Origin: Acidimicrobiia bacterium
GTDB taxonomy: Bacteria > Actinomycetota > Acidimicrobiia > Spongiisociales > UBA11373
Direction of reading: 5' to 3'
Length of the DNA stretch: 64,000 nucleotides
Assembly (NCBI GenBank): GCA_035464675.1
Contig: DATHSA010000066.1
Span: forward strand, 1,323 to 65,322
Part shown: positions 1 to 64,000 of the stretch, piece by piece
How positions within the stretch are numbered: the first letter of the stretch is position 1
How the letters are laid out: the number at the start of each line of letters is the position of its first letter
Position numbers and translations under genes: made by a program
The notes under the pieces: model-generated
The model's input: only the letters and a program-made list of their open reading frames with translations
What the model was told of the DNA's origin: nothing
The model's database searches: none

Positions 1-13
1 CGGCAGCCAGTGG

Positions 14-41
14 GGAAGAACCAGCAGCCTCCTGCTGCTGG
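14..41 (-). terminator. Putative intrinsic terminator hairpin downstream of mltG
   Basis: 8-bp inverted repeat CCAGCAGC (21-28) / GCTGCTGG (34-41) with a 5-nt loop. On the minus strand it is followed by TTCTTCC (20-14). It lies just after the mltG stop. Confidence 0.4.
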
Positions 42-68
42 CTGGTCGCTGGTTGCTGGTCGCTGGAT
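34..68. repeat. 5 x 7-nt tandem array (GCTGCTG GCTGGTC GCTGGTT GCTGGTC GCTGGAT)
   Basis: Read directly. The array ends at nt 68 and the mltG stop codon (tca) is 69-71, so the gap is 0 nt. Confidence 0.85.
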
Positions 69-1163
69 TCAGAGATACTGCTCCTGGAGCTCGAGGAACT
101 CTTCGAAGGTCTCGGCGAAGTGGGCCTTTCCCTCCTCGTCGGTGAGGAAGTACAGGTACTCGGTCTCGGCTGGGTTGGCAGCGGCGCGCAGTGACGTCGT
201 GCGCACGCCGGCGATCGGTGTCGGCGGCAGTCCCGTCACGACGTAGGTGTTGTACGGGGACTCGATCTCGAGGTCCTCGAGCGACAAACCGTCCTCGGGG
301 AGTGCTCCCAGCACATAGACCACCGTGGCATCGATCTGGAGCCTCATGTCCATCGCCAGCCGGTTGTAGATGACGCTGGCGATGAGCGGCCGGTCCTCGT
401 CGAACAGGGCCTCGCGCTCGATCAGCGAGGCGATGATCACCGCGTCGTAGGGCGCGAGATCGTGCTCCTCGAGTCGCCCCCAATCGATGGACCCCACCCG
501 GCTCTCCATCGTCCTCGCCATCCGGGTGAGGATCTCGGCGGCAGTGGCAGCGACCTCGAACTCGTAGGTGTCCGGGAACAGCATGCCCTCCCAGTCCTGC
601 AGGGCATCTGGCTCGTCCGGCATCAGGCTGGAGACGACCGTTCCGTCGAGGAGCACCCGCGAGAGCTCGTTGAAGGGGATCTCGGTCTGTTCCTCGATCG
701 ACTCGAGCATGCGGCCGATCGTCAGGCCCTCGATCACGGTCAGCCGGAAGGTCTCGCGCGATGGCCCGTCGATGAGGATGGCCAGCACCGCCTCCGGCGT
801 CATGCCCGTCTCCAGCTCATAACGCCCGGCCTGGAGCCGGTCGCTGGCGCGGGCATCCCGGACGGCGCGGTCGAATTCGGAGGCCGACGCCACCACTCCG
901 GCCTCGGCGAGTTGCCGGGCGATCTGGGACGCCGGCGCCCCGGCGGAGATCTCGATGGTCACCTCGAGGCCGGGAACGACGGTCGTCGCATCAGGCTGGG
1001 CTATCACGTCGTTCACCGCCGACGCCAGCCACTTCACGCCCAGGAACGCCACGGCGAACAGCAGCACGACGAACCCCAGGACGCCGAGGCCCCGGAGCAG
1101 GGTGTTGGGCCCGCTCCTCTCGGTGTCCGATCCCGGCTCGTACGGCTCGAGTTCGATGCTCAT
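69..1163 (-). CDS. mltG: Endolytic murein transglycosylase MltG (YceG family)
   Basis: N-terminal TM segment plus YceG-like C-terminus (LIASVIYNRLAMDMRLQIDATVVYVLG, SPYNTYVVTGLPPTPIAG). 4-nt overlap with ruvX upstream. Confidence 0.9.
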   Translation of the reverse strand: MSIELEPYEPGSDTERSGPNTLLRGLGVLGFVVLLFAVAFLGVKWLASAVNDVIAQPDATTVVPGLEVTIEISAGAPASQIARQLAEAGVVASASEFDRAVRDARASDRLQAGRYELETGMTPEAVLAILIDGPSRETFRLTVIEGLTIGRMLESIEEQTEIPFNELSRVLLDGTVVSSLMPDEPDALQDWEGMLFPDTYEFEVAATAAEILTRMARTMESRVGSIDWGRLEEHDLAPYDAVIIASLIEREALFDEDRPLIASVIYNRLAMDMRLQIDATVVYVLGALPEDGLSLEDLEIESPYNTYVVTGLPPTPIAGVRTTSLRAAANPAETEYLYFLTDEEGKAHFAETFEEFLELQEQYL

Positions 1164-1564
1164 CTTCTCTCCAGCCAGTCCTGCAGCAGCACGGCCGCCG
1201 CGGCGCCGTCACGCAATTCCCGCCGGCGATCGCGCCGGGTATCCGTCTCGATCATGGCCCGCTCGGCGATCGCGGTCGTGAACCGCTCGTCCACCAGCTC
1301 GGTCGGGACACCGGTGGCTTCGGCGATCTCGGCGGCAAAGGCCCGGGCCGCGGCTGCCGATGGCCCTTCTGATCCGTCGAGGCTCACCGGCAACCCCACG
1401 ACGATACGCTCGATCTCGAGTTCTGCGATCAGCTCGCAGACCTGCTCCACGACGGGACCCGACGCGCTGAGGTGACCGCGCGGATGGGCGGCGATCCCGG
1501 CAGCGTCGCTGACGGCCACGCCGATGCGGACCGAGCCATGGTCGAGGGCGAGAACACGGCCCAC
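1160..1564 (-). CDS. ruvX: Holliday junction resolvase-like / pre-16S rRNA nuclease RuvX (YqgF)
   Basis: VGRVLALDHGSVRIGVAVSD ... IERIVVGLPVSLDGSEG ... DERFTT. The GTG at 1564 sits one nt after the alaS TGA (1566-1568). The longer ORF to 1942 overlaps alaS and looks non-coding. Confidence 0.85.
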   Translation of the reverse strand: MGRVLALDHGSVRIGVAVSDAAGIAAHPRGHLSASGPVVEQVCELIAELEIERIVVGLPVSLDGSEGPSAAAARAFAAEIAEATGVPTELVDERFTTAIAERAMIETDTRRDRRRELRDGAAAAVLLQDWLERR

Positions 1565-1565
1565 T

Positions 1566-4202
1566 TCACATCCGGCCCAGCGACTCTCGGGCGAGGCGGC
1601 CCGCCTCCTCCAGACCGTCTGCGAGACGGTCGCCCTGTGGTCCGCCTGCCTGCGCCATCTCCGGATCGCGGCTCGACCCGCCACCCACCAGGGCCGCCGC
1701 GGGGCCGGCGATGTCGGCGGCACTGGCCCCGGCGGCGACGAGGTCCTTGCTGACCACCACCACCAGTGCCGCCTTCCCGTCCCGAGCGCTGCCGAGAACG
1801 GCGATTCCCGATCCCATTCGGTCGCGAACCTGCATCCCCAACTGGCGAAGCGCGTCGGGTGTGAGATCCGGTTGCTCCGCGACGACGAGTCGCTTTCCGT
1901 CGACTTCCTCTGCCGCCTCGACCAGCTCGGCCGCAGCGTCACTGCGAGTCTGCGATTCGAATTGGGCGATCCGCTCCTCCTGGCGGCGCGACCGCTCGGC
2001 GATCGTCGCTGCCGCCTCGTCTACCTGATCCAGCGGCACACGCAGGCTGTCGGCAGCCGACCGCAGCCGGCGCCGGAGCCCCGCGAAGTACTCGTAGCCC
2101 GATGCACCGGTGTAGGCCTCTATGCGGCGGAGGTTCGAACCGATCGACGACTCGCCGACCACCACCAGCGGTCCGACCTGACCCGTGGTGTGGACATGGG
2201 TACCGCCGCAGAGCTCACGCGAGTAGCTCCCCGCCTCGACGATCCGCACGACTTCGCCGTACTTGTCACCGAAGAACGCGAGCGCTCCGAGCTCTTCGGC
2301 CTCGCGGCGCGTCGCCTCGTAGGCGCGGACATGGGCGTTCTCTATCACCCGCTCGTTGGCGAGGCGCTCCACCTCGAGCACCTCGTCGCCGGACAGCGCC
2401 TCGTAGTGCGAGAAGTCGAAGCGCAGCCTGCCCGACTCGACCAGGGATCCCGCCTGCTGGACGTGAGGGCCGACCACCGTGCGCAGAGCCCAGTGCAGGA
2501 TGTGTGTTCCCGAGTGGCTCTTCCGGATGCGCTCGCGCCGACCCGGCTCGACGCTCAGAGCCGCCACCTGGCCCACCGACACCGTCCCGCTCGCCACGGT
2601 CGCCCGGTGGCCATGGAGATCCTGGAGGGCGTGCTGGGTGTCGGAGATGTGCAAGGTCCCGGTCTCGGTGGTCGCGGTGCCCGTGTCGCCCACCTGACCC
2701 CCCGACTCGGCGTAGAACGTCGTGGCATCGAAGAACACCTCGACGTCTTGCCCCGCCTCCGCCGTCTCGATCGCCTCACCGGCGGCGACGATCGCCAGCA
2801 CGGTCCCCTGGGTGTCGACCCGCTCGTATCCCTCGAAGCGAGTCGGGCCGGACCGGTCATAGATGGCTCGATAGACCTTCGGAGCGTCCTCGGTCGTCAC
2901 CTTGCTGCGCGCCGCGCGAGCGCGCTCTCGCTGCAGCGCCATCTCGGCGTCGAACGCCGGCCGATCGACTTCCACACCGCGCTCGGCGGCGATCTCCTCG
3001 GTCAGCTCCACCGGAAACCCGAACGTGTCGTGCAGCTTGAACGCGGTCTCGCCAGACAGGGTGGCCCCTTCGGTCATGTCCTCGAGCTCGGCGCTGAGAA
3101 GGCTGTGCCCCGACTCGAGCGTCCTCCGGAAGCGCTGCTCCTCTCGCTCGGCCGTCTCGGAGATCCCGTCGATCGCCTCGCGAAGCGCCGGATAGGCATC
3201 GCCCATGGCCTCGACCGTCGCCGCCACCAGTCGCGGGGTGATGTTGTCTTCGGCGCCGAGCTGCCAACCATGGCGAACGGCTCGCCGCAACAGGCGCCGC
3301 AGCACATATCCCCTCCCCTCGTTGGACGGCACCACGCCGTCGGCGATCAGATGGGTGATCGCCCGGCCATGGTCTGCGAGGATCCGCAGGCTCACGTCGG
3401 TCTCGGGTCGATTGCCGTACTGCACGCCCGTGGCCGCCTCGCCGGCGGCTAGCACCGGGCGAACGAGGTCGGTGAGGAAGACGTTGTCCACCCCCTGGAG
3501 CAGGACGCACACCCGCTCGAGCCCCGATCCGGTGTCGATGTTCTTGGAGGGAAGGTCGCCGATCACGTTGTACGGCTCGTCCTGCACGTACTGCATGAAG
3601 ACCAGGTTCCAGAACTCCATGTGGCGCTCTTCGTCGACGATTGGGCCGCCCTCCTCACCGAACTCGGGCCCCCGGTCGTAGAAGATCTCGGAGGACGGGC
3701 CGGCGGGACCGGCGACACCCATCTGCCAGAAGTTGTCGCGGTCGCGGCGCTGAACCCGTTCGGCGGGAACGCCGACGCCATCGATCCACAGCTGCGCGGC
3801 CTCGTCGTCGCTGTGATGCACCGTGAACCACAGCCGCTCGGGGTCCATCTCGTAGACCTCGGTGATCAGCTCGTAGGCCCAGGGGATGGCCTTCTCCTTG
3901 AAGTAGTCGCCCCCGAAGGAGAAGTTCCCGAGCATCTCGAAGAACGACATGTGCCGCGCGGTGGTGCCGACGATCTCGATGTCGTTGGTCCGGATGCACT
4001 TCTGTGAAGTCGTGGCGCGGGGGTAGGGCGGCTTCTCCTCGCCCAGCAGATAAGGCTTGAAGGGGACCATGCCCGCCACCGTGAGCAGCAGCGAGGGGTC
4101 GACCGGGATCAGCGACGCCGAGGGCACCACGGGATGGCCCCGCTCGGCAAAGAAGTCGAGAAAGGCGCGCCGGACCTCGGAGCCCCCGATCGGTCTGCTC
4201 AT
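1566..4202 (-). CDS. alaS: Alanine--tRNA ligase
   Basis: MSRPIGGSEVRRAFLDFFAERGH, TSQKCIRTNDIE, HMSFFEMLGNFSFG, editing-domain HSGTHILH and CGGTHV. ATG at 4202 chosen (878 aa). The ORF-track extension to 4679 overlaps rarA. Confidence 0.95.
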   Translation of the reverse strand: MSRPIGGSEVRRAFLDFFAERGHPVVPSASLIPVDPSLLLTVAGMVPFKPYLLGEEKPPYPRATTSQKCIRTNDIEIVGTTARHMSFFEMLGNFSFGGDYFKEKAIPWAYELITEVYEMDPERLWFTVHHSDDEAAQLWIDGVGVPAERVQRRDRDNFWQMGVAGPAGPSSEIFYDRGPEFGEEGGPIVDEERHMEFWNLVFMQYVQDEPYNVIGDLPSKNIDTGSGLERVCVLLQGVDNVFLTDLVRPVLAAGEAATGVQYGNRPETDVSLRILADHGRAITHLIADGVVPSNEGRGYVLRRLLRRAVRHGWQLGAEDNITPRLVAATVEAMGDAYPALREAIDGISETAEREEQRFRRTLESGHSLLSAELEDMTEGATLSGETAFKLHDTFGFPVELTEEIAAERGVEVDRPAFDAEMALQRERARAARSKVTTEDAPKVYRAIYDRSGPTRFEGYERVDTQGTVLAIVAAGEAIETAEAGQDVEVFFDATTFYAESGGQVGDTGTATTETGTLHISDTQHALQDLHGHRATVASGTVSVGQVAALSVEPGRRERIRKSHSGTHILHWALRTVVGPHVQQAGSLVESGRLRFDFSHYEALSGDEVLEVERLANERVIENAHVRAYEATRREAEELGALAFFGDKYGEVVRIVEAGSYSRELCGGTHVHTTGQVGPLVVVGESSIGSNLRRIEAYTGASGYEYFAGLRRRLRSAADSLRVPLDQVDEAAATIAERSRRQEERIAQFESQTRSDAAAELVEAAEEVDGKRLVVAEQPDLTPDALRQLGMQVRDRMGSGIAVLGSARDGKAALVVVVSKDLVAAGASAADIAGPAAALVGGGSSRDPEMAQAGGPQGDRLADGLEEAGRLARESLGRM

Positions 4203-4248
4203 GCGCTGAAAGGGTAATGGTGAGAGGACGCTGCCCATTGCGGGGCGA

Positions 4249-5586
4249 TCAGTCGTTGCGTCCGGCGCGGCCCATGCGCTCGTCCACGTCGGCCAACCGC
4301 TCCGCCAGCTCCCGCTCGGCGCCGGTGTCGCCTGGCCGATAGAGGAATCTGCCCGCGGCCTCGTCGGGGAGATACTGCTGGGCAGCCACGTTGCCGGGGT
4401 GATCGTGGGGGTAGACATAGCCGACTCCGTGGCCCAGCTTCTCGGCTCCGCGGAAGCCGGTCGAGCGCAGGTGGGGTGGGACCCGGGCGGCCGGCGTCTC
4501 CTCGACCGCCGCCCGTGCGGCCGAGATCGTCCGCCCCACGGAATTCGACTTCGGCGCCGTCGCCAGGTACAGCGCCGCGTGGTGGAGCGCATAGGAGGCC
4601 TCGGGCAAGCCGACGAACTGCAGGGCATGGGCGGCATCGACCGCAACTGCGAGCGCTCGCGGGTCGGCGAGCCCGACATCCTCCGAGGCGAGGATCACCA
4701 TGCGCCGGGCGATGAACTCCGGGTCCTCACCGGCATCGAGCATCGTCTGGAGCCAGTAGGCCGCGGCGTCCGGGTCGGATCCGCGGAGGCTCTTGATGAA
4801 CGCCGAGATGACGTCGTAGTGCTGGTCGCCCGCCTTGTCGTACCGGATCACCCGGTGCTGGAGCCCCTGCTCGACCGCATCGATGCCGATCACGTCTTCG
4901 CCGCGGCCGGCGGCGATCACCGCCGCCACCTCGAGGGCGTTGAGGGCGAGACGGGCGTCGCCGCCGGAACGCCCGGCGAGAAGCCGGGCCGCCTCCTCGT
5001 CGATCCGATCGGGCTCGGCCACGCCGCGGTCCCGATCCGCCATGGCTCGCTCGATCAGTTCGCCCACGGCCTCGACACCGAGTGGTTCGAGGCGGAAGAG
5101 CAGGCTCCGGGAGATGAGTGGAGAGTTGACCTCGAAGAACGGGTTCTCCGTGGTCGCCCCGACCAGGATCACGGTGCCGTCCTCGACACCAGGCAGCAGT
5201 GCATCCTGTTGCGCCTTCGTGAAGCGGTGGATCTCATCGAGGAACAGCACCGTCCGCCTCTCGTCCTGCTCGAGGCGGTGGCGCGCCGATGCCAGCACCT
5301 CGCGTACCTCCTTGACCCCGGCGGAGGTCGCCGACATCGGCTCGAATGCAGCATCGGTCGATCCGGCGACGAGGCGCGCCAGGGTGGTCTTGCCGGTGCC
5401 GGGCGGGCCCCAGAGGATCATCGACGCGGGACGGCCCGAACGGACCATCGTCCCGAAGGCGGCGTCGTCGGCCCGGAGGTGCTCCTGGCCGACGACCTCT
5501 TCGAGGCTCGCCGGCCGCATCCTCGCCGCAAGCGGCTCGGCGGCCCGGCGCCGATCGGCACGCTCCCCGGCGAAGAGATCATCCAT
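4249..5586 (-). CDS. rarA: Replication-associated recombination protein A (AAA+ ATPase)
   Basis: Walker A LWGPPGTGKTTLARL, Walker B LFLDEIHRF, MgsA C-terminal domain (YDVISAFIKSLRGSDPDAA). Confidence 0.9.
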   Translation of the reverse strand: MDDLFAGERADRRRAAEPLAARMRPASLEEVVGQEHLRADDAAFGTMVRSGRPASMILWGPPGTGKTTLARLVAGSTDAAFEPMSATSAGVKEVREVLASARHRLEQDERRTVLFLDEIHRFTKAQQDALLPGVEDGTVILVGATTENPFFEVNSPLISRSLLFRLEPLGVEAVGELIERAMADRDRGVAEPDRIDEEAARLLAGRSGGDARLALNALEVAAVIAAGRGEDVIGIDAVEQGLQHRVIRYDKAGDQHYDVISAFIKSLRGSDPDAAAYWLQTMLDAGEDPEFIARRMVILASEDVGLADPRALAVAVDAAHALQFVGLPEASYALHHAALYLATAPKSNSVGRTISAARAAVEETPAARVPPHLRSTGFRGAEKLGHGVGYVYPHDHPGNVAAQQYLPDEAAGRFLYRPGDTGAERELAERLADVDERMGRAGRND

Positions 5587-7373
5587 CAGTCTTGCGTCGC
5601 TTCCTCCTCGAGCGCCTGACGGACCTCCGACCGCAGGTCGATCCCGAGCTCCTCGAGCTGGGAATCGACCACCCGGCTCGGCGACGAGGTCAAGGGGTCG
5701 ACACCGGTCTGGGTCTTGGGGAAGGGGATCACCTCACGAATGTTCGCCTCGTCGCGGAGGACCGCCACGAGCCGATCGATGCCGACCGCAAAGCCCGCAT
5801 GCGGAGGAGTCCCGTAGCGAAGCGCCCGTATGAACCAGCCGAAACGCGACTCGGCCTCCTCGTCGGAGATCCCCAGGATGTCGAACACCGTCTTCTGGGT
5901 CGTGGGATCGTGGATCCGTTCGCTGCCCGAGCCCAGCTCGGTGCCGTTGAGCACCAGGTCGTAGGCGCGAGACAGCGCCCTGACGGGGTGATCACGCATC
6001 TCGGCCACGTCGTACGGAGCGGTGAAGGGATGGTGCTCGGGGACGAGGTCGCCGCCGTCCTCCACGGCGAACATCGGGAAGTCGATCACCCAGACGAATG
6101 CGAGTTCGTCGTGCCCCGAGGGCTTGCCGAGGTCGAGGCGGAGGGCACCGAGGACTGCCTGGGCGACCCGGGTGTCGTCGGCCACCACGAGCAGTGTGTC
6201 TCCCGGCGCGGCGCCGAGGGTGTCGATCAGCGCCCCCTGCTCGTCCGCGGAGAGGAATTTGGCGACGGGCGAGCGCAACGTCCCGTCCTCTTCGACCACC
6301 ATCCAGACGAGGCCCTTGGCGCCGAGCGCGACCGCTCGCTCGACCAGACCGTCGAACCCGGCCCGCGACAGGTCTTGTGGCCCGGCGTTGATCCCGGCGA
6401 CGATCCCTCCGGCACCGAGGGCCCCCGCGAACGCCTTGAACTCCGTGGCGGCGAATATCTCCGAGAGCTCCACCAGTTCCATCCCGAATCGGATGTCGGG
6501 TTTGTCGGTCCCGTAGCGCGCCATGGCCTCGTGCCAGGTGAGCCGCGGAAAGGGCGTCTCCAGTTCGATGCCGCGCAGGGTGCGGGCGACCGCCGCCATC
6601 GCCGGCTCGATGGAAGCGAGCACGTCGTCACGCCCCCAGAAGGCCCCTTCGATGTCCAGCTGAGTGAACTCGATCTGCCGGTCCGACCGGAAGTCCTCAT
6701 CGCGGTAGCACCGGGCGATCTGGTAATAGCGCTCGATGCCACCGACCATCAGGAGCTGCTTGAAGAGCTGTGGCGACTGCGGCAACGCGTAGAAGGATCC
6801 CTGCTTCAGGCGGCTGGGCACCAGGAAGTCGCGCGCCCCCTCCGGCGTCGACTTCACCAGTGTCGGCGTCTCCACCTCGAGGAACCCCTGATCGGTCATC
6901 GCCGTGCGCATCGCCTGGATCGCGCGGGAGCGGGCGACCAGGTTCCGGGCCATACGGGGGCGCCGCAGATCCAGATAGCGGTACTCGAGTCGCCGCATCT
7001 CGTCCACATCGGACCGATCGTCGATCTGAAACGGCAGGGGGTCCGACGGAGAGAGCACCTCGATCGCCGCTGCCGCCACCTCGATCTCTCCGCTGGGCAG
7101 GTCGGGGTTCACCGTCCCCTCGGGCCGCGCCCGGACCGTGCCCGTCACGGCGATGCAGAACTCGTCGCGTAGAGCGGTGGCGGTCTTCTCGGTCGCCTCG
7201 TCGGCATCGGGATCGACCACCACCTGGATGATCCCCGACGCGTCCCGAAGATCGACGAAGAGCACCCCGCCGTGATCCCGGCGGGTGCCGACCCACCCGG
7301 CCAGGCGGACCTCGCGGTCGATGTCATCCCGTCGCAGCTCTCCGGCCCGCGCCGTCCTCACCGGCTCGACCAC
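5586..7373 (-). CDS. aspS: Aspartate--tRNA ligase
   Basis: OB-fold N-terminus, FYALPQSPQLFKQLLM, ERYYQIARCYRDED, GTPPHAGFAVGIDRLV. Confidence 0.95.
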   Translation of the reverse strand: MVEPVRTARAGELRRDDIDREVRLAGWVGTRRDHGGVLFVDLRDASGIIQVVVDPDADEATEKTATALRDEFCIAVTGTVRARPEGTVNPDLPSGEIEVAAAAIEVLSPSDPLPFQIDDRSDVDEMRRLEYRYLDLRRPRMARNLVARSRAIQAMRTAMTDQGFLEVETPTLVKSTPEGARDFLVPSRLKQGSFYALPQSPQLFKQLLMVGGIERYYQIARCYRDEDFRSDRQIEFTQLDIEGAFWGRDDVLASIEPAMAAVARTLRGIELETPFPRLTWHEAMARYGTDKPDIRFGMELVELSEIFAATEFKAFAGALGAGGIVAGINAGPQDLSRAGFDGLVERAVALGAKGLVWMVVEEDGTLRSPVAKFLSADEQGALIDTLGAAPGDTLLVVADDTRVAQAVLGALRLDLGKPSGHDELAFVWVIDFPMFAVEDGGDLVPEHHPFTAPYDVAEMRDHPVRALSRAYDLVLNGTELGSGSERIHDPTTQKTVFDILGISDEEAESRFGWFIRALRYGTPPHAGFAVGIDRLVAVLRDEANIREVIPFPKTQTGVDPLTSSPSRVVDSQLEELGIDLRSEVRQALEEEATQD

Positions 7374-8584
7374 GACCCCACCTCCTCGATCGCCACCAAC
7401 TCCTCGTCACCGGTCTCGAGGCGCTTCACCGTCACCTGACCCGAGCCCCATTCCTCGCCCACGATCGCAACGACGGCGGCACCCGACCGGTCGGCGGCCT
7501 TGAACTGCCCGCGGAGCGACCGCCCCGGAGTCGGATCCCAGTCGACGCGCCGCCCCTCGTTGCGGAGAAGCGAGACCCACCTGCGAGCCTCCTCTCTCCG
7601 CGAGGGATCGGCGACGGCGACGAAGACGTCGAGCCTGGGCGACGGCGATTCCGGCATTGCCTCCACGATCCGGTCGCATCCCATCGCCGCACCCACCGCG
7701 GGGATCGCCTTGCTGCTGCCGATCGCCTCGGCCAGCGGGTCGTAGCGTCCGCCCCCACCGAGAGCCGATTGCGCGGCCTCGAACCCTGACGAGAAGAACT
7801 CGAACACGGTCCGGTTGTAGTAGTCGAGGCCCCGCACCAGCCGTGGATCGATCTCGAACTGGATCTCGAGGGATTCGAGCCCGGACTTGACCGCGTCGAA
7901 GTGCGCGGCGGCGGCGGTTCCCAGGTGGTCGAGCGGAACCGGGGCGTCGGCCACGACCCCGGCGTCGGTCTTGGAGTCGAGCACCCTCAGCGGGTTGGTG
8001 TCGATGCGGCGCCGGCCATCCTCGGAGAGGTCCTTCTCGCGACCGCGCAGGAAGCGCTGCAGGTGCTCGCGATACGCGATGCGATCGCCGGCGTCGCCGA
8101 TCGAGTTGAGCTTGAGTTCGATCCCGGGGACATGGACGGATTCGAGCAGGCGGTAGGCGAGCTCGATCACCTCGACATCGGCATCCGGCGACGCCTCCCC
8201 GAGGTACTCGAAGTCCACCTGGAAGAACTGGCGCCTCCGGCCCTTCTGCGGCTGCTCATAACGGAACATTGGGCCGGCCGCCGCCAGCTTGAGGGTTCCC
8301 TGAGCCCCGGCCTCGACGAAGGCCCGGACCATCCCCGCGGTGAGCTCCGGCCGGAGCGTGACCGAGCGGTCCCCCCGATCGGTGAAGGTGTACATCTGCT
8401 TCTCGACGACCTCCGTCGACTCCCCCACCCCTCGGGCGAAGAGCTCGGTGGGCTCCATCACCGGAAGCAGGGCGAACTCGTAGCCGAACCGCTCGGACAG
8501 GTCCTCGAATGCGCGCAAGAGAGTCCGCCACTTGGCGGACTCGGGCGGGAGGATGTCGTCGGTGCCCTTGAGTCGGGAGATCAA
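7358..8584 (-). CDS. hisS: Histidine--tRNA ligase
   Basis: KGTDDILP, MFRYEQPQKGRRRQFFQ, GGGRYD. The start is ambiguous: TTG at 8584 (TTGA overlap with the upstream stop) or GTG at 8611. The ORF-track extension to 8980 overlaps the MBL gene. Confidence 0.9.
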   Translation of the reverse strand: MISRLKGTDDILPPESAKWRTLLRAFEDLSERFGYEFALLPVMEPTELFARGVGESTEVVEKQMYTFTDRGDRSVTLRPELTAGMVRAFVEAGAQGTLKLAAAGPMFRYEQPQKGRRRQFFQVDFEYLGEASPDADVEVIELAYRLLESVHVPGIELKLNSIGDAGDRIAYREHLQRFLRGREKDLSEDGRRRIDTNPLRVLDSKTDAGVVADAPVPLDHLGTAAAAHFDAVKSGLESLEIQFEIDPRLVRGLDYYNRTVFEFFSSGFEAAQSALGGGGRYDPLAEAIGSSKAIPAVGAAMGCDRIVEAMPESPSPRLDVFVAVADPSRREEARRWVSLLRNEGRRVDWDPTPGRSLRGQFKAADRSGAAVVAIVGEEWGSGQVTVKRLETGDEELVAIEEVGSWSSR

Positions 8585-9228
8585 CGGAATGCCTCGAGGA
8601 AGGGGTTGGACTCGAGCTCCCGCGCAAGGGTAGTTGTGGGGCCGTGACCCGGAAAGACGGCGGTCTCGGGTGGCAACGGCAGCACCCTCTCTCCCATCGA
8701 ACGCATCAGGGCCTGAAAGTCCCCCCCGGGCAGGTCGGTCCGTCCGATCGACCCTGCGAACAGCTGGTCCCCGCTGAACAGCGCCCCCTCTCCGGGAACC
8801 CAGAAGCAGCAGTGGCCCGGTGTGTGGCCGGGGGTGTGGAGCACCTCGATCCCGAGGCCTGCCAGCCCGAGCACCTGACCGTCGGTGAGGCTCTCGTAGC
8901 GGTCCGGCTGCTCGAAGTCCCCAGGCGGAGTGGCCCCCCACAGGGCCTGGAGCTGGAGCCGGGGGTCGGCGGCGAGCCACTCGTCGTCGGGATGGAGGTA
9001 CGCCGACATCGCAAAGGCGTGTGCCACTGCCCCGGCGGCACCCAGGTGGTCGATGTGAGCGTGGGTCAGCAGCAGGGCGACGGGGATCAGGTCGTGGCGG
9101 GCAAGCAGAGCGAGCACTCCGTCCGCGTCGGGAGGGGCGTCGACCACCACTGCAGGACCGCCCGGCTCCGGAGCCATCACCCAGCAGTTGGTGCCGGCGA
9201 GCCAGAGGGGCTCCGAGTCGATGAGCAT
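8581..9228 (-). CDS. MBL-fold metallo-hydrolase (glyoxalase II-like)
   Basis: THAHIDHLG metal motif, HTPGHTPGH, FSGDQLF. Confidence 0.85.
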   Translation of the reverse strand: MLIDSEPLWLAGTNCWVMAPEPGGPAVVVDAPPDADGVLALLARHDLIPVALLLTHAHIDHLGAAGAVAHAFAMSAYLHPDDEWLAADPRLQLQALWGATPPGDFEQPDRYESLTDGQVLGLAGLGIEVLHTPGHTPGHCCFWVPGEGALFSGDQLFAGSIGRTDLPGGDFQALMRSMGERVLPLPPETAVFPGHGPTTTLARELESNPFLEAFR

Positions 9229-9261
9229 GGCCGCAACCTACCCGGCCGTCTGGCGGCGGCG

Positions 9262-11442
9262 CTATCCGCCCCCGGGGAGCAGCCGATACGCGTCGTAGAC
9301 GCCCTCGACCCGTTTCATCTCGGCGATGGCGCGGTCGAGGGTCGCCACGTCGGAGAGCTCGATCTCGAAGCGGAGGATGGCGACACGGTCGCGGTTGGTC
9401 GCCGAAGACGACGACACGATATTGGCACCGAGATCGGCGAGTGCCGTGGTGACGTCGCGCAACAGCCTGGGCCGATCGAGTGCCTCGACCTGGACCGTCG
9501 ATCGGAACGACCCCACCTCTTCCGCCGACCAGCCCACCTCGATCATCCGCTCGGAACGATCCCCCAGCGCATCGATGTTGGTGCAGTCCGAGCGGTGGAT
9601 CGACACGCCGCGGCCCACCGTCACGAAGCCGACGATGGCGTCCCCCGGTACGGGCCCGCAGCAGCGGGCGATCCGCACCAGCATGTCGTCCATCCCCTCG
9701 ACGACGATCCCTCCCTCGGGGGCGCGACGCGAGGTGGTGAAGGTGATGGCATCGACGACCTCCTCGTCGTCGTCGACATGCTCCTCGGGACGCGCCAGCC
9801 TGAGGAGGCGATTGATCACCGTCTGCGGGTGGGTGTTCCCGTCGCCGACCGACACGAACAGCGAGTCGATGTCCTGGAACCCGAGCGACGCCGCCACCGA
9901 CGCGAGAAACTCGTCGCGCTTGGACGCGGTCAGGCCGAGGCCTTCCTTGCGGAGCAGCCGCGTGACCTGCTCGCGGCCCTCGCCGATCGAGTGTTCACGG
10001 CGCTCCCGGCTGAACCACTGACGGATCTTGGCGGAGGCCCGGCTGGTGCGAACGAAGGACAACCAGTCGCGGCTCGGCCCATCGGCCTTCGACGTGATGA
10101 TCTCGACGATGTCGCCGGACTCCAGCCGGGTGGAGAGCGGCACGAGGCGGCCATTCACCCGCGCGCCGGTGCAGCGGTGGCCCACCTCGGTGTGGACGGC
10201 ATACGCGAAGTCGACCGGGGTCGCTCCCCGGGGCAGCGCCTTGACGTCACCGTTCGGGGTGAGGACGAAGACCTCCTCCTGATACAGGTCGAGCTTGAGG
10301 CCCGCCAGGAACTCGGCCGGGGTCTCATAGTCGTCGGATGTCTCCGCCAGTTCGATCAGGGGACTCTCCTCGACCTCGTCCCCCTCCTTGTAGCGCCAGT
10401 GCGCGGCGATGCCGTGCTCGGCACGGTCGTGCATCTCCCGGGTCCTGATCTGCACCTCGAGCGGCTTGCGGTCCGGTCCGAGCACCGTCGTGTGAAGGCT
10501 CTGGTACAGATTGAACTTGGGCATCGCGATGTAGTCCTTGAACCGGCCGTGGACCGGCGGCCACCGGGTGTGGACGATCCCCAATGCCCCGTAGCAGTCA
10601 CCGACCTCCTTGGTGATGATGCGGATCCCGATCAGGTCGTGGATGTCGTCGAAGGTCCGGCCACCGTCGATCATCTTCCGGTATATGGAGTAGATGTGCT
10701 TCGGGCGACCGGTCACCTCGGCGCTGATCCCGTTCTCGCCGAGGAGTCGCTCCACCTCGTCGACCACGCCCGAGATGTAGGCATCCCGCTCCGGTGCCCG
10801 GGCACGCATGAGATCGACGATCTCAGCGTATCTCCGCGGATGGAGGACCGCGAAGCAGCGGTCCTCCATCTCGTGCTTGATCTCCTGGACCCCCAGCCGG
10901 TGGGCGAGCGGTGCGTAGACCTCGAGTGTCTCCACGGCGATGCGCTGCTGTTTCTCGGGCGCGAGCGGGTGAATCGTGCGGATGTTGTGCAGCCGATCGA
11001 CGAGTTTGATGAGCAGGACGCGAACGTCCTTGGCCATCGCTATGACCATCTTGCGAATCGTCGCTGCCTGCGCCTCCTCGCGATTCGAGTACTTCACCCG
11101 GTCGAGCTTCGTGACCCCGTCGATCAGCGCGGCCACCACCGGCCCGTACTCGTCCGTGACCTCCTCGAGCGTGAGGCCGGTGTCCTCGACGGTGTCGTGC
11201 AGGATGGCTGCGGCCACAGTGTCGGCATCCAGCCCGTATCGGGCCAGGATCTGCGCCACGGCGAGGGGATGGGTGATATAGGGCTCGCCACTCTTGCGGA
11301 ACTGCCCGTCGTGGCGCTCCGCCGCCACCTCATAGGCGCGGTGGATCTTCTTGTCCGAGGTGTGAGGATGATGCCGCCGGAACTCGTCGAGGACCGGTCC
11401 CAGCTCGGCGATCACCGCATCGTCGGGCCGGACGTCACTCAT
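9262..11442 (-). CDS. relA: Bifunctional (p)ppGpp synthetase/hydrolase (RelA/SpoT family)
   Basis: HD hydrolase (HPLAVAQIL, LHDTVEDT), synthetase (YIAMPKFNLYQSLHTTV), TGS and C-terminal ACT-like segments. Confidence 0.95.
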   Translation of the reverse strand: MSDVRPDDAVIAELGPVLDEFRRHHPHTSDKKIHRAYEVAAERHDGQFRKSGEPYITHPLAVAQILARYGLDADTVAAAILHDTVEDTGLTLEEVTDEYGPVVAALIDGVTKLDRVKYSNREEAQAATIRKMVIAMAKDVRVLLIKLVDRLHNIRTIHPLAPEKQQRIAVETLEVYAPLAHRLGVQEIKHEMEDRCFAVLHPRRYAEIVDLMRARAPERDAYISGVVDEVERLLGENGISAEVTGRPKHIYSIYRKMIDGGRTFDDIHDLIGIRIITKEVGDCYGALGIVHTRWPPVHGRFKDYIAMPKFNLYQSLHTTVLGPDRKPLEVQIRTREMHDRAEHGIAAHWRYKEGDEVEESPLIELAETSDDYETPAEFLAGLKLDLYQEEVFVLTPNGDVKALPRGATPVDFAYAVHTEVGHRCTGARVNGRLVPLSTRLESGDIVEIITSKADGPSRDWLSFVRTSRASAKIRQWFSRERREHSIGEGREQVTRLLRKEGLGLTASKRDEFLASVAASLGFQDIDSLFVSVGDGNTHPQTVINRLLRLARPEEHVDDDEEVVDAITFTTSRRAPEGGIVVEGMDDMLVRIARCCGPVPGDAIVGFVTVGRGVSIHRSDCTNIDALGDRSERMIEVGWSAEEVGSFRSTVQVEALDRPRLLRDVTTALADLGANIVSSSSATNRDRVAILRFEIELSDVATLDRAIAEMKRVEGVYDAYRLLPGGG

Positions 11443-11950
11443 ACGCGATCAGCGTCTGCACGGGTACGTCGAGACGCGACCTCCCTGCGAGGAACTCCAA
11501 CTCGATCAGGACCGAGACGGCCTCGACCGAGGCCCCCGTGCCACGGACCAGGTCGACGGTCGCCGCCGCCGTGCCCCCTGTCGCAAGGACGTCGTCGACC
11601 ACCACGATCCGGTCATCCGCAGTGACCGCGTCCTGGTGCATCTCCAGGGTGTCGGTGCCGTACTCGAGGTCGTAGGTCTGGGTGTGGGTGCTCCACGGCA
11701 GCTTGCCGAATTTGCGAACCGGTACGAACCCCAGGCCGAGCCGCGTGGCGATCGGGGCCCCGAAGATGAAGCCCCGGGATTCGATCCCGACGATCCTGGT
11801 GGCGTTCAACTCGGCGATCGCATCGCCCATGGCCCCGATCGCCGCGGCGAACGCGTGCGCGTCGGCCAGCAGCGGCGTGATGTCCTTGAAGACGATCCCC
11901 GCCTCCGGGAAGTCGGGCACATCACGAATGAGGGCGCGCAGGTTCTCCAC
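11435..11950 (-). CDS. apt: Adenine phosphoribosyltransferase
   Basis: FPEAGIVFKDITPLL, PRPP motif VVVDDVLATGGTAAA. Start uncertain: GTG at 11950 (VENLRALI...) or GTG at 11995. The longer form would translate a heptamer repeat array. Confidence 0.85.
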   Translation of the reverse strand: MENLRALIRDVPDFPEAGIVFKDITPLLADAHAFAAAIGAMGDAIAELNATRIVGIESRGFIFGAPIATRLGLGFVPVRKFGKLPWSTHTQTYDLEYGTDTLEMHQDAVTADDRIVVVDDVLATGGTAAATVDLVRGTGASVEAVSVLIELEFLAGRSRLDVPVQTLIAYE

Positions 11951-11968
11951 GCGGCGATTGTACGGACC

Positions 11969-12050
11969 GTCGCCCGTCACCGGTCGCCCCGTCACCGGTG
12001 GAATCAGACGATCGATGCCGACCGGCGACGGGAGACGGGAGACGAGAGGC
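11969..12050. repeat. Paired heptamer arrays between secF and apt
   Basis: Left array GTCGCCC GTCACCG GTCGCCC c GTCACCG (11969-11997). Right array CGGCGAC GGGAGAC GGGAGAC GAGAGGC (12023-12050). They are partly complementary (CCCGTC/GACGGG cores). The right array ends 3 nt before the secF stop (12054). Confidence 0.75.
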
Positions 12051-12053
12051 CGT

Positions 12054-13115
12054 TCACCGCTTCCTCTTGCGCCTTCGGGGTGGCCGGGGCATTGCTCCGG
12101 ACTGCTCGAGTGCCTGGGCGGTGGTCTCGGGGCTCGCCGTGATCGTGCGGGGGGCGAAGTCCTCCTCGCCTCCGCGTCGCTCGACGCGGCGCCTCACCCG
12201 CTCCCAGTGCTCCTCCCGCTCCTTCCACACGCCGAGGATCGGGGCCGCCAGGAAGATCGAGGAGTAGGTGCCGGTGCCGACGCCGACGAAGAGGGCCAGC
12301 GCGAATTCGCGCAGGGTCGTGGCCCCCAGAAGGAACGATCCGACGAACAGGAGCGAACCGATCGGCAGCAGCGAGGTGAACGAGGTGTTGAGCGACCGCA
12401 TGAACACCTGATTCATGGACATGTTGACGATCCCCGAAAAGGTGTGACGGTCGCCCCGCTCCCGCACGTTCTCCTGAACCTTGTCGAATACGACGACGGT
12501 GTCGTAGAGCGAGTAGCCCAGGATGGTGAGGATGGCGATCACGGTCGCCGGTGACACCTCGAATCCGATCAGTGAGTAGATCCCGGCGGTGAACAGCAGG
12601 TCGTGACCGAGGGCCACCAGGCCGGCCATCGCCATCTTGAACTCGAGTCGCCAGGTGATGTAGAGAGCGACGACGATCAGGAAGACGATGAGGGCCCGCA
12701 CCGCCGCATCGGTGATCTGATCGCCGAACGTCGGGCCCACCGTCTGGCGGCTCGCCTCGCTGGGATCGACCCCGGCCAGCGCGGCGACCGTCTCGACCAG
12801 CCTCTCCTCCTGCTCCGGGCCGAGCTCCGCCGTCTGAACCCGGATCCCGTCGCCGCCCGATGTGGTCTGGACCCGGGCGTTGCCGACTCCGAGGGCGGTG
12901 ACGGCTTCGCGAACCTGCGTGACGGTCGCCCCGCCCGGGTTCTCAACCTCGACGAGGGTGCCCCCTTCGAAGTCGACGCTCAGGTTGAAGCCACGGAAGA
13001 CCAGGGACAGGATCGAGATGAGGATGATCACTCCGGAGATCGTGAACCAGCGTCGACGGTTGCCGACGAAGTCGAACTGTGTCTCGCCCCGGTACAGGTC
13101 GCGGAAGAGGCTCAT
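12054..13115 (-). CDS. secF: Protein translocase subunit SecF
   Basis: SecD/SecF family topology and motifs (FDFVGNRRRWFTISGV, LGYSLYDTVVVFD). 4-nt overlap with secD. Confidence 0.95.
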   Translation of the reverse strand: MSLFRDLYRGETQFDFVGNRRRWFTISGVIILISILSLVFRGFNLSVDFEGGTLVEVENPGGATVTQVREAVTALGVGNARVQTTSGGDGIRVQTAELGPEQEERLVETVAALAGVDPSEASRQTVGPTFGDQITDAAVRALIVFLIVVALYITWRLEFKMAMAGLVALGHDLLFTAGIYSLIGFEVSPATVIAILTILGYSLYDTVVVFDKVQENVRERGDRHTFSGIVNMSMNQVFMRSLNTSFTSLLPIGSLLFVGSFLLGATTLREFALALFVGVGTGTYSSIFLAAPILGVWKEREEHWERVRRRVERRGGEEDFAPRTITASPETTAQALEQSGAMPRPPRRRKRKR

Positions 13116-14899
13116 GCGGTCGCCTCCTCCCGTGGGACGCCCACGGCGCCTCTGATGCTCAGGCGACCGCCCTCGCCGAGGGATCGCGTCCGGGCCAGGA
13201 GGGCCACGGCGGGCCTCGTGAAGAAGACCGCCACCAGGACGTCACACACCGTCGCCACCAGCAGTGCCAGCGCAAAGCCCTTCACCGCGCCGATGGCGAG
13301 GAAGAACAGCAGCACCGCGCCGGCGAACGACACCGTGTCGGCGGTCAGGATCGTGCGGAACGCCCGTGAGAACGCGTGATCGATGGCGCTGCGCAGGGAG
13401 CGGCCCTTGTGGACTTCTTCCTTGATTCGCTCGAAGTAGACGATGTACGAGTCTGCGGTGATCCCCACCGACACGATCAGGCCGGCGACCCCCGCAAGCG
13501 TCAGGGTCACACCCTGCCACTCTCCCAGAAGGGAGAACACGACGAGGACCAGGCTCCCGAAGACGGTCAGCCCGATGACGTTGACGATCCCGAGAGCCCG
13601 GTAGTACAGGATCATCGCGAGGGCGACGAGGGCCAGGCCGGCGAATCCGGCGATGAGGCCGGCGTCGAGAGAGTCCGATCCCAGGGTGGCCGACACCGAC
13701 TGGACCGTCGCCTGTTCGAAGGCGACAGGAAGAGACCCGTAGCGGAGAACGACGCTCAGGTTGCTGGCCTCCTCCTGCTGGTTCTGGCTGTCACCCAGGG
13801 TGATCACCGCAGAGGACCCGGGGATGCCCACCGCCGGGTCGACATCGTCGTTGACGCGGGGGGCCGACACCACGATGCCGTCGAGAACGATGGCGAACTG
13901 ACGGCGAGGGTCGCCTGGCGCCGAGGCGGGGTCGCACTCGGGGAACGGGATGGTGCAACCGTAACTGGCGAGCTCGCGGGTGACCGTGGTGAATTTGGTG
14001 GCGCCGTCCGAGCTGAACTCGAGGAGCACGATCCACTCACCGAGGCCGCCACCGGTCGGGCCGCCACCGGTCTGCTGGAACTGAGCCTGGGCCCCGGTGA
14101 GGTCCGAGCCGAGAAGACGTGCGGGGGCGACGTGGAAGATGCGTCCCCCGTCCTCCGCCGCCTCGGCGAGGAACGCGTCGAGGTTCGGATCCGGATCCGG
14201 GGTGAGACCGGTCTGGAAGTCCACGCAGCCTGGCTGCTCCACCTCGTCGCACCAGGTGACGCCCTCGGGGAGGACGATGTACGACTTGGGATCGAGCGTC
14301 GTCGTGGTGCCACCGCTGGTGGTGGTCGTCTCCCCGCCCGTCGTGGTCGTCACTGCCGCCGTGGTCGTGGTGGACGCCACGGTCGTGGTGGTGGTCACCA
14401 CGGTCGTCGTGGACCCCTCTCCGGTGGTCGGGGACACCTCGTCGGGCTCGGTGGTCGTCGTCGACCCGGGCACGGTGGTCGTGGTGGTCGTCGTCGGATC
14501 GGGCGGAGGCGACTGGAAGAGCAGCGGGCTCACTCCGGGGATCGGGCTGATGTCACGCACGGGACGGAACGAGAGCTGGCCGGTGGTGCCAACCGCGGCA
14601 AGGGCCCGATCGCGGTCGGTGACACCCGGCAGCTGCACCTCGATGCTGCGATCGCCCACCACTGCGATCTCGGGTTCCTGGACGTTGCCCAGCGCCTCGA
14701 TGCGGCGCCGCATGATCTGGACCGCTTGATCGAGAACGTCGGCGTCGGTGCCCTCGGGAGCGTTGAGCACCACCGCAAACCCGCCCTGGAGATCCAGGCC
14801 GAGCAGCGGGGTCGTGCCCGACAGCTGGGTGAGAAGCAGTGACCCGTAGACGACGACGAGCGTGATCGTCAGAGTCAGAAGAGCACTACGCCGCGACAC
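13112..14899 (-). CDS. secD: Protein translocase subunit SecD (with Thr-rich insert)
   Basis: LGLDLQGG, GITADSYIVYFERIKEE. A ~73-aa Thr-rich low-complexity insert is encoded at 14291-14509. Confidence 0.95.
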   Translation of the reverse strand: MSRRSALLTLTITLVVVYGSLLLTQLSGTTPLLGLDLQGGFAVVLNAPEGTDADVLDQAVQIMRRRIEALGNVQEPEIAVVGDRSIEVQLPGVTDRDRALAAVGTTGQLSFRPVRDISPIPGVSPLLFQSPPPDPTTTTTTTVPGSTTTTEPDEVSPTTGEGSTTTVVTTTTTVASTTTTAAVTTTTGGETTTTSGGTTTTLDPKSYIVLPEGVTWCDEVEQPGCVDFQTGLTPDPDPNLDAFLAEAAEDGGRIFHVAPARLLGSDLTGAQAQFQQTGGGPTGGGLGEWIVLLEFSSDGATKFTTVTRELASYGCTIPFPECDPASAPGDPRRQFAIVLDGIVVSAPRVNDDVDPAVGIPGSSAVITLGDSQNQQEEASNLSVVLRYGSLPVAFEQATVQSVSATLGSDSLDAGLIAGFAGLALVALAMILYYRALGIVNVIGLTVFGSLVLVVFSLLGEWQGVTLTLAGVAGLIVSVGITADSYIVYFERIKEEVHKGRSLRSAIDHAFSRAFRTILTADTVSFAGAVLLFFLAIGAVKGFALALLVATVCDVLVAVFFTRPAVALLARTRSLGEGGRLSIRGAVGVPREEATA

Positions 14900-14902
14900 G
14901 AC

Positions 14903-15211
14903 TCAACCGATCTTGCCGGCCAGGGCCCGCCGGGCGACCCGGATTCGGCCGCCTCCTTCGATCTGCAGCACCACGGTCTCCTCATCCAGATGCTCGATGC
15001 GGCCGTGGATGCCGCCGATCGTCTGGACGTCGTCGCCCACCTCGAGCTCGGCCATCAAGGCCTGATGTTTCCGCATCCGGGTGCGCTGCGGGCGAATCAT
15101 GAGGAAGTAGAAGAGGCCGCCGATGATGACGGCATAGAACAGCAGGGTCACGAAGGCGTTGCCGGAACCCCCGGCCGAGCCGTCTTCGGTTCCAGCAAGG
15201 ATGATGAGCAT
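14903..15211 (-). CDS. yajC: Preprotein translocase subunit YajC
   Basis: 102 aa with a single TM. FYFLMIRPQRTRMRKHQALMAELEVGDDVQTIGGIHGRI is typical of YajC. Confidence 0.9.
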   Translation of the reverse strand: MLIILAGTEDGSAGGSGNAFVTLLFYAVIIGGLFYFLMIRPQRTRMRKHQALMAELEVGDDVQTIGGIHGRIEHLDEETVVLQIEGGGRIRVARRALAGKIG

Positions 15212-15271
15212 CGGTCCTCCGGGGACTCGGCAGCGGATGTGCCCTCTTGCCTGACGCGGGCGACCCGCGAC

Positions 15272-17421
<2,150 letters not shown>

Positions 17422-17466
17422 GAGGTGAGTGTGTGAGCAAGTCGGGATCTTGCCAAACCATCGTTC

Positions 17467-17535
17467 CCCGTCGCCCGTCTCCCGTGCCGATCGGGGCGAG
17501 CACGCCCGGGGAACGGGAAACGGGGAACGGGGAAC
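17467..17535. repeat. Paired heptamer arrays between ruvB and queA
   Basis: CCCGTCG CCCGTCT CCCGTGC (17467-17487) and GGGGAAC GGGAAAC GGGGAAC GGGGAAC (17508-17535). The cores CCCGT/ACGGG are complementary. The right array is a (G3-4 N3-4)x4 motif. Confidence 0.8.
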
Positions 17536-17566
17536 CACCTTCGGGCCGGACGGGCAGACGCGTCCG

Positions 17567-18592
17567 CTAGAGCAAGCGACCCTGCTCCACCGCGTCGGGA
17601 ACCGGGACGCCAATGTGCTCATAGGCGAGCCGGGTGGCGACCCGCCCGCGTGGGGTTCGCTGGAGGAAGCCCATCTGGAGGAGGAACGGCTCGTAGGCGT
17701 CCTCGACGGTCTGCGGCTCCTCGGAGACGGCGATCGCCAGCGTCGAGAGTCCGACCGGGCCACCACCGAACTTGTGGATCACCGACTCCAGGATCGCGCG
17801 ATCCACCCGGTCGAGACCCGCCGCGTCGACCTCGAACACCTCGAGCGCCTGCCGGGCGATGTCCTCGTCGGCAGACCCTGAGGCCCGCACCTCGGCGAAG
17901 TCGCGTACCCGGCGGAGCAGGCGATTGGCTATGCGCGGGGTGCCCCGTGATCGCGCTCCGATCGCGGCCCGGGCAGCATCGGTGACCTCGATCTCCAGCA
18001 GTCGCGACGACCGCGCCACCACCGCCTCCAGTTCCCCGGAGCGGTAGTAGTCGATCCGGGCCACGTACCCGAAGCGGTCCCGCAGGGGTGCCGAGACCCG
18101 CCCGACGCGCGTCGTGGCGCCGATCAACGTGAACGCGGGCAGTTCCAGGCGGATCGAGTGGGCACCAGCACCCTTGCCCACGACGATGTCGAGCTGAAAG
18201 TCCTCCATCGCCGTATAGAGGATCTCCTCGACCGCTCGAGGAAGGCGATGGATCTCGTCGATGAACATGCCGTCGCCCTCCTCGAGGTTGGAGAGGATGG
18301 CGGCGAGGTCACCGGCCCGCTCGAGCGCCGGCCCCGAGGTTGCACGCAGCCTGGCCCCGATCTCGTTGGCGACTATCGCCGCGAGCGTCGTCTTGCCCAG
18401 ACCCGGCGGTCCGCTGAACAGGAGATGATCGAGCGCTTCCCCCCGGCCACGTGCAGCCTCCACCAGGATCGAGAGACGCTCCTTGAGGTCGTCCTGGCCG
18501 ATGAACTCGTCGAGGGTCGCCGGCCGTAGCCCCTCGTCGAACGCGGCGTCCTCGGGCGACGGCCGGGCAGCGAGAAGGCCTTCCTCTCTCAC
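17567..18592 (-). CDS. ruvB: Holliday junction branch migration helicase RuvB
   Basis: [19 protein letters not shown], winged-helix C-terminus. Confidence 0.95.
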
Positions 18593-19161
18593 GGCCGCCC
18601 CAGCTTCTGCAGCGCGGCGCGGAGCAGTGCCTCGGGCGCCTGGTCGACGTCGAGCCCGTCGAGAGCCTCGCGAATCTCCGAGGCGGCGTAGCCGAGGCCC
18701 TCCAGCGCCCCCCGAACGTCACTCAGCGATCCACCGGCGGGCACCAGCTCTCCATCCGGCATCGCCAGCCGCGCCCGCAGGTCGAGCACGAGCTTCTGGG
18801 CACTCCTCTTGCCGATCCCGGGGACCGACGTGAGCACGTCGACGTCCTCGGCAGCCAGCGAGAGCCGCAACTGTTCCGGGGTGAGGGTCGCCAGGATCGC
18901 CAGCGCCAGCTTCGGCCCGACACCACTGGCCCCTATGAGATCACGGAAGAGATCGCGGCTCTCCTCGGAGGCGAAGCCGTAGAGGGCCATCACGTCCTCG
19001 CGGACATGGAGATGGGTGTGGACCACGACGTCTTCGCCCACCGGAGGGAGGGCGGCGATGTCGCGCGGTGGCATGGCCACCTCGTAGCCGACCCCGCCGG
19101 TGTCGACCACCACACCCGAAGCGGTCCGCTCGGCGAGCACGCCGCGAATCCGCCCGATCAT
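18589..19161 (-). CDS. ruvA: Holliday junction DNA helicase subunit RuvA
   Basis: MIGRIRGVL, HhH motifs [11 protein letters not shown] and [15 protein letters not shown] at 19161 overlaps the ruvC stop (ATGA). Confidence 0.93.
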
Positions 19162-19658
19162 GTCCGCGCCCCGTCCACGGCGCGGCGTAGGCCTGCCGAC
19201 TGGAGATGACACAGAGCGACCGCAAGGGCATCGGCGGCATCCGCCGGCGACGGGGCCTCGGCGAGTCCGAGGCGGCGGGCGACCATCGCCTGCACCTGGT
19301 GCTTGGTCGCATCGCCGTAGCCGGCGACGCCCATCTTCACCGCCGACGGGGTGTACTCGAACACGTCGAGCCCGGCACTCGCCGCGGCGAGCATCGCCAC
19401 ACCGGACGCCCTGCCCACCGACGTCGCGGTCTGAAGGTTGCGGTTCACGAAGATCTACTCGATGGCAACCTCTCCGGGCCGATACTCGGCTATGACCGCC
19501 GCGAGGTCGTCGTGGAGCTCGCGCAGTCGCCGGGCCACCGGCTCACCGGGGGCGGTCGAGATGACACCTGCCGCGACTGCGCGCATCGCGGCATTCGTCG
19601 CCTCGACGACGCCGTATCCGGTCCGCGACAGCCCGGGATCGATGCCGAGAACGAACAT
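19158..19658 (-). pseudogene. ruvC: Crossover junction endodeoxyribonuclease RuvC interrupted by an in-frame TAG
   Basis: ORFs 19455..19697 (MFVLGIDPGLSRTGYG...EVAIE*) and 19158..19448 (VNRNLQTA...ADAADALAVALCH) are in the same frame. They are separated only by TAG (plus-strand cta at 19455-19457). Confidence 0.8.
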
Positions 19659-19665
19659 GTGTTTG
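19652..19665. promoter_or_regulatory. Candidate LexA (Cheo/SOS) box overlapping the ruvC start codon
   Basis: CGAACATGTGTTTG compared with Gram-positive GAAC-N4-GTTC: 7 of 8 core positions match. The ruvC ATG (19658-19656) lies at the dyad centre. Confidence 0.4.
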
Positions 19666-19714
19666 GTGAGGTTAGGGGGTTTGGGTGACCGTTTCACGGA
19701 AATCAGAAGGAAGG

Positions 19715-19812
19715 AGATTCGCGATTCGCCATACGCGATAGACGGACGCGCACATGCTCTCGAGGCGGCGCAGATCCGATCGGTCGAGTCGCGTACTGCG
19801 AATCGCGTATTG
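19715..19812. repeat. AT-richer heptamer arrays forming a 19-nt imperfect inverted repeat
   Basis: GATTCGC GATTCGC CATACGC GATAGAC. Arm 19720-19738 (cgcgattcgccatacgcga) against arm 19789-19807 (tcgcgtactgcgaatcgcg) is 17/19 complementary, with a 50-nt loop. Lies between the yebC stop and the ruvC start. Confidence 0.75.
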
Positions 19813-19823
19813 CGTGGCGGGCT

Positions 19824-20564
19824 TCAGCCCGCCACCGCCGCCAGCACCTCGTCGCTGATGTCGAAGTTGGCGAAGACCGACTGCACGTCGTCGAGGTCCT
19901 CGAGCGCGTCGACCAGGCGGAGGACGGCCCGGGCGGTCTCCTCGCCGAGGGGGACGGTCGACGAAGGGATCTGGGTCACCTCGGACGACTCGATGGCGAT
20001 CCCTGCCTCGCGCAGCGCGTCGCGGACGGGCTGGAAGTCCGATGGCTCCGTGATCACCTCGAACTGCGTCCCGGACGGCCGGATGTCCTCGGCACCGGCC
20101 TCGAGGGCGGTGAGCATCACCTCGTCCTCGGAACCCGAAGCGAGGATGTACCCCTTCTGGGCGAACAGATATCCCACCGAGCCCGGCTCACCGAGGTTCC
20201 CCCCGTTGCGGGTGAGTGTTGCCCTGACGTCGGAGGCGGCCCGGTTGCGGTTGTCCGTCAGCACCTGGACGAACAGGGCGACCCCGCCCGGGGCATACCC
20301 CTCGTACCAGATCTCGTCGTAGTGGGCCCCCTCGATGTCGCCGGTGCCGCGTTTGACCGCTCGCTCGATGTTGTCGTTGGGCATCGAGTTGCTCTTGGCC
20401 TTGTCGATCGCCTGAGAGAGCGAGGCGTTGGCGGCCGGGTCGCCTCCTCCCTCGCGGGCAGCCACCTCGATCGCACGCGCCAGTTTGGCGAAGAGCTTGC
20501 CACGCTGGGCATCGCGCGCACCCTTCTTGTGCTTGATCGTGGACCACTTCGAATGACCCGACAT
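19824..20564 (-). CDS. yebC: YebC/PmpR family DNA-binding transcriptional regulator
   Basis: [25 protein letters not shown]... ATG at 20564 overlaps the pdxT TGA by 1 nt. Confidence 0.92.
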
Positions 20565-21136
20565 CAGGACTCCTCGACCATCTCGAGCAACATGCGGTGC
20601 AGCCGCGTATCGCCCGCCAACTCGGGATGGAACGACGCCGCAATGACATTTCCTTCCCGGACCATCACCGGGTGGCCGTCGAGTTCGGCGAGGATCTCGA
20701 CGCCCTCCCCCACCTTCTCGATCCATGGTGCACGGATGAACACGCCGTTCACCGGGGCGTCGAGACCCGCCACGTCGACCTCGCGCTCGCCGGAGTCCGC
20801 CTGACGCCCGAACGCGTTGCGCCTGACCACCACGTCGAGGACGCCGAGTTGGACCTGGGACCGCGATTCGGTGGTCGCCCCGGCGAGAAAGATCATGCCG
20901 GCGCAGGTGCCGAGGGTGGGCATGCCGTCGGAGATCGCCTTTCGCAGGGGCTCGACCAGCCCGTAGCGGTCGGCGAGCTTCCCGATGGTCGTCGACTCGC
21001 CACCCGGGATCACCAGCGCGTCGATCTCCTCGAGATCGGGTGCCGACCGGACGCGTACGACTTCGGCGCCGAGTTCCTCGAGAATCGTCGCGTGCTCGCG
21101 GACATCCCCCTGAAGAGCGAGTACCCCGGCGCGCAC
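20564..21136 (-). CDS. pdxT: Pyridoxal 5'-phosphate synthase glutaminase subunit PdxT
   Basis: [11 protein letters not shown], catalytic [14 protein letters not shown]. Confidence 0.93.
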
Positions 21137-21139
21137 CCT

Positions 21140-22021
21140 CTACCAGCCCCGGTTCTGGAGCCGATCCTCGTCGGCGAGCCGGTCGATCTCGATGCCGGCC
21201 ATCGGCTCTCCGAGGCCGCGCGACACCTTGGCGACGATCTGGGGATCGTCGAAGTAGGTCGTCGCCTCGACGATCGCCTTGGCGCGGACGGCCGGATCCG
21301 AGCTCTTGAAGATGCCCGACCCCACGAACACGCCGTCACACCCGAGCTGCATCATCAGGGCGGCGTCGGCAGGGGTGGCGAGGCCGCCGGCAGCGAAGTT
21401 GACCACGGGGAGCCGACCGGTCTCGGCAACCTCCTGGACGAGGTCGAATGGGGCGCCGAGGTCCCGGGCCGCGCTCATGAGTTGCTCGCTGTCCAGGGTC
21501 TGGAGGCGGCGCATCCCATCCTTCACGCTGCGCATGTGGCGGACCGCTTCGACGACGTTGCCGGTGCCCGCCTCGCCCTTGGTGCGGATCATCGCGGCAC
21601 CCTCGCCGATCCGGCGCAGCGCCTCGCCCAGGTCGCGGCACCCGCACACGAACGGCACGGTGAACTTCCACTTGTCGATGTGATGGGCCTCGTCGGCGGG
21701 GGTGAGCACCTCGGACTCGTCGATGAAGTCGACCCCCAGAGCCTCGATGACCTGAGCCTCCACGTAGTGGCCGATGCGCACCTTGGCCATGACCGGGATC
21801 GACACGGCGGCCATGATCTCTTCGATCTTGGTGGGATCCGCCATCCGGGCGACGCCGCCCTCTCGCCGGATGTCGGCGGGGACCCGCTCCAGGGCCATCA
21901 CCGCGACCGCGCCCGCCTCCTCGGCGATCTTCGCCTGCTCGGCGTCGGTGACATCCATGATGACCCCGCCCTTGAGCATGTCGGCGAGGCCTCGTTTGAC
22001 GCGATCGGTGCCTTTTTCCAT
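21140..22021 (-). CDS. pdxS: Pyridoxal 5'-phosphate synthase lyase subunit PdxS
   Basis: [33 protein letters not shown], highly conserved throughout. Confidence 0.96.
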
Positions 22022-22083
22022 TGGGGTTCTCCCTCTTCGGTCCCAATTCTACCGGTCACTCGCCCGGGTGCCGATCCGGGGAT

Positions 22084-23115
22084 TCAGGCGTCGAGGGCGT
22101 CCCTGTAGGTGGCCAGGTATGCCGGCAACACGACGTCCCGGCCGAACAGGGTGGCGCGGCGGGAGCCTTGCTCGCCCATCCGTTGGAGGAGCGCCTCGTC
22201 CCCGAGGAGACGGCCGATCTCATCGGCGAGCCGGACCGGATCGCCCGGCGGGACGTAGACCGCAGCGTCGCCCGCGACGGCACGAAAGGCGGGGATGTCA
22301 CTGGCGACCACTGCGCACCCGGATGCCAGCCCCTCGGCGACGACGATGCCGAAACTCTCGCCACCCAGGTTGGGAGCGGCGAGGACCGCGGCCGCCGCGA
22401 GCTCGTCCCGCTTGGCGGCATCGTCGAGCCTGCCCAGGAACTCCACGCCCTCGGGTCCCGTGGCGCGCTCGGCTCCCACCACCCGCAGCACCGCATTCGG
22501 GGATCGGTGCCGGATCAGGGGCCACGCCTGAAGCAGGACGTCGAGGCCCTTCCTGGGGTCGTCACGGCCGAGAAACATCACCCGAAGAGGTTCGGGATCG
22601 GAGCGGTAGTCCTCGATGTCGAGCCCGTTGGGGATCACCCGGATCCCGGGCAGCCGGTCCACGGCGGATGCTGCGACCTGGCTCACGGCGGTCACCACGT
22701 CGAGCCGCCGCGCCGCCAGGTCCAGGAGCGGGGCCGCAGCCTTGTATGCGGTGCGCACGGCACCGCTGGGGTCGGCGTGGAACGTCCCCACTCTGGGGGG
22801 CGTCGACGCGATGAGGGCCCCGAGCGAGACCATGGGAACGAACGGCTCGTGAACGTGCACGACGTCGGCGTCGGCGACGGCCTCACCGACCCGCCGGATC
22901 GCCCGGGGATCCACCGAGACCGCGGCCCTCGACCGATTGACCGACAAGGTGCGGAACGAGCCGACCGAACGGGTCCCGGGCGGGCCTCCCTCGCCTGGCG
23001 CCACAGCCCACGCCTGATGTCCCGCCTCGTCGAGCCACCGCACCAGCCGCGCCACCTGGTCCTGAACGCCGCCAGGAGCATCGAATGCGTAGGGGCAGAC
23101 GATGGCGACCTTCAT
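22084..23115 (-). CDS. pimA: GT4 glycosyltransferase, PimA-like phosphatidylinositol mannosyltransferase
   Basis: MKVAIVCPYAFDAPGGVQDQV, GESFGIVVAEGLASGCAVVASD (EX7E). Sits after the pgsA and acyltransferase genes. ATGA overlap with the upstream gene. Confidence 0.8.
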   Translation of the reverse strand: MKVAIVCPYAFDAPGGVQDQVARLVRWLDEAGHQAWAVAPGEGGPPGTRSVGSFRTLSVNRSRAAVSVDPRAIRRVGEAVADADVVHVHEPFVPMVSLGALIASTPPRVGTFHADPSGAVRTAYKAAAPLLDLAARRLDVVTAVSQVAASAVDRLPGIRVIPNGLDIEDYRSDPEPLRVMFLGRDDPRKGLDVLLQAWPLIRHRSPNAVLRVVGAERATGPEGVEFLGRLDDAAKRDELAAAAVLAAPNLGGESFGIVVAEGLASGCAVVASDIPAFRAVAGDAAVYVPPGDPVRLADEIGRLLGDEALLQRMGEQGSRRATLFGRDVVLPAYLATYRDALDA

Positions 23116-23990
23116 GAACGATCGCTCGGCCAGTTGGGGACGATCAGGTGCCACTGCGCCGGCGCCGTGCGGATGATGTCCTCCACCACCCGGGCGAGAA
23201 GGGTCACGCCGGCTTCGATCCGCGCCGCCTGGTCGTCGAGGGCCGGTATCTCGAGAGGCGGGCGCACCTCGAAGGCATGCCCGGCGCCGTCGGCGAAGAA
23301 GGTGCCGACCGGGAGCACGACGGCTCCGGTGCGATCGGCCAGGGCCACCGGCCCGGCGGGAAGGGTGGTGATCTCACCGAAGAACTCGACAGCGACACCG
23401 GTTCCCTTGATGTCCCGGTCACAGAGAAGGGCGATCACACCACCGTCCTCGAGTCGCCTCATGAGATCGCGGGTCACCCGCGCCCCCTTGCGGGCGATCA
23501 CGACGTCGATCTGCATCATGCGGCGCATCTCGGTGAACCACTCGACGATCCGCTCGTTTCCCAGCGCCTCGGCGACCGCCAGCACCCGGGCGTCCTCCTC
23601 GGCGGCACGCAGCCCCGCCATCTCCCAGTTCCCCACATGGGGCAACGCGAGCACCACGCCCCGTCCGCTCGCCACAGCACCGTGCAGGTGCTCGATTCCG
23701 GCGATGCTCGTCCGGGCAAGCACCGAGTCGCGTCGGCGGGGGCGCATCCAGAACGTCTCCGCCCAATAGCGGCCGTAGTGGCGGAACACCTGGCGAGCCG
23801 ACCGCCTGGGGTCGCCTCCGGGACCGAGCACCCGTGCCTGGTGGCGCATGGCCATGCGGAATCGATCTCGTGCGATGAAGGAAGCGAGCCAGCCGGCCCC
23901 ATGTCCGAGTCGTCGCATGACGGGCTCGGGAAGCAGGCCGAACAGGCCCGACAGGATGCGATATGCGTAGTAGCCGAGAGCCCGCTTCAC
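23112..23990 (-). CDS. Lipid A biosynthesis-type (LPLAT) acyltransferase, PIM acyltransferase-like
   Basis: LALPHVGNWEMAG motif. GTG at 23990 overlaps the pgsA TGA. The 710-aa ORF-track version is an artefactual upstream extension. Confidence 0.8.
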   Translation of the reverse strand: MKRALGYYAYRILSGLFGLLPEPVMRRLGHGAGWLASFIARDRFRMAMRHQARVLGPGGDPRRSARQVFRHYGRYWAETFWMRPRRRDSVLARTSIAGIEHLHGAVASGRGVVLALPHVGNWEMAGLRAAEEDARVLAVAEALGNERIVEWFTEMRRMMQIDVVIARKGARVTRDLMRRLEDGGVIALLCDRDIKGTGVAVEFFGEITTLPAGPVALADRTGAVVLPVGTFFADGAGHAFEVRPPLEIPALDDQAARIEAGVTLLARVVEDIIRTAPAQWHLIVPNWPSDRS

Positions 23991-24580
23991 TCGTCCAGCT
24001 GTGCCCAGGTGCGGTAGAAGCGTTGCATGACCGTCACCCACGAGAGCACCGCCATGATCCAGATGGTGGCGACCAGCGTGGGCAGCCCCAGCCCTTCGAG
24101 GCCGACGCCGACGCCGAACACGAGCAGCCGCTCGGCACGTCCCAGGATCCCTCCCTTGCCCTCCAGACCCTCCCCCTCCGCCTTCGCCCTCATGTACGGG
24201 ATGAGAAGAGCCCCGCACACGGCGAGGAGGGAGAGCAGGACGAGGGTCCCCTCCGCCCGCTGCCCCAGGTAGAAGGCCAGGCCGGTCCACGCGGCGACCT
24301 CGCCAAGCCGGTCGGTGAAGGAGTCGAGCAGGGCCCCGCGGCGGGTCTCCTGACCGGTGAGTCGAGCCAGGACCCCGTCGAGGATGTCGAGAGCCGCGCC
24401 GAAGCCGAGCACCAGAGCGCCGACGCCCAGGTAGCCCATTCCGATGAGAACGGCGCCCCCCACCGAGATGGTGAAACCCGTGAAGGTGATCATCGTGGGG
24501 GTGAGCCCCAGGCGGGCCAGGAACCGGGCGAACGGATCGGCGACCCGGGACACCCGCTTGCGCGCCCTCATGTCGAGCAT
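23987..24580 (-). CDS. pgsA: CDP-alcohol phosphatidyltransferase (phosphatidylinositol phosphate synthase-like)
   Basis: D-x2-DG-x2-AR-x8-G-x3-D-x3-D motif in LDILDGVLARLTGQETRRGALLDSFTDRLGE, with multiple TM segments. ATG at 24580. Confidence 0.85.
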   Translation of the reverse strand: MLDMRARKRVSRVADPFARFLARLGLTPTMITFTGFTISVGGAVLIGMGYLGVGALVLGFGAALDILDGVLARLTGQETRRGALLDSFTDRLGEVAAWTGLAFYLGQRAEGTLVLLSLLAVCGALLIPYMRAKAEGEGLEGKGGILGRAERLLVFGVGVGLEGLGLPTLVATIWIMAVLSWVTVMQRFYRTWAQLDE

Positions 24581-24726
24581 TGGGCGAAGGTAGCAGGGAG
24601 CCGGATGCGACCAGCAGTCGAGTCGAGGGTCGGTCACGAAAGGGCCATCCGCCCCGAGAGTGCGCTCCCCGCGGCTTAGTACACTCCGGCACCAATTCGC
24701 ACATCCCCGACGACGCGGGAGGCTCG

Positions 24727-26766
24727 ATGCCATCGGAGAAGATCCGCAACGTGGTCCTGGTCGGCCACAGCGGCAGCGGGAAGACGATGCTCGCCGAAGC
24801 GTTGCTCTTCACCGCCGGCGCCACCACCCGGATGGGGAGGATCGAAGACGGGAACACCGTGTCCGACTTCGACACCGAAGAAGGCGCCAGAGGGTCGTCG
24901 GTCGGCCTCGCGATGGCCCCATTCGACTGGAACGGCCATCGCATCAATCTCATCGACACCCCGGGGCTCTCCGACTTCGTCGGCGAGGCGCTCGCAGCAC
25001 TTCGCGCCGCCGATCTCGCCGTCTTCGTGGTCTCAGGGGTCGACGGCGTCGAGGTCCAGACCGAGGCGCTGTGGAAGCTCGCCGGCGACGAGGGCATCGC
25101 CAGGGCGATCTTCGTGAACAAACTGGACCGCGAGCGCGCCTCGTTCTCCCGGGTCCAGGCCCAATTGAAGGACGTCTTCGGTACGGGGGTCGCGCCACTC
25201 CAGGTTCCCATCGGCAGCGAGCACGACCTGCGCGGCGTCGCCAACCTCGTCGGGGGTCAGGCGTTCACCTACTCGGGCAACCCCACGGCCGCCGAGGGAG
25301 AGCTCCCGGAGGATCTGGCCGATGAGGTCGCGTCGCTCCACACGGCGCTCGTCGAGGCGGTGGTCGAGACGGACGACGAGATGCTCGAGAAGTACTTCGA
25401 GGGCGTCGAACCATCGGGCGAGCAGCTCATCTCCGGGATGCACCGCGGCATGGTCGAGGGGACCACCTTTCCCGTCCTCTGCGGCTCGGCCACCGCGCTC
25501 ATCGGCATCGACCGGCTCGCCCAGTTCATCGTCGACTACGGGCCGCGCCCCTCCGAGCGGCCGGTTCCGCCGCTGCAGGAGGGCGACTCGCTGCCCGATT
25601 CCGGAGTCGTCGCGTATGTGTTCAAGACGATGTCGGACCCCTACGTGGGGCGAATCTCGATGTTCAGGGTCTTCCGTGGCGAGATCGACCTCGACGCCGA
25701 TCTGCAGAACCCCACCCGGGGAGTCTCCGGACGAATGCACAACATCTTCACGATGCGGGGCAAAGAGCACGAGGAGACCAAGCGGGTCGAGGAGGGCGAC
25801 ATCGCCGCCGTCGCCAAGCTCGAATCCACACTCGCGGGAGACACTCTTCGCTCACCCGGTGTGAAGGTCGTCATCGCGCCTGTCGAGATGCCGCGCCCCA
25901 CGATGTCGCTCGCGGTCTTCCCCCGGTCGCAGCACGACGAGGAGAAGCTCTCCACGGCTCTGCAACGGGCGATCGAGGACGACCCGACCTTGAAGGTCGA
26001 ACGGAGCGCCGACACCAACGAGACGGTCCTGTCCGGCCTCGGTGACGCCCACCTCGAGGTTGCCATCGCCCGACTTCATTCTCGATTCGGAGTCGAGATC
26101 GACACCCAGCTCCCCAAGGTCCCCTACCGGGAGACCATCCGCGGCACCGCCGATGTCGAGGGCAAGCACAAGAAGCAATCGGGCGGTCGCGGCCAGTTCG
26201 GCGTCGCCAATCTGCGCTTCGAGCCGCTTCACGCCGGCGAGACATTCGAATTCGCCAATGAGATCAAGGGCGGATCCATCCCCAGGCAATACGTCCCGGC
26301 CGTCGAGAAGGGAGTCGTGGAGGCCCTCGAGAGGGGCATCCTCGCCGGATACCCGGTCGTCGGGGTCAAGGCGACCGTCTACGACGGCAAGTACCACCCC
26401 GTCGACTCGGACGAATTGTCGTTTCGAATGGCCGGTATCCTGGCCGTGCGTGAGGCGGCGCCCAAGCTGAATGCGACGCTGCTCGAGCCGATCATGCGGG
26501 CGACCATCCGGGTGCCCGAAGATCTCATGGGAGATGTGATCGGCGACTTGAACTCCAAGCGTGGCCGAGTGCTCGGAATGGACTCCGATGGTGGGACCCG
26601 GGTGCTGACGGCAGAGGTGCCGCTCGCCGAGATGCAGCGGTACTCGATCGACCTCCGCTCGATCACAAGCGGGCGGGGATCATTCGAGATGGAGTTCTCC
26701 CGCTACGAGGAGGCCCCGCCGAACGAGGCCCAGCGGGTGATCGCGGCCGCCCAGGAAGAAGACTGA
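24727..26766 (+). CDS. Elongation factor G paralog (EF-G2-like GTPase)
   Basis: G1 GHSGSGKT, DTPG, NKLD, EF-G domains II-V. ATG at 24727, in frame with the longer ORF. Confidence 0.88.
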   Translation: MPSEKIRNVVLVGHSGSGKTMLAEALLFTAGATTRMGRIEDGNTVSDFDTEEGARGSSVGLAMAPFDWNGHRINLIDTPGLSDFVGEALAALRAADLAVFVVSGVDGVEVQTEALWKLAGDEGIARAIFVNKLDRERASFSRVQAQLKDVFGTGVAPLQVPIGSEHDLRGVANLVGGQAFTYSGNPTAAEGELPEDLADEVASLHTALVEAVVETDDEMLEKYFEGVEPSGEQLISGMHRGMVEGTTFPVLCGSATALIGIDRLAQFIVDYGPRPSERPVPPLQEGDSLPDSGVVAYVFKTMSDPYVGRISMFRVFRGEIDLDADLQNPTRGVSGRMHNIFTMRGKEHEETKRVEEGDIAAVAKLESTLAGDTLRSPGVKVVIAPVEMPRPTMSLAVFPRSQHDEEKLSTALQRAIEDDPTLKVERSADTNETVLSGLGDAHLEVAIARLHSRFGVEIDTQLPKVPYRETIRGTADVEGKHKKQSGGRGQFGVANLRFEPLHAGETFEFANEIKGGSIPRQYVPAVEKGVVEALERGILAGYPVVGVKATVYDGKYHPVDSDELSFRMAGILAVREAAPKLNATLLEPIMRATIRVPEDLMGDVIGDLNSKRGRVLGMDSDGGTRVLTAEVPLAEMQRYSIDLRSITSGRGSFEMEFSRYEEAPPNEAQRVIAAAQEED

Positions 26767-26780
26767 GAGAAGAGGAATCA

Positions 26781-28055
26781 ATGGGTGAGAACGTCGTCCT
26801 CAAGTACGACGGGGGTGAAATCGAGTTCCCGATGGTGGAGGGAACCGAGGGCGGACACGGGTTCGACATCTCGAGCCTTCGCGCCGAGACAGGGCTCGTC
26901 ACTCTCGACTACGGGTTCGCCAACACCGCCGGCACTCTGAGCGCGGTGTCGTTCGTCGACGGGGTCGCCGGCGAGCTGCGCTACCGCGGCTATTCGATCG
27001 AGGACCTCGCCGAAGACTCCACGTTCCTCGAGGTCGCCTACCTCCTGTTCTACGGCGAGCTCCCCACCAAGCCGGCACTCGAGGACTACATCCACGACGT
27101 CACCCGCCACACGCTTCTCAACGAGGAGATGAAGCGGCTCTTCGACGCGTTCCCCAAGAGCGCCCACCCGATGGCGATCCTCGCCTCGGCGACCAACGCC
27201 ATGGCGACCTTCTACCCGGACTTTCACAACCCGACCGATCCCTACGCGGTGGAGCAGTCGGCGCTGCGGCTGATCGCCAAGATGCCGACGGTCGCCGCGT
27301 ACGCCTACAAGAAATCGATGGGGCAGCCCTACATCTACCCCCGCAACGATCTCGACTATGTGTCCAACTTCCTCCACATGATGTTCGCCCTCCCGGTCGA
27401 GGAGTACGAGATCGACCCGGTGGTCGCCAAGGCGCTGGATGTGCTCCTGATCCTGCACGCCGACCACGGGCAGAACTGCTCGACCTCGACGGTCCGCCTC
27501 GCCGGTTCGAGCCAGGCGAACCTGTTCACATCGGTGGCGGCCGGGATGAGCGCGCTGTGGGGCCCCCTCCACGGCGGCGCCAACCAGCGCGTGGTGGAAA
27601 TGCTCGCTCAGATCAACGAGGACGGGCGCGACTTCGAGAAGTACATCGACAAGGCGAAGGACTCCGACGACCCGTTCCGGCTCTGGGGGTTCGGCCACCG
27701 GGTCTACAAGAACTACGACCCGCGAGCGCGGATCCTCAAGGGTTTCGCCTACGAGGTGATCGAACGAATCGGAGCCGACGATCCACTGCTCGACATCGCC
27801 CTCAAACTGGAGGAGGCCGCTCTCGCCGACGACTACTTCGTCGAGCGCCGCCTCTATCCCAATGTCGACTTCTACTCGGGGTTGATGTTCCGGGCACTCG
27901 GGTTCCCCGTGCGGATGTTCACCGTCCTCTTCGCGATCGGCCGTCTCCCTGGCTGGGTGGCACAGTGGCGCGAGATGACCGAGGACCCCGAGACCCGCAT
28001 CGGGAGGCCCCGCCAGATCTTCTCGGGCCACACCAAGCGGCCGATGGAGCGGTGA
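26781..28055 (+). CDS. gltA: Citrate synthase
   Basis: HADHGQNCSTSTV, GFGHRVYKNYDPRA, LYPNVDFYSG. SD-like agaggaa 6 nt upstream. Confidence 0.95.
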   Translation: MGENVVLKYDGGEIEFPMVEGTEGGHGFDISSLRAETGLVTLDYGFANTAGTLSAVSFVDGVAGELRYRGYSIEDLAEDSTFLEVAYLLFYGELPTKPALEDYIHDVTRHTLLNEEMKRLFDAFPKSAHPMAILASATNAMATFYPDFHNPTDPYAVEQSALRLIAKMPTVAAYAYKKSMGQPYIYPRNDLDYVSNFLHMMFALPVEEYEIDPVVAKALDVLLILHADHGQNCSTSTVRLAGSSQANLFTSVAAGMSALWGPLHGGANQRVVEMLAQINEDGRDFEKYIDKAKDSDDPFRLWGFGHRVYKNYDPRARILKGFAYEVIERIGADDPLLDIALKLEEAALADDYFVERRLYPNVDFYSGLMFRALGFPVRMFTVLFAIGRLPGWVAQWREMTEDPETRIGRPRQIFSGHTKRPMER

Positions 28056-28092
28056 CAGCCGCCGGCAAGCGCCACGGGTAGCCTCCCTCTCC

Positions 28093-28689
28093 ATGTCCGA
28101 TCTGACCGCGCGTGACACCGAGCAGGATGGCGAGCCTCTCGTCGAGTTGACCGAGGAGGGGCGGCTGGTCGGATACGTATACGAGGACGAGGGGACCCTG
28201 TACGCGGAGTTCGTCCCCGACGAGGCGGGCGAGCCGTGGGCGTTCGAGGTCGACGACCTCCAGCGCATCCTCGACGCCGCACGGGCGATTCTCACCCCCG
28301 AGGAGCCAGAACCGGTGACCGCCGTCTCCGGGGATGTTCACCCGGTCGACGCGCTGGCGAACGAGTTCGACGCACAGGCCGTCAGGAGGGGTGAAGAGGA
28401 TGAGGGCTTCTATCCGATGGACGTCGTCGGACGGATGTTCGCCCGGGCCGCCGAATTGGACCTCGCCATCGTGAGTCTCGAGGGCTTCGAGGTCTTTCCC
28501 GAGTTCCTCGAGCCGGTCCCGGGCCTCTCGGTCGACATGGGCGATGCACACGACGGAGAGCCGTGGCCCACCTTCAAGGCCGGTTGCCACGTCCAGGGGA
28601 TGGCCGTCCTCGAGAAGTGGGCATCCCGGGAAGGCATCGCGGTGGCGCTGGAGGTGTGTGATCGGGACGGTGACCGGTTCGTTCTCTAG
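28093..28689 (+). CDS. Hypothetical acidic protein (198 aa)
   Basis: GC3-biased ORF following gltA on the same strand. Very acidic (many D/E). No family recognised by eye. Confidence 0.55.
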   Translation: MSDLTARDTEQDGEPLVELTEEGRLVGYVYEDEGTLYAEFVPDEAGEPWAFEVDDLQRILDAARAILTPEEPEPVTAVSGDVHPVDALANEFDAQAVRRGEEDEGFYPMDVVGRMFARAAELDLAIVSLEGFEVFPEFLEPVPGLSVDMGDAHDGEPWPTFKAGCHVQGMAVLEKWASREGIAVALEVCDRDGDRFVL

Positions 28690-28734
28690 GAGGCACGCGG
28701 CGAGCGGCTCGCGATCACCTCTTCTTGCGATCTG

Positions 28735-29232
28735 CTACGTGCGGCGTGGAGAAGGGATCTGCTCCACGTACGTTCCCACGACCTTTCCGTCCACCGCGTC
28801 CACCCGGATCAGCCCCCGCTGCGAAGGGGGTTCGTCTGCGCTGAAGACCAGGACATTCCAGATCGGGCGAGCCCGCCAGCCGTCGAATCCCACGGCGGCC
28901 GACGCGTGTCCCACGGCGAGCGGGACCTCGCGGTTCGCGATCTCCAGCGCCTGAGGGTCGAGAACCTCTATCCGCCAGGCTGCCGCCCGATGCCAGAGCG
29001 CCAGCAGGGCCAGCAGGCCGGCGACGAACGCCAGCCCGGTGTAGGCGAAGACGGCGCCTGTACCCGCCACCACTGCACCGACCGCGTAGATGGCCGCAGC
29101 GACATTGCGCCGACGGGTGGACGGGATCGAGTACGGCTCCCGCTGGGTGGCATCGAGGTCGTCAGGCACGCCTTCGGATCGGGCGACCTCTTCGGGAATC
29201 TCGATCCCCTGACGACGGCCCCCGTCCGTCAC
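28735..29232 (-). CDS. Small membrane protein translationally coupled to the MMPL gene
   Basis: GTG at 29232 overlaps the MMPL TGA (GTGA). Two predicted TM helices (AAAIYAVGAVVAGTGAVFAY / GLAFVAGLLALLALW) and an ~80-aa soluble tail. Confidence 0.6.
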   Translation of the reverse strand: MTDGGRRQGIEIPEEVARSEGVPDDLDATQREPYSIPSTRRRNVAAAIYAVGAVVAGTGAVFAYTGLAFVAGLLALLALWHRAAAWRIEVLDPQALEIANREVPLAVGHASAAVGFDGWRARPIWNVLVFSADEPPSQRGLIRVDAVDGKVVGTYVEQIPSPRRT

Positions 29233-31850
29233 AGCTCCATCGCCCCGCGAACCGCACCCTCGTCGATGGCCGTGTGCCCCCGACGGCGGTGCCACCGATC
29301 CCAGAGCACCAGCATGCTCGGCAGGACCAGCACCGCGCCGATCAGGGCCAGGAAGATCGTGTAGGCCGTCACCAGGCCGAGCTGCTGGAACGGCACCAGC
29401 GAGGCCGTCATCAGGATTCCGAATCCGGCGATCGTCGTGAATGCCGAACCGGCGAGAGCGCCTCCGGTGTTGGTCGTGGTCGAGCGCACCGCCTCCTCGG
29501 GCGAGGCACACCGGATTCGATCCTCCTGGTAGCGATGGGTGATGTGGATCATGTACGGAACTCCGATGCCGATGGCAAGCGCAGACACGGTCGCAGTCAC
29601 CGGTCCGAATGCGAGGCCGAACACCGGGAACAACCCGAAGGCCCACAACATGACCAGGGCCACGGGGGCGATCGTGATGATCCCGAGGAACGGACGCTTC
29701 GACTCGATCCAGAAGTTGATGACCAGCAGCAGCGCTGCTGCAACGACCGCGATGACCAGCGACGACAGCTGCGAGTCGCTCATCGACTGCACCACGACGT
29801 TGGCGATGATGTAGTCGGAGGTCGGCACGGCCTGGGCGCCCGACTCGGCGACCGGCGCAAATGCCTCCCGGATGTCGGCGGCGAGGGCGCCGGCCGCCGG
29901 TTCGCCCGCCTGCGTCGTGATGCTCACCAACAGGGCGTCGTACCCGGCGTCCGAGCGATGGATGAGGCGCGAAGCCTCCGCCGGAGCGATGGCGAACAGC
30001 GCCCCGTAGAGGGCGTCGACATCGGCCGTGGGAGACACGGTTCCATCCGCCGAGAACCCGGCAGACGCGGCGATCTGGGCGAATTGCGGTTCGAATCGCG
30101 CGCTTGCCGGGTCGGCGAACGCGGCAATGAGAGAGATCGATGACTCGGCGGCGGCGAACTCCCCGTATGTGACGACGTTGGGCACGCCGCGGAGGTTGCC
30201 GAGCGACTGCGCCATCGCGTTGTGGACCTCTGGCGTGCCGACGTCACCGTTGGTGATCAAGACGTCGGTGGTCTCACCGAACCCGCCGGCGAAGTCGGTC
30301 GTCAGCGTGTCGAACGTCTCGAGCAGCGGGTTCGGGCGCGGCACGAAGTCGGTCACCGAGAACTCCGTCTTCAGCTTGGTGACACCGAAGGCGCCCACGG
30401 CGCCCAGGAGGAGGGCCACCATGACCACCGGCACGGCCGCCTTCTCGGCCAGGATCGACGTCCTGCCGATCAGCCTGGGAAGGGCTCGTTCCTTGGTGGC
30501 GCCGAGGCTCTCGCGGGGAAGACGATCGGCCCTCTCCGCCCGGCGATCGAGCAGCACCCGGAACGCGGCGACGAACGACATCATGATCAAGAACGAGGAG
30601 ACGATCCCGACCGCCGCCAGGATGCCGAAGTCCCTGAGGGCCGGGATCGGGCTCACCAGATTCGTGAGGAAGCCGACCGCCGTCGTCACCGTCGCCAGGA
30701 CGAGGGCGATCCCCACCGTGTGGATCGCCTTGTTCATCGAGTGGTCGACCGCGTCGCCACCACCTGCCTCTTCGCGATAGCGAGTCGTCAGATGGATGGC
30801 GTAGTCGACGCCGAGACCGATGAGAAGGATCGGAACGATCTGGTTCATCGGCCCGAAGTCGTCGATCCAGCCCAGGTACTTGGGCCCGAAGAGCACCCCG
30901 ATCCCCTGCATCCAGGTGATGGCCATGAAGATCGCCGCCATGGTGAGGAGGGTGTCGGCGCCGGTGCGGCGAATCCTCGCCCAGCGAGTGCCGTCACGGC
31001 TGGGGCGAACCCAGTACACGAAGAGCAGGATGATCACGATGATCCCGGCCGCCATGCCGAACAGCCGACCCACCTCCGCCTCGAACTCGTCTCCGCTGGC
31101 AAAGATCAACTCGAAGGAGAACGGCTCGGCCGTGTAGCCGGCGGGGACGGTGGCGGCACGGATCTGGTCCGCCACGGCCTCTTCGACCTCCAGGAAGTCC
31201 TCGTACTCGTTGGCGGGATCGAATGCGGGAGTGTTCGTGCTGTCGTCGAACCGCGGCGCAGAGATGAAGACGAGCACCAGGCCCCTCGATGCCGAAGGAG
31301 CGGCGAGATCCTTGTCCCCGGACAGCAGCTGCTCGGCGACACCGGCGGCCTCCGGCGGCAGGCTCGGAAGGATCGACGTGTACGCCGCCTTCAACTCGGC
31401 GTCGCTGGTCGGCACCTCGATCTCACCCAGGGCGATCGCCTGTTGGATCGGCAACATGTACGAGATGACTGCCGGCTCGCCGGGACGCGACTGGAGGAGC
31501 GGGGCGAGGTCGCTCTGCTCCAGGATCCCGGTCACGGTCTCGATCACGGCGAGGCCGTCGAGGTCCACCACGTCGCCGTCCTCCGCCGATACCAGCACCT
31601 GGAGCACGGAAGAGGAGGACTCGTCGCCAAAGAGCGTCTGGATCTCCTCGGAAGCGATCAACTCTTCGGCCTCCGGGGCGAAACCCTCGTTTCCGTCGGT
31701 CAGAACGACCTGGCCGGAGAGGTAGCCGAGCACGCCGGTGACGACCAACATCGAAATGAACACTGCGAGGGGCCGACGCACGACCAGACGTGCCAGGCCT
31801 CCGATGACCGTCTTCAACGCCCCAACCTCCTGTGCCGCACGACGCCGCAT
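29229..31850 (-). CDS. MMPL/RND-superfamily membrane transporter
   Basis: 873 aa with two hydrophobic 6-TM-like bundles, each preceded by a large soluble loop. MMPL-like motifs (GVDYAIHL, GIGVPYMIHITHRY). Confidence 0.88.
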   Translation of the reverse strand: MRRRAAQEVGALKTVIGGLARLVVRRPLAVFISMLVVTGVLGYLSGQVVLTDGNEGFAPEAEELIASEEIQTLFGDESSSSVLQVLVSAEDGDVVDLDGLAVIETVTGILEQSDLAPLLQSRPGEPAVISYMLPIQQAIALGEIEVPTSDAELKAAYTSILPSLPPEAAGVAEQLLSGDKDLAAPSASRGLVLVFISAPRFDDSTNTPAFDPANEYEDFLEVEEAVADQIRAATVPAGYTAEPFSFELIFASGDEFEAEVGRLFGMAAGIIVIILLFVYWVRPSRDGTRWARIRRTGADTLLTMAAIFMAITWMQGIGVLFGPKYLGWIDDFGPMNQIVPILLIGLGVDYAIHLTTRYREEAGGGDAVDHSMNKAIHTVGIALVLATVTTAVGFLTNLVSPIPALRDFGILAAVGIVSSFLIMMSFVAAFRVLLDRRAERADRLPRESLGATKERALPRLIGRTSILAEKAAVPVVMVALLLGAVGAFGVTKLKTEFSVTDFVPRPNPLLETFDTLTTDFAGGFGETTDVLITNGDVGTPEVHNAMAQSLGNLRGVPNVVTYGEFAAAESSISLIAAFADPASARFEPQFAQIAASAGFSADGTVSPTADVDALYGALFAIAPAEASRLIHRSDAGYDALLVSITTQAGEPAAGALAADIREAFAPVAESGAQAVPTSDYIIANVVVQSMSDSQLSSLVIAVVAAALLLVINFWIESKRPFLGIITIAPVALVMLWAFGLFPVFGLAFGPVTATVSALAIGIGVPYMIHITHRYQEDRIRCASPEEAVRSTTTNTGGALAGSAFTTIAGFGILMTASLVPFQQLGLVTAYTIFLALIGAVLVLPSMLVLWDRWHRRRGHTAIDEGAVRGAMEL

Positions 31851-31926
31851 CGCAGGCTACGACGAGTCGACATGGCGTCCAAAAACCACGAGCCCCGCGG
31901 AAGCAGGCCTATGGACCGGCGAATTC

Positions 31927-32355
31927 TCACGCGCTCGGATCGTCGAAGTGGATGAGCACCCCGTCCTGGACCGATCCGAGGATTCCGTACGGCTCGTCGG
32001 TCCACTTGACGGTGGCAAGCCCGCTGCCTGGCGGCGCCATCTCGAGCGCCATGCCCTCCGTCGAGAACCCCTCGACCACGATCGTGGCTCCGCCCGGCTG
32101 GGGTGGGTACGACTCGAGGATGGCGTCGGCGAGTACGACGGACCCGTCCTCGAGGACGAACAAGTAGGCCTCGACGAGCACCAGGTCGGTCGGGTCCGCC
32201 AGGAGGGCCTGCTCGACCGAGATGGGATCACCCGAGATCGGATCACCGACACGGACGCCACGTGGAGCGATCGTCGTGTCGGGGGGCATGGTTGTGGTCA
32301 GCTCATCCGCCGAGGCGTCGCCGCACGCGGCGAGGAGAGCGGCTGCAGCCAACAT
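31927..32355 (-). CDS. Putative lipoprotein
   Basis: Short signal peptide with lipobox LLAAC-G. 142 aa, downstream of the MMPL gene on the same strand. Confidence 0.55.
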   Translation of the reverse strand: MLAAAALLAACGDASADELTTTMPPDTTIAPRGVRVGDPISGDPISVEQALLADPTDLVLVEAYLFVLEDGSVVLADAILESYPPQPGGATIVVEGFSTEGMALEMAPPGSGLATVKWTDEPYGILGSVQDGVLIHFDDPSA

Positions 32356-32446
32356 TGTCCAGTTTCTTCTTCACCTGGTGTCTCCTTGTCGCCCGCTTTG
32401 ATGAAAGCGGGCGCCGACCGGTTCCCGCGCGAGGACCCCGCAATTG

Positions 32447-32480
32447 GCGATTCGCAATTCGCTACACGACGGACGGGCCA
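32447..32480. repeat. AT-richer heptamer array related to 19715-19745
   Basis: GGCGATTCGCAATTCGCTACACGACGGACGGG resembles CGCGATTCGCCATACGCGATAGACGGACGCG at 19720-19750. Confidence 0.6.
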
Positions 32481-32510
32481 ACGCGTCCCGCCCCGACCGC
32501 AAGTCTCTTG

Positions 32511-32573
32511 CGGGCGACGGGCGACGGGCGACGGGCGACGGGCGACGGGCGACGGGCGACGGGCGACGGGCGA
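32511..32573. repeat. Perfect 9 x 7-nt tandem repeat (CGGGCGA)9
   Basis: Counted directly: nine identical units. It ends 2 nt before the thrS stop (cta at 32576-32578) and lies ~155 nt upstream of the lipoprotein gene start (32355). Confidence 0.97.
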
Positions 32574-32575
32574 CG

Positions 32576-34501
32576 CTACCGCGGCGCCTTGCACAGCGCC
32601 GTCAACTCCCCGGCGGCTTCGGACAACGGCACGCCGCGTCGTTCCTCCTCGCCGCGGAGACGGACCCCGACTGTCGCCGCCTCGACATCGTCGTCTCCGA
32701 CCACGAGGACGGCCGGATGCTTGTCGGTGATGGCGCGGCGTACCTTCTCCCCCACCGTCTCGTCGGAGAGATCCACTTCGACACGCAGCCCGGAGTTGCG
32801 GAGGCCGGCGGCCACCTCGTTGGCGTACTCGGCATGCCGGTCGGCCACGGGGACGACGGTGGCCTGCACCGGTGAGAGCCAGCCAGGCAGCGCGCCCGCA
32901 TGGTGTTCGAGCAATACGGCGAAGAAGCGCTCGATCGACCCCATGAGCGCTCGGTGGATCATCACGGGGCGCTCGCGGACGTTGTCCGCCGAGGTGAAGT
33001 CGAGGTCGAAGTTCTCGGGCTGACCGAAGTCGACTTGAAGCGTTCCCATCTGCCAGCGGCGGCCGATCGCATCCTTGATGTGGATGTCGATCTTGGGGCC
33101 GTAGAAGGCCCCTTCGCCCTCGGCGACCTGGTAGGGAAGCCCGGCGGCCTCGAGGGCCTCGCGGAGGGCCTCGGTGGCCTTGACCCACATCTCGTCACTT
33201 CCGACGTACTTCTCGGGCTTGGTGGAGAGATCGGCGTCGAACTCCGTGAAGCCGAAGTCGCGGTCGACCATCAACACGAAGTCGAGGAGGGTCTGGAGCT
33301 CCTCGCCGATCTTGTCCTCAGTGGTGAAGATGTGGGCGTCGTCCTGGGTGAACCCCCGGGCGCGGAGCAGACCCTGGACCACGCCAGACCGCTCGTACCG
33401 GTAGACGGTCCCCAGTTCGAAGAGCCGCATCGGAAGCTCCCGGTATGACCGCGGCCGCGACTGGTAGATGAGGATGTGCCCGGGGCAGTTCATCGGCTTG
33501 AGCATGTATCGCTCGCCCTCGTCGACCTCGAGCGGCGGGTACATCGCATCCGCGTAGAAGTCGACATGCTTGGAGATCTCCCATAGATGCCGACGCGCGA
33601 TGTGGGGCGTCGCCACGATCTGATACCCGTGGCTCAGATGGGTGCGCCGCGAGTAGTCCTCCATGATCGTGCGGACCAGCGCCCCCTTCGGGTGCCACAC
33701 CGCCAGGCCGCTGCCGAGCTCCTCCGGGAAGGAGAACAGATCGAGTTCGAGCCCCAGCTTGCGGTGATCACGCTTGCGGGCCTCCTCGAGGCGATTGAGG
33801 TAGTCGTCGAGCGCCTCCCGGCTCTCCCAGGCGGTCCCGTAGATTCGCTGCAGCTGCGGGTTGTTCTCATCGCCACGCCAGTAGGCGCCCGCGGTACGGA
33901 GGAGCTTGAAGGCGGGCAATCGCCCCGTCGAGGGCAGATGCGGGCCCCGGCACAGGTCGACGAAGCCGTTGTTTCGGTAGACCGACACCACCTCGCCGCC
34001 GGCTCCCTCCTCCTCGTCGACCGACTGGATGATCTCGGTCTTGAACCGATGTTCGGAGAACTCGGCGAGCGCCTCCTCCTTGGTGAGCTCATCGCGCACG
34101 AAGGGCTGATCGATGGCGACGAGCTCTGCCATGCGCGCCTCGATCCGTTCCAGGTCTTCGGGAGTGAACGGGTCGTCGACGCCGAAGTCGTAGTAGAAGC
34201 CATCCTCGATCGGTGGGCCGATCGCAAAGGTGGCTCCCGGGAAGAGGTCGAGGACCGCCTGGGCCATGATGTGCGCCGCCGAGTGCCGGAGAATGTGGCG
34301 TCCCTCCTCGGTGGAAGCGGTGATCACCTGGAGGCTCCCCGCCTCCGGAAGCGGCCGCGACAGATCCCGGACCTCGTCGTCGACCTTGACCGCGACCGCC
34401 GCCTCGGCCAGGCGCGGCCCGATCGCCCGGGCGGCGTCGAGCCCGGTGGCGCCATCCTCCAACTCGAGGACGGTCCCGTCGGGGAGATTCATCCTGGGCA
34501 T
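32576..34501 (-). CDS. thrS: Threonine--tRNA ligase
   Basis: TGS N-terminus, editing-domain HSAAHIMAQAV, HRDHRKLG, RGFTQDDAHIF, GPKIDIH, anticodon-binding C-terminus. Confidence 0.96.
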   Translation of the reverse strand: MPRMNLPDGTVLELEDGATGLDAARAIGPRLAEAAVAVKVDDEVRDLSRPLPEAGSLQVITASTEEGRHILRHSAAHIMAQAVLDLFPGATFAIGPPIEDGFYYDFGVDDPFTPEDLERIEARMAELVAIDQPFVRDELTKEEALAEFSEHRFKTEIIQSVDEEEGAGGEVVSVYRNNGFVDLCRGPHLPSTGRLPAFKLLRTAGAYWRGDENNPQLQRIYGTAWESREALDDYLNRLEEARKRDHRKLGLELDLFSFPEELGSGLAVWHPKGALVRTIMEDYSRRTHLSHGYQIVATPHIARRHLWEISKHVDFYADAMYPPLEVDEGERYMLKPMNCPGHILIYQSRPRSYRELPMRLFELGTVYRYERSGVVQGLLRARGFTQDDAHIFTTEDKIGEELQTLLDFVLMVDRDFGFTEFDADLSTKPEKYVGSDEMWVKATEALREALEAAGLPYQVAEGEGAFYGPKIDIHIKDAIGRRWQMGTLQVDFGQPENFDLDFTSADNVRERPVMIHRALMGSIERFFAVLLEHHAGALPGWLSPVQATVVPVADRHAEYANEVAAGLRNSGLRVEVDLSDETVGEKVRRAITDKHPAVLVVGDDDVEAATVGVRLRGEEERRGVPLSEAAGELTALCKAPR

Positions 34502-34520
34502 GGGGCGGACAGGGTAGATC

Positions 34521-34548
34521 GTTGCCCGTTGCCCGTTGCCCGTTACCC
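34521..34548. repeat. Heptamer array (GTTGCCC)3 GTTACCC in the thrS 5' leader
   Basis: Read directly. Starts 20 nt upstream of the thrS ATG (34501). On the thrS sense strand it reads GGGTAAC (GGGCAAC)3. Confidence 0.9.
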
Positions 34549-34650
34549 GCCGGACGACTCCTGTCTCCCATCACCCGTCGCCGATTGAGCCTCCTGCCTC
34601 GCGGTCATGGTGGGCATCGACGAGACCGCCGGGGCGGGTATGCCCCTCAG

Positions 34651-34685
34651 GCTGGTTGCTGGCCCCTGGTTGCTGGTTGCTCTCC
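34651..34685. repeat. Heptamer array GCTGGTT GCTGGCC CCTGGTT GCTGGTT GCTCTCC
   Basis: Read directly. Same unit type as the array at 34-68. Confidence 0.8.
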
Positions 34686-35020
34686 CTCTGCCACGGCACG
34701 CAGGCGACATCCGCGTGCGGGCCCTGAGAAGCCTCGATGGCTCGTGAGGCAAAACCGGCAACCGCGTCGCCGACCCGCGGAAGACTTCCACGTGATGTTG
34801 CTGCCGAACACCTCTCCCCAGCCGGCGTGGAGCCACTCCCAGCCGAGCCAGATCCGGGCAGTGAGCCACAGTCAGGCGGTCTTGCTGGATCCGAAGAGCC
34901 ATCTCGCAAAGAGTGGTTCTTCGACCTGAACGACGGTCGGCCTCGCCACCTATCCCCTCCCGTGGGCCTTGTCCACCGACCCTGGGGATGACCTCGTCGC
35001 TCTCCCGCCGCGCGTGATGT

Positions 35021-35167
35021 TCAGCCGAACTGCCTGCCGCAGCCCGGGCAGGAGGTGTCGTCGGCGTAGGTATGCGATCGGCACCAGGGGCAGGGCAGGT
35101 CGGGATCGATCGGATCGTGGAGCAGCACGAGACGGAGTGACCGCTCGCGATTCTCGGAACGCGCCAT
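35021..35167 (-). CDS. Putative 48-aa zinc-ribbon microprotein
   Basis: MARSENRERSLRLVLLHDPIDPDLPCPWCRSHTYADDTSCPGCGRQFG has two CxxC pairs. Strong SD (AGGAG) 9 nt upstream of the ATG at 35167. Confidence 0.5.
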   Translation of the reverse strand: MARSENRERSLRLVLLHDPIDPDLPCPWCRSHTYADDTSCPGCGRQFG

Positions 35168-35342
35168 GGTTGCTCTCTCCTCTCCCGCCCGAAGGGCGAG
35201 GCTAGGCAACGCCGCCGCGGCGACCAAGGATTTCGAGATACAGAGGGACACGCGTCCCCAGCGGGAGATGCGGGGACCTTCGGGCGGTCCGCGACGGGTC
35301 CGGCACGACGGCTGGCGGCCCCACCGATATCATCCCGGGTTC

Positions 35343-36338
35343 ATGTCACGCGTAGGCCTGGTACTCGGCGGCGGCGGAGTGACCGGCGGCGCCTTCCACG
35401 TGGGTGCCCTGTTCTCGCTCCGCATGGCCACCGAATGGGACCCCGGAGACGCCGACGTCATTGTCGGCACGTCGTCGGGGGCGGTCATCGGCGCCCTGGC
35501 CCGCACCGGGCATCTCGAATTGGAGTCGATCGTCGGAGACGTGAAGGGCGCCCCCCAGCTCGCCCGACTCCTCGACAAGATCATCTACCGCCGCGGCCGG
35601 CCAACGGGTGTCGGGCGCTGGGTCCGCCACGGGATCCTCCCCGGTCTCCGCAAGCCGGGGATCAGGCTGGCGTTGGGCTGCCCGGCGCCCTACACGACCT
35701 CCGGCGTCCAGTCGTGGCTCGAACGGGCGATGGGCGAGGATGCCGACACCTGGCCGGACCGGCCGACCACGATCGTCGGCTACCAGCTCGAGGGCAAGCA
35801 CCGGGTCGCGTTCGGCACCGATGACAGCCCGGACGCCTCGCTGGCCAGGGCAGTGGCCGCGTCCGCTGCGGTTCCGATGCTCTTTGCCCCGGTGGAGATC
35901 GACGGCTTCCACTACGTGGACGGAGGCGTGGCGAGCGGCACGAACGCCGACCTGGTGCTCGGTTCTCCAGAGCCGCTCGACCTCGTGATCGTGAGCGCTC
36001 CGATGGCTTCGGTCGAGAAGCGACCCGATGCCAGGTTCTATGAGGGAGTCGTGGACCGCCTTGGCGGGTCGGCCCTCACCGCCGAGCTCGATGCCATACG
36101 TCGGGCCTGGCCCGACACCGAGATCATCGTTCTCCGACCGGACAGGCACGTCCTGGCTGAGACCCGGCCCAACCCTCTCGACACGTCCGCCGCGTTGCCC
36201 GCATTCCTCAGGACCCTGAGATCGATGCGCCGCACCCTCGGCTCGCCCGAAGTCTGGCCGGTGCTGGAACGCCACCTGGTGACCCGCAAGAAGCAGTCAC
36301 TCTGGGACCGAATGCAGGGGCGAGTCGCGGCGCGATGA
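35343..36338 (+). CDS. Patatin-like phospholipase
   Basis: Oxyanion GGGGVTGG, nucleophile elbow GTSSG (GxSxG), catalytic Asp in YVDGGV. ATG at 35343; the upstream ORF extension overlaps the divergent microprotein. Confidence 0.85.
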   Translation: MSRVGLVLGGGGVTGGAFHVGALFSLRMATEWDPGDADVIVGTSSGAVIGALARTGHLELESIVGDVKGAPQLARLLDKIIYRRGRPTGVGRWVRHGILPGLRKPGIRLALGCPAPYTTSGVQSWLERAMGEDADTWPDRPTTIVGYQLEGKHRVAFGTDDSPDASLARAVAASAAVPMLFAPVEIDGFHYVDGGVASGTNADLVLGSPEPLDLVIVSAPMASVEKRPDARFYEGVVDRLGGSALTAELDAIRRAWPDTEIIVLRPDRHVLAETRPNPLDTSAALPAFLRTLRSMRRTLGSPEVWPVLERHLVTRKKQSLWDRMQGRVAAR

Positions 36339-36362
36339 GAGGCGACTCCCCGACGGGACACC

Positions 36363-37883
36363 TCAGACAACCGTGACGACCACCCGGTGGTGACCGGTGG
36401 CCCCATCGGGACGCGGTGGTTCCCTGTCCGCCGTCTGGACGTTCCCGACGCCGTCGATCACCCGCACCTCGATCGCCCGGTTTCCGGCGGTCAGCTGGGG
36501 ACGGGCCCGCCACTGAGTCCAGGCTTTCGATGACAATGGAGTGGCCACCTCGGCCGTCATCCACTCCCCGTCGTCGACCCGGATCTCGACCGAGTCGACG
36601 CCTTCCAGCGGGGCCCAGGCCACGCCCGCCACGTCGACGGTGCCGGCAACGACCTCCGCCCGGGGTCTGGGGACGTCGATGCGGGAGTGCATCTTGATCG
36701 GGCCCTCCTTGGCCCATCCCCGGGGCACCCAGTAGGCGTCGAAGGCCTCCCACGTCGTCAGTTCGATGTCGGAGAGCCACTTCGTCGCGGACACATAGCC
36801 GTAGAGCCCGGGAACGATGATCCGGGCCGGGAACCCGTGGGCGAGGGGAAGCGGCTCGTCGTTCATCCCGATCGCCAGGATCGGCTCGCGGCCGTCGAAG
36901 GCCAACTCGGTCGGGAAACCGGCCGTCCAATCGTCCACCGAACGTCCGACGATCTGAGACGCACCCTGCCGGACGCCGGCTCGGTCGAGGAGCTCGGTAA
37001 GACGGACCCCGGTCCATTTCGCGTTGCCGACGAGGTCGCCCCCCACCCGGTTCGACACGCACGCGAGCGTGACGTACTGCTCCACGAGGTCCATCTCGAG
37101 CAGGTCGTCATATGTGAGCCTCACCTCTCTGTCCACCATCCCGTGGATTCGCATCGACCAGCTCTGCTCGTCGATCCTCGGCACCACGAGTGCGGTGTCG
37201 ATCCGGTAGAAGGTCTCGTTCGGCGTCACCAGAGGGCTGATGCCCGGCAGGTCGATGGAACTCCCGGGCGGCGGTGGCGGCACCGTCACGCCTGCCGCGG
37301 GAATGTCGATGACCGGTGATGCCGGGATGCGGGTCACCAGATAACGGCCGAAGCCACCCGCGACCACTGCGGCCGCTCCCCCGGCCGTCGCGAGCGCGAC
37401 GAATCGCCGTCGGCTCTGATCGGCGGGCACCCCGTCGGTGGGCTGTTCCCCTTCGCCGACTGCTCCGAGCAAGGTGTGCAACGTTCCCAATCCGGCGCCG
37501 GCAGCGATGAGGAGGGACGCGTAGACGAGCGGTGTCTCTGCGAAGGGCTGCCCGACACCGGCAGCGATCCCGACCGCGGCGAAGACGATGAACACCGCCG
37601 CACCCAGCCATGGCAGGGTCCGTGTGTACACACCCGTGAACCAGCCGATCACGAGGGCGAGAATGATCGTGCCGATCGCCAGGGCGAGTTTGTCGGCCGT
37701 GCCGAAGAGCGAGATGGCGAAGTCCTCGACCCATGACGGCGACTGGTCGACGACCCAGGACCCCACTGCGGCGACCGGCGAGGGGATCCCGTCGACGATC
37801 CCGGCGATCAACTCACCGACCCCGAGCGCGACACCGGCGGACACCGTGCCGGCGACGCCGGCTCTCGTGCTCGATGGGTTCAT
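36363..37883 (-). CDS. Membrane-anchored molybdopterin-dependent oxidoreductase (sulfite oxidase fold)
   Basis: N-terminal multi-TM region, then a SUOX-like Moco domain (TLACVSNRVGGDLVGNAKWTGVRLTELL, HGFPARIIVPGLYG) and an Ig-like C-terminal domain. Confidence 0.82.
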   Translation of the reverse strand: MNPSSTRAGVAGTVSAGVALGVGELIAGIVDGIPSPVAAVGSWVVDQSPSWVEDFAISLFGTADKLALAIGTIILALVIGWFTGVYTRTLPWLGAAVFIVFAAVGIAAGVGQPFAETPLVYASLLIAAGAGLGTLHTLLGAVGEGEQPTDGVPADQSRRRFVALATAGGAAAVVAGGFGRYLVTRIPASPVIDIPAAGVTVPPPPPGSSIDLPGISPLVTPNETFYRIDTALVVPRIDEQSWSMRIHGMVDREVRLTYDDLLEMDLVEQYVTLACVSNRVGGDLVGNAKWTGVRLTELLDRAGVRQGASQIVGRSVDDWTAGFPTELAFDGREPILAIGMNDEPLPLAHGFPARIIVPGLYGYVSATKWLSDIELTTWEAFDAYWVPRGWAKEGPIKMHSRIDVPRPRAEVVAGTVDVAGVAWAPLEGVDSVEIRVDDGEWMTAEVATPLSSKAWTQWRARPQLTAGNRAIEVRVIDGVGNVQTADREPPRPDGATGHHRVVVTVV

Positions 37884-37951
37884 GACTCTCCAACGCTCCC
37901 CGCCTCGGCCCCGGTTCCATCTCCGGACCCGGATGCGCGTCCCTCTACGAT

Positions 37952-38263
37952 TTGAGGGCCGACGACAGGAGGGTGATGACCCAGCCGACCGATCGACCCG
38001 TGTGGCAGACCCGCAGGTTCCGACTGATCGTCCTCTACGGCGTCGTGGCCTTGCTGGCGCTGATCCTGATCCTCCAGAACTTCGACACCACCGAGGTGCA
38101 ATTCCTGTGCTGGCGGGCGGAAGCCCCTCTGGCGTGGGTCTTGATGACCTTCATGGTGCTCGGCGCGGGAGTCGACGAGCTGGTGCGGGTCGTGGTGCGG
38201 AGGCGGCGAGCCAAGAAGGAGGAGCTGCGACGGGCGCGTTCCGAGCGGCAAGAGGAGTTCTAG
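37952..38263 (+). CDS. LapA/DUF1049-like small membrane protein
   Basis: Two TM helices and a basic C-terminal tail RRRRAKKEELRRARSERQEEF. Confidence 0.6.
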   Translation: MRADDRRVMTQPTDRPVWQTRRFRLIVLYGVVALLALILILQNFDTTEVQFLCWRAEAPLAWVLMTFMVLGAGVDELVRVVVRRRRAKKEELRRARSERQEEF

Positions 38264-38273
38264 GGGCAGGCCC

Positions 38274-38747
38274 CTAGACCCGCGGCGCGGGGAACACGGC
38301 CGGTGCGCGGCGCCCGGTGATCTCTTCCTCACCCCACGTGTCGTGATACCAGACGTGGCGGATCATCAGCCGGGCCTGCTCGATCCATTCCGCGATCATC
38401 GCCTTGCTGGGTAGTCGCTTGACATCACGCTCGACCGCGTGCGCGATCTCGACCTCTTCGGCGAGCTCGGCGGGGTTACGGGTGCTCAGGTCCGCGATGT
38501 CCTCGACACCGGCCCGGGCAAGGAGCCGGGCGTAGTCGTCGCTGACGCCCTTGACCCGCATCAGGTCGGCCCGCTGTACCCAGTTGGCGATCCGCTGGAT
38601 AGAGACCTTGGCGGCCCTTGCGATCTCTCGGCGACCGTCGGGGGTGCTCCCCCATCTCAGGAGCTTCGCGGTACCAGGTACCCCCGCCTCCTTGAGTCGT
38701 TCGATCTGCTTGTCGGTGATCCCCTTGAGGCTGTTCAGCCCGGCCAT
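38274..38747 (-). CDS. DUF4332-like helix-hairpin-helix protein
   Basis: MAGLNSLKGITDKQIERLKEAGV...VKGVSDDYARLLARAGVEDIADL. ATG at 38747; the upstream part of the ORF is Arg-rich junk. Confidence 0.65.
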   Translation of the reverse strand: MAGLNSLKGITDKQIERLKEAGVPGTAKLLRWGSTPDGRREIARAAKVSIQRIANWVQRADLMRVKGVSDDYARLLARAGVEDIADLSTRNPAELAEEVEIAHAVERDVKRLPSKAMIAEWIEQARLMIRHVWYHDTWGEEEITGRRAPAVFPAPRV

Positions 38748-38825
38748 GTCGCTCCCGTTCTGCCGTCCCCAAGGTACCAACTGGAACCCCTGTATCGGCG
38801 GCTTTCGGCTCGCGCGAGGGCATCC

Positions 38826-38860
38826 GGGTAACGGGCAACCGGCAACGGGAAACGGGTTCC
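38826..38860. repeat. Heptamer array GGGTAAC GGGCAAC CGGCAAC GGGAAAC GGGTTCC
   Basis: Read directly. It abuts (0-nt gap) the stop codon tca at 38861-38863 of the upstream minus-strand gene. Confidence 0.88.
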
Positions 38861-39139
38861 TCAGACCGCCCAGCGCTGCTGTTCGGCGGCCACGTCGGGG
38901 ACGTACGGCTCCTGGTCGTCGTCGAAGAGAGCCGTCGAGGCGCGCAGCATCACCATTCCGGCGTGATAGGGCCCGTCCTGGCCCCACAACTCGGCAAGCC
39001 CGACGGCGCGTGCCAGGTCGTGGTTGCAGCGGCCGCGTTCGCACGTGTCGTACGGATCGGTGACGTCGTCGTGTCCCACGGAGAGGCCATCGGCACGCTT
39101 CGCGACGTGCTTGACCGATAGGCCGCGTCTGCGCGGCAT
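38861..39139 (-). CDS. Hypothetical protein (92 aa)
   Basis: GC3-biased ORF starting 4 nt after the metallopeptidase-like gene stop. No family recognised with confidence. Confidence 0.5.
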   Translation of the reverse strand: MPRRRGLSVKHVAKRADGLSVGHDDVTDPYDTCERGRCNHDLARAVGLAELWGQDGPYHAGMVMLRASTALFDDDQEPYVPDVAAEQQRWAV

Positions 39140-39143
39140 CGCT

Positions 39144-39503
39144 CTAGTACCCGAGTTCGTGGAGCCGATCGTCGTCGATCCCGAGATGGTGGGCCACCTC
39201 GTGGAGAACCGTCTTGCGGATCTGCGCCTTGAGCCGCGACGGCGGGAGTCGCAGCGCCAGGTGCGGTCCCATGAAGATGGTGATGCGATCAGGCATGACG
39301 CCCGAGTAGTGCCCGGCGCGATCGTGGAGATTCACGCCGTGGTACAGCCCGAGGAGAGTGCCGCCACCGGCGTAGTCGGCGTCCTGCTCCGGGGTCGGCC
39401 AGTCCTCGACCACGACATGCAGGTTTTCCACCGCCTGGACCACCCACTCGGGCAACTCCTCGAGTGCGGCGTCGACCAGTGCCTCGAACTCGTCGCGTCT
39501 CAC
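39144..39503 (-). CDS. Minimal zincin metallopeptidase-family protein (DUF1025-like)
   Basis: HEVAHHLG (HExxH) near the C-terminus in a 119-aa protein, ending DDRLHELGY. Confidence 0.75.
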   Translation of the reverse strand: MRRDEFEALVDAALEELPEWVVQAVENLHVVVEDWPTPEQDADYAGGGTLLGLYHGVNLHDRAGHYSGVMPDRITIFMGPHLALRLPPSRLKAQIRKTVLHEVAHHLGIDDDRLHELGY

Positions 39504-39559
39504 GGTCGGGAGGATACGGGCGACCGGTTTCTGTCATACCCGGTTGGCATCGTCTACGT

Positions 39560-40690
39560 ATGGAAGTCCAACTGCTTGCCGAGGCCGCCGAACTGGTGAA
39601 TCGCGCCAACGAGCTGGTCGAGCAGGCGAATCGTGTCGAGACCGAAGGCCGATCGCCGGGTGCGATCAGGCGTGTCGTCGCCGCATACGGCCGGCTGGTC
39701 AAGCTGGGCTCCGCGGGCGGAGCGACGGCGGCCCTATTGCTCGGCGACCCGGGAACATTGGCAGGGGCCACCGGCACGTCGATGACGAAGGCGAAGGAGG
39801 CATTGAAGACCGCCGAGGCGGCTGATCAGACTCCCGAGTTGGGTGACGCCTTCCGTGCCGGCGAGCTCTCGATGGACCAGGCGACCGAGATCGCCAAGAC
39901 CGAGAAGGTGGCCCCGGGCTCGGCGGGCCCGTTGCTGAAACGGGTCAGGGGCGGTGCTCCGATCAAGGTCCTACGGGACGAGGGGCGTCGGCGCCGGCTG
40001 GAGGCGCAGTCATCCGAGGACTTGGCCGAGCGGCAGCGTGAGGCCCGCTACCTCTGGCACGGGATCACCGACGAGGGCATGTACCGCCTCGAGGGCGAGT
40101 TCGAGCCCGAGGTCGGCGCCCGGCTGGTCAACAGGCTCGAGGCCCAGGCCCGGCGCCTCGCCAAGGCGGCGCGTCACGCCGAACCGTTCCCGCGGTATCT
40201 CGCCGACGCGCTTCCCGACCTCGTCGCCGGCAAGGGCACGGGCAAGGGCAAGACCGAATTGGTCGTGCTCGTGTCTCGAGGAGTGGCGGAGCGGGGCTGG
40301 CAGGACGTGCAGGACGGCGAGTTCTGCAAGATCCCTGGTGTCGGGCCGATCGACCCGGAGGCGGCGCGTCGTATCGCGAGGAACGCGTTCCTGTCCGGCA
40401 TCTTCTTCGACGGAGAAGACCTGAGAAACATCAAGCGGTGGACCCGGCACATCCCGGCAGCGGTGAAGGTCGCGCTCAATCTCGGTGATCCCCCCGACTT
40501 CGACGGACCCCGCTGCGAAGACTGCGGGATGCGGCATGGCCTCGAGTGGGATCACGACGATCCCAAGGCCAACGGCGGAGAGACCTCGCTCGAGAACCTC
40601 GAACCCCGTTACTGGAGATGTCATCAGAAGAAGACGGCCCGCGATCGCGAGGCGGGAAGGCTGAGGCCGGCGCGCGCCAGTCCGCGCTGA
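39560..40690 (+). CDS. DUF222/HNH endonuclease-family protein (13E12-repeat-like)
   Basis: Long helical N-terminal region, C-terminal HNH-like CEDCGMRHGLEWDHDDPKANGGETSLENLEPRYWRCHQKK. ATG at 39560. Confidence 0.75.
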   Translation: MEVQLLAEAAELVNRANELVEQANRVETEGRSPGAIRRVVAAYGRLVKLGSAGGATAALLLGDPGTLAGATGTSMTKAKEALKTAEAADQTPELGDAFRAGELSMDQATEIAKTEKVAPGSAGPLLKRVRGGAPIKVLRDEGRRRRLEAQSSEDLAERQREARYLWHGITDEGMYRLEGEFEPEVGARLVNRLEAQARRLAKAARHAEPFPRYLADALPDLVAGKGTGKGKTELVVLVSRGVAERGWQDVQDGEFCKIPGVGPIDPEAARRIARNAFLSGIFFDGEDLRNIKRWTRHIPAAVKVALNLGDPPDFDGPRCEDCGMRHGLEWDHDDPKANGGETSLENLEPRYWRCHQKKTARDREAGRLRPARASPR

Positions 40691-41071
40691 TCAGGACGGG
40701 CTCGACCTGTCCCAGCCCTCAGGTCGACGGCTCTTGGGGAGTTTCGAGACGACCATGTGATACGACTCGTCGACCGCCTCGATGATCTCGGCGTCGGGGA
40801 TGGCGCCGCCCAGCCGCAGGGTGTTCCATCCCCAGCGGCCGATGTAGGCCATCACCGCGGCGTCGTCCGGGTATCGGACCAGCCACTCGTCGGCTTCCTC
40901 GCGGTTGCCGCCTCCCTTGACGCTCACCGAGGCGTCTCCGAAGAAGGCGAAGATCTTCTCGTCCACCTTGGTGACGACGTCGCCCTCCCACGGCTCGTCC
41001 TGCCAGGCACCCGGCTTCGACAGGCAGTGGCGGAGGAGCTCCTCGGAGGTCATGCTTCGCAACCTACCCAC
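40691..41071 (-). CDS. MmcQ/YjbR-family DNA-binding protein
   Basis: LLRHCLSKPGAWQDEPWEGDVVTKVDEKIFAFFG...WNTLRL, typical YjbR length and pattern. Confidence 0.75.
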   Translation of the reverse strand: MGRLRSMTSEELLRHCLSKPGAWQDEPWEGDVVTKVDEKIFAFFGDASVSVKGGGNREEADEWLVRYPDDAAVMAYIGRWGWNTLRLGGAIPDAEIIEAVDESYHMVVSKLPKSRRPEGWDRSSPS

Positions 41072-41116
41072 GGGATGACCGGGGTTGGATCAGGACTTGT
41101 ACAATCCCGACGCTCC

Positions 41117-41188
41117 GGGCGCTTAGCTCAGCGGGAGAGCGCTGCCTTCACACGGCAGAGGTCACTGGTTCAATCCCAGTAGCGCCCA
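41117..41188 (+). tRNA. tRNA-Val (anticodon CAC)
   Basis: Cloverleaf folded by hand: acceptor GGGCGCT/AGCGCCC, D stem GCTC/GAGC, anticodon stem CTGCC/GGCAG with loop TTCACAC, T arm ACTGG-TTCAATC-CCAGT, discriminator A. CCA is not encoded. Confidence 0.93.
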
Positions 41189-41199
41189 CAACGCCACCC

Positions 41200-44136
41200 T
41201 CAGCGGTCCCGCATCTCCTCGAGCGTCGGGCACGGGTCGATCCGGTACTCGGCGCACTCCTCGTCGGTGAAGGATCGACGCAGGCCATCCCGCACCGAGG
41301 TGACGAGATCGGCGGGATCCAAGGAGATCCCCAGCCATGCCCCATCCCACGTCCCGACGACGACCGTGTCCTCGTCGAGCCAGTGGATGTCCGAGACACC
41401 GTCGATCGGGATGCTGAGAACGACGTCACCCGTGGCGAGCTCATAGAAGGCGAGGGTCTCGAGAGCGCCCACGGCAAGGACGGTGTCGTCCGGGGAGAAG
41501 GCCATGCCCCGTACCCGGTCCTCCCGGATCCGCACGTCCGTCGCCTCCCAGGTCTCGAGGTCGATCAGCGTGATGACCGGCTCCCCGCCGACCCAAATGG
41601 CCAGGCGATCCAGGCCGTGCGACACCTCCGAGGGGGCGGACTGCTGCCTGCTCGCGTAGAGAAGTTCACCGGACCCCCGCTCGAAGGCGACGAACTCGCC
41701 GATGGTCCAACCGAGGAACCAGTCGTCACCGGTCGCCGCGACACCGAAGGCGGCACCGTAGGTCGACTCGGTCGACAGCGGTGCGCCGGTGTCGGGATCG
41801 ATCACGTGCATCTCGGCATACGGGGCCCGACTTCCCACGATCTCACCGCCGTCGATCGTCGTCCACAGGAACCACCCCTCGCTGGGATCGCCCGAGTCCA
41901 CGCAGACGCCCTGGAACTCGATGCACCCCACCAGGAAGGTCGACTCCTCGGTGCCCGGGTCGTGCAGGAACCACTCGCCCTCGCTGACCAGCAGGAACCG
42001 CCCGTCGTCGAGCATGCCCCACAGCCAACCCGGCCTGGCGCCGACCAGTTCGCCGCTCTCGGCGTCGAAGACGCGTACGAGCGGATCGTTGTCGGCAGCG
42101 CCGAAGTCGAGATTGCTGAAGGCGCCGAACTCGGAGCCGACCTCGAACGAGTTGCCATGCACCCACTCGTGGTCACCGACATCCCCGAGCACGGTCATGC
42201 CGGCGTTCCGGGCGGTCAGGTCCCAGGCCCGGATCACCCCGTCGGCATGCGCCGTGTAGAGGACGGAGCCGTCGCTCGTCATGGCCGTGCTCCTCGCCGG
42301 CCCCCCGGGGAGCCTCAATCGCTCGGTCCCCTCGAACACGCTCCACACGACGACTTCGTCCCCGGTGGTGGCGCCGATCAACAGCGTCCCGTCTGGACTG
42401 AATGACAGGCCCAGGGGCCGGAACACGAACTCCTGGGGGTCGAGGAGGTCGACCCGTCGACCCGACTCGACATCGATGAGCCTCACCGTTGGGGCATTAC
42501 GGTTCTCGACTGCGATCAGTGAGCCGTCGGGGCTGACGTCGCCGAGCCCGGTGCTCGCCTCGATCGCACTGCGCTCCGAAAAGGTCGGTGGATCGAGGAC
42601 GGCCGTGTCCTCGTCGAGGTTGAGCACGAAGAGACGGTTCGCATCGTCCATCACCGGGATCGACCCGAAGCCGGCCGGGATCACGGCGACCGACTCGAAC
42701 GAAGTCCCGTCGAGCACCTCGACCCAGCCGCCCGCCTCGACGTCGGCACGCTCGCAGGGAGGCTCGACACCACTGGACAGGAGGAAGTAGGCGCCGTCCG
42801 CCGACCAGCCCTGCGCGTCGACATTGACGCAGCCCTCGAACTCGAGCACCTCGACGACGGAGCCGTCGGATCCGTCGAGCACGACCACCCGGTTCGACAG
42901 GTCGTCGGGCTCGAGGCCCTGACGATTCGACAGGCCGGACGCCGAGTCCCGTATCCCGACGGCGACCCGTGAGGCGTCCGGATGCACCCACACGAAGGCG
43001 AAGGAATCGGCGGTCTCTTCGACGTACTCCCACAGAACCTCACCCGCGGGTGCCGCGTAGGCGATCACCCGTGTGCCCTCCTCGGAGGACACGGCGAGGA
43101 GGGATCCGTCGTCTGAGAGCGCCGCGTACACCTGGCCCTTGTGCCCGTGCTCGATCTCGAGCAGGGCCCGGTCCTCGCGCAACGCCCTCCACAGCACCTC
43201 GAGCTCCGGCCCACCGAGCCCCGCCGGCGAGCCGGCTACGTCTAAGGCGGAGAGGCCGAGGAGGGCGGCGAGCCCGGCATCCGACTCGAGTGCCAGCGCC
43301 GCCGAGGCCCACAACTCCCCCGATCGAGCCAGGACCGCCTGCGCTGACGCCTCCTGGGCGTTCTCGTCCGCGCGATCTCTTTCGACCTCGGCGATGTCGG
43401 CCTGGCGCTGTGCCTCGTCCCGCTGTGACTGAGCCTCGCTGGACTGGCCGACCGCGACGATCGCCCCGATGGTGGCCGCGACTCCGAGAAGCAGCACCAG
43501 GGCCCCGGCGGCCCACGCCGTGCGGATGGTGCGCCGGTGCTGACGCACCTCCTCGGACTCCAGCTCGTCCTTCGGGATACCCCTGATGGCGCTGGCGATG
43601 TCGGCCACGGCGCCCGAGAAGCGGGGATTGGACAGGTCGAGCTGTTCCTCGCTCCTCGCCCATCGGAGGTCCACCCATCGCGGTTCCTCGGAGAAGGCAT
43701 CGGCCAGCGCCGGAGGCACCACCGTCGCGGACGGCGAGATTCCGCCGTCCATCCAGGCGAACTCTCCGTCGGTGACCACCGGGATGATCCGGGAGGGGTC
43801 CTTGTTCTCGACCCAGTAGGCCACCTCGCGGTTAACCCACTCCGACGATGCCGCGTTCTCGGACAGCAGGAGGACGAACCAGGACGAGCCGTCCAATGCC
43901 TCGGTGATCGAGGACCAGAGATGCGGGTTCGCCGAGAGCGACGACTCGTCTCGGAAGACACGGAGCGCCCGGCGCCGCCACCATGGCTTGGCGAACCGCT
44001 GCAACCCGGATTGCAGCCGCGGCGCCAGCAGGTCGTCGGCAGCGTGGCTGTAGGAGATGAACCCGTCGAAGCTCGCCCCGTCGGAACGGCCGTGCCTGGC
44101 GTCTCGCCCCACGTTCACACGGTCCCCTCTCGCCAC
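41200..44136 (-). CDS. TIR-domain protein with one TM helix and a C-terminal beta-propeller (WD40/PD40-like) region
   Basis: N-terminal TIR pattern FDGFISYSHAADD...RVFRDESSL...WFVLLLSENAASSEWVNREVAYW. TM AWAAGALVLLLGVAATIGAIVAV preceded by RQHRRTIR. Charged coiled-coil-like segment. Repeated SxDGSxLA-type blades. The GTG start is uncertain. Confidence 0.85.
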   Translation of the reverse strand: MARGDRVNVGRDARHGRSDGASFDGFISYSHAADDLLAPRLQSGLQRFAKPWWRRRALRVFRDESSLSANPHLWSSITEALDGSSWFVLLLSENAASSEWVNREVAYWVENKDPSRIIPVVTDGEFAWMDGGISPSATVVPPALADAFSEEPRWVDLRWARSEEQLDLSNPRFSGAVADIASAIRGIPKDELESEEVRQHRRTIRTAWAAGALVLLLGVAATIGAIVAVGQSSEAQSQRDEAQRQADIAEVERDRADENAQEASAQAVLARSGELWASAALALESDAGLAALLGLSALDVAGSPAGLGGPELEVLWRALREDRALLEIEHGHKGQVYAALSDDGSLLAVSSEEGTRVIAYAAPAGEVLWEYVEETADSFAFVWVHPDASRVAVGIRDSASGLSNRQGLEPDDLSNRVVVLDGSDGSVVEVLEFEGCVNVDAQGWSADGAYFLLSSGVEPPCERADVEAGGWVEVLDGTSFESVAVIPAGFGSIPVMDDANRLFVLNLDEDTAVLDPPTFSERSAIEASTGLGDVSPDGSLIAVENRNAPTVRLIDVESGRRVDLLDPQEFVFRPLGLSFSPDGTLLIGATTGDEVVVWSVFEGTERLRLPGGPARSTAMTSDGSVLYTAHADGVIRAWDLTARNAGMTVLGDVGDHEWVHGNSFEVGSEFGAFSNLDFGAADNDPLVRVFDAESGELVGARPGWLWGMLDDGRFLLVSEGEWFLHDPGTEESTFLVGCIEFQGVCVDSGDPSEGWFLWTTIDGGEIVGSRAPYAEMHVIDPDTGAPLSTESTYGAAFGVAATGDDWFLGWTIGEFVAFERGSGELLYASRQQSAPSEVSHGLDRLAIWVGGEPVITLIDLETWEATDVRIREDRVRGMAFSPDDTVLAVGALETLAFYELATGDVVLSIPIDGVSDIHWLDEDTVVVGTWDGAWLGISLDPADLVTSVRDGLRRSFTDEECAEYRIDPCPTLEEMRDR

Positions 44137-44290
44137 GGCGAAGCCGGAAAGACACTACCCACGGGACAGGGGCCGCAGCGAGGCCGCAAGCAGTGGCGAG
44201 ATGATGAGAGGTGTTGCGAGGGCCACCAGCCCAAAGCCCAACTGCGGCAAGGTCTTGCGAGAAACATCGAGCCTCCGCGAAGTAGGCGAC

Positions 44291-44315
44291 CTGCCTTCAC
44301 ACGGCAGAGGTCACT
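44291..44315 (+). other. tRNA-Val fragment (anticodon arm plus variable region)
   Basis: ctgccttcacacggcagaggtcact is identical to 41142-41166. There is no acceptor, D or T arm. Confidence 0.9.
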
Positions 44316-44403
44316 TACCACACGCCGACGCCACCACGGCAAGCACCAGGAGGGCTCCGGAGATGCGGGCAGGTCGACTCAAGGTCCTGACAGACCACGG
44401 ACC
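44316..44403 (-). pseudogene. Truncated 5' end (leader plus signal peptide) of a lipoprotein gene paralog
   Basis: About 80 nt align by eye with few mismatches to 45190-45270, the 5' UTR and first ~22 codons of the 44451..45251 lipoprotein gene. Reads LSRPARISGALLVLAVVASACGK* and terminates inside the tRNA fragment. Confidence 0.7.
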
Positions 44404-44450
44404 CAGTAACGGATTTAACCGATGTAACGGCCCTACGGGGTGACAGTCGG

Positions 44451-45251
44451 CTACGGGAACTCGATGCCGGCGAGCAGAGTCTCAGCGGCCGGGATCAACT
44501 CGTCGAAGAACTCCTCGTTGCGAGTAGCGGCGATGATCGTGATCGTCGATCCGTCCACGTCGACGACCCAGATGCGGGCGGCGCTTTCCTGGCGCACGCC
44601 GAATGCCCACTGCCTGTCCGACGTGGCCCCCAACGAGGAGGGATTCTCGGCCTCGAGGAACATCACGCCGGAGAGCCCTTCGGCGAACCGGGAATACCCA
44701 CTCAATCCAAAGGGGATCGGCGGGTCGGCATTGGCGTCGCGTGGAGCGGCGACGTCCAGGACCACTGCGTCGAAGCCGCCGACCGCAGTGGCCGATGGCT
44801 CGGTCATGACCCTGCCGGGATCGCTGGTCGTGCCATCCGGACTCCCGGCGAAGAGGCGAACGATCTCCTCGACGACGGCTCCAATCGGGCTGTTGGGGCT
44901 CTGCACCACGATGCTGACGTCGAGATCCCAGGGGCTCTCGCCACCCTCGTGGTACTCGATGTGGACCCACAACTCCGTGGCTCCTCGGGACCACCACCAG
45001 CCCTCCTCTTCGACGGAGAACGAAACCGGCTCCCAGAACCCGCTGGCGACATAGGTCGTCCCCGGCCGAAGTTTGAGGATGCCCGTCTCCGGAATCTCGA
45101 CCTCCGTAGGCCTGCTAGTAGTCGTCATCGCAGTCGAGGTGGTCGTCGCAGGAGGCGCGGTGGTACTGGTTCCTTCGGTGTCGCCACCGCACGCCGACGC
45201 CACCAAGGCAAACACCAAGAGGGCTCCGACGATGCGGGTACGTCGACTCAC
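44451..45251 (-). CDS. Putative lipoprotein with Thr-rich linker
   Basis: Signal peptide MSRRTRIVGALLVFALVASAC-G with a lipobox, Thr/Pro-rich linker, ~200-aa domain of unknown family. GTG start at 45251. Confidence 0.7.
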   Translation of the reverse strand: MSRRTRIVGALLVFALVASACGGDTEGTSTTAPPATTTSTAMTTTSRPTEVEIPETGILKLRPGTTYVASGFWEPVSFSVEEEGWWWSRGATELWVHIEYHEGGESPWDLDVSIVVQSPNSPIGAVVEEIVRLFAGSPDGTTSDPGRVMTEPSATAVGGFDAVVLDVAAPRDANADPPIPFGLSGYSRFAEGLSGVMFLEAENPSSLGATSDRQWAFGVRQESAARIWVVDVDGSTITIIAATRNEEFFDELIPAAETLLAGIEFP

Positions 45252-45302
45252 GGTTCCGTCAGACTACGGAAGGGCAAGGATTCGCACCGCACCGTGACCG
45301 CT

Positions 45303-45390
45303 ACGCGCACAGAACGCGCACAAGACGCGCACAAGACGCGCACAGAACAACCGGAACTCACTCACCCTCACTCGATCTCACTCACACTCG
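45303..45390. repeat. 4 x 11-nt (ACGCGCACARR) then 3 x 10-nt (CTCACTCNNN) tandem repeats
   Basis: Read directly: 45303-45346 and 45357-45390. They lie 52-140 nt upstream of the lipoprotein gene start. Confidence 0.9.
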
Positions 45391-45462
45391 AAACGTGTTG
45401 TGGGGTATAGGGATCCGGGGCGAAGTGGCGTCTGACCTGGGGTTTCGCGATTGGGCCTGATA

Positions 45463-45510
45463 TGCCTTCGCACGGCAGAGGTCACTGGTTCGATCCCAGT
45501 AGCGCCCACA
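45463..45510 (+). other. tRNA-Val 3'-half remnant (att-like direct repeat)
   Basis: tgccttcGcacggcagaggtcactggttcGatcccagtagcgcccaca matches 41143-41190 with 2 mismatches. No matching 5' acceptor strand or D arm lies upstream. Confidence 0.85.
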
Positions 45511-45708
45511 GGGACCCGGATGTGTCGGCATGTCGACTTTCGGTGCCGACAGCCTACGGACCCGCCTCATGGGGGATGCCTTGACCGTCGACGGGCGCGT
45601 GTACCCGGTCTATGGCCTCACTCCTGGAATGTACGCCGATCAGTCGAACCCGTCATGCGGAGGTCATTGCCGCTCGAGGCACCGACCGCTGGCTCGTCTG
45701 GACCCTGG

Positions 45709-46533
45709 TCAGCCCCCGGGCGACCCGAGCTGGTATCGGACATGGACCGACCGCACGTAGTTGTCCGCGTCCGAGTCCTGGATCAGGACGAACGAGACGC
45801 AGTCCTCGTCGTCCTCTCGATAGGAACCCGCCGAGTCCACATCGGACAGGTCGAAGGTGCCCGGGGCGCCAGAAGAAACGACGCTGAGAATGGTCGCCAG
45901 CGTGGTGTTGCATTGACGCTTCAGCGAGACGTCGACGTCCTCGCCCCCTGCTGCGTCGTCATCGAGGCCGCGCACCCGCAGCTCGAGAATCCTGGCGCCG
46001 TGAGGAAGCGGGATCGGAGCGACGATGTCCCCATCGCTTCCGTGTGCGTAGGTCTCCTGATGGACGATCGTGGCCCCGGCAATGGGGGTGAAACCTGTCG
46101 TATGGACCGAGGTCCAGGACTCCACGGGGTAGATCGACTGCGTGAAGAGGGTGTTCGTCTCGTACCGGTCCGATCCCGAGAGCCGCTCGATCGCCGCCAG
46201 CGGAAGCAGCGACTGGAGGGCAGTCCCCATCGCCGCCGACACGACGCCCTCTCCGCCGACGATCACCACCTTCTTCGGATCCAGACGGAGCAGTTCTACC
46301 TCGGTGAGGGGGGGAATCGGGGGGTCGGTGGGCACCAAGATGATGGGCCCGGCATTGACACCTGCACCGGGTCCGACCCCGAGAGCGTCAGGGAAGTTGG
46401 TCGACACCGCCACGTAGACGACATCGATCCCTTCGGCGACATCGCCCGCTTCCGCGTCGTCGGCGTTCATCAGCCACATGGCGCCGACCATGACGACGAT
46501 CGCCACGCCAAGAATCCGTAGCCGCGTGGACAT
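45709..46533 (-). CDS. Secreted/anchored protein with cell-wall-binding-repeat-2-like module
   Basis: N-terminal TM/signal. FPDALGVGPGAGVNAGPIILVP...VVIVGGEGVVS...RLSGSDRYETN resembles the CWB2 repeat. The C-terminal ~130 aa are unassigned. Confidence 0.65.
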   Translation of the reverse strand: MSTRLRILGVAIVVMVGAMWLMNADDAEAGDVAEGIDVVYVAVSTNFPDALGVGPGAGVNAGPIILVPTDPPIPPLTEVELLRLDPKKVVIVGGEGVVSAAMGTALQSLLPLAAIERLSGSDRYETNTLFTQSIYPVESWTSVHTTGFTPIAGATIVHQETYAHGSDGDIVAPIPLPHGARILELRVRGLDDDAAGGEDVDVSLKRQCNTTLATILSVVSSGAPGTFDLSDVDSAGSYREDDEDCVSFVLIQDSDADNYVRSVHVRYQLGSPGG

Positions 46534-46730
46534 TTGAGTCCCCTCTCGTTCTGGAGGAAGTCACCGTACGCGTCGGTCACGCTGGCCGCACGACCACGCT
46601 CTGACCACCGGTGGATCGACCGATTCAGGACTCCCAGCTCGCATCGCGCCAGGGCGAACCCGGTGGCGAACGCAACGCGCACATCGTTGCCCGGCCTCAT
46701 CCGGACCCCGCGTCGGCTGCGTATCAAGGC

Positions 46731-48050
46731 GTGCACGATCGTACGAGTCTCGGCACCCGCGCCCGGAGTGTCGCCGTCGTCGGCTCCGGCATCTCTGGCC
46801 TTGGCGCGGCATGGGCGCTCTCGCAGCGTCACGACGTGACCGTCTACGAGGCCGACCACCGGATCGGCGGGCACTCGCACACCGTCGACGTGTCCTCGAC
46901 CGCCGGGCCGGTGGCCGTCGACACCGGGTTCATCGTCTACAACGAGGTCACCTACCCGAACCTCACCCGTCTCTTCACGCACCTGGGCGTCGACACCGAG
47001 CCGAGCGACATGTCCTTCTCGTACTCCGACGGCGGGGGGATCGAGTACGCGTCGCACCTTCGAGGGATGCTCGCCCAGCCCTCGAACCTCCTCCGGCGCC
47101 GCTTCCTGAGGATGCTCGGCGACATCAACAGGTTCCGCCGCGAAGGCGCATCGTTCGATCCCGACCCCGGGACGGCCATCGAAGACCTGATTCGCGGCCA
47201 CGGGTACTCCCCGGGCTTTCTCGACGACTACCTGCTTCCCATGGCCGGGGCGATCTGGTCGGCGAGCCGCAACGACATCGGCCGCTACCCCGCCCGATCG
47301 ATCCTGCGCTTCCTCTCCAACCACGGCCTGATCGAGATCGTCGGACGCCCGAGATGGCGCACGGTGACCGGGGGCAGCCGCCGTTACGTTGAGCGCCTCG
47401 TCGCGGGGTTCCGCGACCGGATCAGGACGGGCACCCCGGTGCTGGCCGTCGAGCGTTCTGCCGACGGCGTGACGATCCACTCCCCCGCCGGAGCCGAGGC
47501 GTTCGACGAACTGGTCCTGGCCGTCCACTCTGATCAGGCGCTCCGGATTCTGGGCGGAGAGGCGACCGGTGCCGAGCGCGACCACCTGGGAGGCGTCCAA
47601 TACCAGCCCAATCGGGCGGTGCTTCACTCCGATCCGGCGCTCATGCCTCGCCGCCGAGCGGCCTGGTCCAGTTGGAACGCGGTACGGGCGGATCGGCCCG
47701 ACCGCCCGGTCGCCGTCACCTACTGGATGAACCGGCTCCAGAACCTGGACCCTCGTCTCCCGCTGTTCGTCACCCTCAACCCCCGAGAGGAGCCGGACCC
47801 GGCCCTGACTCACGGCGAATACTCGTATGCGCATCCCCAATTCGACGAGAGATCCCGGGCCGCCCAGCTGGGCATCGCCAGCATCCAGGGCGAGCGCCAC
47901 ACCTGGTTCGCCGGAGCATGGCTCGGCTACGGGTTCCACGAGGATGGCCTGCAGTCCGGCCTCGACGTGGCGGCAGCCCTGGGGGCGCCGGCGCCCTGGC
48001 AAGTCGCTCGCGCCAGTTCCTCCCCCCTCCCGGTGGCGGTGGCGGCGTGA
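46731..48050 (+). CDS. FAD/NAD(P)-binding amine-oxidase-like oxidoreductase
   Basis: Dinucleotide fold VAVVGSGISGLGAAWAL. GTG at 46731 is tentative. First gene of an FAD-oxidase/DUF1365/CFA synthase operon. Confidence 0.8.
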   Translation: MHDRTSLGTRARSVAVVGSGISGLGAAWALSQRHDVTVYEADHRIGGHSHTVDVSSTAGPVAVDTGFIVYNEVTYPNLTRLFTHLGVDTEPSDMSFSYSDGGGIEYASHLRGMLAQPSNLLRRRFLRMLGDINRFRREGASFDPDPGTAIEDLIRGHGYSPGFLDDYLLPMAGAIWSASRNDIGRYPARSILRFLSNHGLIEIVGRPRWRTVTGGSRRYVERLVAGFRDRIRTGTPVLAVERSADGVTIHSPAGAEAFDELVLAVHSDQALRILGGEATGAERDHLGGVQYQPNRAVLHSDPALMPRRRAAWSSWNAVRADRPDRPVAVTYWMNRLQNLDPRLPLFVTLNPREEPDPALTHGEYSYAHPQFDERSRAAQLGIASIQGERHTWFAGAWLGYGFHEDGLQSGLDVAAALGAPAPWQVARASSSPLPVAVAA

Positions 48051-48820
48051 GATCGGCCCTGTACCGGGGACGGGTGCGCCACACCCGCCTCGAGCCGTTC
48101 GGGCATCGGTTCGAATACCGGGTCTTCTACGGCCTGTTCGACATCGACGAGTTGGACGACCTCGACCACAGCCTGCGTCTCTTCAGCGTCGACCGATGGA
48201 ACCTCCTCGGCTTCCACCGGCGCGACCACGGGCCAGCCGACGGGAGCCCACTCCGCCCCTGGGCGGAGGCCCTGGCCGCGCGGGCCGGCGTGGACCTCGA
48301 CGGAGGACCGATCCTTCTGCTCGCCTACCCCAGGGTGCTCGGATATGTGTTCGACCCGATCAGCGTCTGGTACTGCCACGGGCCCGAAGGAGACCTGCGC
48401 GCCGTCATCCACGAGGTGCGCAACACCTTCGGCCATCGCCACGCGTATGTCGCCCGGGTCGACGGCGACACATTGCGCCACTCCGCCGATAAGCGGCTGC
48501 ATGTGTCACCCTTCAACGACATGGACCAGGTCTACCGCTTCGCTCTGACTCCGCCGGGAGAGCGACTGGCACTGTCGATCGACCAGCAGCGGGGGAACGG
48601 GACGATGTTCCGCGCCGGGCTCCGGCTGACCCGGATGCCGATGACCGATGGGAACCTCCTTCGCCTCTTCGTGACCCATCCCCTGCTCACCCTCAAGGTC
48701 GTCGGCGGAATCCATTGGCAGGCCCTCCGCCTGTGGCTCAAGGGGGGCCGCTACCACCGGGTGCCTGCCCCGCCGCCGGACCCCGTGACCGTGATGACGA
48801 CGACGGCGGCGGTCCTGTGA
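48047..48820 (+). CDS. DUF1365-family protein
   Basis: LYRGRVRHTRLEPFGHRFEYRVFYGLFDIDELD...SPFNDMD pattern. GTG at 48047 overlaps the upstream TGA (GTGA). Confidence 0.8.
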   Translation: MRSALYRGRVRHTRLEPFGHRFEYRVFYGLFDIDELDDLDHSLRLFSVDRWNLLGFHRRDHGPADGSPLRPWAEALAARAGVDLDGGPILLLAYPRVLGYVFDPISVWYCHGPEGDLRAVIHEVRNTFGHRHAYVARVDGDTLRHSADKRLHVSPFNDMDQVYRFALTPPGERLALSIDQQRGNGTMFRAGLRLTRMPMTDGNLLRLFVTHPLLTLKVVGGIHWQALRLWLKGGRYHRVPAPPPDPVTVMTTTAAVL

Positions 48821-49986
48821 ACCTTCGCGAGCGGCTCGGGGTCCGCCTCCTCGGCGCGATGACCCGCCGGGGGACGCTGGCGATCACGCTTCCCGGCGGA
48901 GAGACGGCCGAGGTCGGATCGGGCGATCCACGCGCCGACCTGACGATCACCGACCACCGGGCCGTCTCCCAGATCCTGCGCCGGGGGCTGCTGGGCTTCG
49001 CCGAGGCCTACATGGACGAGGACATCACGACCACCGACCTCCCCGAACTCCTCCGATGGGCGACCGCCAATCGCGAGGCCTGGTTCGACCACCCCATCGC
49101 CCGGCTGTCGGCACCGCTGCGGAGGTGGTGGCAGCGTATCCGGCCGGAGCGCCGCCACCCACGCGTCACGTCGATGGCCGACCACTACGACCTGGGCAAC
49201 GAGTTCTACGAGGCATGGCTCGACTCGTCGATGACCTACTCCTCGGCCCGCTTTGCATCACCGACCGACACTCTCGAGGCAGCCCAGCACACCAAGTACC
49301 GGGCCATGGCCGACCACGCCGGGCTGCGGCCCGGGATGCGGGTTCTCGAGATCGGCTGCGGATGGGGCGGTTTCGCCGAGTACGCCGCCACCGAACGTGG
49401 CTGCGAGGTCGTCGGCATCACCCTCTCGACGGAACAGGCCGCCTACGCCCGGGCCCGCATGAAGTCGAAGGGCATCGACCACCGAGTCGACATCCGCATA
49501 GCCGACTTCCGCGAGGACCTCGGCCGGTTCGACGCGGTGGTGTCGATCGAGATGATCGAATCGGTCGACGAGACGCACTGGGCGCCTCTCTTCGAGGCGA
49601 TCGCGCGGGCACTCCGGCCGGGATCGGTTGCCGCCATGCAGATCATCACCATCGAGGACCGCGCCTGGGAGACCTACCGGCGGCGTCCGGACTTCATCCA
49701 GCACTACATCTTCCCCGGGGGGCAGATCCCGGCGCCAAAGGTTGTGAGATCGCTCTCGGGCGACGCGGGCCTCCGCATCGAGGCGGTCGAGACATTCGGC
49801 CTCGACTACGCCCGAACTCTCGCCGAGTGGCGACGTCGCTTCGAGGCGGCATGGGACCGGTTGGCAAAGGAGCACGGTCTCGACGAGCGTTTCCGAAGGA
49901 TGTGGGACCTCTACCTGTCGCTGTGCGAGGCGGGCTTTCGGATGGGTCGCATCGACGTGCAGCAATGGGTGTTCTCGGCGCCCTGA
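48817..49986 (+). CDS. cfa: Cyclopropane-fatty-acyl-phospholipid synthase-family SAM methyltransferase
   Basis: HYDLGNEFYEAWLD, SAM motif VLEIGCGWGGFA, FIQHYIFPGGQIP. GTG at 48817 overlaps the upstream TGA. Confidence 0.88.
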   Translation: MNLRERLGVRLLGAMTRRGTLAITLPGGETAEVGSGDPRADLTITDHRAVSQILRRGLLGFAEAYMDEDITTTDLPELLRWATANREAWFDHPIARLSAPLRRWWQRIRPERRHPRVTSMADHYDLGNEFYEAWLDSSMTYSSARFASPTDTLEAAQHTKYRAMADHAGLRPGMRVLEIGCGWGGFAEYAATERGCEVVGITLSTEQAAYARARMKSKGIDHRVDIRIADFREDLGRFDAVVSIEMIESVDETHWAPLFEAIARALRPGSVAAMQIITIEDRAWETYRRRPDFIQHYIFPGGQIPAPKVVRSLSGDAGLRIEAVETFGLDYARTLAEWRRRFEAAWDRLAKEHGLDERFRRMWDLYLSLCEAGFRMGRIDVQQWVFSAP

Positions 49987-50079
49987 CGGTCCCAACCGAG
50001 GCTCGAGAGACCGACGATCCGCGCGCAGTTTCCGACACTCGACGGAACCTCCTGGCCCCTGACATCGATAGAGTCGCGC

Positions 50080-51801
50080 TTGGAGGTGATCGCCACGCCC
50101 CCGCCCGAGATCTCGATCACTGAGGACGGTCCCTATGTGGTGTCGGCCGACCTTCCGATCGTGCCCAAGCGGATCGTCCGCACCGAGCGTGGCGAAGCAG
50201 TCGCGTGGGCGACGGACCCCGAGTTGCCCCACGAGACACCGGTACGGCTCTGCCGGTGCGGACATTCGAACGACAAGCCGTACTGCGACAACAGCCACGA
50301 GCGGGTGGGCTTCGACGGCACCGAGACTGCCCCCAACGAGCCGTTCTTCGAGCGCAGCAAGTCCTACGAGGGAACCGGGATCACCGTTCACCGGGTCGGC
50401 AACCTGTGCGCCCACACGAGCTTCTGCGCCAATCAGATCACCGACTGGTATCAGTTGCTTCCCGACACCGGCGACACGAACGCGCGGGCCGAAGTGGTGG
50501 CGATGGTGGAGCACTGCCCATCCGGCGCTCTGGTCCTCGAGATCGACGGAGAGGTCGTCGAGCCCGACCTGCCCCTTGCCATATCTCCCGTCGAGGACGG
50601 CCCGTACTGGGTGACGGGTGGGGTGACGATCACTCGCAGCGATGGGACACCCCTCGAGGTCCGAAACCGCGTCGCCCTGTGTCGGTGCGGCCAGTCGAGC
50701 AACAAGCCCTTCTGCGATGGCACCCATCTCGAGGTCGGACTCGAGGCGAAGAATCCGATCCCCGCTGGCCAGACCACCGCCGCGAACGTCGAAGCGGCGC
50801 GCCGGCACGTGTACGGCCGCATCGTCCTCGGGGTCCACGATGAGAGCTCCGACGAGACGCACTCCGTTGCGGGGATGGTGGCGCGCGCCATCGAGGCCGA
50901 CGTGCTGCTGCTCCACGCGGGCGATCCCGGCGCCGAAGCCGATCGGATCGTCGAAAGTGCCGAGCTCGCAACGCAAGCCGCCGGCGTCCCGGGGGAACGG
51001 ATAGGGTCGATGGTGCGCTCCGATCGCCCGGACCGGGCGCTCCATGATGCGGCTCGAGAGATCGATGCCGGCCTGATCGTCGTCGGCCGGGGTGGCGACC
51101 ACCTCGCCCGCCTGCCCGCGCGGGTGTCTCATCGGTCCCCCTGCGACGTCCTCGTCGTGGCCCGACGGGGGCCCGATCGCCCTGATGCATACCAAACCGT
51201 CCTCATCGCCACCGATGGCACGAAGACCGCGGATCGGGCGGCGCGCAGGGGGTACGACGTGGCGGCCGCCCTGGGCGCAGAGGTGGAACTCGTGTTCGTC
51301 GGGCACCCTGCCACCGGCGATCTCATCGTGTCCGACACGATCTCGATGGCCGACAGCGACGTCCCCACTCGCACACGCCTCCTACGCGGCAAGCCCGCCC
51401 ACGAGATCCTGGCCGCCGCCGACAGCGCCGAAGCCGATCTGATCGTCGTGGGAAACAAGGGCATGACCGGCCTCAGGATGCGGGCCGGCACTTCGGTGCC
51501 GGGCGAAGTGTTGAAGGGCGCACGGTGCGACGTCCTGCTCTGCCGCACGGTCCATCAGCGCGAGTCCGAGCTCGAGCCCGGTGACGGTGGCGTGATCATG
51601 AGAGACGGCGAGCCGGTGGCCGCCTACATGGACGACCGGGGCGAACTCCACGTCATGTCGGCCAAGTGCACTCACCTCGGATGCACGGTCACCTGGAACC
51701 CTGTGGACCAGACGTTCGACTGCCCGTGTCATGGCTCGCACTTCGGACCCACCGGAGAGGTGCTGGCGGGCCCGGCGACCGAGCCCCTCCGCCGGATCTA
51801 A
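50080..51801 (+). CDS. Multidomain redox protein: CDGSH - Fer4-like - CDGSH - USP x2 - Rieske [2Fe-2S]
   Basis: CRCGHSNDKPYCDNSH and CRCGQSSNKPFCDGTH (CDGSH-type). CAHTSFCANQ...VEHCPSGAL between them. Two USP-like modules (the second with GNKGMTGL...GSVPGEV). C-terminal CTHLGC...CPCHGSHF. Start is TTG 50080 or GTG 50086. Confidence 0.85.
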   Translation: MEVIATPPPEISITEDGPYVVSADLPIVPKRIVRTERGEAVAWATDPELPHETPVRLCRCGHSNDKPYCDNSHERVGFDGTETAPNEPFFERSKSYEGTGITVHRVGNLCAHTSFCANQITDWYQLLPDTGDTNARAEVVAMVEHCPSGALVLEIDGEVVEPDLPLAISPVEDGPYWVTGGVTITRSDGTPLEVRNRVALCRCGQSSNKPFCDGTHLEVGLEAKNPIPAGQTTAANVEAARRHVYGRIVLGVHDESSDETHSVAGMVARAIEADVLLLHAGDPGAEADRIVESAELATQAAGVPGERIGSMVRSDRPDRALHDAAREIDAGLIVVGRGGDHLARLPARVSHRSPCDVLVVARRGPDRPDAYQTVLIATDGTKTADRAARRGYDVAAALGAEVELVFVGHPATGDLIVSDTISMADSDVPTRTRLLRGKPAHEILAAADSAEADLIVVGNKGMTGLRMRAGTSVPGEVLKGARCDVLLCRTVHQRESELEPGDGGVIMRDGEPVAAYMDDRGELHVMSAKCTHLGCTVTWNPVDQTFDCPCHGSHFGPTGEVLAGPATEPLRRI

Positions 51802-52598
51802 CCCAGGCGGGAGATGTAGAGGGTGACCGCGTCCAACTCCTCCTCGGTCAGCTCGATCCGCGACATCGCCCCTGCCCACTCGAGTGCGTCGGCGATGTCC
51901 TGGCGCGATGCCCCTCTGACATCCGGACCGTAGGCGGTGCCGCGACCGTCCAGGCCGTGGCAGGCTGCGCACCCGGCGCCGCCGGCCGTCACCTCGTATA
52001 CCTCCCTGCCCAGCGCGAGCTGCGCCTCCTCCCCGGCCAGGGTGGTGGTCGTCGCACCGGGGCCAAGGGTCGTGGCGGTGGTCGTCGTCGGAGGCAGCGC
52101 GATACGCGGCGACTCCCCGAGATCGGGCTGGAACACCATGAGGTAGAGGATCCCGATCAGGCCGACGATGCCGACCATCGAGACGAGATCCATCCGTCGC
52201 GATCGTACGAGTTCACCGAGTTCCTCGTCCGAGGTCCGCGGTACGCCTGAGGGACGCATCTCGGTCGCGGAGCGCAGTCGCTCGGCGAACGGTTTGGCGA
52301 GTCCGATCATGAGCGCGGTCACGAGGACCAGCACCGTCAGTGAGGCCCAGTACCACCTCCGCTCGAAGAGACCCGTGCGGATGAATCCCATCCACAGGCC
52401 CGTGCCGACGACGACCAGCAGGCCGATGTACATGGCCGTGGTGGTCCGAGCGGAGAAGTCGAGGACGGCGAGGAGCCGCTGTCGGTCCGTGGTCCTCCGG
52501 ATGGCGAACACCATGAAGATCGCCGCACCGTGGGCCGCCACGAACACGACCGCCGCAAGTATGTGGAAGAACTCGATCCACTCGTACGGCACGCCCAA
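51798..52598 (-). CDS. Membrane protein (4 TM) with Thr-rich linker and C-terminal mono-heme cytochrome c domain
   Basis: Four hydrophobic helices, linker PPTTTTATTLGPGATTTT, heme motif CAACH followed by ...AMSRI (possible Met ligand). Its stop codon overlaps the stop of the convergent 50080..51801 gene. Confidence 0.75.
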   Translation of the reverse strand: MGVPYEWIEFFHILAAVVFVAAHGAAIFMVFAIRRTTDRQRLLAVLDFSARTTTAMYIGLLVVVGTGLWMGFIRTGLFERRWYWASLTVLVLVTALMIGLAKPFAERLRSATEMRPSGVPRTSDEELGELVRSRRMDLVSMVGIVGLIGILYLMVFQPDLGESPRIALPPTTTTATTLGPGATTTTLAGEEAQLALGREVYEVTAGGAGCAACHGLDGRGTAYGPDVRGASRQDIADALEWAGAMSRIELTEEELDAVTLYISRLG

Positions 52599-52672
52599 AC
52601 GCTAGCCAAGCCTGGGCGTCCGACGCACCGCGCCAAGCGCAACGCGCGCGGAGACTCTCGCCGGCGCTCGGA

Positions 52673-53401
52673 CTACTCGCCGCAGCCCCGGCCGCCATTG
52701 ATCGACACGATCACGCCGTCGGCTGCCTGGCTGCTGGCGAAGCCGTACAGACCCGTCCAGGACGCCGCGTCGTAGCTCCATATCGCCGCCGACGGGTCGA
52801 AGGGGCTCTCGTCGATCACCAGATCCGGGCCTCCGTAGATGGCCTGGAGGTCGGCGATGGTGTCGCCGAGCATCAGCCCCTGGGTCGTCGCCAGGTCGGG
52901 CGGGATGCTGGTGAACGTGAATGCGAAGAAGTGCTCGACGCCGCCGGTCCAGAAATCGGTGTCCGCCTTGGTGAACAGCAGGATCAGGCCGTTCCAGTGG
53001 ACCCCGCGCACTTCGGGGGCGGGACACACCCCGTAGTCGCCGAATGGATCCGTCCAACCCGAGTCGTGGGTCGGGGAACCCAGTACCGCCGAGACTGCGG
53101 CGACGGCGTCGTCGTCGTCATACCCGAAGTAGACCCAGGTGTCGCCGGCCTGAATCCCCTCGTCGGACAGCTCGACGGCAGGGGCCTCGGTGGTGGTCGT
53201 CGTCGGCGCCATGGTGGTCGTCGCCGGCACGGCGGTCGTGGTCGTGGTCGGGGCAGCCGTGGTCGTGGTCGCCTCGGCGACGCTGGTCGTCGTGGACGCC
53301 ATCGTCGTCGTACTCGTCGTGATCCCGATCCCGCCTGAGTCGTCGCCACAGGAGGCAGCGACCAGGACCGTCAGGGCCAGCAGGGCGACTCGGCTCTTCA
53401 C
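52673..53401 (-). CDS. Putative lipoprotein with long Thr-rich linker
   Basis: MKSRVALLALTVLVAASC-G lipobox, ~60-aa Thr/Ala/Pro linker, unassigned C-terminal domain. Confidence 0.7.
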   Translation of the reverse strand: MKSRVALLALTVLVAASCGDDSGGIGITTSTTTMASTTTSVAEATTTTAAPTTTTTAVPATTTMAPTTTTTEAPAVELSDEGIQAGDTWVYFGYDDDDAVAAVSAVLGSPTHDSGWTDPFGDYGVCPAPEVRGVHWNGLILLFTKADTDFWTGGVEHFFAFTFTSIPPDLATTQGLMLGDTIADLQAIYGGPDLVIDESPFDPSAAIWSYDAASWTGLYGFASSQAADGVIVSINGGRGCGE

Positions 53402-53453
53402 ACATCCTCCGAGGACGACAGGGTCACCCTACCGCCGGGAAGGCGCCAGGTGT

Positions 53454-55553
53454 TCACGAGAGAAGCCGCTCGATCATCTGATCGGCGGCCTCGAGGCGCA
53501 GCGCGAGCACCCCTGCCGTCATCCGGTTGAGCGCCGCGGCGGCGGCAGGGTCGTCGTGCTGCATCTCGGCGAAGGCCCCGGGCGACAGCCGAAGCGCCTC
53601 GACCTCGGTGTCGGCGACCACGGACGCGGTGCACAGTCCTCCGAGGTACAGGGCGACCTCTCCGACGACTGCCCCCGAGCCCATGCTCCGCAACCGGGCA
53701 GTCCCCGAGTCGGTCTGGAGCTCGACGCTGACCCGCCCTGAACGGATGAGGAACAAGCCGTTCGACGGCGCATCCTGTGTCATCAGGTATTCGCCTGCGC
53801 TGAGAGAGACCGGCGTGAACCTGTCGGTGATTGCCGCGAACCGGGAGGCCTGGTCCTCGACGACGCCGACCGGCGCCGACTCCGCGAGCAAGCCCTCCTC
53901 GGCGAGTTCGACGGCACGATCGACATCGGGGGCGGTCACGACAGCCGGCGACTGCTCGAGCCTGGAGACCTGCGCGGCCAGCCGTCCCCGTGCTCCGGCA
54001 ACCATCACGGTCACGTCATTGGCTTCAGCAAGCCTGGCGAGCTTCTCGAAGGCGAGGATCGCCGATGAGTCCATGCCGGTGACATGGCGAAACCCGAGGA
54101 TCACATACGTCAGGCCACCCTCCTCGATCCGCTCCTCGACCCGGGTTCGGAGCCGATCCGCCGTGCCGAAGAACAGGTAGGCCTGGAGTTCGAGAATCAG
54201 GAGTCGCGATCCGAGCCGATCGAGGAGCGCTCGCGCCTCGGGATGGCGATCCACCCGGCTGCGATATCCCGTCCCATCCAGCTCGTACTTGACGACCTCC
54301 AGCCGACTCGACCTCACCGCAAAGAGCACGATCGTCGCCCCGAGCCCGACGGCGACGCCCGGCAGGAACCCCACGAACGCGATCACGACCAGGATGATCA
54401 GCACGACCGCCATGTCGTCGCTCGGGAGCCGGGATCTGGCGTCCCACGTCCACTCGAGCACGAAGGTCGCTCCGATGAACAGGAGGACGGCTGCGATGAA
54501 CGAGGTGGGGATGAGGCCGAGCACTGGCGCTCCCCCGACGGTCATCGCGATCACGGTGCACGCCGAGACGACTGCGGTGAGCCGGGTGGGTGGCGCGAGC
54601 CGGGCTGCGAGGACCGTGTCGGCGACATAGTGATATCCGGGGAGGCCTCCGCCCAGCGACGCGGCCAGATTGCCCAGTCCGGCGACGCGGAGCTCGCGGT
54701 CGCCGGCCAGATCGCGCTTCACGGCCAGTTCGATCGCACCGACCGAGAGAAGCAGGGCAACCGGGACGATCAACAGCATCGTGCCAATGACGCCCGCCTG
54801 GCCCAGCACCGCACCCCAGTCGGCATCGACCATCTGGGTCATGGTGGCCGGGGTCCAGGCGGGCCCTGCCTCGAAGGACCCGAGCAGCAGTCCGCTCCGC
54901 TGCGCGGCATCGACGGTCTCACCGGATGACAGAAGCCACCCATAGGTGCTCCCCAGTCCGGCAAAGACTGCGACAGCCGCCATCCGCGGCCCCAACACTC
55001 CGCGGGTACCGAGCAGGAGCGCCACGGCGATGAGCACACCGGGGACCCAACGCACCAGCGACTCCTCACTCGAGGCATTGCGGAGGAACTCGGCGAAGCC
55101 GACCCCTCCGACGAGGATCTCCCACGAGAAGACGACGATCACGACACCGGTGCCCGCGAGCAACCCGGCCACCACCGGGAAGGGGAGGTATCGCACCAGA
55201 CGTCCGAGGCGCATGGAGCCGAGCAGCAGGAGCAGGAGTCCGAGCGCGGCGGCGGCGACGGCGGTGACCGCCACCACCGTGGGGAGAACGGCCTCGGACG
55301 GCACGCGACCGACGACGGATGCTGCTGCGAGCGCCAGGAGCGCCGACGTGTTGTCCTGGGTCCCCGCCAGCATCCCCGGCAGGCTGCTCCCCAGCGCCGT
55401 GACCAGAGCTATCGCCGAGGTGCCGAACAGCGCGAGACCGATGCCCGCCGCCCGGTGGTCGGCGAGGTCACCCGAGAACACCAGGGCGGCGAGCGCCACG
55501 GCGAGGGTGACCGACACGAGACCGGCGACGATTCCCACCACCACCGACCGCAT
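53454..55553 (-). CDS. SulP-family anion transporter fused to STAS and cyclic-nucleotide-binding domains
   Basis: Polytopic N-terminal ~400 aa, STAS-like segment (LILELQAYLFFGTADRL...YVILGFRHVTGMDSSA), cNMP-binding-like C-terminus (LFLIRSGRVSVEL...GAVVGEVALY). Confidence 0.82.
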   Translation of the reverse strand: MRSVVVGIVAGLVSVTLAVALAALVFSGDLADHRAAGIGLALFGTSAIALVTALGSSLPGMLAGTQDNTSALLALAAASVVGRVPSEAVLPTVVAVTAVAAAALGLLLLLLGSMRLGRLVRYLPFPVVAGLLAGTGVVIVVFSWEILVGGVGFAEFLRNASSEESLVRWVPGVLIAVALLLGTRGVLGPRMAAVAVFAGLGSTYGWLLSSGETVDAAQRSGLLLGSFEAGPAWTPATMTQMVDADWGAVLGQAGVIGTMLLIVPVALLLSVGAIELAVKRDLAGDRELRVAGLGNLAASLGGGLPGYHYVADTVLAARLAPPTRLTAVVSACTVIAMTVGGAPVLGLIPTSFIAAVLLFIGATFVLEWTWDARSRLPSDDMAVVLIILVVIAFVGFLPGVAVGLGATIVLFAVRSSRLEVVKYELDGTGYRSRVDRHPEARALLDRLGSRLLILELQAYLFFGTADRLRTRVEERIEEGGLTYVILGFRHVTGMDSSAILAFEKLARLAEANDVTVMVAGARGRLAAQVSRLEQSPAVVTAPDVDRAVELAEEGLLAESAPVGVVEDQASRFAAITDRFTPVSLSAGEYLMTQDAPSNGLFLIRSGRVSVELQTDSGTARLRSMGSGAVVGEVALYLGGLCTASVVADTEVEALRLSPGAFAEMQHDDPAAAAALNRMTAGVLALRLEAADQMIERLLS

Positions 55554-55597
55554 TCACCCTCCCTCGCGGGTCCTAGACCCCGTACGACCAGGGCAGG

Positions 55598-55778
55598 CTA
55601 TCCGAAGCGATCGCTCTTCTGGATCCCGATGTCGATCCCGGGCTCGTCACCGTGGTGACCGACAGAAACGTTTCGAAGAACGGGGCGGCTCCCAGCCGAA
55701 GACCTCCCCATGGACATGCCGATGGAGGGAAGCTCCGCGACATTCGAACTCGAAGTATCCGACAGCAGGCTTCGCCGG
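55598..55778 (-). pseudogene. Decayed duplicate of the 5' half of the VOC (glyoxalase-fold) gene
   Basis: Nucleotide-level alignment by eye to 56760-56925. Start codon lost, two 1-nt deletions. Conserved stretches EVFGWEP and HGDEPGIDIGIQK fall in different frames. Confidence 0.7.
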
Positions 55779-55782
55779 TCGC

Positions 55783-56466
55783 TCAGGCGTAGGCCTCGAC
55801 GATCGCCGTCGCCACACCACCGTTCACATACAGCCACACCGCGCACCTATCACCCGGGCAGGTCGAGAGAGAGTCCGGATGAGGCCAGTCGGCGAGATCG
55901 ATCGGCCGGGCGAAGAGATCCGGATATGGGAGTTCCGGCGCATAGATCGTGTAGGCCGTAGCCAAGGGCGAGATCGGTACTGCGAACACCTTCGGGTTCA
56001 TGTTCCGGACGTAATAACCCTCCTCCGGGTCGCCGAGCCCGTCGGCTGCGGCGGCGGCGACCGCGGCGTCACCACCGAAGTAGCAGGCCAGATCGAAGGT
56101 GATCACACCGTCGACGACCTCCTCGGCGAATCCGAGCCAGATCCCGTCGGGCAGGACGTCGCCCGGCGGCGAACATCCGGAACCGCGGGGATCGATGGAG
56201 TTGTCCCCGCCGAGCGCGTCGGGCAGGGTCGGATGACCCCCCGAGAACTGCACCAGGTAATACGGACCGGCGAACGTTGTCGCCGTGGTCGGTGCCGTCG
56301 TCGTTGTCGTCGCCGCGGTCGTCGTCGTCGTCGCCGCGGTCGTCGCAGGGGCGGCCGTGGTCGTCACCACCGTCGTGGTGGTCGCCGCGGTGCTCCCCCC
56401 GGTCGTCGTGGACGCAGCATCGTCGTCGCCACACGACGCGGCCAGGAGGGCCATGAGGACGATCAC
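55783..56466 (-). CDS. Putative lipoprotein with Thr-rich linker
   Basis: VIVLMALLAASC-G lipobox, ~50-aa Thr/Ala linker, Cys-containing C-terminal domain. GTG start at 56466. Confidence 0.65.
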   Translation of the reverse strand: MIVLMALLAASCGDDDAASTTTGGSTAATTTTVVTTTAAPATTAATTTTTAATTTTTAPTTATTFAGPYYLVQFSGGHPTLPDALGGDNSIDPRGSGCSPPGDVLPDGIWLGFAEEVVDGVITFDLACYFGGDAAVAAAAADGLGDPEEGYYVRNMNPKVFAVPISPLATAYTIYAPELPYPDLFARPIDLADWPHPDSLSTCPGDRCAVWLYVNGGVATAIVEAYA

Positions 56467-56576
56467 GATCGGAATTCGCCCGATTCTTGCTCTCCAGGTC
56501 TGCTGCTGTTCACCCTACCCCCGGCGATGCGGAACACCGGCCACCCGCTCATGTCCGAGTCGGGTCTCTTCGGGGA

Positions 56577-56930
56577 TCATGCCGCGTCGGTGTCCGACTC
56601 CCACATGCCGACGGTCATGCCGTTCGGGTCGGTGAAGTAGGCGGCGAAGCCGACCCCCGGGATCGGGAACTTCGGCATCACGATCGCACCGCCGTGCTCC
56701 TCGACCTTCCTCGTGGCCTCGTCCAGATCGGGCACGAGGATGGTGGCGACGGTCGTGGCCGGCCCGTCGGCCTTCTGGATGCCGGTGTCGATCCCCGGCT
56801 CGTCCCCGTGTTGAACGGAGAGGTATCCCTCGAAGAACGGGGTCGGCTTCCAGCCGAACACCTCCCCATAGAACGTGGCCGTGGACTCCAGGTCCGGGAC
56901 ATTGAACTCGACGTATCCGACGTACGGCAT
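56577..56930 (-). CDS. VOC-family (glyoxalase/bleomycin-resistance fold) protein
   Basis: MPYVGYVEFNVPDLESTATFYGEVFGW...FTDPNGMTVGMWE. SD AGGAGGAAGAG upstream of the ATG at 56930. The 299-aa ORF-track form is an artefactual extension. Confidence 0.85.
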   Translation of the reverse strand: MPYVGYVEFNVPDLESTATFYGEVFGWKPTPFFEGYLSVQHGDEPGIDTGIQKADGPATTVATILVPDLDEATRKVEEHGGAIVMPKFPIPGVGFAAYFTDPNGMTVGMWESDTDAA

Positions 56931-56941
56931 CTCTCTTCCTC

Positions 56942-57394
56942 CTATCCGTTGTCCTGGGCCCAGGCCTTCAGCCCGCCCAGGATCTCCTGCAGGCCCTCGG
57001 CGTACGAGCCGCCGATGTCCGGGACACCGTCCACTCCGAAGCCATCGTGGGTGACCGACACGGTGGTGCGGCCGGCGTGCTCGGTGAACCGCACCGTGAT
57101 CGTCGTCGGCGCGGGCCAGCCGGGCGCCTGCCACGTGTACTGGAGCAGCTCGGGCGGGTCGTACCGTGTGATGCTCCCGATCGTGTACTGCGACCCGTCG
57201 GCGAACTCCTCGTAGAAGCGCCCGCCCTGCTCCGGCTCGAACCGGATGTGGCGCGGCTCCGTGCTCTCGGGCGCGAAGCTGTACCGGTAGGTGCCGCGCC
57301 GGATCCACCACGAGTCGATGTGGTTGACATAGGCGTCGAACACCCGGTCGCGATCGGCATCGATCACCACCGACTCCTGGATGGTCGTCATCAC
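56942..57394 (-). CDS. SRPBCC/AHSA1-family (START-like) protein
   Basis: IQESVVIDADRDRVFDAYVNHIDSWW is the typical N-terminus. 4-nt overlap with the arsR-family gene. Confidence 0.8.
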   Translation of the reverse strand: MMTTIQESVVIDADRDRVFDAYVNHIDSWWIRRGTYRYSFAPESTEPRHIRFEPEQGGRFYEEFADGSQYTIGSITRYDPPELLQYTWQAPGWPAPTTITVRFTEHAGRTTVSVTHDGFGVDGVPDIGGSYAEGLQEILGGLKAWAQDNG

Positions 57395-57711
57395 TCCCCT
57401 CCTTCGACGAACGACTTGAGTGCGAACAGGGAGTCACGCCAGGCGTTGCGCAGGTCGTCGAGCCACAGGTCGGCATCGACCACCCCCTCGGGGTTGATCG
57501 AGAACCAGCGCTCCCGGCCGTCGATGCGGACCGTCACCAGTTCGGCTTCCCGCAGCACCCGCAGGTGGCGCGACACCGCGGGGCGCGAGATGTCCAGCGG
57601 CTCGGCTAGGGCACCCGCGGTCAGGTCCGTCGCACTGAGTCGCTCGAGGATCCGGCGCCGGGTCCCATCGGCCATGGCTGCGAACGCCCGGTCGAGTCGA
57701 TCTGTGGCCAT
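57391..57711 (-). CDS. ArsR/SmtB-family transcriptional regulator
   Basis: Winged HTH: FAAMADGTRRRILERL...AGALAEPLDISRPAVSRHLRVLREAELV. Confidence 0.9.
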   Translation of the reverse strand: MATDRLDRAFAAMADGTRRRILERLSATDLTAGALAEPLDISRPAVSRHLRVLREAELVTVRIDGRERWFSINPEGVVDADLWLDDLRNAWRDSLFALKSFVEGGE

Positions 57712-57714
57712 TGC

Positions 57715-57758
57715 GTAACCTCCTCGTTACACGATAGCACGCGTAACGAACAGGTTAC
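57715..57758. promoter_or_regulatory. Two GTAAC-N6-GTTAC palindromes, candidate ArsR-family operator
   Basis: GTAACctcctcGTTAC (57715-57730, overlapping the SD GAGGAGG of the arsR-like gene) and GTAACgaacagGTTAC (57743-57758). Centres are 28 bp apart. Confidence 0.55.
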
Positions 57759-57761
57759 AAG

Positions 57762-60221
57762 TCAGATCTTCGGTACGCGGAACCCCGACTTGGCGATCAC
57801 GTGGTCGCGAGACTCCGAGGCCATCCGCCGGACCGCCGGCCAGTCCACGTGGAGCAAGCGCCCTCCCTGTTTCATCACCCGGCCGCCGATCAGCACGGTG
57901 TCCACGTTGGACGTGTCCATGCCCGACACCACCGCCATGGCCGGGTCGTTGAGGGGGGTCACATTGAGTCGATCGGTGCGAAGCAGGACCATGTCGGCCT
58001 TCTTCCCGGGTGTCAGCGTCCCCACCCGGGCGTCGAGCCCGTTGGCGCGCGCCCCCTCGATCGTCGCGTAGGCCAGGACGTCGCGCGCCGAAATCGGCTC
58101 CTTGTGCTGTGACACGGCGAGCGCCCGCTGCAACCCGATGACCGAGCGCATCTGATTGAACATGTCGGCAGGCACGTTGGTCTCGACGTCGACGCTCAGG
58201 CTCGGGGACAGGCCCCTGTCGAGGAACTTCTGGATGGGCGGCATGCCGTGGCCCATCATCATCTCGACGGGAGAAGCCAACGACACCGTGCCTCCCGTGT
58301 CCACGATCATCTGGATCTCGGTGTCGTTCAGCGTCGTGCAGTGGATGTAGGTCGTGTCGGGGCCGAGGAGACCCGCCCGGCCGAAGTCCTCCAGCTTTCC
58401 CTCCTGACCGTACGAGCCGACCCCGACGTGGGTGCTGATTCGGGCCCCGGTCTCTCTGGCCAGTTTCCAGTGGTCCCGGGTCACTTCGAAGTCGGTGAAC
58501 TCCGGCCCGGGTGCCGCCAGCGCGAGGGTGAGCTTCTGGTCGGTCGTCTGGAAGTGCTCCGTCGCCGCCCGTACGAACCACGACGGCTGCCGCTCCTCCC
58601 ACTTCCCCCACCACGGGAAGCCATAGGCGAACACCGCACGCAGGCCGGAGTCCTCCAGCGCGGCGATCACCGCATCGGTGTGCGCCGGCGAGCCCTGGAT
58701 GTGCGACCAGTCGAGGAGCGTGGTGATCCCGGCATCGATCGCTCCCAGAGCGGACACGAGGTTGCCCACATAGGCGTCTTCCGGCCGGAACGCAGGAGCA
58801 AGCTTGTGCAGGACGAAGGATATGTAGCTGGTCCGGCCCTCGAGCGGGACGTCGGTGCCGATGTTCCGCAGGAGCCCTTCCCAGATGTGGCGGTGGGTGT
58901 CCACGAAGCCGGGCATCACGATCATCCCGGTGGCATCGATCACCTCCGCCGTCTCTCCCCCGTCGAGCGACGGCCCCACGGCGACGATCTCGTCTCCGTC
59001 GATGAGGACGTCCCCGGGCGAGAAGTCCCCGACCACCGGATCCACCGACAGGACGGTCCCGCCGCGGATCACCTTCCGGTCGGTGGGCGCGACTCCGAAG
59101 TCGATCCCCGACGGATAGAACTCCGGGATCTCGGCGGCCTTGGCGATCCGGCTGCCGATCACCAGCCTGCGCACCTTCTTGTAGTTCCTCTTGATCAGCT
59201 CCTTGAGATCTCCCGCCTGGAACAGGATGATCCCGAACAGCAGGAGGAGGCCGAACACCATCGGGATGTCCTCGGCCGATAGCCGCAGGTACGGCTGGGC
59301 CACGGTGATCAGGGCGAGGAGGACGGCAGCCACCGCCCCTCCGAAGAACGTCGCTCGCCCGCCGGCGAGGGAAGCGCCGCCGAGGACGGCGGCTCCGATG
59401 CTCGTCAGGGCGAATGTCGAACCGACCTGTGCGTTACCGATCGGCGAACGCGCCATCACGAAGATCGACCCGACCGCAGCGAGGACCGCCGAAAGCATCA
59501 GGGCCCTGACCTTCAGCCAGGTCACACGAATGCCCCCCCTCCTGGCGGACCTCTCGTCGTAGCCGACGGCTCGGAGTCGGAGCCCGGACCCCGACGCGTG
59601 CAACCAGATGTCGCCGAGCGCCGCCAGGGCCACGAGAACGATGAACGCGATCGGAATCGGACCCACGCTGGTCTTCAGCATCGAGGCGAAGTCGCGGTTG
59701 ATCACCCCCTGGGTGGAAGGGCGAAGCGTGAGGGCGACACCGTTGAGGATGCTCAACGTGGCGAGGGTCGCGATGATCGACGGCATCTTGGCCCCGCGGA
59801 TCAGGAACGCGTTCACCAGTCCCAGGGCGACGCCACACACGAGGACCACCGAGATCCCGAACAGGATCTGCGTCCCGGTGGCGTCGGCGCCGATCAGAAA
59901 CGAACCGATGACGACACCCAGGCTGACCATCCCACCGACACTCAGATCGAGGTACCCGACCAGCAGAGCATGGGTCTGGGCGATCGTGACCACGATCAAG
60001 GGGAGGGCCACGATCAGGGTCTGAGAGATGACAGCCGAGTTGAGGAAGCCGTCGAACTTCGTGGTCGTGTACCACACGAGCGCGCCGATCAGGAGAACCT
60101 GAAGCGCCACGGGCATCCAGAGCCTGAACTTGATGATCTTGCGCCATTTGTTCTTGTCGCGGGCGTTGCGGAGGATCTTGCGAACCAACCGTCGCGTGGC
60201 ATCAAGGCGGGTGGTGGTCAC
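57762..60221 (-). CDS. ABC transporter permease fused in frame to an amidohydrolase (TRZ/ATZ / cytosine-deaminase-like)
   Basis: N-terminal ~370 aa is a CUT2-type permease (multiple TM, LGLVNAFLIRGAKMPSIIATLATLSI). A ~45-aa linker follows, then VIRGGTVLSVDP...PGFVDTHRHIW (HxH metal motif). No stop codon between the two parts. GTG at 60221 overlaps the ATPase TGA. Confidence 0.8.
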   Translation of the reverse strand: MTTTRLDATRRLVRKILRNARDKNKWRKIIKFRLWMPVALQVLLIGALVWYTTTKFDGFLNSAVISQTLIVALPLIVVTIAQTHALLVGYLDLSVGGMVSLGVVIGSFLIGADATGTQILFGISVVLVCGVALGLVNAFLIRGAKMPSIIATLATLSILNGVALTLRPSTQGVINRDFASMLKTSVGPIPIAFIVLVALAALGDIWLHASGSGLRLRAVGYDERSARRGGIRVTWLKVRALMLSAVLAAVGSIFVMARSPIGNAQVGSTFALTSIGAAVLGGASLAGGRATFFGGAVAAVLLALITVAQPYLRLSAEDIPMVFGLLLLFGIILFQAGDLKELIKRNYKKVRRLVIGSRIAKAAEIPEFYPSGIDFGVAPTDRKVIRGGTVLSVDPVVGDFSPGDVLIDGDEIVAVGPSLDGGETAEVIDATGMIVMPGFVDTHRHIWEGLLRNIGTDVPLEGRTSYISFVLHKLAPAFRPEDAYVGNLVSALGAIDAGITTLLDWSHIQGSPAHTDAVIAALEDSGLRAVFAYGFPWWGKWEERQPSWFVRAATEHFQTTDQKLTLALAAPGPEFTDFEVTRDHWKLARETGARISTHVGVGSYGQEGKLEDFGRAGLLGPDTTYIHCTTLNDTEIQMIVDTGGTVSLASPVEMMMGHGMPPIQKFLDRGLSPSLSVDVETNVPADMFNQMRSVIGLQRALAVSQHKEPISARDVLAYATIEGARANGLDARVGTLTPGKKADMVLLRTDRLNVTPLNDPAMAVVSGMDTSNVDTVLIGGRVMKQGGRLLHVDWPAVRRMASESRDHVIAKSGFRVPKI

Positions 60222-61798
60222 GACGACGCCTTCGGCATGGCGACGCCGAGCGGGGATCGGCCGGCCTTGGAGAGCCCGGGACCGCGGACGATTGACTCGG
60301 TGATCCGCCTCTCGCTCAGCTCGTCGCCGGGGATCTCCTCGATGATCTGGCCCCGGGACATGACGAGCACTCGATCGCACAGACCGGCCAACTCGATGGG
60401 ATCGCTCGACTTCACGAGGAGCGCCGCGCCTCCGTCGGTACGCGCGCGGAGTGCCCGGTAGATGTCGAAGCGCGACCCCACGTCGACACCCTGCGTCGGC
60501 TCATATGCCAGGATCACCGACGGCTCCCTCAGGTAGGTGCGCGAGACCGAGACCTTCTGCTGGTTCCCGCCCGACAGGAACTGCACCGGCTGATCCAACG
60601 ACGGGGTGCGGATCTCGAGTTGGGCAACCACGTCCTCGACCTTCCGGCGTTCCCGACGCCTACTCAGGAACCCGAACATCCGGAAACGCCGCAGGACTTG
60701 GATCGTGGCGTTGACTCTCACCCCCAGCACACCCATCAACGCCTCGTGGGTGCGGTCGCCGGGAAGGAGCAGGATGCCGGCGTCGACCGCCTCCCGGGTG
60801 GAGACCAGTGACAGCTCATCCCCGTCGCATGCCACCAGCCCTGCCTTGGGCGGGGCCCGGCCGGAGAGGCAGTCGAACAGCTGCGGCTGGCCGTTGCCTT
60901 CGGCCCCGGCGATGCCGACGACCTCGCCGCTCTCAAGCGTGAATGAGACCGGACCGAACGACTGGCCCTGGAGGCCGTCGACGACGAGGACGTCCCGCGA
61001 CTCCTCGACCCGGACGTCGGGCGCCGGGAAGGCGGCCTCGAAAGGGCGACCGACGATGAGCTCGACCAGCTCCGGCTCCGAGGTGGCGGCCGCGTCGAAT
61101 GTGCCCTGGTTTCGTCCATCACGCAGGACCGTGATCCGGTCGGCGATCTCCAGCACCTCGGGCAGGCGATGACTCACGTAGACCACGCCCACGCCGCGCT
61201 CCCTCGATCGGGCGATCGTCCTGTGCAGGGCCTCCACCTCGTCGGGGCCGAGAGCGGTCGTCGGCTCGTCCAGCAGCAGGACGATGGGGTCGGTGATGAG
61301 CGCCTTGGCCACCTCGAAGAGCTGCCGCTCGGCCAGTGTCAGGAACCCTGCGGGGGCGTCCGGGAACAGCTCGAGGTCGAGGTCGAATTCGGCGAGCTTG
61401 GATCTCGCCCACTTCTTCCGACGCCAGAAAGGAGGCCTCTGGTCCTCCGGGGCCGCCTGATAGAGGTTGTTCTTCACGGGCTCGGCGAGAACCAGCGAGG
61501 TGTCCTGATAAGCCATCGCCAGGCCGAGCCGCCTCGCCAGCGCCGGCGAGTCACGTCTGAGGGGTCTTCCCCCGATCTGGACCGAGCCCAGATCGGGGTC
61601 CACAAACCCGCTGGCAATCCCCAGGAGAGTCGACTTGCCGGAGCCGTTCTCCCCGACGAGGGCATGCACCTCGCCGGGGCGGCAGTCGAAGCTGACGTCG
61701 GTCAGCGCCCGGACTGCTCCGAACTGCCGGGATACGCCCTGCAGTTCGAGAACCAGTCCGTCAGAGGCCGACTCTCCTCGGGGATTGCTGCTACTCAT
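60218..61798 (-). CDS. Sugar/nucleoside-type (CUT2) ABC transporter ATP-binding protein with two NBDs
   Basis: Walker A GENGSGKST, LLLDEPT, second NBD GAEGNGQ, LSGGNQQKV. Confidence 0.92.
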   Translation of the reverse strand: MSSSNPRGESASDGLVLELQGVSRQFGAVRALTDVSFDCRPGEVHALVGENGSGKSTLLGIASGFVDPDLGSVQIGGRPLRRDSPALARRLGLAMAYQDTSLVLAEPVKNNLYQAAPEDQRPPFWRRKKWARSKLAEFDLDLELFPDAPAGFLTLAERQLFEVAKALITDPIVLLLDEPTTALGPDEVEALHRTIARSRERGVGVVYVSHRLPEVLEIADRITVLRDGRNQGTFDAAATSEPELVELIVGRPFEAAFPAPDVRVEESRDVLVVDGLQGQSFGPVSFTLESGEVVGIAGAEGNGQPQLFDCLSGRAPPKAGLVACDGDELSLVSTREAVDAGILLLPGDRTHEALMGVLGVRVNATIQVLRRFRMFGFLSRRRERRKVEDVVAQLEIRTPSLDQPVQFLSGGNQQKVSVSRTYLREPSVILAYEPTQGVDVGSRFDIYRALRARTDGGAALLVKSSDPIELAGLCDRVLVMSRGQIIEEIPGDELSERRITESIVRGPGLSKAGRSPLGVAMPKASS

Positions 61799-61808
61799 GC
61801 GATCGCGG

Positions 61809-63143
61809 TCACTCCCCGGTGTCGAGGCCGCCGCCGAAGACCGCCGTCAGGACCGAATCCGGCACCAGTGAGGTGCCCGACACGGCCGCGTGCGCGCGAT
61901 CGGCATCGCAATCGTCTTCCGTCACCTGCCGCATCACGTGAGGGACCACGATCTGCGGCGGGATCTCGGCGCCGTTGATGCTCAACATCGCGGCGGTCAC
62001 CGCCACCCGGGCCTGGAAGTTGCCTCCCGCCGAGTAGAAGATGTTGTACGTCGGCTCATCGCGCTCGGCCCAGTCACAGAAGAGACTCTGCTCATCTGTG
62101 CGCAACGCGAGCGTGAGGTTCTCGACCGGGATGTCGAGCTCCTCCATGACCGGCAGGCCGAACCAGACACCGTCCGAGTACTCGTATGCGTACCCGCGGA
62201 TGTCGGGATCCTGCGTCAACAGCCCCCGGAACACGTCCGGGATCGCCGGTGCGTACCAGTTGGTGTCACCGGTCGTGCTGTCGGCGTTCGCCGGCGGATT
62301 GACCAGCTCGATCGAATCACTCAGGCTCGAGATGGCGCATCGCTGCCACCCGAGCGAGAGTGCGTTGCCCGGTGTCCCGCCCAGGATCGCAACCTTGCCC
62401 TCGCCGACACCGTCGTTCAGCACCTCAGCGAAGCTCTCGCCGAGAGCACAGAGATCCTCACCCACGACGGTCAGGTAGTCCTCGCCCGGAACCAGGGCGC
62501 CATCCTGATCGGGAAGGCCCACCCAGCCCGCCGAGTACGGAATGTACGGGATACCCGCAGCCTCGGCCTCCAGGATCGCATCGGCGATCGCCACCCCGAG
62601 GTCGGGATAGCCGACGATGAAGTCGACGCCGCGCTGGATCAGGAACCGGATGTCGTTGGCGTTCCCCACCGGGTCGAACGAGAAGTTCGCCTCGACAGAG
62701 ACGATCGTCCCGATCTCCGGATACGTGAGCGCCTGGAGGATCGCCTCCACGTGGCTCACGGCGCGCCAGACGTTGACGATGTCTCCGCCTCCGTCGGCCC
62801 AGCCCATCACGAGCGGACCTCCTGAGCCCGTCGAGCACTCCTGGTTGTTCAGGCAGTCGAGCACTATGTCGATCGTGGCCTGGTCGACCTCGGTCTCCAC
62901 CCGCGCGATCGACGCCAGGATGATGTTCCAGCTGTCCTCGTCGGAAGGCTCGACCGGGCCGAGTGCCTTCAGGACGAGGGCCTCATCCGCATCGATGCTC
63001 TCCCCGTACTCGGACAGTGGGCCACCTGCGGCCTCGGTCGTAGTCGTGGCCGGCGCCCGAGTGGTGGTGGTCGCATCGTCGTCGCCGCACGCAGCGCCGA
63101 CGAGCGCCATCACCACCAGGACAATGGCTACTCGTAGTTTCAT
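61809..63143 (-). CDS. ABC transporter substrate-binding lipoprotein
   Basis: MKLRVAIVLVVMALVGAAC-G lipobox, Thr-rich linker, periplasmic-binding-protein-like body. Sits between the permease and ATPase genes. Confidence 0.8.
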   Translation of the reverse strand: MKLRVAIVLVVMALVGAACGDDDATTTTRAPATTTTEAAGGPLSEYGESIDADEALVLKALGPVEPSDEDSWNIILASIARVETEVDQATIDIVLDCLNNQECSTGSGGPLVMGWADGGGDIVNVWRAVSHVEAILQALTYPEIGTIVSVEANFSFDPVGNANDIRFLIQRGVDFIVGYPDLGVAIADAILEAEAAGIPYIPYSAGWVGLPDQDGALVPGEDYLTVVGEDLCALGESFAEVLNDGVGEGKVAILGGTPGNALSLGWQRCAISSLSDSIELVNPPANADSTTGDTNWYAPAIPDVFRGLLTQDPDIRGYAYEYSDGVWFGLPVMEELDIPVENLTLALRTDEQSLFCDWAERDEPTYNIFYSAGGNFQARVAVTAAMLSINGAEIPPQIVVPHVMRQVTEDDCDADRAHAAVSGTSLVPDSVLTAVFGGGLDTGE

Positions 63144-63227
63144 TTCTCCCCTCCCTGGGCTTGATGCCCCTCTTTCTGTCTCAGCAGGTCGTGTTGTGGC
63201 AGCGTCGTTCCCCTCCTGTGGTGTGAC

Positions 63228-64000
63228 TCATCCCGTCGGTTCGCGGACGGGTCTTCGGCGTTCTCGAAGCAGCCCCTCCACGCCCTTGGTGATCCGATCT
63301 CCCGAAATCAGCATGCCGCCGATGATGACCAGGCCGAACACGACGAACTGCAGATTGGTATTGAGCGACATCGTCAGCATCGTCTGGTTGAGGCCCGTGA
63401 GGAAGATGGCGGCGGCGAAGGTCGACGACGGGCTCGCCAGGCCCCCGGTCAGCGAGGCGCCGCCGATCACGACGGCCGCGATCGGCCCGAGGAGATACTC
63501 CCTGCCGACGGAGACCCCGGGTGAGCGGAGCATCCCCGCCAGCAGCAACCCGGCGATCGCGTAGAAGACCGCCGCCACCACATACGCGAGGATCTGGTTC
63601 AGTGTCACCCGGACCCCGACGACGTGGCTGGCCGTCGGATTGGCGCCGACCGCCTGGAATCTGCGGCCGACGGAGGTGTATCGCAGCCCCACGATCAGGA
63701 TCACCGTGAGCGCCAGGCCGATCCAGAAGATCGGACCTAGACCGAGCACGCGGGTCGCCGTCCAGTCCGAGAACCCCCTCGGGACGGGGCTCTGGGTCTG
63801 AATCGTCTGGCCGTAACGGCTTCCCACCCCCACGACGATCTGGCCGACGGCGAGGGTCACGATGAGCGCATTGAGCTTGAGGCCACCGATGAGGATCCCG
63901 TTGACCAGGCCGATCACGGCGGCCGCGCCAAGAGCAAGGAGGATCGCGCTCGCGATGTTCTCATCCGCCTGTTTGCCCACGCCCACCACGATCAGCGCGG
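63228..64000 (-). CDS. ABC transporter permease (partial; 5' end beyond the window)
   Basis: LVNGILIGGLKLNALIVTLAVGQIV..., multiple TM segments. The reading frame stays open to the window edge. Confidence 0.85.
   Translation of the reverse strand, partial: ALIVVGVGKQADENIASAILLALGAAAVIGLVNGILIGGLKLNALIVTLAVGQIVVGVGSRYGQTIQTQSPVPRGFSDWTATRVLGLGPIFWIGLALTVILIVGLRYTSVGRRFQAVGANPTASHVVGVRVTLNQILAYVVAAVFYAIAGLLLAGMLRSPGVSVGREYLLGPIAAVVIGGASLTGGLASPSSTFAAAIFLTGLNQTMLTMSLNTNLQFVVFGLVIIGGMLISGDRITKGVEGLLRERRRPVREPTG

What the first reader, a model, noticed from the sequence alone, without database searches (positions are those of the whole stretch)
34..38860. Dispersed family of 7-nt-period tandem arrays confined to intergenic DNA, often starting 0-3 nt after stop codons
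Seen in the sequence. Period-7 arrays occur at:
- 34-68 (GCTGGTY x5)
- 11969-11997 and 12023-12050
- 17467-17487 and 17508-17535
- 19715-19745 and 19789-19812
- 32447-32480 and 32511-32573
- 34521-34548
- 34651-34685
- 38826-38860

Position:
- None lies inside a confident CDS.
- Four abut the stop codon of the upstream minus-strand gene: mltG (0-nt gap), secF (3 nt), thrS (2 nt) and the 92-aa ORF (0 nt).

Sequence properties:
- Many units fit GGGNRAC. Tandem copies therefore give G3 runs with 4-nt loops, the canonical G-quadruplex motif (G3+ N1-7)x4.
- For the thrS-3', ruvB-3' and 38826 arrays the G-rich strand is the template strand of the gene that has just ended.

Established knowledge: heptameric STRR repeats are known from heterocystous cyanobacteria. 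I do not know of an equivalent described for actinobacteria.

Inference: the arrays could be structured terminator or insulator elements, hypermutable spacers, or footprints of an unrecognised repeat-generating mechanism.
Basis: partly seen in the sequence, partly recalled or inferred. Interest (0 to 1): 0.65.

Follow-up and report, generated by a model that had tools for sequence, protein, structure and literature searches.

The report
Heptanucleotide tandem repeats in an Acidimicrobiia genome
The 7-base tandem arrays are real, strictly intergenic and often form paired hairpin arms, but they are a new lineage's example of the long-known, still unexplained heptanucleotide repeats of cyanobacteria, Xanthomonas, Geobacter and Chloroflexus, not a new kind of element.

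Summary
At score >=9, 9 of 9 period-7 arrays lie in the 9.4% of the window that is intergenic. Dinucleotide shuffles give none, and other periods that are not multiples of three give at most one. Four arrays start 0-5 nt after a stop codon. They recur in assemblies from two other samples, so they are not artefacts.

- Three sites are inverted pairs whose arms fold into 25-35 bp hairpins.
- The trait is clade-wide. Relatives with 78-89% ThrS identity carry arrays, some in the same gaps but with different units. A 73% relative and 47 other related loci are nearly array-free.
- Polarity is C-rich arm then G-rich arm. That is the minority type elsewhere (12 against 41).

Only 3 arrays carry a canonical G4 motif. 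Copy number was identical in near-identical strains, but one arm holds 5 of 14 strain differences.

Heptanucleotide arrays of this kind are described in Nostoc/Calothrix, Xanthomonas, Geobacter and Chloroflexus. ACGGGNN arrays also occur in Streptomyces and many phyla.

Best reading: slippage-generated repeats that fill the slack between a stop codon and the next promoter. A role as transcript-end hairpins is plausible but unproven.

Verdict: new member of a known kind, moderate interest.

The parts
34..68 (-). Array of about 4.5 heptamers. It reads CCAGCRA/RACCAGC on the mltG sense strand and starts 0-2 nt after the mltG stop (69-71). An AGGAGG Shine-Dalgarno-like site of the next gene follows.
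   Evidence: TRF 41-66; lag-7 score 14; sequence; mltG identified by TIGR00247.
12019..12050 (-). First, C-rich arm (sense CUCCCGU/CGUCGCC units), 3 nt after the secF stop (12054-56).
   Evidence: SecF identified by TIGR00966.
11967..11999 (-). Second, G-rich arm (sense GGUGACGGGGCGACC x2). It pairs with 12019-12050 and abuts a TACAAT -10-like hexamer (11957-11962) 6 nt upstream of the likely apt GTG start (11950).
   Evidence: TRF period 15, 2.1 copies. Hairpin -55.2 kcal/mol, z = -3.05. Sense -53.5 against antisense -48.1 kcal/mol, 4 G.U pairs against 0. The apt HMM starts at residue 16 of the long ORF.
17507..17535 (-). First, C-rich arm (sense GUUCCCC x4), about 30 nt after the ruvB stop (17567-69). 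Canonical G4 motif on the + strand. Hotspot of differences between strains.
   Evidence: Five of 14 differences over 21,026 nt fall in 17502-17532.
17467..17487 (-). Second, G-rich arm (sense ACGGGAG ACGGGCG ACGGGGA). It pairs with 17507-17535 and lies upstream of the queA start (GTG 17421).
   Evidence: Hairpin -71.7 kcal/mol for the whole gap, z = -3.2. Sense -56.7 against antisense -52.2 kcal/mol, 3 G.U pairs against 0.
19715..19814 (-). Pair of GCGAWUC-type arrays (19716-19740 and 19785-19814) between the yebC stop (19824-26) and the ruvC start. The two arms pair with each other.
   Evidence: TRF. Stem of about 25 bp, whole-gap z = -1.24. Sense and antisense are about equally stable.
32511..32575 (-). 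Perfect (CGUCGCC) x9.3 on the thrS sense strand, starting at the base after the thrS stop (32576-78). C-rich and predicted unstructured as RNA. The + strand carries a canonical G4 motif.
   Evidence: TRF 100% matches, score 130. Fold z = +2.0. Identical in L001. The orthologous position in relatives holds arrays with other units.
32439..32480 (-). Weak array (GCAAUUG/GCGAUUC units) in the same gap, upstream of a small hairpin and the Shine-Dalgarno site of the 142-aa ORF.
   Evidence: TRF 76% matches; lag-7 score 7.
34520..34549 (-). (GGGCAAC) x4.3 on the thrS sense strand, 3 nt upstream of a conserved TACCCT -10-like hexamer (34511-34516) that lies 9 nt before the thrS ATG (34501). Canonical G4 motif on the sense strand.
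   Evidence: ACTACCCT is conserved upstream of thrS in L288, L289, L291 and L292.
34651..34685 (.). GCTGGTT-type array (75% matches) in the 841-nt divergent gap between thrS and the patatin-like gene.
38825..38860 (-). Array (sense CCCGUUN x4.6), 0-4 nt after the stop of the 92-aa ORF (38861-63) and upstream of the DUF4332 gene.
   Evidence: Identical in the Logan SRR9691047 contig L283.

Best explanation
**What it is (shown).** These are short tandem arrays (3-9 copies) of heptanucleotides. They belong to the same class as the cyanobacterial STRR sequences and the heptameric long SSRs of Xanthomonas, Geobacter and Chloroflexus. Here they occur as a lineage-specific burst in an uncultured Acidimicrobiia clade.

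**How they arise (inferred).**
- They grow and are homogenised by slipped-strand mispairing in 7-nt (sometimes 14-nt) steps.
- In inverted pairs, one arm is probably copied into the other by template switching.
- They survive only outside genes, because a 7-nt unit shifts the reading frame.
- They expand to fill the unconstrained spacer between a stop codon and the next gene's -10 or Shine-Dalgarno site. That is why they abut stop codons.

**What the clade shows (shown).**
- An array persists in the same gap, for example directly after thrS, while its unit sequence turns over.
- Single arrays are C-rich on the leading, gene-rich strand.
- Inverted pairs always read C-rich arm then G-rich arm.

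**What they do (inferred, not shown).** Their effect is independent of sequence. At transcription-unit boundaries the pairs give 25-35 bp RNA hairpins without a U-tail, and single arrays give C-rich unstructured tracts. These could end, pause or insulate transcripts. Selection for this is weak at best.
For: **Period-specific and intergenic.**

**Slippage signatures.**
- Sub-repeats of period 14/15.
- Each arm is homogenised separately: NCCCGUU in the ruvB-3' arm against NCCCGUC as the complement of the partner arm.
- Five clustered changes in one arm between strains that are 99.93% identical.

**Filling of slack.** Arrays lie 0-5 nt from stops and 3 nt from the -10-like hexamers of thrS and apt.

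**Hairpins.** z = -3.05 and -3.2.

**Clade-wide trait.**
- 0.094 arrays/kb in the window, against 0.0042/kb in 721 kb of other related loci.
- Relatives at 89, 85, 84 and 78% ThrS identity all carry arrays; the 73% relative has none.

**Same gap, different unit.** After the thrS stop the unit is CGTCGCC x9 in the window, AGCCTCC x4 in L288 and CGCCTTC-like in L291. The flanks are alignable.

**Strand and polarity.**
- 18 arrays are C-rich and 7 G-rich on the thrS-sense strand.
- Pairs are 5 C>G and 0 G>C in the clade, against 12 and 41 elsewhere.

**3'-end preference in other genomes.** Arrays per kb are 1.53 in convergent gaps, 1.1-1.3 in co-directional gaps and 0.75 in divergent gaps.

**Same class in the literature.** PMC4692102, PMC2700814, PMC6749651, PMC4679880.
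Against: **On function**
- There are no expression or 3'-end data.
- The hairpins lack U-tails, and consensus terminators are not above shuffle expectation in the window.
- Sense hairpins are more stable than antisense in 2 of 3 window sites, but only 8 against 6 across other genomes.
- The variant arm in strain L284 weakens the hairpin by about 10 kcal/mol without compensation.
- The array after mltG is followed by a Shine-Dalgarno site, so it probably lies inside an operon.

**On distribution and origin**
- Arrays are absent from 39-64 kb of the window.
- Nothing here explains why the period is 7 rather than 5, 8 or 10.
- Slippage itself was not observed: no copy-number difference was found among 9 arrays in three near-identical strain contigs.
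Confidence: 0.6

Rival explanations
1. Neutral by-product only. The arrays are junk generated by a lineage-specific slippage bias and have no role. Their position reflects only where indels are tolerated.
For: - Unit sequences are unrelated between sites and between relatives.
- Arrays come and go among orthologous gaps. The 92-aa ORF 3' array is species-specific, and the citrate-synthase gap has arrays in L289 and L291 but not in the window.
- The changes in the L284 arm are not compensated.
- There is no general sense/antisense asymmetry.
- Copy numbers follow a decaying distribution from 3-4 upward.
Against: - An array recurs at the same spot after thrS in four clade members, with conserved flanks.
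- The C>G polarity of pairs is consistent in the clade, and there is a strong opposite bias elsewhere (41:12). A purely neutral process does not predict either.
- Arrays are roughly twice as dense in convergent gaps as in divergent gaps.
Confidence: 0.3
2. Rho-loading (rut) sites. The C-rich, G-poor repeat placed directly after a stop codon is exposed when translation ends and recruits Rho to terminate transcription.
For: - All five 3'-proximal arrays in the window are C-rich on the sense strand, with C/G of 1.6 or more.
- (CGUCGCC) x9 is predicted to be less structured than shuffled sequence (z = +2.0).
- Canonical intrinsic terminators are not enriched.
- From general knowledge, actinobacteria rely heavily on Rho.
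Against: - In two or three sites the C-rich arm is sequestered in a hairpin.
- Arrays next to opposite-strand genes in relatives are G-rich in the sense of those genes (L289 16199 and 16256; L291 16352). The rule therefore follows the chromosome strand, not the gene.
- In other phyla the sense strand after stops is more often G-rich (34 against 21).
- From general knowledge, cyanobacteria have heptamer arrays but no Rho.
- No rho gene or activity could be examined here.
Confidence: 0.15
3. G-quadruplex (or i-motif) regulatory elements, as proposed by the first reader and by Rehm et al. for Xanthomonas and Nostoc.
For: - All three intergenic canonical G4 motifs in the window are heptamer arrays.
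- The one upstream of thrS lies on the sense strand next to the -10-like element.
- G4 formation in vitro has been shown for related GGGAATC and GGGGAYT repeats (PMC4692102).
Against: - Nine of about 12 arrays lack four G3 runs, and the RACCAGC and GCGAWTC arrays have none.
- The 3-4 copy mode is the same for units without G or C runs.
- For the 3' arrays the G-rich strand is the template, so the RNA cannot form a G4.
- A G4-aware fold of the thrS leader prefers an ordinary hairpin.
Confidence: 0.08
4. Binding sites (iterons) for one regulator or RNA-binding protein, or copies of a small mobile element (REP/MITE-like).
For: [quoted passage not shown]
- Arrays often lie close to starts and stops.
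Against: - At least three unrelated unit families occur in 39 kb, with different units at the same gap in relatives. No single recognition sequence fits.
- There are no conserved termini or flanks.
- Rfam finds only a tRNA.
- No transposase or RAYT-like gene turned up among the window ORFs scanned (about 40).
Confidence: 0.05

Closest known systems
STRR (short tandemly repeated repetitive) heptanucleotide sequences of heterocystous cyanobacteria (Calothrix, Nostoc, Anabaena)
   Same: - Tandem 7-nt units.
- Several unrelated unit sequences per genome.
- Non-coding location and many dispersed copies.
- Function unknown.
   Different: - Different phylum (Actinomycetota, class Acidimicrobiia).
- Different units: RACGGGN, RACCAGC and GCGAWTC here, against CCCCAGT, TTGGTCA and CAACAGT as I recall them.
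- Genome-wide copy number could not be measured from 64 kb.
G-rich heptameric SSRs GGGAATC (Xanthomonas) and GGGGAYT (Nostoc PCC 7120), Rehm et al. 2015 (PMC4692102)
   Same: - Intergenic bias and typically about 4 units.
- Frequent inverted pairs able to form stem-loops.
- Closeness to ORF ends and depletion between divergent genes.
- Same gaps but variable sequence between related species.
   Different: - Polarity is reversed. [quoted passage not shown] Here it is C-rich after the stop and G-rich before the next start.
- Only a quarter of the arrays here are G4-competent.
Heptanucleotide elements of Geobacter metallireducens (4x GGGACCG at 49 sites; 5x MTYCTGA inverted pairs; PMC2700814) and the (GATAGRA)n satellites of Chloroflexus aurantiacus (PMC6749651)
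   Same: - Four to five tandem heptamers, dispersed, some as inverted pairs.
- Species-specific unit sequences.
   Different: - In those genomes one unit dominates a family of dozens of copies, and some Geobacter copies are intragenic.
- Here many units occur and none is inside a gene.
Hairpin-only ('I-shaped') terminator candidates and Rho-dependent 3' ends of actinobacteria
   Same: - GC-rich stem-loops without a U-tract, or C-rich tracts, at the 3' ends of transcription units.
   Different: - The stems here are unusually long (25-35 bp) and are built from 7-nt repeats.
- No transcript-end data exist.
- This is a functional analogy only.

Membership tests
Heptanucleotide long SSRs / STRR-like tandem repeats | Head-to-tail copies of a 7-nt unit, at least 3 copies | tested here: met
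   TRF periods of 7 (or 14/15) with 2.7-9.3 copies at all listed sites; own scan.
Heptanucleotide long SSRs / STRR-like tandem repeats | Over-represented relative to composition-matched random sequence and to other unit lengths | tested here: met
   6 arrays against 0.0 in shuffles; other periods not divisible by 3 give 0-1. Period 7 is also the commonest such period in 2.16 Mb of unrelated loci (36 against at most 12).
Heptanucleotide long SSRs / STRR-like tandem repeats | Located in non-coding DNA | tested here: met
   9 of 9 arrays (score >=9) lie in the 9.4% of the window that is intergenic.
Heptanucleotide long SSRs / STRR-like tandem repeats | Several distinct unit sequences dispersed in one genome, at high genome-wide copy number | tested here: inconclusive
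   Three unit families were seen in 39 kb. Only 64 kb of the genome was available. A density of 0.09-0.14 arrays/kb would extrapolate to hundreds of copies, but 39-64 kb has none.
Cyanobacterial STRR in the strict sense | Cyanobacterial host and the canonical STRR1-3 unit sequences | tested here: not met
   The host is Acidimicrobiia. The units differ from the STRR units, which I give from recollection and did not check against a paper.
G4-forming heptameric repeats (Rehm et al. 2015) | At least four G3+ runs separated by loops of 1-7 nt | tested here: not met
   Met by only 3 of about 12 arrays.
G4-forming heptameric repeats (Rehm et al. 2015) | [quoted passage not shown] | tested here: not met
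   The opposite holds in the window and its clade. The published orientation is reproduced in other phyla (34 against 21 and 25 against 6; 41 G>C against 12 C>G).
G4-forming heptameric repeats (Rehm et al. 2015) | K+-dependent quadruplex formation in vitro | not testable with these tools
   Needs CD or melting experiments on oligonucleotides.
Intrinsic (Rho-independent) terminator | GC-rich hairpin immediately followed by a U-tract | tested here: not met
   Hairpins are present at three sites but no T-run follows them. The consensus scan finds none at the arrays, and its counts equal the shuffle expectation.
Rho utilisation (rut) site | C-rich, G-poor, unstructured RNA of about 60-80 nt upstream of the release point | tested here: inconclusive
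   Composition and lack of structure are met by the thrS 3' array. Other C-rich arms are paired. Counter-examples to the orientation exist in relatives.
Rho utilisation (rut) site | Termination depends on Rho | not testable with these tools
   Needs Rho inhibition or depletion together with 3'-end mapping.
REP/REPIN or MITE-type mobile repeats | Copies share a conserved full-length sequence and termini; associated transposase (RAYT) or target-site duplications | tested here: not met
   Units and loops differ between sites. Rfam gives no family match. No transposase or RAYT-like gene was found among the window ORFs scanned (about 40).

The most novel reading that the evidence does not exclude
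The clade (at least 78% ThrS identity) has acquired or altered a period-7-specific process. This could be a replication or repair activity with a 7-nt slippage register, or a factor that recognises heptad-periodic nucleic acid whatever its sequence. It installs and maintains arrays at stop-codon-proximal sites with a fixed polarity, C-rich arm then G-rich arm. That polarity is the reverse of the G-then-C polarity that dominates in other phyla. On this reading the arrays are sequence-independent, polarity-defined terminator or insulator modules rather than passive microsatellites.
Probability: 0.12. Interest if true: 0.7.

Novelty: new member of a known kind. Interest (0 to 1): 0.35.

Why it matters
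Heptanucleotide tandem repeats have been known since 1990 and noted repeatedly in unrelated bacteria. Neither the preference for a 7-nt unit nor any function has been explained.

This case adds:
- an actinobacterial clade with a sharp on/off boundary against its sister lineages, which suits a search for the gene-content difference behind the trait;
- evidence that an array can persist at one intergenic position while its unit sequence is replaced;
- a polarity rule for inverted pairs that is strongly biased across bacteria (G-rich arm first) and reversed in this clade.

These are leads for a comparative study, not a new mechanism. For annotation, the practical point is that such arrays mark transcription-unit boundaries and should not be called as ORFs, CRISPR-like arrays or novel RNAs.

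Tried and rejected
1. **Known RNA family.** An Rfam gathering scan of the window found only tRNA-Val.

2. **Canonical terminators or sigma-70 promoters at the arrays.** Consensus scans gave counts equal to the shuffle expectation and no hits at the arrays.

3. **Sense-specific RNA hairpin selection (G.U test).** It looked promising in the window: two of three hairpins were more stable in sense, with 7 G.U pairs against 0. It did not generalise: 8 against 6 in other genomes.

4. **A universal 'C-rich after the stop' rule.** Other phyla show the reverse, 34 G-rich against 21 C-rich. Within the clade, arrays beside opposite-strand genes keep the chromosome-strand orientation.

5. **CGATCG as a HIP1-like signal.** It sits at the apex of all three array hairpins and occurs 125 times, against about 22 expected from base composition. 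A higher-order Markov expectation is 141, so it is not over-represented.

6. **Copy-number polymorphism.** Three contigs from two other samples, 28.9 kb in total, showed identical copy numbers at all nine arrays covered.

7. **Conservation in the nearest GTDB and JGI relatives.** The first sample of relatives (up to 73% ThrS identity) showed no arrays, which at first suggested a species-specific trait. Closer relatives from the protein search corrected this.

8. **More strains by exact-protein look-up.** SecF, Apt, YebC and the 142-aa ORF returned nothing new.

9. **Literature on actinobacterial heptamer arrays.** Six searches found no specific description. One search was too generic to be useful.


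Full report

Yes. The clearest is a perfect CGGGCGA x9.3 at 32511-32575.

My own lag-7 scan finds six arrays at score >=11. Twenty dinucleotide-type shuffles give none, and periods 4, 5, 8, 10, 11 and 13 give 0-1.

I built a gene map from GC3-guided ORFs and checked it with NCBIfam and Pfam. It reads mltG, alaS, rarA, aspS, hisS, relA, apt, secF, secD, yajC, tgt, queA, ruvB, ruvA, ruvC, yebC, pdxT, pdxS ... thrS. On this map, 9 of 9 arrays at score >=9 lie in the 5,995 intergenic bases, which are 9.4% of the window.

Four arrays begin 0-5 nt after the stop codons of mltG, secF, thrS and a 92-aa ORF.

The arrays are not assembly artefacts. Contigs from ENA sample ERZ27272641 (L001, L284) and Logan run SRR9691047 (L283) are 99.75-99.93% identical to the window. 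They carry the same arrays with the same copy numbers.

**2.

*Unit families.* There are at least three:
- RACGGGN, in about seven arrays;
- RACCAGC, at 34-68 and 34651-34685;
- GCGAWTC/GCAATTG, at 19715-19814 and 32439-32480.

*Inverted pairs.* Three gaps hold pairs whose two arms are complementary arrays: secF>apt, ruvB>queA and yebC>ruvC. As sense RNA they fold into 25-35 bp hairpins.
- secF>apt: -55.2 kcal/mol, z = -3.05.
- ruvB>queA: -71.7 kcal/mol for the whole gap, z = -3.2.
- yebC>ruvC: z = -1.24.

*The thrS 3' array.* (CGUCGCC)9 has no partner and is predicted to be less structured than shuffled sequence (z = +2.0).

*Order along the transcribed strand.* The order is always stop, C-rich array, spacer, G-rich array, next gene.

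*Promoter-like elements.* The G-rich arm or array ends 3 nt from a -10-like hexamer.
- For apt this is TACAAT, 6 nt before the likely GTG start.
- For thrS it is TACCCT, 9 nt before the ATG. It lies within ACTACCCT, which is conserved in all five clade members.

So the arrays occupy exactly the stretch between one gene's stop and the next gene's promoter or ribosome-binding site.

*G4 motifs.* Only three arrays match the canonical motif: 17508-17532 and 32512-32570 on the + strand, and 34525-34548 on the - strand.

*Other scans.* Rfam finds nothing but a tRNA. Hairpin-plus-U terminators are not above shuffle expectation, and none coincides with an array.

**3. Whose genome, and how widespread is the trait?**

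ThrS places the window in uncultured Acidimicrobiia.

In the first sample of relatives the arrays looked species-specific. Forty-seven loci (721 kb) with ThrS identity of about 55-73% have 0.0042 arrays/kb, against 0.094/kb in the window. The syntenic 73% relative L082 has none.

Closer relatives, found through the protein search, changed this picture:
- L288, 89% ThrS identity: four arrays in 6.2 kb.
- L289, 85%: eight arrays in 21.7 kb.
- L291, 84% (NCBI MAG GCA_040878325.1): five arrays.
- L292, 78%: one strong inverted pair directly upstream of thrS.

The trait therefore belongs to a clade and has a sharp boundary.

Immediately after the thrS stop the flanks are alignable but the unit differs:

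| Genome | Unit after the thrS stop |
|---|---|
| window | CGTCGCC x9 |
| L288 | AGCCTCC x4.4 |
| L291 | CGCCTTC-like x3.5 |

An array has thus stayed at one position while its unit turned over. This is concerted evolution, or else repeated birth at the same spot.

**4. Variation between near-identical strains**

Over 28.9 kb of strain comparison there are 21 differences. No copy-number change was seen at the nine arrays covered.

Five of the 14 differences in the 21-kb contig L284 fall within 17502-17532, the C-rich arm 3' of ruvB:
- GTTCCCC changes to GTTGCCC in two units.
- GTTTCCC changes to GCTTCCC.
- There are two further changes in the loop.

The partner arm is unchanged, so the hairpin weakens from -56.7 to -47.1 kcal/mol. 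Arrays can therefore change by clustered, multi-nucleotide events. Arm complementarity is not tightly conserved.

**5. Strand and polarity**

Within the clade, 18 arrays are C-rich and 7 are G-rich on the thrS-sense strand. That strand is the gene-rich one and has positive GC skew, so it is presumably the leading strand. Most of the G-rich arrays are second arms of pairs.

Arrays that lie next to genes on the other strand are still C-rich on the thrS-sense strand (L289 16199 and 16256; L291 16352). This favours a chromosome-strand (replication) rule over a gene-sense (rut) rule, but on very few cases.

The polarity of an inverted pair reads the same on both strands, so it can be compared across genomes without gene calls. 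Under uniform criteria:

| Group | C>G | G>C | Ambiguous |
|---|---|---|---|
| Window clade | 5 | 0 | 2 |

My hand calculation of Fisher's exact test gives about 0.0014.

The majority G>C polarity matches two other results. The sense strand after stops in other phyla is G-rich 34 times and C-rich 21 times. It also matches the orientation published for Xanthomonas and Nostoc (PMC4692102). The window's clade shows the minority, reversed polarity.

**6. What is already known**

- Rehm et al. [quoted passage not shown] 2007. That work suggested a link to the stretch of DNA contacted by the polymerase active site.
- The same paper describes intergenic GGGAATC and GGGGAYT arrays with about four units and with inverted pairs. 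The arrays sit in the same gaps but vary in sequence between species. They form G4 and i-motif structures in vitro, and no function has been demonstrated for them.
- The Geobacter metallireducens genome paper annotates 49 elements of four GGGACCG repeats, and inverted pairs of five MTYCTGA repeats (PMC2700814).
- Chloroflexus aurantiacus has 22 (GATAGRA)n satellites (PMC6749651).
- Beggiatoaceae, cyanobacteria and Bacteroidetes share TAACTGA repeats (PMC4679880).

In my unbiased sample of 160 thrS loci, period 7 is the commonest period not divisible by three (36 arrays against at most 12). It is concentrated in a few genomes: Roseiflexaceae L064, Chloroflexi L067, Planctomycetia L072 and metagenome L157.

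A scan of GTDB species representatives for ACGGGNN x4 hit its 120-locus limit. The hits span many phyla. About 21 are Actinomycetota loci, including at least 12 Streptomyces and another Acidimicrobiia MAG, L231. L231 carries CGTCCCT x6 starting 6 nt after a stop.

Those loci hold 85 further period-7 arrays with unrelated units. A propensity for heptamer arrays is therefore a property of a genome, not of a sequence.

Copy number peaks at 3-4 and decays. The distribution is the same for units without G or C runs, so the 'four units' preference is not a G4 signature.

Arrays per kb are 1.53 in convergent gaps, 1.1-1.3 in co-directional gaps and 0.75 in divergent gaps.

**7. Interpretation**

*Shown.* These are heptanucleotide tandem repeats of the STRR / long-SSR class. 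They are confined to intergenic DNA, many are inverted pairs, and the trait is clade-specific. They persist in position but turn over in sequence, with a consistent strand and polarity bias.

*Inferred.*
- They grow by slippage in 7- or 14-nt steps, and each arm is homogenised separately.
- They are excluded from genes because the unit shifts the reading frame.
- They expand until they meet a constrained element: a stop codon, a -10 hexamer or a Shine-Dalgarno site.

*Functional reading.* This rests on position and predicted structure only. The paired arrays could act as U-less terminator, pause or stabiliser hairpins, and single C-rich tracts as possible Rho entry sites. Several results weaken it:
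- there is no general sense/antisense asymmetry;
- the arm change in L284 is not compensated;
- there are orientation counter-examples in relatives.

A purely neutral origin remains a serious rival. The G4 reading explains only a minority of arrays. Regulator-site and mobile-element readings do not fit the diversity of units.

**8. Verdict**

The finding is real and carefully observed. It is a new lineage's instance of a known and still unexplained class. Its added value lies in three things: the sharp clade boundary, the persistence of position with turnover of unit, and the reversed polarity of the pairs. All three can be tested by genome-wide comparison.

Noticed in passing
window 19455-19457 (- strand), within ruvC (19158-19658): ruvC carries an in-frame TAG where the conserved motif A-I-E-Q-(V/I)-F has Gln. 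The sense strand reads GCC ATC GAG TAG ATC TTC. This splits the gene into 67-aa and 96-aa ORFs. The same stop is present in the independent contig from ERZ27272641. It could be a pseudogene, stop-codon read-through or recoding.
   Followed up: partly
window 41117-41189 and 45471-45511: tRNA-Val(CAC) and a 41-nt direct repeat of its 3' half (1 mismatch) bracket a segment of about 4.3 kb. The segment encodes a 978-aa TIR-WD40 protein (41200-44136) and a 173-aa ORF. It looks like an island integrated at the tRNA, with a defence-type gene.
   Followed up: partly
window 45303-45391: A period-11 array (ACGCGCACAAA x4.2) lies directly next to a 10-nt CTCAC-rich repeat. Both are in the 736-nt gap beside the duplicated tRNA end. 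This is the only strong tandem array in the window whose period is neither 7 nor a multiple of 3.
   Followed up: no
window 12009, 17488, 19777: CGATCG (CCGATCGG in two cases) sits at the apex of all three heptamer-array hairpins. The hexamer occurs 125 times in the window. That is about 6-fold above base-composition expectation but not above a higher-order Markov expectation (141). Only its position in the loops remains curious.
   Followed up: yes
window 34509-34516; L288, L289, L291, L292 just upstream of thrS: ACTACCCT is conserved 9-10 nt upstream of the thrS ATG in all five clade members. TACAAT lies 6 nt upstream of the likely apt GTG start (window 11957-11962). These look like -10 elements of leaderless or near-leaderless mRNAs.
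   Followed up: partly
loci L002-L281 (other genomes): Across unrelated phyla, inverted pairs of heptamer arrays show a strong polarity bias: G-rich arm first in 41 pairs and C-rich arm first in 12. I found no mention of this polarity rule for inverted pairs in the four repeat papers whose passages I read.
   Followed up: partly
window 53188-53311 and 56275-56408: GTC/GTG-rich tandem repeats with periods that are multiples of 3 (18, 21, 27 and 45 nt) lie inside two minus-strand ORFs (52673-53401 and 55783-56466). They are probably repetitive low-complexity protein segments.
   Followed up: no
window 39737-40690: An HNH endonuclease with a DUF222 domain. It is syntenic in the relatives L283, L289 and L291, next to the zincin-like gene.
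   Followed up: no

Follow-up and report, generated by a model that had tools for sequence, protein, structure and literature searches.

A membrane-anchored TIR protein with predicted extracytoplasmic tandem propellers, a stray member of a large bacterial receptor-like family

The locus described here raises the question of whether a bacterial TIR protein that carries its own sensor domain acts alone at the cell surface, or is one receptor detached from a larger signalling system. The gene, which occupies 41200..44136 on the minus strand of the window (the whole 64-kb stretch of DNA that was analysed), encodes a TIR / single membrane helix / tandem-propeller protein of 978 aa (ORF list and translation). 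An earlier reading, made from the sequence alone, had proposed that the product is a one-protein surface sensor coupled to NAD+ depletion. The open reading frame on which that proposal was built is indeed present, with a GTG start and a stop codon at 41200-41202, and all the motifs quoted in its support lie in the translation where they had been placed. These comprise FDGFISYSH (residues 23-31), ALRVFRDESSL (57-67) and WFVLLLSENAASSEWVNREVAYW (86-108) in the TIR part, RQHRRTIR (198-205) and the hydrophobic helix (207-229) in the membrane region, and the blade motifs at 341-351, 445-455, 535-545, 580-590, 632-639 and 881-891. The GC content at third codon positions is 0.88 in surrounding DNA of 68% GC, and the frame is thus typical of a real gene. 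Comparison with a 96% identical ortholog on a second contig (L083) gave a dN/dS of 0.23 for the whole gene and of 0.13 for its TIR part, which points to purifying selection and, on this basis, indicates that the gene of the window is functional.

Domain structure and predicted topology

In the AlphaFold2 model of the 978-aa protein (mean pLDDT 85.6), an alpha/beta unit of TIR type is followed by a helix that runs through the membrane segment and by a long helix (235-282), after which come 55 strands and, last, a small tail of helices. Together with Pfam, hydropathy and Foldseek, the model bears out the proposed architecture, in which a TIR domain is followed by one membrane helix and then by propellers. 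The predicted cytoplasmic portion, comprising the TIR domain and a juxtamembrane segment that ends in the basic motif RQHRRTIR, spans residues 23-206 (43519..44070; minus strand, as are all segments of the protein given below). The N-terminal TIR module was confirmed by significant profile matches that exceed the curated cut-offs, both for Pfam TIR_2 (40.3 bits, cut-off 28; E 5e-10) and for ThsB_TIR (28.7 bits, cut-off 21.2). Sequence matches of this domain in the PDB include the plant proteins L6, AtTIR, RUN1 and RPP1, and also the scaffold TIR adaptor TICAM-2. The TIR domains of L6, RUN1 and RPP1 are enzymatically active.

The sequence-only reading named E99 or E104 as the potential catalytic Glu, and the alignment of 30 family sequences (A1) decides in favour of the latter. 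E104 (codon 43825..43827), which lies in the motif S98-E-W100-V-N-R-E104, is invariant, as is W100 of the W-x-x-x-E motif, while E99 varies. E104 also aligns with the Glu of ‘CLMEL’ in the flax L6 TIR (3ozi), which is the catalytic residue of that protein, and with the Glu of ‘CLDEL’ in AtTIR (3jrn). Sequence comparison thus indicates that E104, and not E99, occupies the catalytic-Glu position of TIR NADases, the Glu of helix alpha-C (W-x-x-x-E / ‘C-L-x-E-L’) being kept in the TIR domain of the window. Indeed the window gene retains all the residues that are invariant in the family alignment.

Residues 207-229 (AWAAGALVLLLGVAATIGAIVAV; 43450..43518) form the sole segment of the protein in which the 19-residue Kyte-Doolittle mean exceeds 1.6. 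The value of 2.53, in a single hydrophobic segment, agrees with the claim that the protein is single-pass, and a hydrophobic segment is found at the same place in all family ORFs of sufficient length except L081. Beyond the helix lies a predicted extracytoplasmic stalk (43171..43449), which consists of an A/E/Q/R-rich helix at about 235-282 and a conserved helical linker at 287-321; in the AlphaFold2 model its helices are H235-282, H287-301 and H309-321. The length of the stalk varies, with many indels among the aligned homologs.

The stalk leads into two seven-bladed WD40-type beta-propellers, residues 323-940 (41317..43170), which are supported by Pfam, AlphaFold2 and Foldseek. The WD40 profile scored 37.3 bits (cut-off 27), ANAPC4_WD40 was also above its cut-off, and the 55 strands of the model are arranged in approximately 14 blades at 324-938, with pLDDT mostly >90. 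The Foldseek matches to tandem 7+7 WD40 propellers had E-values between 1e-27 and 1e-22 and included 2ymu, Aip1 (1nr0), Utp21 and the Apaf-1 tandem propellers. Profile and model therefore substantiate the beta-propeller that had been claimed, and resolve it into two. The protein terminates in a conserved helical tail, residues 941-978 (41203..41316; alignment, with AlphaFold2 helices at 941-977), which carries the motif R-x-F-T-x-x-E-C-x-x-Y-R-I-D-P-C-P with the Cys pair C961/C969; R954, E960, C961 and C969 are invariant in alignment A1.

With respect to orientation, the basic motif RQHRRTIR marks the N-terminal side of the helix in the window protein, and K+R are richer on the N-terminal flank in 68 of 82 relatives. 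The distribution of cysteines follows the same division. The cytoplasmic part of the window protein (residues 23-206) contains zero Cys, and the relatives average 0.4 Cys N-terminal of the helix versus 4.9 C-terminal of it, the C-terminal count being even in 78/82. The six Cys of the window protein, all of them conserved, fall into three pairs of neighbouring residues, C436/C461, C738/C745 and C961/C969. The charge bias around the helix, the Cys-free cytoplasmic part and the even C-terminal Cys counts argue that the propellers are outside the cell. The predicted topology is thus one in which the N-terminus and TIR domain are inside, and the C-terminus and propellers outside, in agreement with the placement made from the positive-inside rule alone.

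An orphan copy in a tRNA-linked islet

The gene had been described as lying alone in a tRNA-flanked islet. A tRNA-Val (CAC) at 41117..41189 (plus strand; ARAGORN, Rfam tRNA 68 bits) does form the left border, and the TIR gene's stop codon lies 10 bases away from it. The right border is a 25-nt exact direct copy of the tRNA-Val anticodon arm at 44291..44315 (plus strand; blastn-short, E 6e-9), and the 3.1-kb islet so bounded contains the TIR gene as its sole content. A further direct copy, of 48 nt (96%), corresponds to the 3' part of the tRNA-Val from the anticodon arm to the 3' end, and at 45463..45510 (plus strand; blastn-short, E 6e-18) provides the outer border of a second islet. The far end of the insert thus carries direct repeats of the tRNA 3' part (25 nt at 100%, 48 nt at 96%). 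The islet is therefore tRNA-linked, but only one real tRNA is involved: ARAGORN and Rfam returned no second flanking tRNA, and short-word blastn identified the other flank as tRNA fragments. On L083, the 96% identical contig, a 48-nt copy, which ARAGORN calls an odd second tRNA-Val, occupies the site of the 25-nt copy of the window. No integrase was evident among the long coding-like ORFs of 41190-45510 (the TIR gene and a lipoprotein gene), and an exact junction-pattern scan of metagenome contigs found no empty integration site. Location beside a tRNA was discarded as a family trait; a tRNA occurs in the flank of 6/60 loci (up to 10 kb on each side), and in none does it directly flank the gene.

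The lipoprotein gene (44451..45251, minus strand; translation), located between the two tRNA fragments, encodes 266 aa with a signal peptide and the lipobox LVASAC, and has no significant Pfam or PADLOC family. Its ortholog adjoins the TIR gene in L083. It was rejected as a conserved partner, being seen only in L083 and, weakly, in L027. The genes within about 8 kb encode patatin, Mo-oxidoreductase, DUF4332, DUF222/HNH, YjbR, the lipoprotein, CWB2, amine oxidase and CMAS proteins. The window contains no second TIR copy and, as had been noted, no partner gene of the ThsA-like, STAND or cyclase kind. A tblastn search of the 64 kb with the regulator that accompanies related genes (taken from locus L003; see below) gave no match at E 1e-2. 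The window copy is thus an orphan, single and without a regulator in 64 kb, in an integrase-less tRNA islet. The description ‘alone’ is true of this copy but atypical of its family, which normally forms arrays.

Family, arrays and the adjacent regulator

The window gene is, as judged by sequence comparison, a stray member of a very large, uncharacterised bacterial receptor-like family. At E <= 1e-30 the TIR plus membrane-helix module is matched by the representatives of at least 3,061 clusters (50% identity), and a word-indexed search returned 1,461 matches. The family is mainly from Acidimicrobiia, with members in other Actinomycetota, Bacteroidota and Proteobacteria, and one genome (MAG CAZCBO01) holds at least ten copies. 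Among 30 members the mean pairwise identity of the TIR module is 0.80, and that of the propellers 0.32. Comparison of paralogs from the same array gave identities of 0.74-0.95 for the TIR modules and of 0.30-0.48 for the ectodomains. A constant module joined to a variable sensor is the pattern of recognition-receptor repertoires. No bacterial protein with the TIR / membrane helix / WD40 layout was described in the literature searched.

In Acidimicrobiia the relatives normally form head-to-tail arrays of 2-5 paralogs behind a SARP-type regulator; such arrays were located on L001-L004 and L082. The regulator lies directly ahead of the array in 6/6 Acidimicrobiia-type loci with flanks of 3 kb or more on each side, and also in L002-L004. 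It contains a winged helix, BTAD, a cNMP-binding domain, TPR-S, a Rossmann-like domain (here termed X) and a class III cyclase-like domain. The Foldseek list for the regulator was filled by cyclase-domain matches. Pfam gave no family for domain X alone, and PADLOC none for the whole regulator; a PDB profile search of domain X was without sequence match, and a protein-database profile search returned only unannotated short proteins. An assignment of domain X to SLOG/LOG/DprA is not claimed here, the likeness consisting of motifs that seem similar to those of such proteins (G-x-G-S-L-A-x-G-A-D and W-D-G..A-G-T) and of one weak DprA match at E 0.14. A further locus, L087, resembles a fragmented copy of the TIR-regulator system.

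Tandem arrays behind a conserved regulator point to partner signalling rather than to a self-contained suicide switch. Thus, of the one-protein sensor that had been envisaged, the window copy retains the absence of a partner, but the arrangement of its relatives behind a regulator does not support the model. The conserved neighbour leads instead to a two-component hypothesis, in which a TIR product would be read by the TPR-S/X/cyclase protein. It should be emphasized, however, that the link between TIR and partner is not obligate. A homolog of the C-terminal module of the regulator is found beside distant family members, across phyla, in 5/28 loci; among the 19 distant loci with both flanks it is present in three and absent from 16, and both the partner module and domain X are also encountered as standalone genes that do not adjoin a TIR gene (P0220, P0409). 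It could also be argued that the regulator may merely control transcription of the array, and not read a TIR product.

Modes of action and comparison with known systems

The best explanation of these data, which we hold with moderate confidence, is that the protein is a receptor with its TIR domain (E104) inside, a membrane helix, a stalk and its propellers outside, and that clustering by ligand would activate the TIR on NAD+. A surface ligand would bind the propellers and bring receptors together, whereupon the TIR domains would associate on its cytoplasmic side, gaining activity on NAD+. Such activation is proposed because TIR catalysis needs self-association, a rule established for SARM1, for plant TNLs and for TIRs of bacteria. 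The TIR product, or the drop in NAD+, would then be read out, at array loci probably by the neighbouring regulator. A convenient minimal case is provided by the window gene, one intact receptor without its partner. A bolder extension, which is possible but doubtful, is that the family constitutes a bacterial counterpart of Toll-like signalling, with a germline repertoire of receptors whose diversified propellers would sense surface cues, TIR clustering, an NAD+-derived messenger, a TPR-S/X/cyclase reader and a transcriptional outcome, the window gene being a mobile spare receptor. If so, the reader in Acidimicrobiia would be fused to a cNMP-binding SARP transcription factor, and the response would be a change in transcription, not suicide.

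It could be argued that the protein is instead a self-contained anti-phage sensor, in which the propellers detect phage, or a surface change that phage brings about, and the TIR domain depletes NAD+ and so halts or kills the cell, causing abortive infection with no partner. The conserved catalytic Glu and the ThsB_TIR match above cut-off accord with such a role, as do the isolation of the gene in a tRNA-linked islet, the large lineage-specific expansion with variable sensor domains, and a conjugative Methylorubrum plasmid on which an AAA ATPase, an exonuclease and a metallophosphoesterase are encoded close to a tandem pair. Several observations, however, speak against it. PADLOC detected nothing defence-related among about 8-10 neighbouring proteins of the window, and around the array loci L001-L004 the genes listed serve for the most part in ordinary metabolism, transport and regulation. 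The PADLOC ThsB and TIR-NLR models match the window protein only weakly (E 0.007-0.02; ThsB 0.016-0.02), its best match being PDC-S66 at E 1e-4, and no relatives were matched in the phage records or viral contigs searched. In addition, a published survey of TIR-based defence, which predicts 29 types, makes no mention of WD40 or propeller. With a regulator conserved beside most relatives as well, we regard this self-contained anti-phage sensor as unlikely.

Rather less probable is the view that the TIR domain acts non-enzymatically, as a module for assembly or as an adaptor, which recruits a cytoplasmic partner by protein-protein contact as in animal Toll-like receptors and performs no NAD+ chemistry. 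Such a module would account for the near-invariance (0.80) of the entire TIR surface and of the juxtamembrane segment, far beyond the needs of catalysis, and for the greater similarity of TIR modules inside one array than across genomes, which a need to fit each other or a shared partner would predict; the TPR repeats of the adjacent regulator are, moreover, usually protein-binding. It is hard to explain without catalysis, however, why the Glu and Trp of W-x-x-x-E never vary in 30 sequences whose overall identity is otherwise 40-45%, and the closest PDB relatives include, alongside TICAM-2, the active plant domains mentioned above. Finally, the window copy could simply be an evolutionary leftover that was carried into the tRNA-Val islet, cut off from array and regulator, its role lost. 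The single copy without a regulator, the degraded state of one tRNA repeat and an adjoining truncated lipoprotein signal sequence would be consistent with decay, but the intact 978-codon frame, the dN/dS of 0.23 against an ortholog in a second sample and the retention of every invariant family residue render this highly improbable.

Among known systems, Thoeris is similar in that the TIR domain keeps the catalytic Glu position and matches the ThsB_TIR profile, and in that the relatives form several tandem TIR paralogs beside one non-TIR partner, as in multi-thsB Thoeris loci. Thoeris ‘type III’ comprises several TIR proteins plus a SLOG effector (10.64898/2025.12.03.692087). In contrast with cytoplasmic ThsB, the window protein has a membrane helix and about 750 predicted extracytoplasmic residues. 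A ThsA-type effector (SIR2-SLOG, Macro-TM) is absent from the window and related loci, the partner in the TIR-propeller family is a DNA-binding regulator with a cyclase-like domain, and the genes are not in defence islands. TIR-STAND (NB-ARC/NACHT)-WD40/TPR proteins of actinobacteria and cyanobacteria, treated in two papers (PMC7159879, PMC8195603) that do not describe the TIR / membrane helix / WD40 layout, likewise join a TIR at the N-terminus to C-terminal WD40 repeats and display lineage-specific expansion. The window protein, however, has a membrane helix where the NTPase would be and its WD40 repeats are predicted to be outside the cell; Pfam and NCBIfam found no STAND NTPase in it, residues 207-322 being the membrane helix and then helices.

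The overall layout is shared with propeller-bearing receptor Ser/Thr kinases of the same phylum, whose cytoplasmic signalling domain, at the N-terminus, is followed by one membrane helix and, at the C-terminus, by an extracytoplasmic propeller as sensor. In PknD of M. tuberculosis these are a kinase, a membrane helix and a six-bladed NHL propeller; the window protein differs in signalling by TIR rather than kinase, and in its ectodomain of two seven-bladed WD40 propellers. Animal Toll-like and IL-1 receptors, which are activated through ligand-induced association, resemble it in possessing a repeat ectodomain, one membrane helix and a cytoplasmic TIR, and in forming a repertoire of paralogs that conserve the TIR but vary in their ectodomains. 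As the sequence-only reading had pointed out, the polarity is inverted: the TIR is N-terminal and the propellers C-terminal (Pfam, AlphaFold2), with no signal peptide, and the protein does not have the type I orientation. It also carries WD40 propellers, not LRR (for which Pfam gave no match in the protein) or Ig domains, and its TIR keeps the catalytic Glu. The likeness implies no common descent of the whole protein. The bacterial TIR systems characterised in the literature searched sense intracellular events; a TIR enzyme with a large extracytoplasmic sensor would give bacteria outside-in TIR signalling, a functional parallel to the Toll-like receptors of animals.

Anatomy and predicted topology of the window protein

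ORF calling and translation identified a 978-aa frame with a GTG start at 41200..44136 on the minus strand, in which the GC content at third (0.88) and second (0.49) codon positions follows the pattern typical of genes in 68% GC DNA, indicating that this is a real gene. The sequence-only reading had divided the product into a TIR module, a membrane helix and a propeller. This anatomy proved correct, as each motif quoted was found where described, and Pfam, hydropathy, AlphaFold2 and Foldseek agree. Thus, Pfam matches to TIR_2 (residues 26-125; 40.3 bits, cut-off 28), ThsB_TIR (28.7 bits, cut-off 21.2) and WD40 (37.3 bits, cut-off 27) all exceeded their cut-offs, ANAPC4_WD40 was also reported, and residues 320-950 matched many propeller families. 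NCBIfam and PADLOC scans of the protein added nothing specific, the PADLOC ThsB models giving weak matches (E ~0.02). The sole hydrophobic segment comprises residues 207-229 (mean hydropathy 2.53). In the AlphaFold2 model, for which 30 family sequences were the input (mean pLDDT 85.6), an alpha/beta TIR unit (residues 26-190) is followed by a helix spanning the membrane segment (207-229 region), a long helix (235-282), two short helices (287-321), 55 beta-strands forming 14 four-stranded blades (324-938) and a helical tail (941-977). Foldseek against the PDB matched tandem 7+7-bladed WD40 proteins (E 1e-27 to 1e-22), including 2ymu, Aip1 (1nr0), Utp21 and Apaf-1.

The proposal that the TIR domain is cytoplasmic and the propeller lies outside is supported by both charge bias and cysteine distribution. 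The N-terminal flank of the membrane helix carries a conserved RQHRRT(I/V)R motif, and in 82 family proteins this flank contains on average 4.1 Lys plus Arg residues versus 2.3 on the C-terminal side, being the richer in 68 and the poorer in 2. Cysteine is absent from the predicted cytoplasmic part of the window protein, while the C-terminal part contains six (436, 461, 738, 745, 961 and 969), all conserved and arranged as three close pairs. Across the 82 proteins the mean number of cysteines is 0.4 before the helix versus 4.9 after it, and 78 of them have an even number in the C-terminal part, a distribution compatible with disulfide pairs in an exported domain. No N-terminal signal peptide was found in the window protein. 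Taken together, flank charge, cysteine pattern and the lack of a signal peptide lead us to predict that the TIR domain is inside and the propellers outside.

Either E99 or E104 had been offered as the catalytic Glu. When the window protein was aligned with 29 homologs sharing ~40-45% overall identity, E104 and W100 proved invariant, whereas Ser, Pro, Leu or Val takes the place of E99 in other sequences. Furthermore, phmmer against PDB sequences paired ‘SSEWVNREV' with ‘DSKWCLMEL' of flax L6 (3ozi) and ‘ASSWCLDEL' of AtTIR (3jrn), such that E104 falls on their Glu, which in L6, as in other TIR NADases, is catalytic. As judged from these alignments, the putative catalytic position is conserved in the window protein, at E104.

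A family with a constant TIR module, arrays and a neighbouring regulator

The window gene belongs to a large, unstudied family. A word-indexed search returned 1,461 relatives, mostly from Acidimicrobiia; the majority share this domain content and are 940-1,020 aa long, and the only names given to the relatives are ‘WD40 repeat protein' or ‘TIR domain-containing protein'. When the TIR plus membrane-helix module was used in an exhaustive HMMER search, 3,061 representative clusters (50% identity) were retrieved at E <= 1e-30, and a survey that took a single genome for each species gave 153 relatives, the full-length matches being nearly all in Acidimicrobiia MAGs. At 47-63% identity the module occurs in Solirubrobacterales, Thermoleophilia, Amycolatopsis and Saccharopolyspora, and also in Chitinophagaceae, Poritiphilus, and Burkholderiales and alphaproteobacterial MAGs. 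Every family ORF that is long enough, except that of locus L081, has a hydrophobic segment ~200 residues after its start. Among nine distant members, Pfam identified WD40-type propeller repeats in seven, TPR in one and no match beyond the helix in one. At the sequence level, the family pattern is a constant TIR module joined to a variable, predicted ectodomain, the mean pairwise identity falling from 0.80 (TIR and juxtamembrane region) through 0.48 (helix and stalk) to 0.32 (propellers).

Two tandem members (WP_041929394.1 and WP_012606285.1) are encoded at 306752-312718 of pCMU01, a conjugative megaplasmid of the cultured strain Methylorubrum extorquens CM4, near genes for an AAA ATPase, a 3'-5' exonuclease and metallophosphoesterases; this organism is amenable to experiments on the family. 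The CAXMPS01 MAG, labelled ‘uncultured Gammaproteobacteria', contributes four loci (L008, L023, L024 and L025) with TIR modules 76-80% identical to the Acidimicrobiia type, which probably reflect mis-binning or recent transfer.

The relatives form arrays and have a conserved neighbour. Five head-to-tail paralogs, whose stop and start codons touch or overlap, lie on a 1.4-Mb contig (L001); locus L003 has four, L002 and L004 four or five, and L082, which carries the closest non-identical relative (P0002, 67% identity), at least three, while a single MAG, CAZCBO01, has nine loci and at least 10 copies. Paralogs of one array share 74-95% identity in the TIR module versus 30-48% in the ectodomain. 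Directly upstream of the arrays is the gene for a ~950-aa SARP-type regulator (7002-9857 in L003; also L002, L004, L007, L012-L015, L027, L038 and L044), in which Pfam recognizes Trans_reg_C (winged helix), BTAD, cNMP_binding and TPR-S, followed by ~470 residues without a match. The last 180 residues resemble class III nucleotide cyclases (3mr7, E 6e-4; Guanylate_cyc, E 1e-3; Foldseek, E 2e-7). Between TPR-S and this cyclase-like part the structure model (pLDDT 89.7) places a six-stranded Rossmann-like domain, X, with the invariant motifs H-x-x-G-H, G-x-G-S-L-A-x-G-x-D and W-D..G-T. Searches with X gave no matches to PDB sequences and none that were convincing in Pfam, and X looks like an undescribed domain family; its motifs bear a tentative resemblance to those of SLOG/LOG/DprA domains.

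All six Acidimicrobiia-type loci whose two flanks each extend for 3 kb or more have the regulator next to them. The C-terminal TPR-S/X/cyclase module of the regulator (38-45% identity) occurs in varied orientation in 5 of 28 distant loci, and in 3 of 19 when both flanks are available, lying adjacent to the TIR-membrane helix genes of L050, L053, L056, L057 and L070. The link is not obligate, since standalone partner and X genes exist away from TIR genes. The standalone X proteins (P0371-P0469; L088/L089 7001-7567) are ~185 aa and without Pfam annotation, some being encoded in ordinary metabolic neighbourhoods. A further locus (L087 1620-7714) contains WD40 fragments, a Crp-type cNMP-binding regulator and separate TPR-S and X genes, and looks like a split or frameshifted form of the TIR/regulator system.

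An atypical orphan in a tRNA-Val islet

The TIR gene had been described as alone. This holds for the window, in which it is single copy and a search of all 64 kb gave no match to the regulator, but is not the rule among its relatives; the window copy is an atypical orphan in an islet. Its neighbours are ordinary genes (patatin, molybdopterin oxidoreductase, DUF4332, DUF222/HNH, YjbR, lipoprotein, CWB2 protein, amine oxidase and cyclopropane-fatty-acid synthase), and GC content is unchanged across it. The tRNA flanking is real on one side, where tRNA-Val (41117-41189) lies 10 bases from the end of the gene, while the far borders are partial, direct copies of that tRNA: a 25-nt exact copy of the anticodon arm (44291-44315), 155 bases upstream of the start codon, and a 48-nt copy (96%) of the 3' part (45463-45510), past the lipoprotein gene. 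The first copy runs to 48 nt on the metagenome contig L083, which is 96% identical. The copies split the region into two small islets, containing the TIR and lipoprotein genes, respectively. Repeats of this kind, in direct orientation and derived from the 3' half of a tRNA, are the usual traces of site-specific integration; no integrase is evident in either islet, a pattern search of metagenome contigs for an empty integration site found none, and tRNA adjacency is not a trait common to the family.

A short minus-strand ORF (44311-44382) encodes LSRPARISGALLVLAVVASACGK, a lipoprotein signal peptide with lipobox, similar to the beginning of the 266-aa lipoprotein next to it, and is truncated by a stop codon exactly at the tRNA-fragment junction. 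As the stretch is missing from the 96% identical L083, it is probably a rearrangement remnant. Short tandem repeats, CGCGCACA(A/G)(A/G)A-like units and then ACTCAC-type, occur at 45290-45400, in the spacer that separates the lipoprotein gene from the second tRNA fragment. DUF222/HNH endonuclease genes lie near TIR genes in the window (39464-40690, plus strand) and in two unrelated array loci, L003 (1-426) and L004 (20836-21900), the proteins not being closely similar (tblastn, no match at 1e-5).

Comparison with the L083 ortholog gave a dN/dS of 0.23 overall, with values of 0.13 for the TIR region and 0.36 for the propellers, indicating that the TIR gene is maintained by selection. The dS reaches 0.29 in the TIR region, six times its value in the remainder of the gene (0.04-0.05), and nucleotide differences, per 100 bases, are 5-16% at 43600-44299 (the TIR-coding part and leader) and 0-5% elsewhere. 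The simplest reading suggests that in one lineage the TIR module was replaced through gene conversion or exchange with that of a paralog. Such exchange accords with the higher TIR similarity within arrays, and would mean that further copies are, or once were, present in the organism.

Possible mechanism and relation to known systems

It is possible that a ligand binds outside and clusters the receptors, whereupon the TIR domains would associate and act on NAD+; at array loci the neighbouring regulator may then read the result. The functional proposal of the sequence-only reading, a single-protein surface sensor linked to NAD+ depletion, is partly supported. It could be argued that the orphan window copy executes abortive infection as a self-contained device, in keeping with its isolation in the window. 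This model is weakened, however, by the conserved partner of its relatives, by contexts that are not defence-related (PADLOC found no defence match among the eight window neighbours scanned) and by the absence of the family from the phage and viral collections searched.

Among the openly accessible papers searched, which included two wide-ranging surveys of bacterial conflict systems, a classification of TIRs and a survey from 2025 with 29 predicted Thoeris types, none described a TIR/membrane helix/propeller protein. The window protein is not Thoeris as defined, since a ThsA-type effector is absent, and differs from TIR-STAND proteins in having no NTPase. It resembles a Toll-like receptor turned around, with homology limited to the TIR domain, and shares its layout with PknD and other actinobacterial receptor kinases. 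Enzymatic TIRs of the ThsB and plant types are the closest to its TIR domain. The window feature is real, kin to bacterial TIR sensors and part of a large, unstudied family.
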